Translations under genes and position numbers: made by a program
Origin: Ylistrum balloti
Taxonomy: Eukaryota
Assembly (NCBI RefSeq): GCF_031769215.1
Contig: NW_026781893.1
Span: 1,054,001-1,118,000 of the forward strand
Direction: 5' to 3'
DNA: 64,000 nucleotides
Shown: positions 1 to 64,000 of the stretch, one piece after another
How the letters are laid out: every line of letters starts with the position of its first letter
Numbering within the stretch: the stretch's first letter is position 1
Notes under the pieces: model-generated
Database searches by the model: none
Told to the model about the DNA's origin: nothing
Seen by the model: the letters and a program-made list of their open reading frames with translations, nothing else

Positions 1-242
1 AAAAAATCTTATCTGGAGAACGTTTTTTTAATAAAACAATTGATCTTTTGATGAGAAAGACAAACTATTTTTCACAGTCAGGGAAAACTTTAACCACTGA
101 ACTTTAAGCCGTTCTTTTTACTGTGAATCTCTGTATAATCTAAAGTGGTGTCTGATTATTGTTTTACATATGAATGGATTATTAAGATTTTCCATGTGGC
201 TATTACAGAGACAGAAATGGATTACTTTTAATGTCTTTCTAG

Positions 243-375
243 GTGTTCTTCAGAAACACAAATGGGAAAATGCCATGACACTTGATCGTAAGTCTTGGGG
301 TTTCCGAAGGGACATGGAGTTATCTGATGTGCTAACCATAGAAGAACTCATCACTACACTGGCGGAAACGGTCAG
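243..375 (+). CDS. FUCA: alpha-L-fucosidase (GH29) internal exon; upstream exons lie outside the window
   Basis: AG at 241-242, GT at 376; encodes [23 protein letters not shown]...[11 protein letters not shown], a typical fucosidase segment; phase matches the next exon (AG|C = Ser). Confidence 0.93.
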
Positions 376-2849
376 GTACGTTCGGTAACGACTTTTAGTT
401 CTATTGCGTTTCCGTTGGTTTGTTTGTACCATGTCCTCCGTGTGGTGTCATCGACATTTTTTCTGTCGCTATTCGGTGTCTTACAGACAAGTCAGAAGTC
501 TGGTCACATTTATGTGATCAGTAGGATGGGTTTATAGTCAGATGCTCCTGTCCGTGGTGGGATATGGGCATTGAGTGGAGTGAAATGGACAAACTTTCAA
601 ATAAAAAAGCATATCGTTTTCAGGTAATGTCTGTCGATACTTAACTAGTGTCTAACAAAAATCTGGCATGCTACACATACATTGAACTAGATAAAATTAT
701 ATGTGTTGTTTTGGAAAATAAGGAAAACATAAATTTTATTAATTTAGTACTTTATTACATAATTGACGCGTTTGTCTAGACCCCTTACAAAGACTATTAT
801 AATGAATGGATACACATTAAACCACCTAATTTGGAACCCAATAAGGCTTCTTGATCCTAGAATCTGATTGACCATGTCAGTGTTGGTCTACATCGTACAG
901 TAATGTAGTTCTAATGGTAAAAGTCGACCATACCTAATGCCTTGAAGATGACGTTGTTAGCGAAATCTACATTATTTTAAGTTTGTCTTAAAACTCTTGG
1001 ATGCAAAGGCTTACTGGTTTCCAACTGTATGTTGTAAATAGTACAGGACACAGGGTCCTTTGTCCCGGTGGCCAAAAAATGCTTCTGGGAACACAGTGTT
1101 ATGCTCTAGAATATATTCTCTTGTAAGATGATCGTTTCCGAGGAACAAAGGAACAATGGTTATTTCAGATGCTTTTACTATGGAATGAAATGTTTTCGAT
1201 ATACTGGAAACTGACATGTTAAAAAGAGTTGAACACTGTTTCCATGTCCGTCTTTATTTTTACCCGGAACAAGAGTAGTGCATCCTAATGGTATGGGGTG
1301 TAAATACCAGTGTCAAACAGAGGAGGAACAATAAGAAATTGCTATCAGAAACTGTTCTTGTCCAACCAGTCCAGGCTTCACAACCTGCATCATCCAGAGG
1401 GGATGAAAATTCTTCATACATAGTGTACATTTTGCGTGGGAAGACTGGCCATGAAATCGATACTCTATGGATAACAGTGGGATGTTTCGTCACGTATCAA
1501 CACCAACGTTTTGACCTCCAAGTTGTTTCTGATAATTCTTAAAACACTTAGCACACATACCATTCTCTTGATCATCATTAAAGTAATTGCCATCTGCTTT
1601 TAAAACATCAAACAACAAGTTGCGCTAAAGTCTCCGTCTTAGTAGAAAATGTAGAAAGTAATGTGAAAAGAACAAGTGATGATATCGAGGTATATGATGT
1701 ATATAATACATTGTTGAAAGATTTGTATAGTAACTAACGCTCATAAAATATATCGTATTTAACGTCCTTATTATAATTGACAGATATATTCATGTATGTG
1801 TACTAGGGGTTGTTAATGATAAAGAAAGGCAAATTTGTGTGAAGGCTTGGAAATGTCCAATTTCGTTCGTCATTGAGGTGATACACATCAAAGCCAAAAA
1901 TCAACACTTAGTTGAGAAATGGTGAAGTTTCGATATTTGGGCAGGGTTAGGGCAAGAGATAAATTGAGCTATCTATATGCTAAATACCTTTTGAATGACA
2001 ATTTGACTAAAAATTGACGCTTTTCTCTCAAAATACTTAAAAAGTCAATAACATCGGAGGTTTACTTACTGTTTTAGTATTTTAGTATCTAATTTTTGGT
2101 TCGAAGCTTCCTGTTTTGCTAAAATATGATTTTTTTTATCTGTTTTGTGACTATCGGCGTTCATAGTTTAATAGTTTAGTTACGTAATTAGCTAAATAGG
2201 CATGTGCGTCATCGAATAATTTGGATTAAATGTAAAGCAAAGGGAATCAGTTTTGATGGCAATGTATCGGTGAGTAGTCTCGAACGGTGAACAATATATA
2301 GACAAACATCTCTGTGAAATTAGCTTTGCTGGAAACCTCAGCTTTGAGCTACGTCCACAAACAAGAGTTGCCTCCTGTAGATCATGTGTCGTGAATTGAG
2401 CCTGCCGCACAATTTGATGAATTCGTCAGCAATTTTTTTTTTTTTTTTTTTATAAAATACGAGTATATTAGTATGCAGTAATCAGTCATTAATTAATTAA
2501 TTAGTAATTAATATAAAAAGTGTACTAACTCATTAACTCATTGACTAAAACAATTTATTAAGTATAATTAGAATTTGGTAGTTTCCAATTTGTTGTTTCG
2601 AAGGGAAAGACCTTAAATACGGGCCATCAAAATATAAAGCTGTTAGCGTGTTTCTCAATTGTTGTGAAATAAATGAAATTAATATTTTGATGAACGCGAA
2701 GGTGCTGATAATGTTGACTTGTGCCAAATTTTCTTGTCATAGCAAATGAAATAACTAAAACTAATTTTGACAATGTGGTTTCCTAGCAAAATAAATATGA
2801 CTATTCCTCCTGTGTTTGTATGACTAGTTTATCACTGGTTTATTAATAG

Positions 2850-3020
2850 CTGTGGTGGTAACCTGTTGGTGAATATTGGCCCCACCTCTGACGGGACAAT
2901 TCCTCCTGTGTTTGAGGAAAGGCTTCTACAGATGGGAACGTGGCTGCGGGCTAATGTTGATTATGTTTACGACAGTAAACCGTGGCACTATCAAAACGAC
3001 ACACACACACCAGGAGTTTG
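2850..3020 (+). CDS. FUCA: alpha-L-fucosidase exon
   Basis: AG 2848-2849, GTAAG at 3021; encodes [46 protein letters not shown]...TPGVW, with the GH29 GGNLLxNxGP motif; missed by the ORF track. Confidence 0.95.
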
Positions 3021-3252
3021 GTAAGTTTTGAAATAGAAAGAATTAGTGGTACAGTCACAATTACGTTTGATTCACACGTTTTAGTAACGTAGGGGGCAGA
3101 TTGAAACGTCACTTGTTTGCGAGAGTAACGTCATAAATTTGTGCGAAAGCGACGTGAATTTCTCACGCAAACTAATGACGTAACAAACAATACGCGATCA
3201 CAAGAGCAGATAACTGTGCATTACATATACATTATTTTTCTGTGTCTGCCAG

Positions 3253-3514
3253 GTACACTGCGAAGAAGATCAGTATGGTGACTATTGTTTACGCATTCGT
3301 CCAGAAGCTGCCAGAGTCCGGTTTTTTGTACCTTGGTGCCCCTATCCCGGGGGACCCTTCCTTCTGTCAGGTTACCCTTCTAGGAACCGTTTATAAGTTC
3401 CCATGGACCACTGGGCCACAAGGTGGTATGAACATTTCTGTATCTACCGTCACAAAGGAAGTACCGTATTCCTGGGGCTGGGTTTTCTCTCTGTATGGAC
3501 TGAAAAACCAGTAA
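3253..3514 (+). CDS. FUCA: alpha-L-fucosidase terminal exon (C-terminal beta-sandwich)
   Basis: AG 3251-3252, phase 2 (TG|G = Trp); WYTAKK...IVYAFVQKLPESGFLYLGAP...WGWVFSLYGLKNQ*, same layout as the FUCA C-terminus. Confidence 0.9.
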
Positions 3515-3876
3515 CAATGATTAAAGTGTGATAATTCTCAGTATCAGGTATGCTGGAGTCGAAGTCTTCTACCATTTCATACGTGTCGTTATTGTTGTCA
3601 TTATCAAACTGTAGTAATGGTTATACAGATGTAGTTAATCGTCTGTGATCTGTCTGACTGTTGGAGTTAGTTAATTTGGAGAGCAAACTCAACGAACACA
3701 GTTGATATATATGTTTTAAAAAAACGAGATCTATAATTATCTGAATCACTATCAATTAGGAGAACGAAGTCGCAGATATATTCTTTATCATGCATGAACA
3801 TTTAATATAACTTATTTTCCATGAAACTGTGCTCTGTGCCTTCATCGACTATTAATTTTTACTTGTACAGCGTAAC

Positions 3877-4966
3877 CAAATTGATGTGTTCAACAAAGGT
3901 AGTATTACAAGACAGACACGTTTGTGACAAATTGATATGTTTAACAAAGATAGTATTACAAGACAGACACATTTGTGACTTGTGACAAATTGATATGTTT
4001 AACAAAAATAGTATTACAAGACAGACACGTTTGTGACAAATTGATGTGTTTAACAAATTGATGTGTTTAACAATGATAGTATTACAAGACAGACACGTTT
4101 GTGACAAATTGATGTGTTTAACAAAGATAGTATTACAAGACAGACACGTTTGTGACAAATTGATGTGTTAAACAATGATAGTATTACAAGACAGACACGT
4201 TTGTGACAAATTGATGTGTTAAACAAAAATAGTATTGACAGACACGTTTGTGACAAATTGATATGTTTAACAATGATAGTATTACAAGACAGACACGTTT
4301 GTGACAAATTGATGTGTTTAACAAAGATAGTATTACAAGACAGACACGTTTGTGACAAATTGATGTGTTAAACAAAAATAGTATTACAAGACAGACACGT
4401 TTGTGACAAATTGATATGTTTAACAAAAATAGTATTACAAGACAGACACGTTTGTGACAAATTGATGTGTTTAACAAAGATAGTATTACAAGACAGACAC
4501 GTTTGTGACAAATTGATGTGTTTAACAAAGATAGTATTACAAGACAGACACGTTTGTGACAAATTGATGTGTTAAACAATGATAGTATTACAAGACAGAC
4601 ACGTTTGTGACAAATTGATGTGTTAAACAATGATAGTATTACAAGACAGACACGTTTGTGACAAATTGATGTGTTAAACAAAAATAGTATTACAAGACAC
4701 ACGTTTGTGACAAATTGATGTGTTAAACAATGATAGTATTACAAGACAGACACGTTTGTGACAAAATTGATATGTTTAACAATGATAGTATTACAAGAGA
4801 GACACGTTTGTGACAAATTGATGTGTTTAACAATGATAGTATTACAAGACAGACACGTTTGTGACAAAATTGATATGTTTAACAATGATAGTATTACAAG
4901 ACAGACACGTTTGTGACAAATTGATGTGTTTAACAAAAATAGTATTACAAGACAGACACGTTTGTG
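3877..4966. repeat. 51-bp minisatellite, about 21 copies
   Basis: unit acaagacagacacgtttgtgacaaattgatgtgtttaacaaagatagtatt; gives the 17-aa periodic ORFs on the minus strand. Confidence 0.95.
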
Positions 4967-5544
4967 GATATTTGCATTTGCTCATTTTATTTTCTATTTT
5001 GATATTTAAAGTTAAAATGAAACTCATTTTCAATTGATCGAGTTTCATATCTTTACACTTTCCCTTTGTACCAAAGCGATTTCGTTTCACATCGTATTCC
5101 GAGCCAAATATGGCTTATATTTTAAGGCACTGACCTTGTATTCTCTATATCAGTATACGTGTCAAATATCTCGCTTGGTTAGAGAATGTCAAACTGAAAA
5201 TTATAGAGTATATTGGAAAAACCCGTTCACCAAAATGGGAATTTCATAGCATTTACATGCTTCGAATTCAATACAACAGATAATTTTAGGTTGAACATAA
5301 TATCTTTCCTTTTTATTTAAAGAAAAATCCTTTAATCGCAATGACACCAAACATCATTTCAATTCGATTTTGAATGAAACGATACATTACGTGTAGTTTA
5401 AATTAAACATGAATTACGGAAACTAGGATGTAGCAGATATATGGATATCTGATAACGTTATGCGTACCTACATATACACTTACGGCATATCTCGTCAGAT
5501 AAAAATATGTGCCACTCATAACACTCACACAAAATTCTCACCGG

Positions 5545-5645
5545 TACATACATACATACACACATACGTACGTAAGTACATACAAACATACATACATACA
5601 TAACTAGCCACCCACCCACTCACCCACACACATGCATGTATGTAT
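5545..5645. repeat. compound (CATA)n/(CACC)n microsatellite
   Basis: visible tetranucleotide runs. Confidence 0.8.
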
Positions 5646-7747
5646 GTAATATTACTTATATCACATGTATATCGGGCGAATCTCTGGAACAAGGCCGTGT
5701 TCACTTTGTTTTGAAATAATTTTTTTCAGGGAACGTTTGTAAAGAACATAAAAAAGTCTATTCTTGTTGAACTTGCTAGTTCCATTCAAGAATACAATTT
5801 TGGACAAATACACATACACTGCATTTTATATTGAAATTGTTTTATTTTTATAAAGTTATTTATTTTGCTAGTTTCTTATGCACGGTTTGAAATTATTTTC
5901 GTCATATTTTGTGGATTCTTCACCAGTACTGTGTTGATATACAAATATACAGTAAGGAGACATCAGAAGATCTCGGTTTTATCGATTATATACACAAAAT
6001 GTCAGTGCTCAGCTTGTATTGATCTAGCTAACAGAGATTGCTTATCGTCAGCTGTATATCGTTACACAATTTATAGGTTAGGAGTGTGCAGGACCATGTT
6101 ATTACTGCAGCTGTGCAGGGTTTAGCATAGCTTGGTGTTAAAAAAAATACCAACATGTCAACATTATCATAATCCAAACTGAAATTCCATAAAACTAGGG
6201 CAAAATATGAATAAAGGAAAACTTTTCAGGGAGACTTCTTAAAAAGTACAAGGATAATAAGAAAAGGTGTTCCGGGAGTGTAAGCGTCTGTTGCTTCATT
6301 GACGACATCCGCCATGTAAACACTGGTCAATCACAGTATATACGGTCACAATGACGTTCTATAATGAGAACAAGGCATACAAAAGCAGAACCAACAGACA
6401 AACTAACGAGCATCAAACAAGCCAAGCTTCATATCGCACAACGGAACCATCATGTACACTAACGAGCATCAAACAAGCCAAGCTTCATATCGCACAAAGC
6501 AATAAAATGTTTCTCAGTTAGATCACTCTGACAACCATAAAACATCCCCATAATTTTTATCAACCTGCATATTTTGAACCATGTGTAAAGAATATGTCCG
6601 TCAGGGGACGACTTTTTAAGTTCAGAATAAAATACGAGTGCAAAGTATCAATATGGTAACAGTGTAGAGTCAGTATACAGACTCAGAACTGAACGTCAAA
6701 CTAACGAGCATCAATCACGTCCAGCTTCGTGTATAGAATATTTTAAGTTAATAGGTATGGTTATGATTGCAGTATTTAATACAAGCATATCATCTTAAGC
6801 CAAACGTGTGACTTTATAGAGATAAGCATAAAAATAAAGCTTGTTTTCTTAATATTGGTTTATAGAAAAAACGAGCTTCGTTTTCATTATCTGAACTAAG
6901 TAAATGAATGGTGATTGCTTTCGTAAGTTTATGTTTGATGAAAGAAAAACATGAAAATCCATACTATCTGAGAGCATTACACCGCAGAGCGGTGTCTTTT
7001 AACTCAGTCCGTATAAAACCAAACTACACTTATAGTTTAATGGAAAATACAATACCAATACAATGTTCTAGTTTTAAAATATGTGGTTTTAGTAGAAAAG
7101 GCTTTACATTTGTTGTTCTATAGAGTAATTTATTCAATATTAAGTATTAAAAGTCTTAATATAAGGTCCACATCCTGAATGATATCCAGAATTTGTATTA
7201 TATCTTAATCTGTCATCGAATGAAAATTACGGTTGTAAATTAAATCGCTACTGATGCATTTACGGGTTTCCTTTAATCTGTCATCAATTAAGGATTGATT
7301 GTCTATTTTGTTGCTTGCATGGACTGATGAAGGGAAGTGAACCTCGTGCAAATGAAGTGAACTGTGAAGCATCAGTCCATGCAAGCAACAAAATAGATAA
7401 TCAATCATTTACATTTACTATTTTAAAATTCCTGCTGAAACATTATGCCTTCTACGGACACTGCACTACACGACAGTGATGGTTTGCGACATTGTTGTAC
7501 TTATCGTACATGTGTGTACACATGTGGGACAGCAGTCATCAAGCTGCTCTCGTCGTCAAGACAACAAAAAAAATAGTTCTTGTAAGTTTTTATTTGTTTC
7601 ATGTTTATACACTTAAATATATCATACTTGCCAACTTTTTGAAATTTTCATGGGGGAGAAAAATATGTGAACGACATTTTCAACTCGGTCGCTCAGTTTC
7701 GCGTTATCAGGAATAACCACATCATCATGAATTTGCATAATCCAGTA

Positions 7748-7925
7748 CTGTTTTATCCTGCAATAAGCCCATGCCATATAATAAGCCTATCCATGTCTTT
7801 TTCAGAGATTTCAAAATTCACTGCCTTACATAAACTATCCCTGCATTCTGCAACAAGCTCACCCCCACATATTGTTCAATATCACTAAACATTGGCTTCC
7901 TGGGCTTATTGCAGGGTAAATACAG
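7748..7925. mobile_element. 178-bp MITE, Tc1/mariner-type (TA target duplication)
   Basis: left end ctgttttatcctgcaataagccca is the near-perfect inverted repeat of right end tgggcttattgcagggtaaatacag; flanked by TA at 7746-7747 and 7926-7927. Confidence 0.75.
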
Positions 7926-8369
7926 TAAACGTTCCAATCAAAGCATTTGAGATCACTCTAGTATAGACCTACAGAAATAACAACATTTGATGTTTTAGCT
8001 ATTTGTTTCATTTAACAAATTTGATCAATTCTTCTACAACAGAATTGAGAAATTAATGTGATTTATTTGCATCAAATGTTGTTTTTTTCTGATGGAAAAT
8101 TTTAAATAACCAGACAAGTGCAATTGATTTTTAAGTTTTTAATAATCAAATCTTGCATTGATGTTGGATGCTCTTTTGTAGAAATAAATTATATCAAAAT
8201 AGAGATCTCACTCTGACTCTGAACACAAGTCCATAAAGAAAAAAAACCCAATCACAACAACCACACAACATAATCTTGCATCCAAACCATTACAAACATG
8301 TCACTAATTTAAATAATTTAATTTTAATTTATTTTACATAGAAACTCAGTCTAATCTCTGAAGATAGAG

Positions 8370-8995
8370 GGGGAACATGACAGTTCCTTATTGTAGCTAA
8401 CACATGCAGACTTCGCGGTCGCTAAAGTCGTTGTCGATGGCTTATAGTTGTAGCAGTCCTCATCCCTGTTCAGCTTGCAGGTCAGTAAAGCTGACAAAGT
8501 TGACTGGTCTAAAAGTGATCTTTGGTCCGTTTGTACATTCCGTAGCACTGAAAACACTCGTTCACAGTCAGCGTTGCTGTTCGGCAGGGTACACAATGAT
8601 GTCATCACACTGCAGTTGTCTGACATGAAGCTGATGCAGTTTCTCCATGGTATGTCGTAATCCGTCAGGACCTGATTGAGGTGATGAAAGATGTTCTGTC
8701 CAGTTCCAATGTTACATATCGGCAGGGCAAGAAACTTTGTTGTGGCAAGTTTGTCGAAGTATCGCACAAGAATGTCTAAACTCTTCTCACCGTTGTGGTC
8801 ATTGCTTTCATCACAGCTCAGTGAAAATGGATGGCTCTGGCAGTGCTCCACAACCTCTTCTTTCAAGACCGGGGCAAGTGACCTCTTGATGATCTGTGTT
8901 GTCTTGGTCCTTCCACAGTGAAACTTCTGTGCAATTTTACTGTCTGAAACATCTGCTTACATAGCTTTGTGAAGTGGTCAGCGGTGTTGAAGGAC
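8370..8995 (-). pseudogene. hAT-family transposase remnant, frameshifted and internally deleted
   Basis: SFNTADHFTKLCKQMF(fs)DSKIAQKFHCGRTKTTQII...FSLSCDESND...LVRYFD...CISFMSDNCSVM joined to LPNSNADCERVFS...DQRSLL (dimerisation domain); 1-bp deletion near 8945. Confidence 0.88.
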
Positions 8996-9327
8996 CCTGG
9001 GTGTGTGTGTGGGGTTATATACATATGTAACATGAAATGGTCATTCATAACAAATATTTATAATGTTTTTTTTATAATTAAAATAGCTAACATATTCAGA
9101 AATATTATTCTTACCTCGCAGTGTTAACTATATTACGAAGTGTGATTTGGCCCATTCACGGGACTCTTTTTTCGATGGTGGGGGTGTTCTTTTTTTCCCT
9201 TGTGGTTGGGTGTCACTGACTCTACAGGTAGGTAAAAAATTCCACTTTCTTATTAATTTGGCTTTATTGTCAGGCGGAGATGTCAAGCAATATTCAACTT
9301 TGCCTTATATTTTTTAAACATGAATTA

Positions 9328-10305
9328 TTAACCTTGAAGTATTCCAACTGCCCACTTTATATTTGACTTTGTAGATTTTGACTGGACTTGATCCTCAAAG
9401 TGCCTAATCTGATAATCTGTTACTGTCTTAAATCGCTTAGTAACAGAATGATTTAGGCCTAGATTTGACTGAGTGATGGGTGGTGACATGATATGAGTAA
9501 CTGACATCTCGGGTCTTGGCAGATTTTCATATGCAGGGGTTTTCAGTAATTTGTTGACTTCTGCAACAATAACTGGGTCAGAGACAGAGGAGATGTCGGC
9601 GGTCACAGGGCCCCCAACAACTCTTCATCGGCATTATCATCTTCCATAGACTCATGACTGTCGGAATTACCAGGGCTGAGTAAAATCTCAGGTAACTGGA
9701 CACCAAATTCTCCTAACTCGGTTGGCTCTATATCGGAAGAGATACCTGAGCTGTCGCTGTGATCACTCATGATTGAGCAGACGACTGATGATAGATACAG
9801 CGGCTGCAACTGTATTAAATCTTTGTTCAATATTGAGGATATACAGATTATATGATGTTAAAAAGTATAAAAGCAACACAAACAATCAGAAAAATATTTT
9901 TAATTATGTTATCACACACAGGTATTGTCTCGTACCTACGTGACCTACAAACGTGTAGATGGTATGAAATAGATCGCAAGAGTAAACAATGTATTCCTTC
10001 GCCGACAGAAAGTGATTCGCCGCTCAGAAAAAAAAGCACGCGACCCACTTCTTTCATTGGGAAATGCAACGAAGTGACATTTCTAGTTTCAGTCAAAATG
10101 TAAATATTGAAAATTACGGTTATAAAGTAACTCGCTACTGATACTTTCACGGGCTGCCTTTGATGTATTTCTATTACAAATTGAAGACTGAAACGTAAAC
10201 ATTGCAATATACTCTGTAGGTTTTTTAATCATTATCTTACGAGTACCTGTTACTCACGCCTTCGCTACCGGTACGTTCGCCTATTCTATTTACCTTAAAT
10301 AAATA
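9328..10305 (-). mobile_element. Crypton-like (DUF3504/tyrosine-recombinase-associated) 5' remnant
   Basis: acidic Ser-rich leader followed by KRFKTVTDYQIRHFEDQVQSKSTKSNIKWAVGIL, resembling the RF..VT...I......K.T..NT.WAV motif upstream of Crypton/DUF3504 domains; the catalytic domain is absent; the right boundary is approximate. Confidence 0.55.
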
Positions 10306-10309
10306 GTCT

Positions 10310-10458
10310 GGGGATCCCTGACAGCTAAACGTGAAGTGTTTGGTTTTCCATATTAGATAACGTAAGTAGATGACGTTCGGTACACGGTACAATCCCTTAT
10401 AAGCTTTATCTCTGGCTAAGCGTCACTAGACACACCGGAGAATAGGTGCAACATACAG
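10310..10458 (+). promoter_or_regulatory. candidate promoter and non-coding first exon of dual-LRAT gene 1
   Basis: 10310-10350 aligns to 33599-33640; donor CAG|GTAAG at 10459; intron start 10459-10690 is homologous to 33738-33960. Confidence 0.65.
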
Positions 10459-10738
10459 GTAAGATCTCAATATGTGTTTTACATTTAAACGAATTATCTG
10501 ACAAGGCATGATAGAAATCCGAGAATCTGGATGAATTAACATGCGCATATTATTTCATGTTGAATGTGATAGAAGGGAAATTTTGTTTATTATTATAAGT
10601 TTGTGTTTTAGAGTTGATTAACCAACGAAATGTTTAACATGGTCAAAGGTACATAACAAAACTTGGCTTGTTTCAGACTTTCACTATCATGCCATGATAA
10701 ATTGTCCTTAATACATTAAGTATGTCTCACGGCTTTAA

Positions 10739-11467
10739 AGCCCCAATATACGTAAAAATCACTATAAAAAACAAACTTTATCTTATTTTCCCCGTAATAT
10801 ATGTAACAAAACAAATACTTTCCTTTAATTAAAGAAAATAAAACTGACTGTTCTCAATTTAAATAAAAATTGAAAAAATCGGAAAATAAACAATGTGGGA
10901 CCACAATAATTCATATATTACCGCTCGTAGCGATGACATTGCGCATGCGCATATTCCGCGTGTTTAAACATGGCAGACACAGTACAGACGTTCACCAGTC
11001 GCTTCCTTTTTTTCCAATCATACATCAGGCCAGTTCTGAATTCTTACGTTATAATTGTGCGTCGTATCGTTTCTAAACTAATTGTTCCTTCTAATAATTT
11101 CCCAAAAACTGAATGTTTATCACAGAAATACCTCAAGACTTCGCAAACAATGTTTGTAAACAAAAACTTACCGTAGACATATCTGCATGTGCTTCCTCTA
11201 TAAGTAGAAACCTCAACTCTCGCGAGATCAGGTCATGAACTTCCCGACGTGGTTCGAAAACAATCGTAATTTCGATGGCGGAGTGTTTAAAATGGAGGTG
11301 TGTTTACAAATAACGAGTTTCAACTGCTCATATATCCATACTTTATGCACAAAGTCATGGTAACTATTGTTTGAATAACTTAATTTTAACTACATCATAG
11401 ATAATATCTCAATAATTATGTGTGATTCTACACTAAATTTTTGGTGAATGTTACGTATATTGGGGCT
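10739..11467. mobile_element. non-autonomous Kolobok-type DNA transposon (729 bp)
   Basis: perfect 17-bp TIR AGCCCCAATATACGTAA / TTACGTATATTGGGGCT, TTAA on both sides (10735-10738, 11468-11471); purine-purine terminus plus TTAA fits Kolobok rather than piggyBac. Confidence 0.85.
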
Positions 11468-11889
11468 TTAATGGGCTAATTCATTTACTCATAATTTACA
11501 TTCTCTCTGAATAAGCATCATAGTGAGTGATGTATTAAGCAGAGAACGGTACGCTGTGGCTCACTTAAAATAGTTACCTTCAACACCATGACTGATAGTA
11601 TGAGGCTGAAAGTTTCAAAACACCTAGAAACAGTTTGGTCACTCTAGTAATAAAAAAATGTGTGTAATATGCTGTAATGTCTTACAAGGTTTCGTTGTAA
11701 GTTTAACTGATATACTGCATCGCTACATATATTGAAAAATGTGATACATTATTTAGTTTAGGCAACTTGTATTGTGATAATTATGATATGACCTATTTAA
11801 GGTTTTCCACCAAAAAGTGAAAAGATCAATTGTTTTTGGTTGTGTCTTTTATGTTATTCTTCTTCCGAATATGTGGGTTCGTAATCTTT

Positions 11890-13720
11890 TAAACGGTAAG
11901 GGATAGGCTCGCAACCAATATAGTATGCATCTGAACTTATTACTGCCGCATTTTTAAGTAGGTCAAAGATCCAATATGGCCGCCATGACCCAATTACCAG
12001 AAATTCTAAAAACAGCAATAACTCGAAAACTATTTGACCTACGAACTTGCTACATTATTTTTTATGTAGAGGAGGGTCATATCTAACTTCTTTTTTCTAC
12101 ATGTTAATAGAAATTCGTTCAAATGAAAAAGCTCGCCAAGGGGTCAGGGTCACCTAGAAATAGAAAAACACAATTATCAGATTTTTTCGAATTTTTTCCA
12201 CAGTTCAATGCAAAATGTAACTCCGATCATTTTAGTGTCTACATTTCTTCTGTGACGTCATTCTATGACGTTTTACGTCATTTTCCCATAATTGAATGTA
12301 AAGTGCAGACAAAAAGTTTGAACGAAAATTACTCCATGATCCTACGATGAAGTTTTGTATAATTGTTATGATTTTCAACTTTGTCGGAAACAAAATGGCC
12401 GCCATGACTCCATATTTGATTTTTCCCTAACGTCAGTATTTCAATAATGACGTGACATTTTTGGATCTTTGGATATATTATGTAGAATTGAAAATAAATG
12501 GCACTTCTCATCGGACTTTTTTGCGTCAACTTCCGGTTTTCAGCAGTGGTCAAAGTTTAAAAGTGCAATGTAGTGTACCAAACTAACAGAAACGTCTTCA
12601 TAAGTTGGGAAAGGTCTAAACGTTCGCCATTTCACACACATTATGCTAAGGTAATTGCCTATTAGGGTTGTTAATACGGATGACCTTCACCAACTTTCTA
12701 GGTCAAGGGGGGGTCAATTATATTGATATCATTAAATGACGTTCTCTTACTTTTCAAGAGGAAAACAGTTACGTGTTTCGGTTAACAACCTCTTGCAGAG
12801 ACTTCTTTTTGATTGGTTTTAGCAAAACTTCCACAAAAGACCAACTTCCGGTTTTCCTTAGTCGTCAAAGTTTTAAAAACTTCAATGCAGGCAATCAACA
12901 TAAACGAAACTTATTCTCAGGTTTGGAAAGGCCTAGAGGTGCGATATATCACAAACATAATGCTAAGGTAATCGTCTATTAAATTTGTGAAAATGAATTA
13001 CCTTGACCTACTTTCTAGGTCACGGGAGCCAATTATATTAATATCATTAAATGGCGTTTTCTTACTTTTTAAGAGGAAAACAGTTACCTGATTTGATCAA
13101 CAACATTCTGCGGAGGCTCGCTTTTGATTGGTATAAGCAAACCTTCCACAAAAGACCAACTTTGGGCTCAAAGTTCAAAGCTTCAATGTAGGGTACCAAC
13201 GTATACGAAAATTCTTAGTTAAAATGGGCCTAGAGACTTGATATCTCATGCATATAAAGTAAATATAATTGTCTGTAACTGTTGTTAATATGGATGACCT
13301 TGACACACTTTCAAGGTCCCATGGGTCAATTATATTAATATAGTTTAATGACGTTTTCTTACTTTTTAAGAGGAAAACAGTCACGTGTTTCGGTTAGCAA
13401 ACTTTTGTAGAGATTTGCAATCGTCTCTTAATATTTAAACTTTTTTGAGAAATCAAACTTCCGTTTTCCGTTAGATGTCAAAAATTTCATTAAGTGCTAT
13501 TTGGTCTACCAAACGTTTAGAATCTTCTTGAGTTCTGTAAAGCCTGAGGTCCTGTTATTTCACATTTGTAGCATGATAACATAATGGTCAATCGAGTTTG
13601 ATAATATAAATTACCTTTACCCATTTTCAAGGTCACAGGCGTCTATCATGTACAAAATTCATGAGAATTAAATTTAATAAGCAATTCCTTAAAACCCTCC
13701 TGTGGTCCTGTAGTCACTTA
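11890..13720. mobile_element. interspersed element with four internal ~300-bp tandem units (Helentron/HINE-like)
   Basis: marker gaggaaaacag at 12758, 13073 and 13370, plus a degenerate fourth unit at 13500-13650; repeated atggccgccatgac; class assignment is an inference and boundaries are approximate. Confidence 0.5.
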
Positions 13721-15165
13721 CTATTGATAACAATAGGTAATGTTTTAAAAAATTCAACAAAAAATTCAGTACAGTTCAAAATTAACGCTATACAGCATTA
13801 TTTTGGAAAACAGTACGCTCAGCCCTTTGATCTCTAACTATTGGTGATATCGTTTTGTACTTTGATTTTATACAGAATGTCAATGTATTGCAGGCATTGC
13901 CTTTGATTACAGGCCAAAATAGGTGAAAAGCCCGTTAAAATTGTCTATGACAATTTCTAGTTCTATATCTGTAATTTTTTTTTATCCTTTTAATGTTTAG
14001 TTTTTCCGTTTTTTGAGTACTGTAATGAGAAACTGTTTGCTTTGATTGGTGATATTGAACTACTATCAAGGCTATTTAGTTCGAATATGAAAACTTCTTT
14101 CAACATGCTACTTATAAAGAGCAACATCTTACATTTGTCATAAAGATTAATCCAGTTATACTCCAATTATTGTCACAGGCAAAGATCACCAGTTTTATTC
14201 AGCATTGGTCACATTTCCCGGTAAATGCCATTTGGAATTGCCCCGTAATGACTGGAATCAAAATACGTATTTAGGTAGTAAACATATACTATCATACTAG
14301 AAATACTGTATTTGTATGTGTGTAGATGTGTATGAGGTGTCTTTGTACTTCACTTTGTGGATAACTCCCCAGCAGCTTTGTGCTCATCTGGAAGTTAAAA
14401 AAAAACCAAAACAACGAACTAAGTAACTAACTACCACACACACACACACACGCACGCATTGTTAGTTTCGCGATAATATTAAAGTCAAATCCATCAGACT
14501 TCTCTCGTTAACTCGAGTTTGTGATCGTCACGATTCATACTTTGTGGGTAAGTATTTTATAATATTTTCTGAATAATATTTGTAATCCGTATTCGGTATG
14601 TATCTCTCGTCTTATGAAGTAATGCTTGGTTTCTGGAGAAATGCATGGGGAAAAAAGGATAAATTTTGTATGAACATTGGATTCTGTCCCACTGTGATCC
14701 AAAAGTGGAAACACAGTGGTTTCAAAATGGCATCGTCAGAGGTAGAGTATCATTACGGAGAGCGGTGAACATTGCGAAATTTTGTGCGTTTCTGTCGTTC
14801 TGGACAATGTGCAGTTGTTGTACAAAGACAGCGATTCGTTTAGGGAAGGAAGGGGCTAGGTAAAGACGAATTTCGTCATGTGAATGTGCTGTATTTACTA
14901 GAATAATTTGAAATCGATCTGCGCTATTATATTATATTTAATATTCATATACATATGTATATGAGGCCCAAGTAAGAACTTTTCTCACCAAAAGCCGACG
15001 ACCAGTCAAGTACAACATACCAACAGAGTTGCTCCGAGATCATGGGATCCACCTACCACCCCACAAGAACCACAGCATAACAGACATGACCCGTCTGTGT
15101 TTGTTTCTGATGCCGATCAGACTACCGTGAAGTCCGTATAGGGGCTAGCGGAGGACACTTCCAGT

Positions 15166-18100
15166 CTTAGAATATGTTCATGGAACGTTCAGAGAAATTT
15201 AAGTAGTAAGCTTGGTGACGAAGGATTTCGAGACGTGTTCAATGCATATGATATTGTGTGTCTTGCTGAATGCTGGTTAGAAAATGACAATTTCACTGTG
15301 AGTGGTTTATGAATGTTTCTCGCCTTTTTAGAGGGCTAAATGTAAAGGTGGGGGCATTGTTTGTTTATTCAAGTCATGGCTTAAGGGTAACATTAGTTTA
15401 GAGTCTGTAGATGTTGATAGCATTGTCTGGGTAAAGATAAATGGTAAGCTTTTTTCAGATGGCAAAGATGTTTTTCTTGCATTAACTTACTTACCTCCTG
15501 AAATGTCCACGTTTTACCACGTTTATGACCAAGGCATTTTTGATTTGCTTGTAAATGGTATTGGGAAATTTAGTACATTTGGTCATGTCTTCATAATGGG
15601 TGACCTAAACAGTAGAACTGGTAATATGCCTGACTACATTGTGCATGACGTTCTTCCTGAAAATGTTCATCATGTTATTGATAATGTTTTTTCTTACGAG
15701 AGTGAGTCAAGTAATACCAATCGTAAGTCCCAGGACCGACAAGTCAATACGTTTGGCCGTCGACTTTTGCAGTTGTGTAAAACAACCGACTTCCGTATAT
15801 TAAATGGTCGCACTGAAGGAGATATGGATGGTCGGATAACTTTTTATAATGCCTTAGGCACCAGTGTTATTGACTACGCTCTTTGTAATATTACCTCTAT
15901 AAAGTTAGTTAATACCTGCCAAGTCGGTCTCTTTAACGAATTTTCTGACCACGCACCTTTATTGCTTACTTTAAAAGTAAATACTGAAGGCTGTGATTGC
16001 TGCAATGATGGAAGTAAGAACTCTGTAGTAAGATCTGTTTCTTGGTCTAGTGATCACAAGGAAAAGTCAGAACAATTTGTGTATGATAATCAATATCTGA
16101 TCAGTAATGCCTTGAATGGGCTCGATAATACTAGTGAAAGTATCGATCGTTGTCTTGCTGTATTTGAAGAAAATGTTCATTTTTTGTTTGACCGTTACTG
16201 TTGTCAGAGCAAAACTGTCAGGACCTGTAATTTTTCTTGTCATGAGTCTTCTTTTCGTAAATCAAAAGAGCCTGACAAGCCTTGGTTTGATAGGTAATGT
16301 CAACGATTATACAATAATTATAAAACTGCACTTTATCACTTTAATAGTTGTAAGTCTGAACAATATAGGGTTAATTTAACCAGATCCAAGAAAAGTTATA
16401 AAAGTTATGAGGTCAAAATGAAACTTAGGTACCTCCAAATGGAGGGCGATATGATGGACGCTTTAAAGCGTAACGACCAAAAGTCTTTTTATCAAAAATT
16501 TTCGAAACGTAAGTTAGGTGGTACCGGTAACTTGTCTCTTGACAATTTTTTTAGATATTTTAGTGATTTATCTGATAATCCAATGGACACAATTCGACAT
16601 GATGATGTAATTATTGATAACAATGAGTGTGTTTATGCCGAGCTCGATGATGAATTTAGTATACATAAGTTACTTGAAGCAATCAAATGCCTCCCAAAGG
16701 GGAAATCGACTGGCATGGACATGTTGCTTAACGAGTATTTTGTTGAAGATAAAGAATTATTTGCACCTGTATTATTAAAGTTGTTTAACACTATTTTTCA
16801 AGTAGGTTATTTTCCTAAAGTTTGGGCACAAGGTGTTATTGTACCTCTACACAAAAAGGGTGACAAGAACAATGTTAATAATTATAGAGGTATTACTCTT
16901 ATTAGCCATGTAGCAAAACTTTTTACTTCTCTTTTAAATAAGCGATTGTTAACATGGAGTGAAAATGAAAATTTCGTTTCAGACGCCCAGTTTGGATTTC
17001 GGCCGGGATTTGGGACGAGAGACGCAATATTTGTTTTAAATAGTTTGATTACTAAGACTTTACAAAATAACAAAAGGTTGTATTGTGTCTTCGTTGATTA
17101 CCGGAAGGCATTTGATAGTATATCTCATAAAAAGTTGTGGTTTAAGTTATGGAGAGCTGGAGTAAGATGTCGATTATTGGATATTGTTAGATCTATATAT
17201 GATAATGTTAAGTCTTGTGTCAGGTTGAATGGTAAACTATCTGTTATGTGCGACCTCCATGTCGGCTTGTTACAAGGGGAATCTTTGTCCCCGATTTTAT
17301 TTTCTTTGTTCATTAATGACATAGAGTCTGAATTAATCAATTCCAATTGTCAAAGCTACGAGTTGCAGCTGATTAACCTGTTCATACTGATGTATGCTGA
17401 CGATACTGTCCTGTTTTCGGAAGATATAGACAACCTTCAAAAGATGTTAGATTTTCTACATTCTTATTTTGCAAGGTGGAATTTAGATGTTAATTTGGAC
17501 AAAACGAAAATTGTGGTAATCAGGAAAAGTAAAAATATTTACCCTAATGAACGTTGGAATTACAATGGTTCGCCCATTGAGTTGGTTGATCAATTTTGTT
17601 ACCTTGGTTTATTTTTTAACTTCAATGGTAAATTTAGTATTGCTTTGGATAACTTTGCTGTGCAAGGTAGAAAAGCTTATTTCCTGTTAAACAGAAGAAT
17701 GAAAAGATTCATGTTAAATTGTGAAACGAAGTTGTCATTATTTGATACCTATATTTCCTGTTTACTTAATTATGCATGTGAAATTTGGGGTTTTAGTCCG
17801 GCACCCCAGTTAGAGAAAATACATCTATTGTTCTTAAAAAATGTGTTGGGTGTTAAAAAGAACGTGAATTCTTCTATGGTCTACCATGAGCTGGGTCGTT
17901 TCCCTTTGTTAATAGATCGTAAAATAGCTGTTATGAAATATTGGCTTAAATTACTGCATACCGATAGTTGTGTTTTAAAGTCATGTTATAATGAACTTGT
18001 AGAGCTAAATCTAAGAAAACCTGGATTTAAGGTGAATTTTATGTACCATGTAAAGCAAGAGCTTAGTAGTTTAAGGTTTCATGATGTTTGGTTGACTTAG

Positions 18101-18601
18101 TGTATTTCAAATGAAAAGCATTTTTTGATGCTATATACTCAACGGTTACATGATGTTTTCATTCAAGAGACAAGAAACAGTTTTGAAAATTCATCCAAGT
18201 GTATACTATATAAACATATTGTTGACCGGTTTGAACTGCAGTTTTATCTTCGTAAGTCTTTGACTTTTAAATCTAAAAATATCCTCTCTAAGTTTAGGAT
18301 TCAGGCACATAGTCTAAACGTTGAGACCGGTAGATACCATGGTATACCCAGAGCTCTAAGGTATTGTATATTATGTGACAAAAGAGAAATGGAGGACGAG
18401 ATTCATTTTATTTTATTATGTCCAACATACTCAGATTTAAGAGCATTATATATTAAACCGTATTATTATCGACGTCCATCTGTACATAAATTAACTGAAT
18501 TATTGGCAGTTACAAATGTTAAAACGCTGAGAAACCTCAGTAAATACTTAAGTTATGCTTTGACAAGAAGAACTTTACTTCTTAATGCTAGAACAAGTTA
18601 G
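15166..18601 (+). mobile_element. non-LTR retrotransposon ORF2 (APE endonuclease, RT, C-terminal CCHC), RTE-X/CR1-like group, inactivated
   Basis: LRICSWNVQ, CLAECW, GDLNSRTG, SVIDY, FSDHAPL (EN); QFGFRPG, VFVDYRKAFDS, LLQGESLSPILF, YADD (RT); CILCDKREMEDEIHFILLCP. One frameshift near 15307 and in-frame stops near 15329, at 16295-16297 and at 18098-18100. Confidence 0.95.
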
Positions 18602-18719
18602 TAAATTTGAGTGTTTATAAATGAATGTAGAGGTTTATGTTTTAACTGTGTCTGTTGTGTTCTACGCCATCTTAAATACATGTTTATGATATTGGTTTTA
18701 ATTTTTTCGACTGATTTGA

Positions 18720-18993
18720 ATTTGAACTGATTTGAATCAAAGTTGCTGCTGCTGATGATGATGATGTTGATGATGAAATGACGTCGATGATGATGATAAT
18801 TGACGTTGTTGTTGATGATAAGTAAGATGATGATGATGATGAATTGATGATGATGAATTGACATCGATGATGATGATGAAATGACGTCGATGATGGTGAT
18901 AATTGACGTTGTTGTTGATGATGATAATTAAGATGATGATGAATTGACATCGATGATGACGATGATGATGATGATTAATTAACATCGATGATA

Positions 18994-19032
<39 letters not shown>
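18720..19032. repeat. compound (GAT)n microsatellite downstream of the LINE
   Basis: GAT/GTT/GCT runs; source of the His/Gln/Ser-rich minus-strand ORFs. Confidence 0.9.
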
Positions 19033-19475
19033 TAAGGCATGACTATTTTTGTAATTTAACTACAAATTATATAACTATATTATAAATCCGTAAAATTGTC
19101 TGTATCCAATAAGTTGATTACAATTATTTGTATCTCATAAGTTAGAAAATCTTGTGAGATCAAATCGAAATTAATTGGGAAACAATTGCTACTGTCAGAA
19201 TACCTGATGAAATTATTTACGTTTTAATTGTGTGTAGTGTTCTCCACCGTCATGTTGCATAAACTGTATTGATATTGTTGTGTACCCTGATTTGTAAATC
19301 CTATATGCTGTACTGCATTTGGAAATAAACTGAATGATTGTATATGCATGCACACATGTTTACCTGTATGTAAAATCGAACTCACGATCGACGTGTCGTC
19401 ACACTCTACTCTAACAGAAAGGTCACATCACGTGAACGTCGTGTTGACGGTAAAATTATACGCGACTCTGATAAA

Positions 19476-19728
19476 GTGAGGAATGCGTGGATGCAACATT
19501 TCTGCGAATTAGCCAAGCCAGAGACGGTGATATGTTGGTTGTGTGGAAAAAAGTCAGACAATATAATTCTTCATTTCCTTATACTATGTCCAAAGTTATA
19601 CAAAAGTAGGGATTTGTTATTTAATCAAATAGTTAACATTATTGACTTCAATGACTATGCTGTGTTTTCCAACTTGGATGAGCAGGAGCAGTGTAGTTTC
19701 CTTTTAGGAGATCTTAGTGTTATACATC
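19476..19728 (+). pseudogene. fragment of a second LINE ORF2 (linker fused to C-terminal CCHC)
   Basis: AWMQHFCELAKP followed directly by CWLCGKKSDNIILHFLILCP...EQCSFLLG. Confidence 0.55.
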
Positions 19729-20308
19729 TGTAACGAAATTGGCCGAGTCCGCCCCGTCAATCGTAATTGCCCGGGTCAGCCGCGACACAACCTGTCACAC
19801 TGCCGCTTTCGCTTGCAGATTCCTCATGAAAATACAGACGACGACACTAACAAATGGACAGATAACTTAGACTGAAATAAAGTTCAACAATTTATTACAC
19901 GTAACAAGAGACAAATACACAAATAATAATACAAAACAAGGACTGGCCAACAGTGGGAGAAATAACCATTAAGCTAATCCCCTAAATCTTGTAGTCGGGT
20001 TTCGTTCCTAGACCACGTGCCGGCCTCGCGAACATGCTGTAAAGTTCTCGTTCCCTGACACCTTAACCACGTCCTACACGTGAAAAACGGGTCTACCACC
20101 CGTAAAAACCTCACTGACGTCTCTCTAGGTCGACCAGGTAACAACTTCAAGCCACTGTTACAGTGCTATGACACCATGCTACAACGGCACATGGCCAACA
20201 CCCGCGAACGATACCCGAAATGACTAAGTCAAAATATCACGAAATTAACACCTAAAATGGAAAAATATACCCGGAAATACAACAATAGGTGTTCATTTTA
20301 ACCTTACA
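19729..20308 (-). mobile_element. probable solo LTR (~580 bp)
   Basis: minus strand reads tgtaag...aataaa (19891-19896)...cgttaca; GC-richer than flanks; no target-site duplication could be confirmed. Confidence 0.55.
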
Positions 20309-20957
20309 TTATGTGATCATGGAAGGATGGGCGGCAGTTTAAGAGATATTAGCAGATAATGTATCTTAACTCAAAATAACATCCTTACCTCCGGGGTCGG
20401 CTAGAAAAAGTCACAAGGTCCTGACACTCGTCACGTGCGCCACCGCAGGTGCGCGGGGCCGTGTGCAAAAATGCACGCCTATGAACACAATGTCCAATGA
20501 AATGACTGATTTTTTAGTTGCCGAATGAAAAAAAGCAACGACGCAATGCATGGCGTTCATGAAATAGTGTGAATATTCTTGTTTTTTGTTGTGGTTTTTT
20601 TCTCTATCAATCTCGATTAACGAGGAAATAAAGAATGTCTGTCTGTCTGCCTGTCTGTCTGTCCAAGTAGTTACACATGATTATTCACAATCTTTCTTTC
20701 AAATTGCATACAGAATAAAAGTCTTCGGTAGTTTCTTCAAAAGCAATGTTATGTCATGATTTATCTTACTATTATGCTACATTGATATCTCATTTCGTTA
20801 TTGTGTTCATTATACTCTTGCAATCAATAGATTTTTGTAATATGCATTGAAGTCTTTTCATGAATATATTCATATATAAGTATACAGTCCTAATTTTTCT
20901 CCACACAATATTATCGACAACTACTATATGTTTTTTTTTGTGTTACAGACGTTCAGC

Positions 20958-22466
20958 ATGTCGGATACAGGCAGGGATTTCGCTAGATTTGGCTTTCAAT
21001 GTTTGTGCAAACGGCGCGATACCTTCAAACTGAGACGCTACCTTAACAGTGAAAACAAGCTGATCGGGTTGTTTTGTACGGAATGTAACACGGAAAACCT
21101 CACACGTGAATATTTAGTAGGCAGCGATGTTGATGTAGATGAAGAAAGCAGTCGTGAAAGAATACAGATGCTTCCACGACCTACCCCGAATTTGAGCGAA
21201 AACAGAGCGTTTCAAGTTCAAAGTTCAAAAACAAAAATAGACCAGAAATATTTCGCTGATATCCTGAAACCAGGAGACCAGATTTCTTGGCACAGAAAGT
21301 ACTGTCTTTGGCACCATGCCATTGTGGAGGAAGTTGTTGCTGAAAAAAACGAACTCATATTAATTCATTGGAACATAAAGAATCGTCTCATTAAAATTTT
21401 ACGCAGCTGTTTCAAAGTGGAAGCCAGCGAAGAAGGACTTTTCAATAAAATGTACCGTATTGATTACCCTGTGGAAATAACAAAGACGAACGATCCGGAA
21501 CTGGTGTTGGCAAGAGCACGGTCTAGAATAAATGATACGGGGTATTCTCCTTTTACAGACAATTGTGAATCCTTCGCAACCTACTGCAAAACAGGCGTCG
21601 AAAAGTCACACCAGCTAACTTGGTTTAAAGGAAAATTGAACGAGTACATCGGGCAAAATGTAGTTACGAGTGCCAGGTCGACTTTCAATGGAACATGCAA
21701 ATTTGTACAGAATACAGTTTCTGTCGCGAAGAAGGTGACTGGGAAAGTCGTTCCGGCAGAAAGTATTGGATACGCCGTCAAAGGAATTAACCTGGTTGCA
21801 ACTGGGATTGTGATAATCCTTGAAGCGGGGTTCGTCATTTGGGATTTGAAGAATGCGTACGGAGAAAGGGAAAAAGGGAACATATCAAGGAACGATTTTA
21901 TCGAAACAGCAATCCGAAGAGTGGTTGACGGTATTGTGAGTGCGGGGGTGGTTGTGTCGTCCTTTCTAGGTCCAGGATCACTCGGGATCACCTTGGTATC
22001 ACCGTTTGGCCCAGTAGGTATTATCATTGGTGGTGTCCTTGGAGGGGTTTTAGGCGGAGAAGCACTCAAACTTATCGGTACTTATCTTGGATGTTTCGTT
22101 GGAAAGGCAATTTCAGCGTCATTCAAATCCGATGATAGAACAGTAACTAATATTTTAGACTTGCAATATGGCGACCATATAGTTGTATTCGATTGGATAC
22201 TACATCCGCGGTGTCATGCCATCGTCGTGGAACACAATGGGAGCGACAACATTAAAGTGATTCGTAACAAATACAAGGCCGGAATTGTCGAAGAGTGGAT
22301 ACCCTTTTCTACACCACTGTTCAAAGTCGAGTACCTGAATGGGACATGTAAAGAACCAGAGAAAGTCGTGAAAATGGCAAGGTCAAAGCTCGGTCAAAGT
22401 AGGTATTGTCTGGCTACCTATAACTGTAAAACCTTTGCCAGGCAATGCAAATTGATAAAGTATTGA
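20958..22466 (+). CDS. dual-LRAT/PLAAT-domain glycine-zipper protein, paralog 1 (502 aa)
   Basis: acceptor TTACAG at 20948 then ATG 20958; KPGDQISWHR..WHHAIV..LIHW..RARSRI..YSPFTDNCESFATYCKTG; hydrophobic Gly-rich centre; GDHIVV..HPRCHAIV..YNCKTFARQCK. Confidence 0.9.
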   Translation: MSDTGRDFARFGFQCLCKRRDTFKLRRYLNSENKLIGLFCTECNTENLTREYLVGSDVDVDEESSRERIQMLPRPTPNLSENRAFQVQSSKTKIDQKYFADILKPGDQISWHRKYCLWHHAIVEEVVAEKNELILIHWNIKNRLIKILRSCFKVEASEEGLFNKMYRIDYPVEITKTNDPELVLARARSRINDTGYSPFTDNCESFATYCKTGVEKSHQLTWFKGKLNEYIGQNVVTSARSTFNGTCKFVQNTVSVAKKVTGKVVPAESIGYAVKGINLVATGIVIILEAGFVIWDLKNAYGEREKGNISRNDFIETAIRRVVDGIVSAGVVVSSFLGPGSLGITLVSPFGPVGIIIGGVLGGVLGGEALKLIGTYLGCFVGKAISASFKSDDRTVTNILDLQYGDHIVVFDWILHPRCHAIVVEHNGSDNIKVIRNKYKAGIVEEWIPFSTPLFKVEYLNGTCKEPEKVVKMARSKLGQSRYCLATYNCKTFARQCKLIKY

Positions 22467-23389
22467 CGACCTACCGAGGGAGGCATGTTCAGCCCTGAGT
22501 GAGTGTACACGCAGTAATATTCTTGAAACACAAACATGTTTTCATACTTCATCGTATCTTATGAAGTGTTTCAAAAACTACTTATCACAACACTGCCAAA
22601 TATTAACCAGATATGATTTGGCATCAGTGTCAAATATGTAACACCAAAGGGTGTTGTTAAATTCCGTTCATTTCATAATATATATATTAAAAGGCGGGGG
22701 ATGACATCTTCGAGTCTATGATCATGTGAAACGATGTACTCTTACAAACTTGAAACATTACCTGAAGAATAAAAACAAGTTGTCCTGCTGGGCAAACCCT
22801 TTACAATTGTAAATATGGTAATTTACGACATATTCAGTCTGAACTGAATAACCTGCAATCCCATCCCAGTCTAAGAGATTTAATCCAAATAATGTTGAAT
22901 AACAACATCTCTTTTTATCTTGTGTAGTCCTTCAATCCAAAGAAATGCAGAAATAAGAGAAATCAATTTTTATAATATCTCTGTAAAGGGTTCAATAAAG
23001 TAATAAACAAGTAATTGAGCTGAGATATCAATAAAGATTTTATGACATTTATTTTGCATACAGGAGTCAAATTTGCTATACCATGCAATAATTGAAGATT
23101 AGAATTTAACTATTTTTTATTATAATTCCGTTCAGGGATTTCAGTCAAGTCAACAGAAAAGTCAGTTCCCAAAAAGGAGAATCTAATGCTTCTAAGTGCC
23201 TCTGCTGCACGCTTTACTACAAAACCATATGATTTGTTTTATCGGTTATATATTTTATGCCCCGCGATTAAAAAAAAAAAAACCTATTTAATTCAACAGA
23301 CTCCTTTTACGATATTTAAGACCCATCTAGCACTAAATCAGTATCATCTGTATACTGTAAATTCAAAATAAGTACATTTTCCACTTAAA

Positions 23390-24300
23390 TCATCCAAATA
23401 ATTACTTTATTCTCACGTTGGATGTCGATAGAAGATATATTGCGATATGATTGATGAAAATATTAGAATGAAGTGTTTTAACCAATCTTTAAATATCATC
23501 TCCAAAAATAAATTAATTCAACCTTTTCAATAAACATCAATGAAACAGAATCAATTTTTTTCAGAATTTATTGAGAGTAGAATACCAGGAATATTTTCTT
23601 CTCCAGAATAATCCATAACATCATATAATGTGCGGATATTTTACCTTGTATATCGCCCTGACATGAAATCTGTTTGGCAATATTTATGAATTTATTTAAA
23701 ACTTTCCTAACCTTTTGTGAGATAACACCAGAAGCTATTTTGTAAGTGATATTTAGAAGAGATTTTTTTATGAATTGACGAGGTTTATCTCCCTTGGAAA
23801 TACAGGTTATAATGCTTTGTCTTTGTGTGATGGAAAGTTGGCAGACTGGAAAACAGAAATAGATCTAACAACAAAAATCAAGACATTTCAAGAAACATTT
23901 TAACAACCCAGGCGTAAAACCATCAGAACCAAGACTCTAATAATATATTCATATATTTTGGAATATTACATGTCTCGTCTATTGAAAATTCACCTTCAAG
24001 ACTAGAAGTTTCAGTTCAATTTAACTTTGGAACATTAAAACACTGAATGTTTTTTTACTTAATCTCATGAATATCTTAGCCGGAAAACTTTCAAAGACAA
24101 ATCTATATTTTTCTTTCTTACTTTTTCTCTTTGATTTGATCTGTAAGTATTTGTGTATTCCGACATTAAAAAGTATAAACTATCGTTGTAGAATACTGGT
24201 TGGTCATTTATCGATTCAAATGGCAAAGATGAGTCATTCAAACAAATAACAGAAAAAAAACACACACAACAACACAAAAATATTGACCAATTCAGCATCA
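23390..24300 (-). pseudogene. decayed L1/Tx1-type ORF2 (RT N-terminal half)
   Basis: minus-strand pieces LEGEFSIDE, SLGSDGFTP, LSITQRQSIITCISKGDKPRQFIK, SLLNITYKIASG, NIRTLYDVMDYSGEENIPGILLSI; many frameshifts. Confidence 0.75.
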
Positions 24301-25544
24301 ATAGCAAATTATTTTGTTCTAAAGTAATGATGTGTCACGATCTCTGTATCGGCAGTGGACATGTCGTATTACTATCTTTTTATTTTTCTGTTATTTCTAA
24401 AACTGTCAGTGCTTTGAGTGGGACCGTATTTCTGCTGAACATCAAAGTCAATGAAAGTTTGATTTTATTTTTTAACTTAGATATATGTCAACAACATTGA
24501 ACAGTTGAAAGCGATACAGATAATGAATTTATACACATACCCTTGATTACAATGACACATGCACAGACGAAAGATAACGAATGCAATGCTTTACAGCTCT
24601 GTGTACTCGTTGGTGCATCGTTGTCTTCGGCCAGTGACGCACTTGTGTACATTTAAAGCAAATTATTATTAGGCCACCGATACAAACATGTTTGTCCTAT
24701 TTTCAAACATCGAAAAGACAACCACACGGAGGTAACCTGAAGAAACATTTCCTGATTTATTTTTCCTCAAAATTTCCATATGGTGTGTGTTTTATGTCAG
24801 TGATAGTATAAAACTAACAAAGACAGGTCTGTGCCCTCAAAGTGATTGCCAAATCCTGCTTATATGCATTGCAACATGCTGACATAATTCTACAGGGCAT
24901 TTCATCATCTATCAGTTCGTAGTTAAGGAATTTACATGATTAAATATAGCATATGTTTGGGATCCCTGGTGGCTAAAAATAGACAGTAGAATTACATAAC
25001 AGCTAGTATGTAAAACATTTAACGTACTGTTCACAAAACACGAACACATTGTAATTATGAATGACTGAACAGATATAACTTCACGATATATGATAAAGGA
25101 ATCCAATAAAAGTAAAGGTCATATCTAACAACATTGTGTGTACACTTGCGGCACTTTACACATATCTCGTTACATCACAAGGGTTGTAAGCGCATATTAC
25201 AAATACAAGTGTTATTCTAGATTTGTTAAAAACAACATTCTCAAATCTGTTATTTATTCCTCTTATAGTGCGATTTCTGAAAGCAAAGTTGCTCAGTTTA
25301 GCAGTTGTCATAAAGCAGCATTTACATATCATTTTGAAAAATGTTTCTTTAGGTTGTTTTCATTCTGTAGCAATAATTTACATTTTAGCTATCATATGGC
25401 GTCAACAGATTTTGTGCTTTCTTTTGTAGCCTCTAGTGTGACAACACTATGTTGTCCAGCTCTGTGTAATTGTGGGTGTGATAATATGATGTTTGTACAA
25501 ATATGTGTAGTTGTTGGTGTAACAGAACAATGTTGGCCAGCTCT

Positions 25545-26478
25545 GTGTATTCGTTATAACACGGTTGTAAAATGCTCCGTGTAGTCGTTATAACATGGTT
25601 TTAAACAGCTCTGTGTAGTCGTTATAACACGGTTTTAAACAGCTTTGTGTTGTCGTTATAACATGATGTTAAACATCTCTGTGGATTCGTTAGAACACGG
25701 TTATAAACAGATCTGTGTAGTCGTTATAACACGGTCTTAAACTGTTGTGTTTTGTCGTTATAACACTGTGATAAACATCTCTGTGTATTCGTTATAACAC
25801 GGTTATAAACAGCTCTGTGTATTCGTTATAACATGATGTTAAACAGCTCTGTGTATTTATTATAACACGGTTTTAAACTGCTGTGTGTAATCGTTATAAC
25901 ACGGTTTTAAACTGTTGTGTGTAGTCGTTATAACACGTTGTTAAACAGCTCTGTGTATTTGATATAACACGGTGTTAAACAGCTCTGTGTATTTGATATA
26001 ACGCGGTTTTAAACTGCTGTGTGTAGTTGTTATAATACGGTTTTGAACTGATGTGTGTATTCATTATAACACGATGTAAGTTGCTCTGTGTAGTCGTTAT
26101 AACACGGTTTTAAATAGCTCTGTGTAGTCGTTATAACACGGTTTTAAACAGCTGTGTGTAGTCGTTATAACACGGTTTGAAACAGCTCTGTGTTGTCGTT
26201 ATAACACGGTGCTAACAGCTCAATATAGTCGTTATACCTCGGTGTTTACCAGCTCTGTGTAGTTGTTATAACACGGTTTTAAACAGGTCTGTGTAGTCGT
26301 TATAACACGGTTTTAAACTGCTGGGTGTAATCGTTATAACACGGTTTTAAACAGTTCTGTGTTGTCGTTATAACACGGTGCTAACAGCTCAATCTAGTCG
26401 TTATAACTCGGTGTTTACCAGCTCTGTGTAGTCGTTATAACACGGTTTTAAACAGCTCTGTGTAGCCCTTATAACACA
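25545..26478. repeat. 34-bp minisatellite array 1 (~27 copies)
   Basis: unit gttataacacggttttaaacagctctgtgtagtc. Confidence 0.93.
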
Positions 26479-27449
26479 GGGGAGGGGGTGTTGTCATTGG
26501 GTCCTGATGTTATCCAGCTCTTGAAAGTCGATAGTGTAATATCATGATATTGTACAAATATGTGTAGGTGTGGTGTACGATGCTTATAACCTCCATGTAG
26601 GTGTTGGTTTAAAACTGTGATGCTGTACACCTCTCTGTATTTGTTAGAGTAACATCACCATGTTGAACAGCTCCTTGTAGTCATTAGTGTAACATCATGA
26701 TGTTGAACAGGTATGTGTTTCGTCTGTGCCCTCAAAGTGATTGCCAAATCCTGCTTATATGCATTGCAACATGCTGACATAATTCTACAGGGCATTTCAT
26801 CATCTATCAGTTCGTAGTTAAGGAATTTACATGATTAAATATAGCATATGTTTGGGATCCCCGGTGGCAAAAAATAGACAGTAGAATTACATAACAGCTA
26901 GTATGTAAAACATTTAACGTACTGTTCACAAAACACGAACACATTGTAATTATGAATGACTGAACAGATATAACTTCACGATATATGATAAAGGAATCCA
27001 ATGGAATAAGAGTAAGTAAAGGTCATATCTAACAACATTGTGTGTACACTTGCGGCACTTTACACATATCTCGTTACATCACAAGGGTTGTAAGCGCATA
27101 TTACAAGTACAAGTGTTATTCTAGATTTGTTAAAAACAACATTCTCAAATCTGTTATTTATTCCTCTTATAGTGCGATTTCTGAAAGCAAAGTTTCTCAG
27201 TTTAGCAGTTGTCATAAAGCAGCATTTACATATCATTTTGAAAATCAAATGTTTCTTTAGGTTGTTTTCATTCTGTAGCAATAATTTACTTTTTAGCTAT
27301 CATATGGCGTAAACAGATTTTTTGCCTTCTTTTGTAGCCTCTAGTGTAACAACACGATGTTGTCCAGCTCTGTGTAATTGTGGGTGTGATAACATGTTTG
27401 TACAAATATGGGTAGTTGTTGGTGTAACAGAACAATGTTGGCCAGCTCT

Positions 27450-30013
27450 GTGTATTCGTTATAACACGGTTGTAAAATGCTCCGTGTAGTCGTTATAACA
27501 CGGTTTTAAACAGCTCTGTGTAGTCGTTATAACACGGTGATAAACATCTCTGTGTATTCGTTATAACACGGTTATAAACAGCTCTGTGTATTCGTTATAA
27601 CATGATGTTAAACAGCTCTGTGTATTTATTATAATACGGTGTTAAACAACTCTGTGTATTCGTTATAATTCGGTTTTTAACTGCTGTGTGTAGTCGTTAT
27701 AACACGATGTTAAACAGCTCTGCGTATTCGCTATAACATGGTTTTGAACTGCTGTGTGTAGATGTGATAACACGGTGTTAAACAGCTCTGTGTATTCGTT
27801 ATAACACGGTGTTAAACAGCTCTGTGTATTTGTTATAACACGTTGTTAAACAGCTCTGTGTATTTGATATAACACGTTGTTAAACAGCTCTGTGTATTTG
27901 ATATAACACGTTGTTAAACAGCTCTGTGTATTTGATATAACACGGTGTTAAACAAGTCTGTGTATTCGTTATAATTCGGTTTTTAACTGCTGTGTGTAGT
28001 CGTTATAACACGGTGTTCAACAGCTCTGTGTATTTGATATAACATGGTTTTAAACTGCTGTGTGTAGATGTGATAACACGGTGCTAACAGCTCAATATAG
28101 TCGTTATACCTCGGTGTTTACCAACTCTGTGTAGTCGTTATAACACGTTGTTAAACAGCTCTGTGTATTTGATATAACACGGTGTTAAACAGCTCTGTGT
28201 ATTTGATATAACACGGTGTTAAACAGCTCTGTGTAGTTGTTATAATACGGTTTTGAACTGATGTGTGTATTCATTATAACACGATGTAAATTGCTCTGTG
28301 TAGTCGTTATAACACGGTTTTAAATAACTCTGTGTAGTCGTTATAACACGGTTTTAAACAGCTCTGTGTAGTCGTTATAACACGATATTAAACAGCTCTG
28401 TTTATTCGTTATAACACGGTTTTAAACTGCTGTGTATAATCGTTATAACACGGTGTTTAACAGCTCTGTGTAGTCGTTACAACACGGTTTTGAACTGCTG
28501 TGTGTAGTCGTTATAACACGGTGTTAAACAGCTCTGTGTATTCGTTATAAGAAGGTGATAAACAGCTTTGTGTAGTCGTTATAACACGGTGTTAAACAGC
28601 TCTGTGTATTTGTTATAACACGGTGTTAAATAGCTCTGTGTAGTCATTATAACACGGTTTGAAACAGCTCTGTGTTGTCGTTATAACACGGTGCTAACAG
28701 CTCAATATAGTCGTTATACCTCGGTGTTTACCAGCTCTGTGTAGTTGTTATAACACGGTTTTAAACAGGTCTGTGTAGTCGTTATAACACGATCTTAAAC
28801 AGCTCTGTTTATTCGTTATAACACGGTTTTAAACTGCTGGGTGTAATCGTTATAACACGGTGTTAAACAACTCTGTGTATTCGTTATAATTCGGTTTTTA
28901 ACTGCTGTGTGTAGTCGTTATAACACGATGTTAAACAGCTCTGCGTATTCGCTATAACATGGTTTTAAACTGTTGTGTGTAGTTGTTATAATACGGTTTT
29001 GATCTGATGTGTGTATTCATTATAACACGATGTAAATTGCTCTGTGTAGTCGTTATAACACGGTTTTAAATAGCTCTGTGTAGTCGTTATAACACGGTTT
29101 TAAACAGGTCTGTTAATTCGTTATAACACGGTTTTAAACTGCTGTGTGTTGTCGTTATAACACGGTGATAAATATCTCTGTGTATTCGTTATAACACGGT
29201 TATAAACAGCTCTGTGTAGTCGTTATAACACGGTGTTAAACTGCTGTGTGTTGTCGTTATAACACGGCGATAAACATCTCTGTGTATTCGTTATAACACG
29301 GTTATAAACAGCTCTGTGTATTTGTTATAACATGATGTTAAACAGCTCTGTGTATTTATTATAACACGGTGTTAAACAACTCTGTGTATTCGTTATAATT
29401 CGGTTTTTAACTGCTGTGTGTAGTCGTTATAACACGGTGTTAATCAGCTCTGTGTATTTGTTATAACACGGTGTTAAATAGCTCTGTGTAGTCATTATAA
29501 CACGGTTTGAAACAGCTCTATGTAGTCGTTATAACACGGTTTGAAACAGCTCTATGTTGTCGTTATAACACGGTGTTAAACAGCTCAATATAATCGTTAT
29601 ACCTCGGTGTTTACCAGCTCTGTGTAGTTGTTATAACACGGTTTTAAACAGGTCTGTGTAGTCGTTATAACACGATCATAAACAGCACTGTTTATTCGTT
29701 ATAACACGGTTTTAAACTGCTGTGTGTAATCGTTATAACACGGTGTTTAACAGCTCTGTGTAGTCGTTATAACACGGTTTTGAACTGCTGTGTGTAGTCG
29801 TTATAACACGGTGTTAAACAGCTCTGTGTAGTCGTTATAAGAAGGTGATAAACAGCTCTGTGTAGTCGTTATAACACGGTTTTGAACTGCTCTGTGTAGT
29901 CGTTATAACAAGGTGGTAAACAGCTCTGTGTATTCGTTATAACACGGTGTTCAACAGCTCTGTGTAGTCGTTATAACACGGTTTTAAACAGCTCTGTGTA
30001 GCCCTTATAACAC
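27450..30013. repeat. 34-bp minisatellite array 2 (~75 copies)
   Basis: same unit; recurring variant blocks such as gtgctaacagctcaatatagtcgttatacctc. Confidence 0.93.
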
Positions 30014-31329
30014 AGGGGAGGGGGTGTTGTCATTGGGTTCTGATACTATGTTATCCAGCTCTTGAAAGTCGATAGTGTAATATCATGATGTTGTACAAAT
30101 ATGTGTAGGTGTTGGTGTATAACTACGATGCTGTACACCTCCATGTAGGTGTTGGTTTAAAACTGTGATGCTGTACACCTCTCTGTATTTGTTAGAGTAA
30201 CATCACCATGTTGAACAGCTCCTTGTAGTCATTAGTGTAACATCATGATGTTGAACAGGTATGTGTTTCGTTAATAAATAAAATTATTTAACGCTATCCA
30301 AAATTTTCAGGGATGCTTGTAGGTGCCGCCCGTTCAGTCCGTTCCTTTGTCTATCCGTCCGTTCTTTGGTTCCAATTAAGCCAGGAGATCTGAATTTGGT
30401 GTATGCATTTATCATACAAAGGATGTTCAGTGAACCAAATTCACTGCCACCTTAAATCCCGTAAGTACAGAATTTTGTATGGTCAAAGTTTCTCTCAAAG
30501 AAACCTGTATTCAGTATCACTGATACTCTTGTTTCTTACCTCTTGTGGTGTTTTCATTATATAAAATTTCTTGTAAACTGTATTATATTTTACCTCTTAT
30601 ATGTATGGATATTGTTGTGTAGTACTTGATAGATTTAGTAGCAATAATCTCATTACCTTCGTATCGAATAGCCGTCTTAATTCACAGAAAGCAGACACTG
30701 ACGTTAAATGAAATTGTCGTTTGATATCGCACTTCTAATAGAAAATTATTATGTTCCGTATTTAATAATCTATGATACCATATGAACATTTCAATAATTG
30801 ATTGTACTTCACTCCATGATGAATCCTTGTGGTTCCAAATTTCTCCGTTTTAAAGCATATTCACAACTTGAAATGTTTCATTTTCCCAACTTTCTACCTC
30901 GCTGAGATCTTTTTCATCAAAGACCACATAAAATGTTCTCACTAAACAATTTTTATTTTTGTCAAACTTAAGTGTTTGTGTAAGATCTAAGTCAATACCG
31001 GAGTTAGTATCCCGAATTAGCATTTCCGTATTTCAAGTTGTATTGAATACAAAAACTCTCATCTCTGAACATTTTTAATGCTATTGTATTGTTAGATAAT
31101 AAGTAATTTGTATTTTGCCTGAATATAATTTCAATTCTGCTATTTCAGCATGTTATTTATCTTTTTCTTTAGATGATAAACTTGGTCCATCATAACTAAG
31201 AGTTATCGTCAGAATACTTTAAGATATTCATATAGATTGAAATGATATCAGATATGTAAAAATTGATGTCATTGCATAATCCTTTCTTCATATTTGTACT
31301 ACTTCATCGTAAGTAACGTTTTGTTCCTC

Positions 31330-31560
31330 CTTCCCCTTAAGGAGGGGCTGTATAGACTAATTGTTTTTTCCTCCTGTTGTTGTTCCGTCCATCCATCCGT
31401 AATGAGGAGATATTGACTTGCTTCTCGTTACGCATTGAAATGAGTTCAAGTTTACACCACGATATGCAAAATATGATATATTTCAAAGGGCCAAAGGCCT
31501 TTCGTTATTTTTTTATTTGGACATATTTTGCTAGGATTATTTCATAACCTTCTATACTTC
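31330..31560. mobile_element. short HINE/Helentron-like fragment
   Basis: palindrome cccc-ttaa-ggagggg followed by tccgtccatccatccgt microsatellite; similar tccgtccg fragments near 30330 and 47540. Confidence 0.35.
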
Positions 31561-32404
31561 GGACAGTAACACATCTTAGTACATTCAAAGCAAATTATTA
31601 TTTGGCCACCGATACAAACATGTTTGTCCTATTTTCAAACATCGAAAAGACAACCACACGGAGGTAACCTGAAGAAACATTTCCTGATTTATTTTTCCTC
31701 AAAATTTCCATATGGTGTGTGTTTTATGTCTGTGATAGTATAAAACTAACAAAGACAGGTCTGTGCCCTCAAAGTGATTGCCAAATCCTGCTTATATGCA
31801 TTGCAACATGCTGACATAATTCTACAGGGCATTTCATCATCTATCAGTTCGTAGTTAAGGAATTTACATGATTAAATATAGCATATGTTTGGGATCCCCG
31901 GTGGCTAAAAATAGACAGTAGAATTACATACCAGCTGGTATGTAAAACATTTAACGCACTGTTCATAAAACAAAGGTCATATCTAACAACATTGTGTGTA
32001 CACTTGCGGCACTTTACACATATCTCGTTACATCACAAGGGTTGTAAGCGCATATTACAAGTACAAGTGTTATTCTAGATTTGTTAAAGACAACATTTTC
32101 AAATCTGTTATTTATTCCTTTTATAGTGCGATTTCTGAAAGCAAAGTTGCTCAGTTTAGCAGTTGTCATAAAGCAGCATTTACATATCATTTTGAAAATC
32201 AAATGTTTCTTTAGGTTGTTTTCTTTCTGTAGCAATAATTTACATTTTAGCTATCATATGGCGTCAACAGATTTTTTGCCTTCTTTTGTAGCCTCTAGTG
32301 TGACAACACGATGTTGTCCAGCTCTGTGTAATTGTGGGTGTGATAACATGATGTTTGTACAAATATGTGTAGTTGATGGTGTAACAGAACAATGTTGGCC
32401 AGCT

Positions 32405-33040
32405 CTGTGTATTCGTTATAACACGGTTGTAAAATGCTCCGTGTAGTCGTTATAACACGGTGATAAACATCTCGGTTTTAAACTGCTGTGTGTAGTTGTT
32501 ATAATACGGTTTTGAACTGATGTGTGTATTCATTATAACACGATGTAAATTGCTCTGTGTAGTCGTTATAACACGGTTTTAAATAGCTCTGTGTAGTCGT
32601 TATAACACGGTTTTAAACAGGTCTGTGTAGTCGTTATAACACGATCTTAAACAGCTCTGTTTATTCGTTATAACACGGTTTTAAACTGCTGTGTGTAATC
32701 TTTATAACACGGTGTTTACCAGCTCTGTGTAGTCGTTATAACACGGTTATAAATAGCTCTGTGTAGTCGTTATAACACGGTGTTAAACAGCTCTGTGTAG
32801 TCGTTATAAGAAGGTGATAAACAGCTCTGTGTATTCGTTATAACACGGTGTTAAAAAGATCTATGTATTTGTTATAACACGGTGTTAAACAGCTCTGTGT
32901 AGTCGTTATAACACGGTTTTGAACTGCTGTGTGTAGTCGTTATAACACGGTGTTAAACAGCTTTGTGTAGTCGTTATAACAAGGTGGTAAACAGCTCTGT
33001 GTATTCGTTATAACACGGTGTTCAACAGCTCTGTGTTTGA
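32405..33040. repeat. 34-bp minisatellite array 3 (~18 copies)
   Basis: same unit. Confidence 0.92.
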
Positions 33041-33598
33041 AAATCATAGCTCTGTGTAATATCATGATATTTACAAATATGTGTAGGTGTTGTTAAAAGC
33101 TCTTGAAAATCGATAGTGTAATATCATGATATTGTACAAATATGTGTAGGTGTTGGTGTAAAACTACGAGGCTGTACACCTCCGTGTAGGTGTTGGTTTA
33201 AAACTGCGATGTTGTACACCTCCGTGTATATATAGGTGTAAAACTAAGATTTTGTACAGATCCGTTTAGATATTGGTTTAAAACTGTGATGCTGTACACC
33301 TCTCTGTATTTGTTAGAGTAACATCACCATGTTGAACAGCTCCTTGTAGTCATAAGTGTAACATCATGATGTTGAACAGGTATGTGTTTCGTCTGTGCCC
33401 TCAAACTGATTCTACACTAAATAACAGATAAATTCGACACATGATTAGATTTTCGTTATCGCCAGTCAAAGCTATAACGCCTACAGTATAACCTTGACAT
33501 TTAGAATAAAACGTTTTACGAAAAAAAATAAACATCACGTGAAGTCTTCAACTGAAACAAGTCCATACTAGACTAGCGTTCTGCTACATAACCAAAGT

Positions 33599-33737
33599 GG
33601 GGATTCCCAACAGCCAAAACTTGAAGTGTTGGGTTTCCCATACAACAACAAAAGCAGAAGACGCTTTGAACACCGCCACATAAGTTAAATATCCTTGCTA
33701 TGTGTGTAAAGACATCGCCTAGCTCTAGTTAAAACAG
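33599..33737 (+). promoter_or_regulatory. candidate promoter with paired kB sites and non-coding first exon of dual-LRAT gene 2
   Basis: GGGGATTCCC (33599-33608) matches GGGRNNYYCC exactly; TGGGTTTCCC (33630-33639) matches 9/10 on the reverse strand; donor CAG|GTAAG at 33738. Confidence 0.68.
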
Positions 33738-36401
33738 GTAAGTCCTGTGTATGTTATTTGTAGCAAACGATTTGACTGACAAGGGGTGATATAAACAGGA
33801 GGTTTGGGTGATGTTGATGAATTAACATACATGGTGTATGTGATAGTAGGGGAATTTTGTTTCTTATCATAAGTTTGTGTTTTAGAGTTTACTGACGACC
33901 GAGAAGATTAACACGCCTCAGTTTGATTCAGGCTTTCACTAACATGGCAATTTTTAAATAACAAGTATTGTGCATGTTTACAGGGGACATACATAAGCAA
34001 TGCTACGTCGTTAGTCACCACGAGGCAGGATGTAACCCCTTGACTGTTTTGATACCTAGCTGACAACAAACATGTTACTGGGATTTATCACTAATTATAC
34101 TAATGACCACAAAAAAGCAATGTCTTTTTTGCTATTCCATTTCCTCCAACGGAAACAGTTTGTTAAATCTAATAATTTATTCTTTATTTAAATAAATGTT
34201 ATTTCTTTAACAAATTGTACAAATAAGTGTGTGCAATATGTTGTAATGATTTTAAGTGTTATGATATATTGTTAGAATAATTAAAACACAGAATCACATA
34301 TTATAATGAAAGTATGATTCATGTGTTATTTAGTGTAGGCAAAATACTTTGTACTAACCACAATATTGCTTATCTCACTTATGTGTAAACGCACTGTTTA
34401 TCAATTTGATGTAAAGGAATTTGACATTTTGAGTCTTTTTTTGAGAAAATAACCTGTTTTGCTGTGATCGGTGATATCGACACACTTGCGATGTTAAATG
34501 GTTCGAATATGAAAAACCCTTTCTACAAACTACTAGTTATGTATTATAGTTGTCGTAAAATTTGTGGTTACCGTTACACTTATATGTGCACCAGCTTCTT
34601 AAATTTTAGGCAAACATATCTAATTATCGCAACTGAAATGTCGTATGAATCTTTCGAGTAAGGTTTAGATGTAACTCCATTAAGAATACAAATAACCCCT
34701 GTGCCGTTAAATAATACCTATCTGGCTATGAGAAGCGATTCGTTAATATCACGCTATAGTTTTATCTCGGCAGGTATATTGAAGATGAAAGAATCAGGCT
34801 ATTCAAATACCGCGATGAGTTCATATTGCATCGTTTTCTCATAGGACATACCCTGTAAATTTTTATGTAAGTTTTTGTTATATGCAGAGCGATAAATGTC
34901 AACGACAACATGATTATTGATATGTGAAAACGATCAAAAACTGAAAATAATGTCGTGTGCTGAAATACTTAATAAAGAGTAATGCATTACAATACATGTA
35001 TTATCATTCAAAACCGTCATCTGCGGTAATATTTTGGAAGGCCGACACCTAAAAGTAAAAATTGTTTTTGATTTGAACAGAACATTAAAAAGTAAACTAG
35101 TAATGGGGTATCTACTTGCTGCAGATGTTCTGTTTTTTTATATTGGCAAATTATTTGTAATTTTTTAAACTCATTTTCGTTTCACAAAACAAACAATTCC
35201 AATTCGTTTTAGACTAAACTTATTTTTGTGTGTATACAGTTTACATATACCGATGTATGTTTACCGGAATTTCTAGGTTATAATGTTTTTCATTTCAGAA
35301 TATTTTATTGTCTTGATGTTGATGACAAATGGAATTGGGCAACAGGCAGAGCCTATGGAAGCCCTCTCTATACAACTTTAACAAGTACACATACACATCA
35401 ATCAAAATTTAAGATATTAAATAATAATGATAGCATTACAGGAATAAGAATTTAGAATATAGATTCAGATGAATAATTATCTAACAGAAATGTTTGGCAA
35501 GCATTACCATCATTTAAATTATAGTGTTAAAGAATAGTAAGATTAGATAGGTAATATAATTATATATAACAAGATGGAATAAAAGTTTGTCAATTGATCA
35601 CGGCACAGGCTGCAGGTTCTAGGTTCTAGGTTTTAATGAAGATATATTCTTTCCATTACCTATTGTCATGTACCTGTACTAAATAGATATGCGTATTATG
35701 TCGACAAAACCTCATCGTCATCAACGAATGACCATGTGTTATTTTTCTGATGTTTTCAAATGTGTTATCCTCCTCCCCTACAGAGCCTCACAGCAGGTTG
35801 ACAATGAAACAAGCATATCATATGTCCGTATTACTAGCCTAGCTCATTATTACAGTAAATGTTCACTATAAGGACCAACGATTAAGGATAATTGTATACT
35901 TATAGTATATATGTTAAACTATAGATGAAATCAACACTGTACTTCGCTAACGTTTTCAGGCCTAGCGGCAATCTTCAGGCGATTGTTTATATGTATACAT
36001 GTGACTTAGGAAGATCATAGGTTCTTTACGGTCACGCTATATCCTGTTTTGAGTAATTACACATATACACAAACTGCCTTTCAAATTGCACGCAAAAGGA
36101 AGGAGTTTACTAGTTATCTTAAACAGCAATATTGTGCTAGAATGTGCCTTACTCCTATGTTACAATTAAAATCTAACTTTGTTATTATGTGTATTATACA
36201 TTTAGGTTCGAGTTAAAATGACCAGAATAATGTGTTTATTTGGTTTCTCCAATATGAATGACAAGTTGAAATGTTTAAATGCAAACTGTAACCGACAGAT
36301 TGATTATAAATGAAATATTATTGTGATGTTTATATACACTTTGTTTCATTTACAGATATTTCATAACCACAATACGTCTTTTGGTGTTACAGAGGAACAA
36401 C

Positions 36402-38030
36402 ATGGCGGATGGAGGCAATTATTCTTTTCAATGTTTATGTGAACGACGCGATACCTTCAAACTTAGACGCTACCTTAGCAGTGAAAACAAGCTGATCGGA
36501 TTGTTTTGTACGGAATGTAACACGGAAAACCTCACACGTGAATATTTAGTAGGCAGCGATGTTGATGCAGATGAAGAAAGCAGCAGTGAAAAACTAAAAA
36601 TGCTTCCCCGACCTGTTCCGACTTTGAGCGAAAACTCAGCGTTTCAAGTTCAAAGTTCGAAAACAAAAATAGACCTGAAATATTTCGCTGATATCCTGAA
36701 ACCAGGAGACCATATATCCTGGCACAGACCTTATTTTGCATGGCATCATGCCATTGTCGAAGAAGTTGCTGCCGAAAAAAACGAACTAACATTAATTCAC
36801 TGGAACAAGAAGGATGACAATATCAAAATTTTACGCAGTCCTTTCCCAGTGGAAGCCAGCGAAGAAAGACTTTTCAATCAGATGTACCGCATTGATTATC
36901 GGGAGGAAATAACAAAGACGAACGATCCGGAACTGGTCTTGGCAAGAGCTCGGTCTAGACTAGATGATACGGGGTATTCTCTCTTTACCGACAACTGTGA
37001 ATCCTTTGCAACCTACTGCAAAACAGGCGTGGAGAAGTCGCATCAACTAGCATGGCTTAAAGGAAAATTAAAAGAGATAGCTGGGCAAAATATAGGTACA
37101 AGTGTCAGGTCAACTATAACTGGAACGTGCAGAATAGTTCAAAAAACAGTTTCTGTTGCGAAGCAAACACTACCAGCTACAATGCAGGATGCAACTATGG
37201 CGGCTGGAAAAATCATTCCAGCAGAAGGAATTGAACGTGCTGTCAAGGGAAGTAACCTGGTTGGAGCTGGCATTGTCATAGTCCTAGAAGCGGGGTTCGT
37301 CACTTGGGATTTGTATAATGCGTATGAAGAAAGAAAAAAAGGGAACACATCAAGGAATGATTTTATCGAAACAGCTATCCAACGAGTAGTGGAAGGTGTG
37401 TTGAGTGCTGGAGTAACTATACTGTTCTCGCTTGGTCCGGAATTAATTGGTATGGCTGTTGGATCACCGCTTGGTCCAGTGGGTATCATTGTCGGTGGAG
37501 TTATAGGCGGGATCGTAGGCGGAGTGGTAGGTAAATTTGTCGGAACTGCTCTTGGCAGTGTGATTGGGAAGGCGATTTCCTCTTCATTCAAAGCCGATGA
37601 TAGAGCAGTGACTAACATATGTGACTTAAAGTGTGGCGACCATATAGTTGTATACGAATGGTTACTTCATCCGCGCTGTCATGCCATAGTCATGGAACAA
37701 AATGGGATCGACAAAATCAAAGTAATTCGCAACACATACCAGGCCGGTGTTGTGGAGGAGTGGATACCGTTCTCCATTCCAATGTTCAAGGTGGATTACC
37801 GAGAAGGAACGTGTAAAGACCCAGAAAAAGTCGTGGAAATGGCCAGGTCGAGACTCGGGGAAAAGCGATATAGTCTGGCTACCTACAACTGCAAAACCTT
37901 TGCCAGACAATGTAAATCTAATCTATATGTAGAACCAGAAGAGGAGCCATGGCAAATGATAAATTATGAAGACCTGCCAGAAGAGGCTCTGCAGCAGCCA
38001 TGCGGTTCCAAATTTGTCGACTCTGAATAA
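36402..38030 (+). CDS. dual-LRAT/PLAAT-domain glycine-zipper protein, paralog 2 (542 aa)
   Basis: acceptor TTACAG at 36392, ATG 36402; WHHAIV / LIHW / DNCESFATYC; glycine zipper; HPRCHAIV / YNCKTFARQC; acidic tail. Confidence 0.92.
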   Translation: MADGGNYSFQCLCERRDTFKLRRYLSSENKLIGLFCTECNTENLTREYLVGSDVDADEESSSEKLKMLPRPVPTLSENSAFQVQSSKTKIDLKYFADILKPGDHISWHRPYFAWHHAIVEEVAAEKNELTLIHWNKKDDNIKILRSPFPVEASEERLFNQMYRIDYREEITKTNDPELVLARARSRLDDTGYSLFTDNCESFATYCKTGVEKSHQLAWLKGKLKEIAGQNIGTSVRSTITGTCRIVQKTVSVAKQTLPATMQDATMAAGKIIPAEGIERAVKGSNLVGAGIVIVLEAGFVTWDLYNAYEERKKGNTSRNDFIETAIQRVVEGVLSAGVTILFSLGPELIGMAVGSPLGPVGIIVGGVIGGIVGGVVGKFVGTALGSVIGKAISSSFKADDRAVTNICDLKCGDHIVVYEWLLHPRCHAIVMEQNGIDKIKVIRNTYQAGVVEEWIPFSIPMFKVDYREGTCKDPEKVVEMARSRLGEKRYSLATYNCKTFARQCKSNLYVEPEEEPWQMINYEDLPEEALQQPCGSKFVDSE

Positions 38031-41000
38031 GACTGTTTGATGTGACACATTCCTTGTAGCAACATGAAAAGCTGTTGTGTTGATTTGATGTTTTCGTATG
38101 TCGAAACGTTGCTGTTACAATTGTGTATATATATGAAGCTCGATGTACGAATTTCAGTTTGATTCCTTTACAAATACTGTGTGGTTGAAATAATGATATC
38201 ATTATTGTTTTTTAAGACAAAATTGCTAACACCATATGCAAATATATATTACACAAGTGGTTTAAGTGCTCAACAAATGTTCTTATTTTTAATGTATTTT
38301 GATGTACATTGTTTATATTGAAAATGAACGTATAACGTATGTCTTCCTGTTGGTAAGTAAAAAATTATGTGTCCGCATGTTGAGAGCAGTGACGAACGTA
38401 AGCATGACGAGATTGAATATACTGAGAACGACGTTAAAGTGAAATATGAGATTGGAAATAAAAGATGATGTATAATAGAACGAGTTTGAAGACTGAAAAC
38501 CCTTCAAAAAAACAACTCCATCCTCCTGCTTTATAAGCAATTATATTAACAAGATTGCACTTCCGGTACACATACAAAAATCTCTTCATTGCTATAGACC
38601 TAGCTCGCTGGTAAACCAGAACCTTACCAGCACCAATACGTTAATAAAATGTACACAAAGGAAAAAAAGAGAGGGTTGCGTCATAATATTACGCTATATA
38701 TCTTTCATGACAAGCGCAAATACGGGAAGAAGCCAGTCAAAAAAGGTCAAAAATAAGTTTATCTTATACAATGTCAAAACACGTCCAAACAAAACAGAAG
38801 ATTTACCCCACATTAATATGATTAGAAGGATACATTAGATTTGTGGATGAGATGGTTCAAGAGAATGTCATAAACTACACGGAAGAATTATTCATAGGTC
38901 ACAAGATAAAGTAAACCAAAATATCAATAGAACTACCGCGGTCTGCTGTGATAATAATATGAAAACTCGAGATAAATATTTGATCCGGAACAATTTAAGT
39001 GATAACTAAGCAAAATTATATAAATTACTTTATGCCTAGCTGATGACCAATTTTATCAACGTGCTTAGAATACTACAAAAGAACCGGTACTCACAAGTTG
39101 CTTTGCACTTTTTTCTAGTGAAATAACAAAAAAGATGTATTTTCGAAAAAGACCATTTACTAAAATGCCAGTTATATGTATAGACAAATTTGGGTTAAAA
39201 AAAAAAATTACCAAAAGCAAAATCTACGGATAACTTCATCACCAATTGTCAAAAAACGTGAAAATAAATATCAACTTATTTATGATCAAGTTTCCCAATC
39301 TAGAAGGTATGCAAATAGTGTGTTGGGGTGGATTGTCAACCAGGAATTCAATATTTAAAAGTATTTTTCACGAAATAAGTTTCAGCATAGTTCAACAACA
39401 GTATGAAGGCGTTCAATTAAGAAAGCGTAATAGTGGTGTACAGAGTAGGAAATTCAAATATAAGAACTTTTTCTTGTGTAAAGGATGTTGAAGCTAAGTC
39501 AAAACTTATTCTTTGAAAGCCAGATAAAATTTATTTTGTGATTAAATCCTGATAGGACATTACTTGGAATTACGGTAAGAAGCGTTGACAACGGTTTTGG
39601 CAAACAACTAGACAAGCTAGAAATAAAACACTGTTTATGTGAACTATTGTGAAGATACGGTATCCATTACAGACAAGGCATGTCCGTTTACTAATTATTA
39701 ACAAGCAATTTAAATGACTATTACAGAAGAATGATTATACAGTATTTCATTTTAAGAAATATTGAAAAAAAAAGTTTTGGTAGGTTTTCCTTTCATTATC
39801 TAGCAAACCTAGTTTTGTTTCATGTAGGAATGTAACGGTGTCTACAGGCAAGGTAATGTTACTGGGTGCATTGTCTGCAAGCACAATGACATATCTGTTA
39901 TGTAAATCCTTATGTGTGGATTTAACCCAGATGTGTGCTGCGTATTCTTTTAAGAATTATAGACCGAATAGATTTTATCCTCTGATAGTGTATCCAACGC
40001 AGAAGGGTCTCATTTTACCTACTTCCTGGCAGGGTTTTACACGAAATCCATACGTAAGTTGCAACTATCATTCCAATTAAAAATAGAAGCATATATGTAT
40101 ATGAAATTACCAAACAGTTTTCTATTTAACAGTTGTGTTTCTCAATGATAAGAACATGACTTTCAGTTGTTACTGTTTTTGGAGGTATTTCATTCCTATA
40201 AATGGTGCGTTTTGCTCGTTGGTAAGAAAATGCTTATTTTAGCTCTATAAATATTAAATATTATACAATGTAATAATCTATAGCTTGATATTTACATTGC
40301 CATCACTGTGTTCGGGATATATGGTGTTAAAAGGTATCCAAGAGCCTGTGCCCAGTATAACGATTTCCGTGCTAGTTGTCATCAACTGAAAACACACTCA
40401 TAACACAGGGTTTCAAGATGCAAGTTGGTGAAAATTATGGAGAAGTTTTACAGTCGCCATAGTGATCTCATTGAGAAATATTTCACTTTTCTGTGCGATA
40501 TTAAGATAGACATATTTGATGCTCGTTAGTTTACCTGTCATTTACGTTGTTTTATACCTTGTTCTCATTTGAGAACGTGACATTACTTTCATGGATCGAC
40601 CAAGATTCACATGGCTGTTGTAGTCGATATATCAGATGCTTTCTCTGGCCGTAATGTTTCAGAAATCTCCATGTAAAACATTATTTTGTGGATATTTTGC
40701 TTTGGTCTTATTGAATTTGAGTTTAGATTATCGTTTTGTTTAAACTTTGGTATATTCTTGTTTTTATCGACAGGCTATCCAAGCACATCCATTCACTAAA
40801 ATAGTGCCGATGAGAGTGACGTAGGAGAATGGACCATTTTTCCATTTCCATTTGTGGACTGTCTATGACTGCTACCACCATATACAAACCTTATACAGCC
40901 AACACTTTAGGTACAACTATAACAATCGTATATAATCGTTATATGTTAATCTGGAACATAAGCGATACACATCACGGTATGTTTATAATACGTTGGTTGG

Positions 41001-41421
41001 ATGAAATCACACTACATCCTGCACGTTATATCCTATCTGTGTAGTAACAGATATATACACACAAATTACCTATAAAATTGCCAGCAGGGATTTGTAACTA
41101 ATTTAAGGCGAGGACGTACACTCTCAAGTAATTTCATCTACATTTTAAATAATTTAAACGTATGTATTTATGAAACGTAAATGTGTACGTGTGGACATCT
41201 TTACTTCTAATAATCCTTGCAGATTGATAATTTTCGGAAACTTAATAGACTTTGATAACGAGATTCATTTTATGTTGTAATGACAATCTGGTATATTTTA
41301 ATTGGTTGATTTGATTTTATTGTAGTGCAGAACAAATTGATCAAAATATTAAGGGCATGGTTGTGTACAAAATGTCAATTATAATTTTTTTCTAATTTCC
41401 CTTGTGTTACAGAATTGAAGG

Positions 41422-43020
41422 ATGGCGACAGATGACAGTGATGTTTCTTCATCTTGGAATCGGTGTCTTTGTCAACGCCCCAACAACTTAAAAATAGTAA
41501 GCTACTATAATAGCAACAACGAACTAATTGGTACGTTTTGTAAGGAATGTAGGGCGGAAAACCTCACGCGTGAATATGTTATACATGCCGGATATGAAGA
41601 CAAGGGGGATTTTAGTGAAAATACACCAAGGTCTAGCCAAGGGCTGGATGAACACAGAGCGTTCCAGGTTCAAAGCTCGAAAACGCGGATTGACTTGAGA
41701 ATTTTCGCTAGTATACTGAAACCAGGCGACCAAATCTCCTGGCACAGACAGCACTGTTTCTGGCACCATGCCATTGTGGAGGACGTTGCGGCTGAAACAA
41801 ACGAACTAAAATTGATTCATTGGAACAAGAAGGAAAACAATATCAAAATTTTACGTGATTCAATTAAAGTGGAAGCCAGCGAAGAAGGACTTTTCAATAA
41901 AATGTACCGTATAGATTACCCCGTGGAAATAACAAAGACGAACGATCCGGAACTGGTCTTGGCAAGAGCACGGTCTAGAATAGATGATACGGGGTATTCT
42001 CCTTTTACAGACAACTGTGAATCTTTCGCAACCTACTGCAAAACAGGTGTTGAAAAATCGCACCAGTTAGCCTGGGTAGAAGGAAAAATAGGGGAGATCC
42101 TCGGACAAAACATAGCTACATTTGCTAAATCAACAATAAACGCAACATGTAAAATTCTTCAAACTACTGTCTCTGTCTCGAAAACAGCTGTAGAAGCTGG
42201 AAGACCTTTTCAATCAGGAGGAATCGAACATGTTATGTTAGCTAGTAATGTTGTTGGGGCTGGAATTATCATAATGCTGGAAACGGGATTCGTCACTTGG
42301 GATTTGAGTCAGGTCTATGCACAGAGAAAACACGGGAATACATCTAGGAATGATTTTATTGAAACAGCAATTCGACGAGTAGTGGAAGGAGTGTTGAGTG
42401 CTGGAGTAACTATACTGTTCTCGCTTGGTCCGGAATTAATTGGTATGGCTGTTGGATCACCGCTTGGTCCAGTGGGTATCTTTGTCGGTGGAGTTATAGG
42501 CGGGATCGTAGGCGGAGTGGTAGGTAAATATATCGGAACTGCTCTTGGCAGTGTGATTGGGAAGGCGATTTCCTCTTCATTCAAAACCGATGACAGAGCA
42601 GTGACTAATATATGTGACTTAAAGTGTGGAGACCATATCGTGTTATATAGAGGCATACTACATCCGCGCTGTCATGCCATTGTTGTGGAGCAAAATGGAA
42701 TCGACAAAATCAAAGTAATTCGCAACAAATACAAGGCCGGGGTTGTCGAGGAGTGGGTATCGTTCTCTAAACCATTGTTTAGAATTAACTATAAACAAGG
42801 GGTGAGTAAAGACCCCGAGGAAGTCGTGAAAATGGCAAGGTCAAAGCTAGGGGAATACCGGTATTGTCTACCTGTCTACAACTGCAAAACCTTCGCCAGA
42901 CAATGCAAATCAAATCTGTCTACGGAAACAGAAGATGAGCCATGGCAACTAATAAATTATGAAGATCTTCCCGCGGAGTCTTTTCAGTATGCATGTGATG
43001 CGAAATTTGTCAGCACCTAG
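41422..43020 (+). CDS. dual-LRAT/PLAAT-domain glycine-zipper protein, paralog 3 (532 aa)
   Basis: acceptor TTACAG at 41412, ATG 41422; same motifs as paralogs 1 and 2. Confidence 0.92.
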   Translation: MATDDSDVSSSWNRCLCQRPNNLKIVSYYNSNNELIGTFCKECRAENLTREYVIHAGYEDKGDFSENTPRSSQGLDEHRAFQVQSSKTRIDLRIFASILKPGDQISWHRQHCFWHHAIVEDVAAETNELKLIHWNKKENNIKILRDSIKVEASEEGLFNKMYRIDYPVEITKTNDPELVLARARSRIDDTGYSPFTDNCESFATYCKTGVEKSHQLAWVEGKIGEILGQNIATFAKSTINATCKILQTTVSVSKTAVEAGRPFQSGGIEHVMLASNVVGAGIIIMLETGFVTWDLSQVYAQRKHGNTSRNDFIETAIRRVVEGVLSAGVTILFSLGPELIGMAVGSPLGPVGIFVGGVIGGIVGGVVGKYIGTALGSVIGKAISSSFKTDDRAVTNICDLKCGDHIVLYRGILHPRCHAIVVEQNGIDKIKVIRNKYKAGVVEEWVSFSKPLFRINYKQGVSKDPEEVVKMARSKLGEYRYCLPVYNCKTFARQCKSNLSTETEDEPWQLINYEDLPAESFQYACDAKFVST

Positions 43021-44039
43021 CGAAAGAATTTTGATGAGAAAGACCTATCCTAATATAGTTAACCACATTTATTTTGTGTGCATGTTGGATAATATTTTGA
43101 GGAGATGCAGGTATTCTATTTGTTATCATTTACAAAGTAATGTGAAATTTCTTACATTTAGAATAAAGGTCCGATTTCTCCGATTCCGTCGAACTCGAAG
43201 ACAGCGGCAGGAGAATTGGGAGAATGCTGGATTTAAACTTAGTACCTTGAGAAAGAATAAAAACTAAAAATGAAAATCTTTTAGAGCATTTCTGTTGAGA
43301 TATAAAAACTAAAAATGAAAATATTTTAGAGCATTTCTCTTGAGACATAGGCCATTATGAAGTAAACTGACGATATAGTTGTCATATGGCATGTATTTCC
43401 AAATAACTTTTTTGTTGAGTTTGGTGGTAACACCTGATAAAGGACTTTGGCAAACGTATTTTGTTACTGGGTCAATTGATCATGTGAATTCTTTAAATTA
43501 AAGGAGATGTCCACACGCACGTATTTGTTAGGAAACTATTACGTACAGGAACACTACAAATCCGTGTGCTTTACAAACTCGATGGTGATAGATAAACAAA
43601 CTACTGATTGTGTCGAGAGAAAATCTCATTTAAGAAAGTATCATGGCCATTCCCGTCAACGAAAAAGAGGACGCTTACCGTTTAGCATAAAGTCTCGGAT
43701 GCTTAGAATAGGGTATCACACATGAAATTATTACCCCTTCAAAAGCAGCAGAAGATTGTTTTTGAAATTAAATGACACTAAATGTTTTCATATCCCGTAT
43801 GTCAAATTTACTCATAGAATGCTTCGTTTTCTTATACATAAATTATTTCCGTTTCGAATAGAGTGGGTTCTGTTTCAGAATTAGATATTCCGTTATGATG
43901 TTTATCAAAAATTCAATATATTTTTCCTTTTTTACCCACTTCTGTATTTGAATACTCTTTTACAATGCATATATAACCTAGTTTCAGCAATTTGAACCAC
44001 TATTCTATGATTTCTTTAGGGATACATATCATATCATCG

Positions 44040-46380
44040 ATTCATTCCTATTTAGGTTTATATCTGCCATGTTATCGATTCATTCCTTGTTTGGTTTATA
44101 CCTGTCATGTTATTGATACATTCCTATCTTGGTTTATACCTGTCATGTTATAGATACATTTCTATCTTGGTTTATACCTGTCATGTTATCGATACATTCC
44201 TATCTTGGTTTATATTTGTCATGTTATCGATACATTCCTATCTTGGTTTATACCTGTCATGTTATCGATACATTCCTATCTTGGTTTATACCTGTCATGT
44301 TATCGATACATTCCTATCTTGGTTTATACCTGTCATGTTATCGATACATTCCTATCTTGGTTTATACCTGTCATGTTATCGATACATTCCTATCTTGGTT
44401 TATATTTGTCATGTTATCGATACATTCCTATCTTGGTTTATACCTGTCATGTTATCGATACATTCCTATCTTGGTTTATACCTGTCATGTTATCGATACA
44501 TTCCTATCTTGGTTTATATTTGTCATGTTATCGATACATTCTATCCTGTCATGGTTTATATTATACCTCATGTTATCTTGGTTTATACATGTTATTCCTA
44601 TCTTGGTTTATACCTGTCATGTAATCGATACATTCCTATCTTGGTTAATACCTGACATGTTATCGATACATACCTATCTTGGTTTATACCTGTCATGTTA
44701 TCGATACATTCCTATCTTGGTTTATACCTGTCATGTTATCGATACATTCCTATCTTGGTTTATACCTGTCATGTTATCGATACATTCCTATCTTGGTTTA
44801 TACCTGTCATGTTATCGATACATTCCTATCTTGGTTTATACCTGCCATGTTATCGATACATTCCTATCTTGGTTTATACCTGTCATGTTATCGATACATT
44901 CCTATCTTGGTTTATACCTGTCATGTTATCGATACATTCCTATCTTGGTTTATACCTGTCATGTTATCGATACATTCCTATCTTGGTTTATACCTGTCTT
45001 GGTTTATACCTGTCATGTTATCGATACATTCCTACATTCCTATCTTGGTTTATACCTGTCATGTTATCATGATACACTTATCTTGGTTTATACCTGTCAT
45101 GTTATCGATACATTCCTATCTTGGTTTATACCTGTCATGTTATCGATACATTCCTAGTTTGTTTTATACCTGTCATGTTATCGATACATTCCTATCTTGG
45201 TTTATACCTGCCATGTTATCGATACATTCCTATCTTGGTTTATACCTGTCATGTTATCGATACATTCCTATCTTGGTTTATACCTGTCATGTTATCTTGG
45301 TTTATACCTGTCATGTTTCCTATCTTGGTTTATACCTGTCATGTTATCGATACATTCCTATCTTGGTTTATACCTGTCATGTTATTGATACATTCCTATC
45401 TTGGTTTATATTTGTCATGTTATCGATACATTCCTATCTTGGTATATATTTGTCATGTTATAGATACATTTCTATCTTGGTTTATACCTGTCATGTTATC
45501 GATACATTCCTATCTTGGTTTATACCTGTCATGTTATCGATACATTCCTATCTTGGTTTATACCTGCCATGTTATCGATACATTCCTATCTTGGTTTATA
45601 CCTGTCATGTTATCGATACATTCCTATCTTGGTTTATACCTGTCATGTTATCGATACATTCCTATCTTGGTTTATACCTGTCATGTTATCGATACATTCC
45701 TATCTTGGTTTATACCTGTCATGTTATCGATACATTCCTATCTTGGTTTATACCTGCCATGTTATCGATACATTCCTAGTTTGTTTTATACCTGTCATGT
45801 TATCGATACATTCCTATCTTGGTTTATACCTGTCATGTTATCGATACATTCCTATCTTGGTTTATACCTGTCATGTTATCGATACATTCCTATCTTGGTT
45901 TATACCTGTCATGTTATCGATACATTCCTATCTTGGTTTATACCTGTCATGTTATCGATACATTCCTATCTTGGTTTATACCTGTCATGTTATCGATACA
46001 TTCCTATCTTGGTTTATACCTGTCATGTTATCGATACGTTCCTATCTTGGTTTATACCTGTCATGTTATCGATACATTCCTATCTTGGTTTATACCTGTC
46101 ATGTTATCGATACATTCCTATCTTGGTTTATACCTGTCATGTTATCGATACATTCCTATCTTGGTTTATACCTACCATGTTATCGATACATTTGGTTTAT
46201 ACCTGTCATGTTATCGATTTTTCCTAATTTATTAATCCTGTCATGTTATCGATTTTTCCTAATTTATTAATGTCTACCATGTTATCGATTTTTTTCCTAA
46301 TTTGGTAATATCTACCATGTTATCGATTTTTCCTAATTTGGTAATATCTACCATGTTATCGATTTTTCCTATCTTGGTTT
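44040..46380. repeat. 38-bp minisatellite (~55-60 copies) with degenerate ends
   Basis: unit tcctatcttggtttatacctgtcatgttatcgatacat; variant unit at 46200-46380. Confidence 0.95.
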
Positions 46381-46813
46381 ATATTTTATCGATGTACACA
46401 ATTTTTCCTATGCTTGGATAATTATACCTTTGTTATTCGATCTTCAACATATAATGTTCTACATTCCTTCTTGGTTTATCCACCATGTTATCGTTAGTTT
46501 CCTATTTTGTTCTCATTTTATTACTATTTTGTATCTTGGTTATTATTTGTCTCTTTCTCGTCCACAATTGTTAAGTTAGTAGTATTGTTCTCGTTACCTG
46601 TACACGCCTCAGGGGAGTGTTACTACCAGGTATGAGGTGATTATGACGCAGTCGTATGAGGCTACATAATTCATGTTCACGCAGATGTGACTACAACAGT
46701 CATGCTTGAATGACGATGAACTTTTGTTCTGAGAAATACAGCTTGTTTATCCTTGTTATAAGTGTGTGGATTTTCAAACACTAACATTGTATGGTTCTAT
46801 AACAGCAATCGTG

Positions 46814-46865
46814 ATGGAACTATTATCTTTGCTTGTTATGTATTTAACCTGGCCTAGTATAGCTG
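46814..46865 (+). CDS. Shisa-like gene A exon 1 (signal peptide)
   Basis: MELLSLLVMYLTWPSIA + G|GTAAG, phase 1, compatible with exon 2. Confidence 0.7.
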
Positions 46866-49800
46866 GTAAGTATTATTTATATATATATATATGTATGTGT
46901 GTATGTGTGTGTGTGTAAATATCTCGCATTATATTGCTGGATTTTAATATCTTGATACTCAATATTGTACTTTACTCGACTAAACAATTTCGTCTGAAAG
47001 TCTGTATGTTTTTGCGTAGTTGTTAATCTAATATTTATTTCATATTGTAATAGTTATAAAAGATGAAAATATCAAAGAAAACCTAATGCTACTGGCGAGC
47101 TTAGAAACTGTCTCTACTTATACCTTTATAATTTACATTGTGTAAACTTGGGTAATACCATGGATCTAGAAATTAAGAAATATATCTTCTTAGTTAGTAT
47201 ACAAACATATTACGTATTACAAATACAAATACATGAACATAGTTATAACTTCACATTTTACATATCAAACAAGTAATGTGTGGATCATTACGTTTCTTAA
47301 GTAACTTTGTGTAGTTCTCTTACATTCCGTTATAATACCTAACTTCATAACAAGTCTTCTTCTTCAGAATCACTGTAATTTATTGGCAATATTATTTAAT
47401 AATTTAATCAGGGTAGCAGTTTATTTCTTTATCGATATGAGTCAATGAATAATTACATAAAATAAATACAACATAAAATGTAAATATATTACGTGATGAT
47501 TTAGAGCTATAAAGGATTAGCTCTAGGAGACATAATATTTTCGTCCGCCTGTCTGTCTTTCCGTCCGTCACACTTCGTTTTTATCACAATACCTAGGGAC
47601 AAATTTGTTTGGACATTGTACTACAAACAGTATAACGGTATATACCAAAGTATAAGTATTTATTAGCATTATTAGCATAAATGATGAACGCAGGCGTGTA
47701 GCCTCTATGTCGATATCAATATCAAATACATAGCATCATGTAAATAACTCCTCTGTACAATGGCTTTACATAAGTAACTGTAAAGGGTTATTTTCCAATG
47801 TTCATATACCCTTATATTTCAAATTGAATAACAGATTCAGCATTAACAATGTTGGGTTACCTTGAACGAGTTTCAAAGTTATGTCAGATTTTAATTTGTT
47901 GATTAAAACAAACTCAAATCGATGTGACTAATTAAATTTTGTTTTGATATTCTGACATGGTAACTTCAGTCGTCTTCTTCGTTAAAACACTCATCTGACT
48001 TTAACTAAGGCTTACATCGCGACTGTCGTTGATGAAGGCGCTTATCATTCCAGAACACCTGGTCTTATTTTCCCACTAGTTTTTTACATTGACATCCGTG
48101 TTAATGTTCCTTTAGTCCGTATGTTGCCCTCGTTTCCTAGTGTTTGAGTTAGAATTCTGTTGACTAGTCAGTAACTTTTTCCTTTGACCCTTTTTATACA
48201 TGAATACACTGCTAACTCAACTTCTCGTGTATAATGTATGTATCTATGATATAATAGGACAGCAGTTGAAGTATAAATTTTCTTAAATGGACATATAAAT
48301 ATGTACATCTGTATAATCAGTTTTAGATTTGTTTCTCGTGTTGATGTTAGCGTTACATATTTTATAATAATGTGTATTAATTATGTGGAATTTGCATTGC
48401 TACTACCGCAAAGATTGCCTGTCACGAAACGCGACATTCACGTGTCAAATCTGTTCTAAAAGTTATTGTGAACACACACGTGAACACATGTTAGGTCATT
48501 ACAGCGACATAAATTATTGCAATATAATACCGACGAATGAACGCCCCGGTTTTCCAAATCAAATTCGATGAAACAAGAGGAAAAAGGGGAAAAAAACAAA
48601 GGTGAACTTTAAAATGATATAAGGAGAAAAACATACATTTCCCTGGAGGTTGATATTTGGTCACGTTGACAATGACCCTACTGATAGTAAGAAAGGTTAC
48701 AACCAAATAATGTCAGGTTCTAATAAAAAGAAGTGGTGTAGTTATCGATAAGATCTGAAACCATAATACACAAAGTTATGTTATATTTCCCACTAACATC
48801 ATAATTTCGTCTATGAAACATTCCCGCTCTCTTCAGTAACATGTATCACTTGCAGACATTGTGGTTTACGACTTATGAAAAAGGGAAGAAAATCATGACA
48901 TTAGGAATAGTGCGTCGAATATCGGCTCGACTGAAAATGTCGTCATCACAGACTATGGAACTAGAAATAACATCACATCAAGTTTCAACAGGTTCATGCC
49001 AATGTACGTGATATACATTTATAGTCTATATTCACACTTCCACCATGAAATTCGAAAACCAGGCTTGGTATGCTTCCCTGACAATAGCATGGCCGCCGAA
49101 TACGTTTTGCCGGCCTCGTCACGACCGTTGGCCTCTGGGCCTCGGATATCCGAGGAGTAAGCTTCAGAACTAATACTTTCGGCGAAATCCCACAAAAGAG
49201 GATATAGCAATTTTAGTGAGGGATACGTACACGATATAGCAGGTTTGTTTATATAAAATTTCCCGAGGAGAGGCTGTGGTAATCGGTAGATCTTCTGCTG
49301 TTTCTGACATTCTGAACATATACATTTATATCTATTCATCCATATCTTTATTTATTTTGGGTATTACATAAATATCGGCACAGAAGTTTAATGGCCTATT
49401 AATAAGCTTTTCGACTTGTGGAAACTAAGGTCAGAATATCTAATTGAGCCGAAATGACATAATTGCTCTCCATCAACAGTTAATATATTCCCTCGTCTGA
49501 TTTTTCATTGCACATATTCGGATTCTTTGAAACTTAAACCAAACGAATTTTATCGGAGTGTTTAATTTACGTACTGGAATTTGATGAGTAAATTCTAGCC
49601 CTGGGTTAAGGGGATATAATTTCATTATTGTTATACATATTAATTTGCTAAGAGTGTACAACCAAAAGGATACGGCAAAGATGTTTTCTCTGGCTGGGTC
49701 TCTCGGAGTGATCTGCCCTTGTCATCCGTCAATAGCATGTTAAATAGTACAGCGTTTAACCGCTAGGTATGCATACCGATGTTGTATTATGTTGTACTCA

Positions 49801-50794
49801 TCGACAACATATGATAAAACAGCAAGTTGTATAACAATCCCATAGGTGAATGTGATTATTAAAATGATATGTTTATTGTTTGTAATGACACATTTTGACC
49901 AAGTAAAAACAGTAAACATACTACAAAAAGACAAAACTCTCTCTTTTGTGACGTCACAATGCATATGATCATAAAGTTATGGAGCCAAAGTGGAAACAAT
50001 GGAAAGGTATTAATGCACATGGGCCACAACATAAATCTTGTTACTGATATAAATACACTGCTTACAGGTTATATGTATTTAATTATGTAATACATATGTA
50101 GTGGCAATAAAACAGAAATGAGTATTTTAGATCACAGGAAACGAATCCATCCAAAATGTTAGTATACTGTTATTACATATTTAACTAACAAAAGTCATCA
50201 GATAGGAAATTAAGTCGGTTTATAGCAATCATATTCTCTAATCTTTTGGAAATATATCATATATCATTAATCAGTAAATAAAGTGTTTGATCCTTCCGAC
50301 AAAAAAATCGATCAAGGAAATTGAACAAATGTTGTGTAAAATATTACATAACAAATTCAAAAAATATTATGTAGAATATCTCACGAAATTAGTTTTAATT
50401 TATTTGTAATTGAATGATATATATATCAAGGCCTTATTTCTCCTCAAGAAACGCCAAGAAAATATCAACATAACCATAATCCAAAGAAAGCCATGTGTTT
50501 CGCAAGAGTAAACATCTTCTGCTTCATCGACGACACCCCCATGTAAATCTTGGTCTATCCAAGTAATGAATGTCATGTTTTAATTTGTACAACAGGCACA
50601 CAAGTGAATAGCTCATTTCAATACAAATTCAGAATTACATGTAGATAGAGTAGCACCAAATGATGAATTCTACTAAGTTACACTTGTGTATCTTTTGAAT
50701 ATTACTTACAATTCTTGGTGTAGTGTTGAGAATTGGTTCCGGTGGCCAAAGTCAGTAGCTGCAATGTAACTATTTACCTTTCTCGTAAATTTAG

Positions 50795-50942
50795 ATGGCG
50801 ACGAAGTTGATGAAGACTGCCGATTTGGTTATTACACAAACAGTGGTGAATATGAAGAATCTTATATCTCATGTGGTATCAACGACTACTGCTGTGGTCA
50901 TTTGATGGACAGAAATTGCTGCATCAACCCCGAAAATAATTC
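50795..50942 (+). CDS. Shisa-like gene A exon 2 (6-Cys ectodomain)
   Basis: TTTAG acceptor, GT at 50943; DGDEVDEDCRFGYY...SCGINDYCCGHLMDRNCCINP = C-x17-C-x5-CC-x7-CC. Confidence 0.85.
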
Positions 50943-51371
50943 GTTAGTATTTTTTCTTTAATATATCATTCACGCTCGTCTAAACAAGGAAATGATCTGT
51001 GTACCAATAAGTTCAATCAGTTTTCAAGGCTCTGTCTCTTTTTATGACCTGCTGTTGAATTATCATGTAAATGTTTTAAAGAAACAGAAGTCGTGATAAC
51101 GCCATGTAAATAATGACAATACATTGGAAACTAGATACGCATACGAAATAAACCAAACAGTAACCAAAATATTTTTTTAAAACATCGAAGTTTTATAAAA
51201 AAAAAAAATTGAATACTTACATCAGTATTTTTATCAACAGGTTTAACCTTTATGAAGTTAAAACATCTATCACCCACTGTACCATCGCATGTTATTTTCA
51301 CTCCAATATTTTAGAAACGTGCCATTAGACATTTACTTTAAATCGCTGATGATGTTTTCCTTACCTTGCAG

Positions 51372-51532
51372 CAACGATGACGATGATTCTCCCACTATTG
51401 GTTTGATGTTTGGTAGTATTGCAGCATGCACGATATTCATTGTTTTATGCGCATGCATATGTGGTAAAATGGTTCGCCGTCAGCCTCCCTCTACAGAACA
51501 ACCTTATACTGATCAGACAAACTCTCCGACAG
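51372..51532 (+). CDS. Shisa-like gene A exon 3 (TM helix)
   Basis: TTGCAG acceptor, ACAG|GTCAGT donor; IGLMFGSIAACTIFIVLCACICGKMVRR. Confidence 0.85.
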
Positions 51533-53071
51533 GTCAGTGAAGTCTTGTTATCTTAATTATTTGTCTTCGGATATAATGCTGACTTTAGGAGTATTTTATT
51601 TCATTTGGAATTCTTTTAATTTTGTGGCATAACGATTGAAACACATTTGTAGTTATAGCATTACGTAAGGTTTGTCACAAGACGGGCAAAACGAGACATG
51701 AAATGTATTTTTGTACTTTGCTATCTATTGTAGTGTTTAAAAGCTATAATTGAGCATTGTGGCGCCGTAGTATACCTACTGATTCGGCTAAAAGCGTCAA
51801 TAATTTCAACATTTACACCATGGTGGAAGTACATTGTACTCTTGAGCATAACTTGAGGAAGATTGGGGCATTAATAACACAAATTAAGGGCGTAAATTCT
51901 AACTGGGTGGATCACTTTCCGTGATTTTAAGGACAAGATAATAGATACTTAATTTGTCTCTTGATTTCGGAAATTTTTGTTTGCATGAAATGGCAATGGT
52001 ACTTTTTTTTATAATCATTAAGGCTTTTCTACAATATTTCTGTTTCAAAGCAGAAAGTCTGAATTTATAAACGTTGCCAAATATTTCAGTAATTTTTTAA
52101 ACCTTTTTTTCGTTACAGTTTTAGTGGTTCAAAAGAGAAAGCAATGAAAACTTTATTTTGGCTTATTTTTTTTCTTAAATTTTCCTTTTTTTCAAGTATT
52201 ATGCTTTTGCATTTGAATGAACGAGGAGAGTTGTTAGAACTGAGATCGACCCAAATTGATAAAGAACGTACGTTGTTAATTAGATATCAAGAATAGATAC
52301 GGATTCAGAAAATCAATAAACTCCATAACAGCTACACATTCATTCACTGCTTTCGATTTACAAAAAAGATACTAAATAAATAGATAAATAAAACGATCCT
52401 TGAGATATCAACACCAGACAAAAGATTAACTTTAGTTATTTTGTAAAAAAATTGAAAAAGAACAAAAAATCTTTTTTATTAAATTCACTAGAACTATGTA
52501 GATTTATGCTAGTTTGTTTTCCATTATCCATACAAGTTGATTCATCTCAGCTTTTGTTAATACACAATGACACCGATATACGGAAAATTCGTTTTGCACG
52601 ATTTCAAAGACATGTTTACTGACTTTTAAAATCAATTTCCAAGACCAAAGGATATCATGCTGTTTCTTTCCAATATTATTCTTTAGGTATTTCTAGCTTT
52701 GGCTATGGGTATCTGGTCCCTTTCATACTCCGCTAACTGCTTTCATTGTGATTAGGACAATAGGAAATGGATCTCCTTTGCAAAATTGTGAATTGGAATG
52801 AGCTGTGTAACAACAGCGTTTTGATGCACTTTATGAAAAAAAACAAATTGAGAAGGACTTGTGAAATTGTCAATCCAGACTCCACGAAGACATTAGAAAG
52901 CCAATCTCCACTTATCGTTTTAATTTTGCTACAATATATTCGTATATCATTTCATTCATTTGCTTATAAAATCTATTTTTCTCAAGATACTGCCATCAAA
53001 CGTATTCAGTTTGTCTTGCCCTTAGATATATTGATCTATACACACTCTATTAAAGATAATTATTCTTTTAG

Positions 53072-53349
53072 GTGGAGGATCTCATTTCTCATCTTTAACA
53101 AATCAGACCAACACTTCCGATACAAGTACTTCAATACAGGTAACTCCTTCCAGCATTCAAATGAGGGACCCAGCTCCTTCACCACCGCCATCTTACGAGG
53201 AATGTTTAGAGAAAAACTTAATATTACCACCGCCTGCGTATGATGCTCTGAACCTGTTTACAAACAACGCTTACTCAGGTTCGGATAGCAATGTGACAGC
53301 TAATACAGTTCAAATTGATCATAATCATTCACCTGCTAACTCAGACTGA
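53072..53349 (+). CDS. Shisa-like gene A exon 4 (cytoplasmic tail with two PPxY motifs); full protein 212 aa
   Basis: TTTTAG acceptor, phase 1; PPPSYEEC and PPPAY; stop at 53349. Confidence 0.82.
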
Positions 53350-53490
53350 ACATGCTTATATCTTGATGACTTGTTTGTGGAAACAGTGGATAAGTGATTG
53401 GATCCTCGTACATCTGGGCAACAATGTGACTTCAAATGTAACTTTATAACCTAAATGTATATACATGTAAGACAGATATATTCTAGTGTT

Positions 53491-53632
53491 NNNNNNNNNN
53501 NNNNNNNNNNNNNNNNNNNNNNNNNNNNNNNNNNNNNNNNNNNNNNNNNNNNNNNNNNNNNNNNNNNNNNNNNNNNNNNNNNNNNNNNNNNNNNNNNNNN
53601 NNNNNNNNNNNNNNNNNNNNNNNNNNNNNNNN
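53491..53632. other. assembly gap (N run)
   Basis: about 142 N. Confidence 0.99.
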
Positions 53633-54134
53633 GTTTATGTATAGAGTGTTACATACAGTTATAAATACTGCAGCTGACCGACAAAAGTATTCAGCAGGAC
53701 ATGTAGTAGATAAACATAGTAGTGTACCTAATGTATCTGTAAATGAATAACGTGCTATATGAATGACATGCTCAGCAGTATCAGGCAGTATTATGCCACA
53801 TATATAATGGCGGTATGTATAAACGACAGCAACTTAATGACAATAATACGTACAATATGTTTAAAAAAGTAGTGTATCACATCATTTACAGATGGGAATG
53901 ATAATATTATCAAATGTGTTCGCTCCTTTGTAATTATAAGACAACTTTCTCTTTAAGGCTGTATGAAGGTAAGACTTTAGAAAGTAATTGAAAAACAAAA
54001 AAAATCTGCACTATATTTTCCAGCATATGTGTGTAAGAATATGTGTAAAAACATAACCAATTCTCACATATTATTCATAAAAGATAGTAGAATTACACTT
54101 TTATATAATAGATTTGACATAACAACCGTCAATT

Positions 54135-54440
54135 CATTTAACGATCTTTAAAATGACATTTAACGATCTTTAAAATGACATTAAACGATCTTTAAAATGA
54201 CATTTAACGATCTTTAAAATGACATTAAACGATCTTTAAAATGACATTTAACGATCCTTACAATGACATTTAACGATCTTTACAATGACATTAAACGATC
54301 TTTAAAATGACATTTAACGATCTTTAAAATGACATTAAACGATCTTTAAAATGACATTTAACGATCTTTAAAATGACATTAAACTATCTTTAAAATGACA
54401 TTTAACGATCCTTACAATGACATTTAACTATCTTTACAAC
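54135..54440. repeat. 22-bp minisatellite (~13 copies)
   Basis: unit catttaacgatctttaaaatga. Confidence 0.92.
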
Positions 54441-54734
54441 CATACATATAGCAATTTTTCCAAGAACAAAATAACGAGCTGAAGTCTTTGTTTTTGGGTC
54501 CTAAAAATCATGGAAAGCGTTCGATCAAGACATGACTTCGTCCTTAATAAATACCTCCAAATTAAACAGTGTTCTTATCAAAAGTGAAAGAATAATGAAA
54601 ATATGAACAAGTGGTCACACGTGACATTGAGATCCTTACAGTTGTCAAATATTACAAGGAATCAGTATAGACCAATAATGATCAAAGTCAGATAGCGTGA
54701 ACATCCAATATAGAGTCTTAGTAGATGATAAAGG

Positions 54735-55020
54735 GTGATTAATCAGAATGGTAATGAAAACGATCACAGGAAATTTACTCATCAGATTGGAAATGACGAC
54801 GATCACAGGGAATTTACTCATCAGATTGGAAATGACGACGATCACAGGGAATTTACTCATCAGATTGGAAATGACGACGATCACAGGAAATTTACTTATC
54901 AGATTGGAAATGACGACGATCACAGGAAATTTACTCATCAGATTGGAAATGACGACGATCACAGGAAATTTACTTATCAGAATGGCGATGAATACGATCA
55001 CAGGAAATTTACTGACGAGT
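54735..55020. repeat. 39-bp minisatellite (~7 copies)
   Basis: unit gatcacaggaaatttactcatcagattggaaatgacgac. Confidence 0.9.
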
Positions 55021-55369
55021 GTAAAAGTAAACAGAACACGTGAACATTGTGTATTTTGCAATTTCAGATGAGGGGAAACTGGGAGTCGATTAAGTTTTTT
55101 ATTTTTGTTTGCTTTGTTTTTTCTTGACATTGTTAAAGATGCACATAATAAAGACCACGAAAATTATCCCAAAAGACAAGTATCTGTTATATGTCAACCA
55201 GGTTCAATAAGTAGTAAAAATGACCAGGGGAAGGCAATTAAGTTTAAACGTTCGAACACATTATAGCAAAAAAAATGTACTTATGGGTCCTTCGTGAAAA
55301 TAAGTAAATACATTACAACAACTAGTTTAAATATCAGGATTGATCAAACATGGACATTAAATGAACAAA

Positions 55370-55780
55370 AATGATTTAAACGTGGTCCTTTAAACGAATA
55401 GAAGGATAAGAAGACCAACTATTTTGGAAAGTAAGAATCATCTGCTTCATCTAAGTCGCAGAGATGCAAAGTCAAGTTTTCAAAAGAGGATCTAGTGTAT
55501 AACACTGAATCCATTAGACCTACTTAAAGTATCGATCCATTTAACCTGACGCTGCACAAAGAAAACAAATCAAATCCTACTACAAATTTCTATTTACTTA
55601 CAATCGACCCAATTAATTCTCGAATTGATATTCCGTAAAACAACCACTGCAGGTTGTATTTAGAGTGAAGATGTCGATCAATAGTGTGAATTGATACATA
55701 TACTCACAAACCAAGTGTATACAAAGGGAGTAAACTCATATCAAAGCGATTTGTATCTCAATGAAAAAATAACACAGTCC
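55370..55780 (+). pseudogene. highly decayed L1/Tx1-like endonuclease fragment
   Basis: broken pieces FTYNRPN..SRIDI and an SDH-like remnant; many stops and frameshifts. Confidence 0.3.
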
Positions 55781-57710
55781 AAGGTCGTTATGCTTAACGG
55801 TCGTGTCATTCACTAAGGAAATCAAACATGGTTTTGAAGCTTAATGATGACTGATTTCGGTCGCTATAATTAGAAAGTGCATGTTCCTAACACATTGTAT
55901 TACTGATCGGGTGTTTGTAAACTCTGTACAAAAAAATAATCAATGTAAATTGATATGAATAGACAATAATATGGCGCCCGTTTACTGTAATGATGCACTT
56001 ATTATTTTCAAATATATATTTCGTTTCAACGAATTATCTTTTCAGTTTTTATATTATTGTATTTTTTATCGAAATACAAGTACTACGCCATTCAAAGACG
56101 TCACACACCTCTTTGCAGATTAGGTTTAAAACATTATGGCTTTTGTCGGCTTTTGAATCATGAACCTGCAAATTATTTTGTGCAGCTGTTTGGAGTTATT
56201 GTTTAGATATAAATACTCAGAACATATCTAAGTCTTCGAAAAGTACCTCTTTTTATATGAAGGTTTTTTTTAATATCTTCACAAATTAATGACCGTATGT
56301 GCATCTTAGTAAGGAAGCACGTGAAGCAAGTGTAATTTATTATCAATATTATGTATGTAACAAGATTGTAATCCTCACAGAACAAAATCTAAGTCTGTTG
56401 CGTGGTTTTTTTAAATATAGTATTATCTTTCATTGACCGAACAAAAAACAAAGATGCATACATAAAAACAAATAAACAGCTATGTTGTCATTACAATGAA
56501 AATCTATTGTATGTGACTTCATTTGATTTTTTAACTGAATTATATGAAATATATTCTATTAATATTGCAACCGTACGAATTAGTTGGTATTAAGTTCGAA
56601 AAAACAAACCAAATTATTTCAAGGTGTTTTATCAACATTTAATCTGAAAGCTATTCCTGATACATAATTCAATCCGGGGGAAAAGGAGAACCATTTATAT
56701 CTTCTTATATGGTATTCACTTTTTCTGTTATCAGGAAGGTCCAATTGGCCTTAACCGCTGAACTTTTCCCTAGTTAATCTTCGACAAAAGAATAAACAAA
56801 ATATAATTTCGAGAAAATGAAATAGCCGTTCGTTAAAACGAAATCGTACTTCAAAAAATCATATTGGAAATATGACATTTTTTGAGCCAAATATTGTTTG
56901 TAAATAGTATTGTACTAAAGATATATATTACGATATAGTTGTAATCATATCTGTTGCCATGGGCAATGCATAATGGTACTGTGGAAATTATCTAGAAGGT
57001 AAAAATAGAAATCTGCAGTTAAATATCAAAGTGTTTCCATTAAATGGTGAAATACTTGATTCAGGAATTGTTAAGAAGATATCCATTTAAAAGATAAACT
57101 AAAGTATACTGATGATAAAGCTTACCTTAAGTATTACTTCGTGATATGCATGCCCAATGAAAGATTTAGTACCCTTTCCACGGTCTACAACTCGACATTA
57201 CATCAAGTTCTGAACTTTTCCATGCAGGTACCGTGTATAATATAAGGGTTTAAACCCAATATTCAATAGATCAATAAATAGATCAAGACGTGACACTACG
57301 TTTTCTTTTATAATCACCGCCGTCCAATATTCAGGGATACATTGACACACATGACTGAGTTCTATAAACTGTTCTATATTAAGCCTTATCCTACCTGCCG
57401 ATATCCATTGAGTAGTTGGTGGTATGTCCGACCACACCTTTGATGTGGCCATGCTTATCCGTATACTTTCTTCGGATCTAATCAGTTCTTCTCGGGAGTC
57501 GTCACAAATTGTTGAAGATGACATTTGACAAGACATATGTGTGACATTGTTAGGAGACTTTTCCGAGGTAATTGCGAAATACGTATGTGACCCTGTTACG
57601 AAACTTGTTGTTTTTTAAGTAATTTTGAAATATGTGTATGACACTAGATAATATGGCTTGTTTGAGGGAGATCATTCACTTGCAGTAGCTCCCATTTCAC
57701 AGGTTAAGAT

Positions 57711-57783
57711 ATGAAGATTCCACTTATCGTGTCGCTGGCCAGCTGTCTATGGCGGTGTATACATTCTTTCACAACAACAACAG
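57711..57783 (+). CDS. Shisa-like gene B exon 1 (signal peptide)
   Basis: MKIPLIVSLASCLWRCIHSFTTTT + G|GTAAGT, phase 1; acceptor at 57702 suggests an upstream UTR exon. Confidence 0.7.
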
Positions 57784-60649
57784 GTAAGTAATTTACGTGT
57801 TTATAAACAGACAGAAGTATAGCTCCTGTTTCTAAATATACCACTTTAATTTACAGCACCTTTAAACATGTATGTATCAGTCAAAGGTGTGTTTATGAAT
57901 GTGTCGCATATAAAGTATATGCTAATCACCAAAAGCCTCTAGGTAAATATATCGTTATTACTCGAAGAACGTCGATTTCTTTGTACCATGTATGTTTGAC
58001 CTACTTTTGTACTGCCATGCGAAAAGAATCGCTCCTAAAACGATCGTGATATTCTGTGTCAGTTACTTAAAGCGCCATACACATTTACTTATTGGTACAG
58101 CCTAGCCTATTTATACTCCCAAATAACTAGGTTATTGTAATGATTTAAGTTTTGTGTATAAATTTGCATATTACCACATGTCGAACGTTAGTGTTAACAT
58201 TTCATGAACTCGTGAGTAGGCAATATCTGTTGTGAATTTCCTTGTATACGAATGTGGTGATGCCTATAATGTTAACACCCGGTTACACTAATTAAATATC
58301 ATTGGTCAATTCCAAAGCTTTCATTTTGTGTCCTGTGTTCTATATAGATATGAACTGACATTAAAACCGAGTATAAGATTCTACTGATCACATAGTCTGT
58401 ATTTCTTACAACAATAAGGTTAAACTTTCAAATTAATTTCCCTCTAATACAAGTTTTATTTCGATGCAAACGATACGTTTTTTCACTGTCGAGACAATCG
58501 TGTGGTGTCATCGAAGTTATATATTTATGACGTCACAATAATGTTAAAACACTTGTGCCTTCTGATATTTATGAAATGGCTTTATTAAATGATACAAATG
58601 TCCTTTATGTATTGAAAACAAATATAGCATGAACATTCAATGTAAATGCAAGTATTAATTATTACTTGTGATCAATTTACACGCATATCTACAAATAAGG
58701 ATGTAATAATATATGCAATATCGTCCTGCTGTTCAAAAAAATTGAAAATCAATTGTTATAAAAATTGATAATTTCATTCCTTTTTAGGCTAAACGTACTC
58801 AGTAAGAATAGGCTATTGCGACGGCCTTTCAGACAAAATTTACCGATCCTGGCCTTCTCATTGGCCGACATATCGAGAGCCTTCTAGCGGCAATTTTCTG
58901 CGTAAATAATGCCGCGGTCTTCCAAATCGCTATTTTAAAAGCATCCAAAAGTAGTTTATTTTTATAATAACAATACGATTACTATATATTTCAAAAAAGA
59001 AGCACAGTGTGGTTGAACTATTGATAAATTTTGAACAATATATTTTACGGAATTCTCGACATGACGTAAACGTACAGAACACTGTACGTGATAAGAAGTT
59101 GATAAGAAGCTAGTCTGGGGGCTTGGTTTGAATTATCAACTAACAGCACTTATAAATAAACAAAACTTACAAACAGAACATCAATTTTGTTTTAATCCTT
59201 GTCGTTGTGGCAAGATCATCTTAATATATAACATCACTTTACCTCAGTAGACATCACCGAATTGGACTGTTCGTCCCACGCGCACACCCGCCGATATGAC
59301 ACTTTTTCAGGTTTTTCACATCCACCGCCACGACACTTTTTCAAGTTTTTGAAGATAAAAAGTTTGCGCTTCGTAGGCAAGGTACATTTGGTGCTCATGA
59401 TTTATGAATAATATATGTTTATTACTGTACTGATCATGATGTTTTATTTGAAGGAGGTTGATTGTGCTGATTTCTCCAGTTTTGTTAATGTGTATCAAAG
59501 TTCCTTGAAATGAAAATATTCCTTCAAACAAAATATTCATGTTTATAATTATCAATTAACTAGAACGAAATATTTCCATAACATATTTATTCATTTAGCG
59601 TGTCATGGTGACATCATCTAATGCATTGGAGATCAGAAATAGTAGTAGCTAAAGTGAAAATATTGTAAATTTTGTATATATATGGAAGTCTGGTTTAATC
59701 TCAAAGAACTATGTCTTTATAGACATAATTACTGGAGGAAAAGTCTAACCATGATACTTCAAGGAAGATAGGCATGTAAATACATTTAATGTAATTACTT
59801 ACACTTTCACCTATCTGAAATGCTGTGTATACCTTATCTACTTTCCTCAACTACAAATATAATCATAATAAGTAAGGACTATTACTTTGCAATATATTCA
59901 AAATAAAGAAGTAGGTATAAAGTCCTTTCGATTTGTTTAAATCCTCATATTGATAGGATAGTAATTGCAACATCTTGGGTATTTCAAAGGTTTTATTTAG
60001 TCAACTTCATCATAGAGGTATTTATCGTTTGGCTTGTTGGTGATAAATATATGGTTGTGTGTATTTTGTTTTTTTTTTACCTATTTTGATTTGTTCACAT
60101 TATTGTCGTCAAATTTGAAATCAGAATTAAAGAAGATATAAAATCGCTTAAAATTAAGAAAAATAGCCTCTGGTTCTCTTATTTTAGTAATTTTTGCATT
60201 CCAAAGTGTAGGAGTATGGGAATAGTAATATAGCTTTGCGGTTATTTGTGAACATTTTTCAATACGTTTAGCCTTTCAGTACTTTCATTATTGTTTAGAG
60301 TTACTTAATGTTCACTTCAAACAGAACAGGAAAGTCGCATGATTTAAGCAAGCATATCATTGTAAAGCCAGTATCACGAAGACATAATCTACTACCTACC
60401 TGGTAACATTGATAGTTTACAAGGGTTGCTATATCTGTGATTGAAAACTTCTTCACGACAATATACTTTCTATAGGACCCTATCAACTAGCTTTTCTAAT
60501 GTGAATTTGGCATTATTTTATATACTGGTAGAAACAACATATATAAAATGTAGAAAAAAGACAACTAAATTACGTTCTATTTTGATGATTTTTATTGTAC
60601 AAAGTTAACCATGAATATTGATATATACAATATACCATCTTCGTTACAG

Positions 60650-60812
60650 ATGGCATTGTGCAGGATGAAAACTGTGCAACTGGCTACAACACATACGACT
60701 CAGATACAGGCCTAGTGAGAGAGGTTAAATACTACATCTACTGCACAGATTCTCAACACTGTTGTGACATATTCGAATATCGCTACTGCTGCCCTTACCA
60801 ATACTACAGCCC
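60650..60812 (+). CDS. Shisa-like gene B exon 2 (6-Cys ectodomain)
   Basis: TTACAG acceptor, CC|GTATGT donor; DENCATGY...YCTDSQHCCDIFEYRYCCPY = C-x22-C-x5-CC-x7-CC. Confidence 0.85.
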
Positions 60813-60885
60813 GTATGTAAATCAGGTCTAGTGTATTGATATACCCGTTCACATACTATGTAAGAGAAAAGGCAATGTGTTACAT

Positions 60886-61053
60886 AGAGGTCACACAACG
60901 AGCGGTTGTGGTATATATTTCATTTAGTGAAGTTATTTCTCAAAAGTTAAAAAAAGACATGAAATGTTTTAGCAATTGTTTTTGTAACTTTTGGAAGTAC
61001 TAACAAATGTAATAAAATACTATATAAAACAACCACACGTTTTTGTGACCTCT
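60886..61053. mobile_element. ~168-bp MITE-like element in intron 2 of gene B
   Basis: agaggtcacacaacgagcggttgt versus reverse complement of the right end agaggtcacaaaaacgtgtggttgt; no clear TSD. Confidence 0.5.
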
Positions 61054-61546
61054 TTCTACCACAATAAAAATATATAAAAGTTACCTGTCCTGTACCTAGG
61101 TGTTTTATTTACGCGATCTGTAGGGATATAATGGCCTTTAGTGAAATTCTGCTAATAAACATGCAAAACAGACAATTTGCGACATACACTGGTATACACT
61201 AACTCCATGACTAATTATAACCAGAAATACATTTGTTATCTTCAACGAAAAAAAATATAGAAATCAAATTAAAATTACAATCGCTAATTATCTACATAAT
61301 GAAGTTTTTGTATGTTAACCTGACTTGGAAAGATGATAACTTCATTCACGGTGAGCATGTACAACAACGTACCTTTGTCACATTGTAATTTTATATTGGA
61401 GAAATCATCGTGTAACCAGTCACTACCAGACAAGGTTCATATGTTTTATTATAGCATACCCCCAGCATTTTCATATATAATCATTAATATCGATAGACTT
61501 TTCATTAACACGCCTCCTGAATACATATGAAATGTTTCTTTTTCAG

Positions 61547-61701
61547 CTATGACTATCCGTCAAACAATGCTATCATATTTGGCGGTATAGCCGGGGCAAT
61601 CATGTTCTTATGTTTTGCTGTATGTGTCATCGCCAGATGGACACGAAAACCTGTACCAGCTATAGATCCGCAAACCGCTCAAGTTCTCAGGTCTATTACA
61701 G
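61547..61701 (+). CDS. Shisa-like gene B exon 3 (TM helix)
   Basis: TTTCAG acceptor, ACAG|GTCAGT donor; AIIFGGIAGAIMFLCFAVCVIARWTRK. Confidence 0.85.
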
Positions 61702-63164
61702 GTCAGTACCCAGCAGACAATTTACAGTCTGCCAACAACCATTTCCAGCTGCATACAAACCAATATAACATAGTATATATAATGTTATATCTTAGATTGA
61801 TAATGAGGGGCGCAGTCATTTTGCTCTGCATTTAAGTATCACGCACGGTGATGCACATGAAAACCTACAATAATGAAGTAATGTTACATGGCAAATAATT
61901 ATCACAAACTCTGTCCTGAATTGTATAAGAATATACTGTCACTTTGCTCTACCTTTACTCATTCAAATGAAGCAGATAACATTTTGTTTAACACATGCTG
62001 CATGATTACATAACTCCATTTCCGGTAACCAGAGAACAGTGTTTTGAATAAACGAAAGTAATACTCTATTAAGTAAAATTAAGTACCACGCTAGGAATAC
62101 AGTCAATACAATTGTCAGTTTATCCATCTACAAACCTGGAGCATTTACTTCTAACAAATTCCTTCATTACTCATAATTCTTATGTTCACAGCTGCATGTA
62201 TATTCCTCGTTCGTTTTTTCCTGGTATTTCATATCCTCGTGTAAATTTCCTAGCCTTATTTATAAATAATTATACGATCGTATATGTCATTGAATGTCCA
62301 CATTTTGTTTTACACTTATTAATTTTCTTAAGTTAGATCAAAGTAAAATAAAGTTCCACGTGCATTTTGAAGTTTCTGTGCTTTCCGGCTCTTAAATTCT
62401 AAAAAGAAACATACAGGATAGAATAAATGAGGATATTTTGAATGCATTTTTAAATTTTGGTTTGTAAAAAGCTTTACAACGGAACTGGGAGAGTTCATCA
62501 CCAAATAAGTTTTCCTTCAGTTTCGTAGATAACTAGGATATAAGTCAAGTTGTAGGGAATTAAAACCTGTTGGTATCTACTATCTACTGGTACAATTTTG
62601 AAAGTTTAAATTTTTTCAATGTTGTGAATTATTTTACACTAACATCTACCAACAAAATCGTATATAATAGATAAAAAAACTTACTACTCGTCATTTTAGT
62701 CTGCAAAACCGTGACAAAAATAGCACGCGCACTGAAGCACCGGAATCATAACGATAACAGATATATCACAATAATGGGTGCTCGACCAGCTAAGTTAATC
62801 TTTATATTAATTTTGACACAAAGTTCAATTTTCCAAATAGATATAAGCGCCAACCACGAAATTTGTACTGTTGGTAAAACAAACTTTGAAACTTAAGTAC
62901 TACGAAACTATTTGACATTTCATACTATTGACATAAAGTTCTAGAGAGCTGCATTCTACATTTTAATGGCAATTTTGTAATCGAAGGTGGAAATTTTATT
63001 TTTCTCGTTGTTTTGTTTTGAAATGTTAATCTGAATATTTTCTGTCGACAAGTATTACAATTTTGATCAATACATGATCACAACCATTTTTCCATACCAC
63101 ATAATTTTAAGTCGCCCTGTATTCGTTTACATACAATTGAAAATCAAATGCGTTGTATTTTCAG

Positions 63165-63541
63165 GTGGTAATATACCACGAACACCATTCACAGGACTGA
63201 TTTTATCTACTGGTGATGGAAGTGCAATACACATGTCAACTTTAAGCACACAAACATTCGGTACGTCTGGCACTGAGACACAATCGGTTAATGCGTCTAG
63301 CAATGGGTCACATACTGTAGACACTAATGCGGCACCGCCCCCTCTTTATGAGGATTGTGTTCGAAATAGCCCCGATCTTACACTGCAAGGGAGCAGTGTT
63401 CATCCTGTTCCTTCTCCGCAAGTGGACAATGTTGATACCTCAATGACAATACATATGGACACCCGTTCAGACCATGATATTACTTCTGATAGCGAACACA
63501 GCAATAATGTTAACGTGTCAGACAGTATCACTTGTCTTTGA
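63165..63541 (+). CDS. Shisa-like gene B exon 4 (cytoplasmic tail with PPxY); full protein 255 aa
   Basis: TTTCAG acceptor, phase 1; APPPLYEDC; stop at 63541. Confidence 0.82.
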
Positions 63542-64000
63542 TGACGGAGCTATATAACATCATCTTGATATACAAGATGACTACTCAGGGTCATTCATTT
63601 TGATTTCTTCGGTTGTACGTTTCATGTTTCCTTTCAGAATAATTTGATAAAATGTTTTATTTCAATTTAAATATGCCTCAATTCATACCTAATAACTGTT
63701 TCTCAATGTTGATATCGCCTACCTGGATAGGACTGGATTTGTTTGTGAATATAAGCATTGCACGATAGGAACATTTTCTAACCTTTCTGATATTGACTTT
63801 GCTGTGGTTCGAATTCGCCAGGGGATTGTACACTGTATTTATATGCTGCTATTTTCGCTTTGTATTGTTACTAAATGCTAAAGAAATATTTTTTGTTGTT
63901 TTGTTTTTTATTATTATCATTATTTTAAGGGAGATCTGATTTTAATGACAGCATGGGATTCAGCAGCGCCTTATCACGATATTACGCGTTAATCAAGCTT

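Follow-up and report, generated by a model that had tools for sequence, protein, structure and literature searches.

Three tandem genes in the window, the whole stretch of 64,000 nt of the Ylistrum balloti genome that was analysed, encode proteins that each consist of a Cys4 module (Z), a first LRAT/PLAAT domain (N), a hydrophobic membrane module of ~180 aa (M) and a second LRAT-fold domain (C). Z-N-M-C is a genuine variant architecture within the PLAAT/LRAT kind, as yet uncharacterised, and the three genes are functional paralogues. Vertebrate PLAAT/LRAT proteins are single-headed, tail-anchored lipid enzymes that act in organelle rupture, in the restriction or assistance of viruses and in tumour suppression. 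Marine invertebrates have made a different machine from the PLAAT catalytic fold, with two heads and a large glycine-zipper module, and its starfish version is wired to Death domains. We infer that it most likely damages membranes in a regulated way, either in cell death or in defence.

Layout of the three genes and their upstream regions

Pfam LRAT (PF04970) matched two stretches in each of the three proteins (E 3e-16 to 9e-19), and the alignment contained every motif listed in a first-pass annotation of the window. The order read there, Cys4 module, LRAT domain, Gly-rich segment and second LRAT domain, was thus borne out for genes 1-3 (Table 1). Three proteins from the same contig in a public protein collection, P0003, P0001 and P0004, match the predicted lengths exactly (502, 542 and 532 aa). 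The window proteins have no signal peptide, and their hydrophobic helices come after a charged loop. Residue numbers refer throughout to the gene 2 protein (542 aa), which served as the reference.

Table 1. Features of the three genes and their positions in the window
Feature	Gene	Position	Strand	Basis or details
CDS, 502 aa, one coding exon	1	20958..22466	+	ORF list, alignment, Pfam LRAT in two stretches (E 3.1e-16)
CDS, 542 aa, one coding exon	2	36402..38030	+	ORF list, alignment, Pfam LRAT
CDS, 532 aa, one coding exon	3	41422..43020	+	ORF list, alignment, Pfam LRAT
Splice-acceptor-like site	1	20930-20948	+	read from sequence
Splice-acceptor-like site	2	36380..36392	+	pyrimidine tract + gttacag, 9 nt 5' of ATG
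Splice-acceptor-like site	3	41390-41412	+	read from sequence
Counterpart upstream blocks	1	10309-10639		blastn 82-83% identity
Conserved upstream blocks	2	33598..33913	+	blastn 82-83% identity, alignment
Donor-like ACAGGTAAG	1	10455		pattern position
Donor-like ACAGGTAAG	2	33734		pattern position
Cys4 module	1	~21000-21086	+	equivalent of gene 2
Cys4 module	2	36423..36551	+	C11, C13, C36, C39; conservation, AF2 model
Cys4 module	3	~41455-41583	+	equivalent of gene 2
N domain	1	21222-21608	+	
N domain	2	36654..37040	+	H115, H133, C199 (NCE motif); PF04970, 68 bits
N domain	3	41674-42060	+	
M module	1	21609-22124	+	
M module	2	37041..37589	+	four long helices; AF2 model, hydropathy
M module	3	42061-42582	+	
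C domain	1	22125-22460	+	
C domain	2	37590..37925	+	C497 (NCK motif), C426, R443; PF04970, hhalign, AF2
C domain	3	42583-42918	+	
Acidic tail motif E-E-E-P-W-Q-M-I	2	37938..37961	+	tail comparison, seven scallop proteins

In all three genes, a pyrimidine tract followed by gttacag lies 9-10 nt ahead of the ATG, and ttacag also directly precedes the ATG in a related scallop contig (L004). The possibility that the genes are intronless was rejected on account of this splice acceptor; the whole coding sequence therefore lies in one exon, with at least one non-coding exon upstream. The conserved upstream blocks of genes 1 and 2 are candidates for a promoter plus a non-coding first exon. A search for RNA runs covering the locus found none, and the single run aligned to it is of DNA. 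The κB-like promoters that had been proposed for the cluster found no support: across the 64 kb, the consensus GGGRNWYYCC has a single occurrence, at 33599-33608 in the upstream blocks of gene 2, no more than chance would give; its gene 1 counterpart deviates from the consensus, and none exists for gene 3.

Among 37 family members, each of the four Z cysteines is either invariant or conserved to at least 90%. The module had no match in Pfam, and its AF2 model (pLDDT 84-91; strands E21-25, E31-36 and E41-45) predicts a zinc-ribbon-like element of three short strands. At the opposite end, genes 2 and 3, but not gene 1, encode an acidic tail, which is conserved in the pectinid clade, as judged from the seven scallop proteins compared. 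By its form alone, it is a putative LC3/ATG8-interacting motif (LIR).

Two LRAT folds with different active sites

In each of the three genes, the N domain matched PF04970 (60-68 bits, cut-off 24.3) from profile position 3 to 118 out of 120. Its catalytic histidines are H115, in H-H-A-I-V, and H133, in L-I-H-W; H115 corresponds to His23 of PLAAT3 by the register of the H-box motif rather than by residue-level alignment to a solved chain. Among the 37 members, H115, H116 and C199 are invariant, with one truncated sequence as the exception for C199. The fold was judged inside the full-length gene 2 model: this model matched PLAAT3 (TMt 0.70-0.72), and its N region (residues 25-219) matched Aichivirus 2A (Z 7.0). 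By its sequence, N is a canonical PLAAT/LRAT domain of the Cys-His-His type, with predicted acyl-hydrolase/transferase activity.

The C domain alone scored 30 bits against PF04970 (gathering 24.3), the match being confined to the NC half of the profile (positions 81-117). On profile alignment with N (hhalign, 99.8%, E 1.8e-28), the two are internal duplicates, C having arisen by duplication within the gene. Folded alone by AF2, the C domain reached pLDDT 91 and pTM 0.86, and the model matched PLAAT4 (7zot_A; Z 11.6, rmsd 2.5 over 94 aa) and PLAAT3 (TM 0.65-0.71). Thus, both domains, and not only one of them, take the PLAAT-like permuted NlpC/P60 fold in the AF2 models.

The nucleophile of the second head, C497, is present in genes 1-3 and invariant in the full-length set except in one truncated sequence. 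The canonical H-box His and the third His were looked for in the C domains of genes 1-3 and both were absent, their positions being occupied by C426 and R443. Across 102 C domains, these two positions carried Cys with Arg or Lys in 64 cases, His with His in 35 and another combination in 3, with no mixed pairs, so that the covariation holds strictly in 99 of the 102. The 'double LRAT/PLAAT' description therefore stands for the two folds, whereas a double catalytic domain is not established, because the C domain of genes 1-3 lacks both canonical histidines. Most likely, this Cys/Arg head, with its nucleophile retained, acts as a non-canonical partner that accepts acyl groups, binds lipids or regulates, and not as a second standard hydrolase.

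We also considered a thiol peptidase or isopeptidase, in which one or both papain-like heads would cleave proteins or ubiquitin-like conjugates located at the membrane. Weak, sub-threshold matches link the C domain to PPPDE/Peptidase_C97 (19 of the 37 members) and also to DUF1287 and CHAP, all of the same superfamily; in structure, it matches the Bacillus cysteine peptidase 3kw0 (Z 7.4). Nevertheless, all peptidase matches fall under their gathering scores, LRAT/PLAAT is the best match both in sequence, above the Pfam threshold, and in structure (Z 11.6 vs 7.4), and NCE and H-box motifs mark out the LRAT branch, all of which makes this activity very improbable.

Vertebrate PLAAT1-5 (HRASLS) and LRAT have in common with the scallop proteins the permuted NlpC/P60 fold (PLAAT4 7zot, Z 11.6; PLAAT3, TM 0.65-0.72), the H-box His, third His and NCE Cys of the N head, and the pairing of a catalytic head with a hydrophobic membrane segment in a cytosolic protein devoid of a signal peptide. 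However, the PLAATs have one head and a single C-terminal helix as anchor, whereas the scallop proteins have two heads and an internal, four-helix glycine-zipper anchor of ~180 aa. They further add the N-terminal Cys4 module and replace His/His by Cys/Arg in the second head, and some of their relatives carry Death domains. Membership in the PLAAT1-5 subfamily, with its one head and C-terminal anchor, was ruled out by the internal anchor followed by a second LRAT domain. The picornaviral 2A proteins with H-box and NC motifs (Aichivirus 2A, 7zv6/7zv1) share these motifs and the LRAT-type fold (Z ~7, TM ~0.5), but they are viral, single-domain, free of a glycine zipper and far more distant than the PLAATs.

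A glycine-zipper membrane module between the heads

In the full-length AF2 model of gene 2 (mc1340869be3f; mean pLDDT 73, pTM 0.46), the two LRAT domains reached pLDDT 85-95, and residues 230-281 stayed below 50. M is modelled as a four-helix unit of ~180 aa (residues 214-396) around a hydrophobic Gly-rich core (~283-390), with hydrophobic stretches by hydropathy at ~283-305, 326-354 and 355-390. The last helix carries a GxxxG glycine zipper, with repeats visible at residues 359-390. Gly-zipper families of Pfam (PF13488 and relatives) matched genes 2 and 3 at 14-15 bits (gathering 25) and reached E 1.6e-6 in some relatives.

A profile search with M collected 392 proteins, most of which join it to LRAT; LRAT was also present in 79 of 130 further M holders. 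Classification with our own domain HMMs yielded 68 Z-N-M-C proteins, 44 with N-M and 43 with M alone, and M occurs in 2-4 tandem copies in some collected proteins. At the level of sequence, then, M counts as an independent module. C19orf12/Nazo (PF20721), found at the ER, mitochondria and lipid droplets, likewise has a hydrophobic helical hairpin with a glycine zipper, about as large as that of the scallop family. PF20721 matched 7 of the 37 members and 2 of the 130 further M holders below threshold, at profile positions ~38-89, and had no match at E ≤1 in the three window proteins. Membership in the C19orf12 family was not supported, the best relative scoring 29.5 bits against a gathering score of 30; homology is not established, because the similarity is limited to a low-complexity Gly-rich stretch and all matches are sub-threshold. 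A six-frame search of the Y. balloti genome gave no match, but neither did its controls.

The LRAT-free and tandem forms of M would fit a pore former, in which oligomers of M make up a channel, with LRAT heads that only regulate or anchor it and with dispensable catalysis. The zipper helices, with their sub-threshold Pfam matches, and the hydrophobic hairpin beside amphipathic helices point the same way. We hold such a channel to be improbable, however, since the invariance of the N head's catalytic residues, Cys and His, argues that catalysis matters, structure comparison of M yielded generic helical bundles (Z ≤9), and its feature matches to Gly-zipper and colicin clusters (Atlas) do not exceed 0.80, the noise level.

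Family range, duplication and proposed role

Architecture and catalytic residues are shared across the 37 full-length members, drawn from bivalves, echinoderms, Limulus and cnidarians. Named matches are patchy and confined to marine invertebrates, with none in vertebrates, insects or nematodes. As the first-pass annotation had supposed, no characterised protein of this layout came to light: every named record is labelled "uncharacterized", and we found no description of a two-LRAT, glycine-zipper architecture in the searchable literature. In starfish members (Acanthaster and Patiria), Pfam placed 2-4 Death domains at the N-terminus, and two further proteins have a Death+M+C layout. The relatives carrying PF00531 are P0020, P0021, P0024, P0076, P0107 and P0143, and two Death-fused family genes adjoin in A. 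planci. The starfish members have the typical 'Death domain(s) + enzymatic effector' layout of Death-coupled invertebrate effectors (Kaur et al. 2021, PMC8195603), whereas Pfam found no PF00531 domain in window genes 1-3; LRAT, NlpC and C19orf12 modules are not mentioned in that study.

The local expansion and sequence exchange noted earlier were both recovered. The window has three tandem copies against two in Pecten maximus, one of them frame-broken, and the Y. balloti genome carries one intact and one degenerate paralogue elsewhere (4 intact and 1 degenerate in total). The exchange takes the form of gene-conversion mosaics, with tracts of up to 96-99% nucleotide identity between different copy pairs. 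dN/dS values of 0.14-0.43 in all domains indicate purifying selection, strongest in the C domain (0.14-0.18), and show no signature of an arms race or positive selection.

We see an even balance of chances that the window genes are Z-N-M-C paralogues of a marine-invertebrate family in which a two-headed membrane lipid enzyme carries out regulated membrane damage in death or defence. The protein would be made in the cytosol, given the missing signal peptide and relatives with cytosolic N-terminal Death domains. M would stand in for the lone anchor at the C-terminus of vertebrate PLAATs: embedded in the membrane of an organelle or vacuole or in the plasma membrane, either as a helical hairpin or as a monotopic bundle, it would hold the two LRAT heads against the surface of the bilayer. 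There, the N head could deacylate or transacylate phospholipids through a C199 thioester, leading to membrane remodelling or rupture, as with PLAAT1-4 in organelle degradation; several reports describe PLAATs moving to organelle membranes and rupturing them via the hydrophobic C-terminus (PMC10760033, PMC9338259, PMC12017856). Starfish members may be activated by recruitment into death-fold assemblies; in scallops, recruitment might run through the Cys4 module or through the acidic tail with its W-x-x-I form.

A role in defence or cell death is plausible because of the starfish Death fusions, the tandem duplication, the gene-conversion mosaics and the copy-number differences among scallops. 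In amphioxus, an LRAT-annotated gene, its architecture not given, was among the 15 most up-regulated after poly(I:C) (PMC5752451). Counted against it are the lack of a Death domain in the window proteins, the chance-level κB site and the C domain without a canonical general base; moreover, the low dN/dS and modest copy number are unlike those of fast-evolving immune effectors. The original immune-effector reading thus keeps its architecture, expansion and exchange, finds no support in κB promoters, and stands as plausible but unproven.

The same selection and copy-number data bear on a housekeeping PLAAT-like enzyme, which would make N-acyl-phosphatidylethanolamines or lysolipids, or regulate lipid droplets or peroxisomes, and serve neither defence nor death in particular, with the tandem copies as ordinary paralogues. 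Purifying selection in all domains, deep conservation from cnidarians to echinoderms, low copy number and the κB result agree with it, as do the metabolic roles of vertebrate PLAAT3 and C19orf12 given in two reports (PMC10883546, PMC11132986). Recurrent Death-domain fusions, the patchy range of named matches and the gene conversion, copy-number change and pseudogenisation within scallops speak against it, and we regard it as possible, though not what we would expect. Even with a metabolic role, the architecture would be well defined, widely conserved and wholly uncharacterised, with mutants that are easy to design.

A bolder version of the death/defence reading, which we consider speculative and rather unlikely, makes the Z-N-M-C proteins invertebrate membrane executioners. 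Death-fold or other platforms would recruit them, M would insert into organelle or pathogen-containing membranes, N would strip acyl chains, and the Cys-Cys-Arg head would relay or accept them or act as a redox switch, ending in rupture. Such proteins might parallel gasdermin and MLKL in function, through lipid chemistry, and the switch from His/His to Cys/Arg(Lys) would mark two mechanistic subtypes. Should the proposed role in death or defence hold, an enzymatic, lipid-directed executioner would join the animal cell-death and defence effectors, and the covarying switch would also be a natural experiment on the rebuilding of an LRAT active site.

Organization of the tandem gene cluster

The three forward-strand ORFs that the first-pass annotation had delimited, genes 1, 2 and 3, are matched in the public protein collection by products of exactly equal length (P0003, P0001 and P0004, respectively) also from this 1.58-Mb contig, so independent gene calling is in agreement with the coordinates in the table. 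The proteins share 64-75% identity. The assembly at the locus was confirmed by contigs from a separate sequencing run, X1, which span it at an even depth of ~9; since this depth extends over the intergenic DNA, X1 represents a DNA data set. A search for sequencing runs covering the locus returned no RNA run.

Features of the Ylistrum balloti window
Feature	Position	Strand	Remarks
Upstream blocks, gene 1	10309-10352; 10556-10639		about 10 kb upstream of gene 1
Upstream blocks, gene 2	33598-33642; 33830-33913		82-83% identical to those of gene 1
Gene 1 ORF	20958-22466	+	502 aa
Gene 2 ORF	36402-38030	+	542 aa
Gene 3 ORF	41422-43020	+	532 aa
Second LRAT-fold head, gene 2	37590-37925		
Tail motif	37938-37961; 42952-42975 region		E-P-W-Q-[LM]-[IV]
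κB consensus site	33599-33608		GGGRNWYYCC
Antisense ORFs	21581-22069; 37139-37618	-	about 160 aa, Pro- and Thr-rich
DNA-transposon remnant	8351-8866	-	ORF with hAT-family transposase C-terminal dimerisation region
LINE-type retrotransposon remnant	15503-18601	+	RVT_1 ORF 16418-18100 and two flanking ORFs
Large minisatellite arrays	25430-28200, further arrays to about 33400; 43900-46300		periods 34 nt and 38 nt; 38-nt array yields several spurious ORFs of 180-370 aa (44107-46270)
High-copy repeat	35100-35700		X1 contig depth climbs from about 9 to about 1600; numerous loose contig ends at 35285-35288 and 35618
Run of N	53491-53632		

In all three genes, a pyrimidine tract and the motif gttacag, a canonical 3' splice site, lie 9-10 nt upstream of the ATG, and an equivalent splice-acceptor feature precedes the ATG in a contig from a related scallop. 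Thus, the whole coding sequence occupies one exon, preceded by at least one non-coding exon. The conserved acceptor in all copies, together with purifying selection, rules out that genes 1-3 are retrogenes or pseudogenes. Two blocks upstream of gene 2 recur upstream of gene 1, and in both copies a donor-like ACAGGTAAG is found between them; for gene 2, the predicted non-coding exon would have its donor at 33734, with the acceptor at 36392. The reverse-transcriptase ORF of the LINE remnant falls inside the would-be intron of gene 1, the remnant being located between the candidate 5' exon (about 10.3-10.6 kb) and the coding exon. The antisense ORFs are mirror artefacts of GGN codons in the Gly-rich stretch and were discarded as genes.

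The κB-like promoters previously attributed to the cluster are statistically unsupported: the window holds a single consensus site, a count matched or exceeded in 24 of 100 shuffles, the gene 1 counterpart does not conform to the consensus, and the block is missing from gene 3.

Two LRAT-fold heads around a membrane module

Each protein comprises a Cys4 module (Z), a canonical LRAT/PLAAT head (N), a helical glycine-zipper membrane module (M) and a second LRAT-fold head (C); residues are numbered as in gene 2. The Z module (residues about 8-50; C-x-C ... C-x2-C) has four invariant or nearly invariant Cys and was modelled as three short strands (pLDDT 84-91); it finds no match in Pfam and may be zinc-ribbon-like. 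In the PF04970 scan, the N head (85-213) matched almost the entire LRAT profile at 60-68 bits, with H115 and H116 in W-H-H-A-I-V, H133 in L-I-H-W and C199 in N-C-E. H115, H116 and C199 are invariant among 37 family members, and the catalytic triad of this head appears intact. PDB searches with the N-head profile and with the single N-head sequence left the H-box half unaligned.

The M module (214-396) was modelled as four long helices, residues 230-281 having pLDDT below 50. Its hydrophobic stretches span about 283-305, 326-354 and 355-390, the last forming a GxxxG zipper; a strongly basic loop follows the first hydrophobic helix, and a short G-S-P-L-G-P turn connects the last two. Searches with this module gave no meaningful match in the PDB (profile search), generic helical bundles only (structural search from the full-length model, Z ≤9) and noise-level scores (ESM Atlas feature search, ≤0.80). 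All matches to the Pfam C19orf12 profile were below threshold (best 29.5 versus 30 bits; 7 of 37 and 2 of 130 members), with none for the window proteins, and a six-frame search of the Ylistrum balloti genome with PF20721 returned 0 matches, as did the controls. Homology of M to C19orf12 is thus unproven.

The C head (397-508), taken alone, also exceeds the LRAT gathering score, with only the NC half of the profile matched. Profile-to-profile comparison aligned it to the N head with 37% identity (hhalign 99.8%, E 1.8e-28). Folded separately, it reached pLDDT 91 and pTM 0.86, and matched PLAAT4 (Z 11.6, rmsd 2.5 over 94 aa) and PLAAT3 (TM 0.65-0.71). By the C-head model and these PLAAT matches, both domains, and not only one, adopt the NlpC/P60-like fold, which disposes of a case that the first-pass annotation had named as refuting. 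The top structural neighbour was PDB 8iuf chain E7 (Z 12.0), a 246-aa protein of the respiratory supercomplex I+III2+IV from Euglena gracilis, so that in this organism a membrane complex counts an LRAT-fold protein among its subunits. When the two heads were predicted as a complex, the score was 0.04, which counts neither for nor against their association.

In the register of the hhalign alignment to the N head, the C heads of genes 1-3 carry Cys426 at the H-box His position and Arg443 at the third triad position, and keep the nucleophile Cys497 along with two further His (H423, H427). We aligned 102 C domains of the collected family to one HMM and read the 426/443 pair. Cys with Arg or Lys was found in 64, all of which keep Cys497, and His with His in 35, from coral-like metagenome sequences, Limulus, Mya and starfish; the other 3 are degenerate and also lack the nucleophile. 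None of the 102 has a mixed pair, and bivalves, echinoderms and cnidarians each include both states. In four domains of the His/His type (P0050, P0096, P0098 and P0111), Ser replaces the nucleophile Cys. Such strict covariation is expected of contacting residues, as are His23 and His35 of PLAAT3, which touch in the structure, and it supports the register. The window genes are of the derived Cys/Arg type. No other part of the protein is as constrained as the C domain (dN/dS 0.14-0.18), which is functional but probably not a standard Cys-His-His hydrolase. That the family possesses peptidase or isopeptidase activity strikes us as very improbable.

Family distribution, copy number and selection

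A full-length search recovered 72 relatives and a profile search returned the same set: molluscs (the Pectinidae Mizuhopecten, Pecten and Ylistrum, as well as Mya and Dreissena), echinoderms (Amphiura, Acanthaster, Patiria, Apostichopus and Holothuria), Limulus, Nematostella and an abundant Tara metagenome cluster of 270 member sequences, probably of coral origin. No vertebrate, insect or nematode members were among them. All named relatives are labelled 'uncharacterized' or 'LRAT domain-containing', one being spuriously called 'phage shock protein A'. In the family tree, Amphiura members cluster with the scallop paralogues P0009 and P0010, and Mya and Dreissena fall outside, a pattern pointing to ancient paralogy or to uneven loss.

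An exhaustive profile search with M alone retrieved 392 proteins, and LRAT was present in 79 of 130 new ones; another homologous-protein search with the M profile gave a single match. When 206 collected proteins were classified with purpose-built HMMs for the four modules, 68 were Z-N-M-C, 44 N-M and 43 M alone, the remainder being partial or repeated forms. Thus, M is a mobile module that strongly prefers LRAT partners, and Z-N-M-C is its dominant elaborated form. A pore-forming M with the heads as accessories is, in our view, improbable.

Local expansion, as first proposed, is borne out by three tandem copies here versus two, 3.7 kb apart, in Pecten maximus, and by two more paralogues elsewhere in the Ylistrum balloti genome. 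The upstream Pecten copy (LR736844.1, 4705-6281) is frame-broken: aligned with gene 2, it changes frame once, between residues 136 and 137. It is annotated as a 404-aa product. One additional Ylistrum paralogue is intact (contig C580; 100% identical over 454 aa to LOC132557956). The other is degenerate (L003, G000:C52:105500-109000; ORF 1280-2434, 384 aa): the Cys4 module is missing, its second domain has lost the NC nucleophile Cys, and it is probably decaying.

The tree places genes 1 and 2 as sisters (support 94/93). The suggested sequence exchange was recovered as a mosaic of nucleotide identity, reaching 98% between genes 1 and 2 (codons 30-60), 96% between genes 1 and 3 (codons 165-210) and 97-99% between genes 2 and 3 (codons 330-400), which evidently reflects gene conversion. 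Every domain is under purifying selection (dN/dS 0.14-0.43). Low dN/dS throughout and modest copy number argue against a classical arms-race effector. Housekeeping lipid remodelling, which has to be weighed against the Death-domain fusions of the relatives, is in our estimate an unlikely but serious alternative.

Death-domain fusions and putative function

Four Acanthaster and Patiria members (P0020, P0021, P0024 and P0076) carry 2-4 N-terminal Death domains ahead of Z-N-M-C, and two further proteins, P0107 and P0143, have a Death-M-C layout; P0020 and P0107 are products of adjoining A. planci genes (LOC110980974 and LOC110980975). Death domains serve immune and apoptotic signalling as cytosolic adaptors, and fusion of an enzyme to one usually marks a recruited effector. 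We hypothesize an immune role; that the family acts in defence or cell death is plausible, if somewhat short of probable.

A cytosolic N-terminus is implied by the Death domains of relatives, by the Cys4 module and by the window proteins having no signal peptide. Given this, the basic loop and the short G-S-P-L-G-P turn, the simplest topology would have M inserting as a hairpin or monotopically, which would keep both heads on the cytosolic side. The N head may then attack the acyl chains of phospholipids by way of a thioester on C199, with the C head assisting as acceptor, binder or switch, a scheme whose chances we consider evenly balanced. The catalytic fold and the logic of a head plus hydrophobic anchor are common to this family and the PLAAT/LRAT proteins. 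Three papers describe PLAATs relocating to organelle membranes and rupturing them (PMC10760033, PMC9338259, PMC12017856). In amphioxus, an LRAT-annotated gene, of whatever architecture, was among the top 15 induced after poly(I:C) (PMC5752451), which is weak support.

Two Aravind-laboratory papers on Death domains do not mention LRAT or NlpC effectors, and six homologue gene identifiers that we searched for appear in no paper. Our literature search found no description of a protein in which two LRAT domains accompany a glycine-zipper module, in line with the first-pass annotation, so that Z-N-M-C represents a well-defined, conserved and uncharacterised architecture.

Genes 2 and 3 end in an acidic tail that gene 1 lacks; homology between genes 1 and 2 stops just before the gene 1 stop codon, and the tail motif is missing there. 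The motif is conserved in pectinid members only and resembles, in form, an ATG8/LC3-interacting region.
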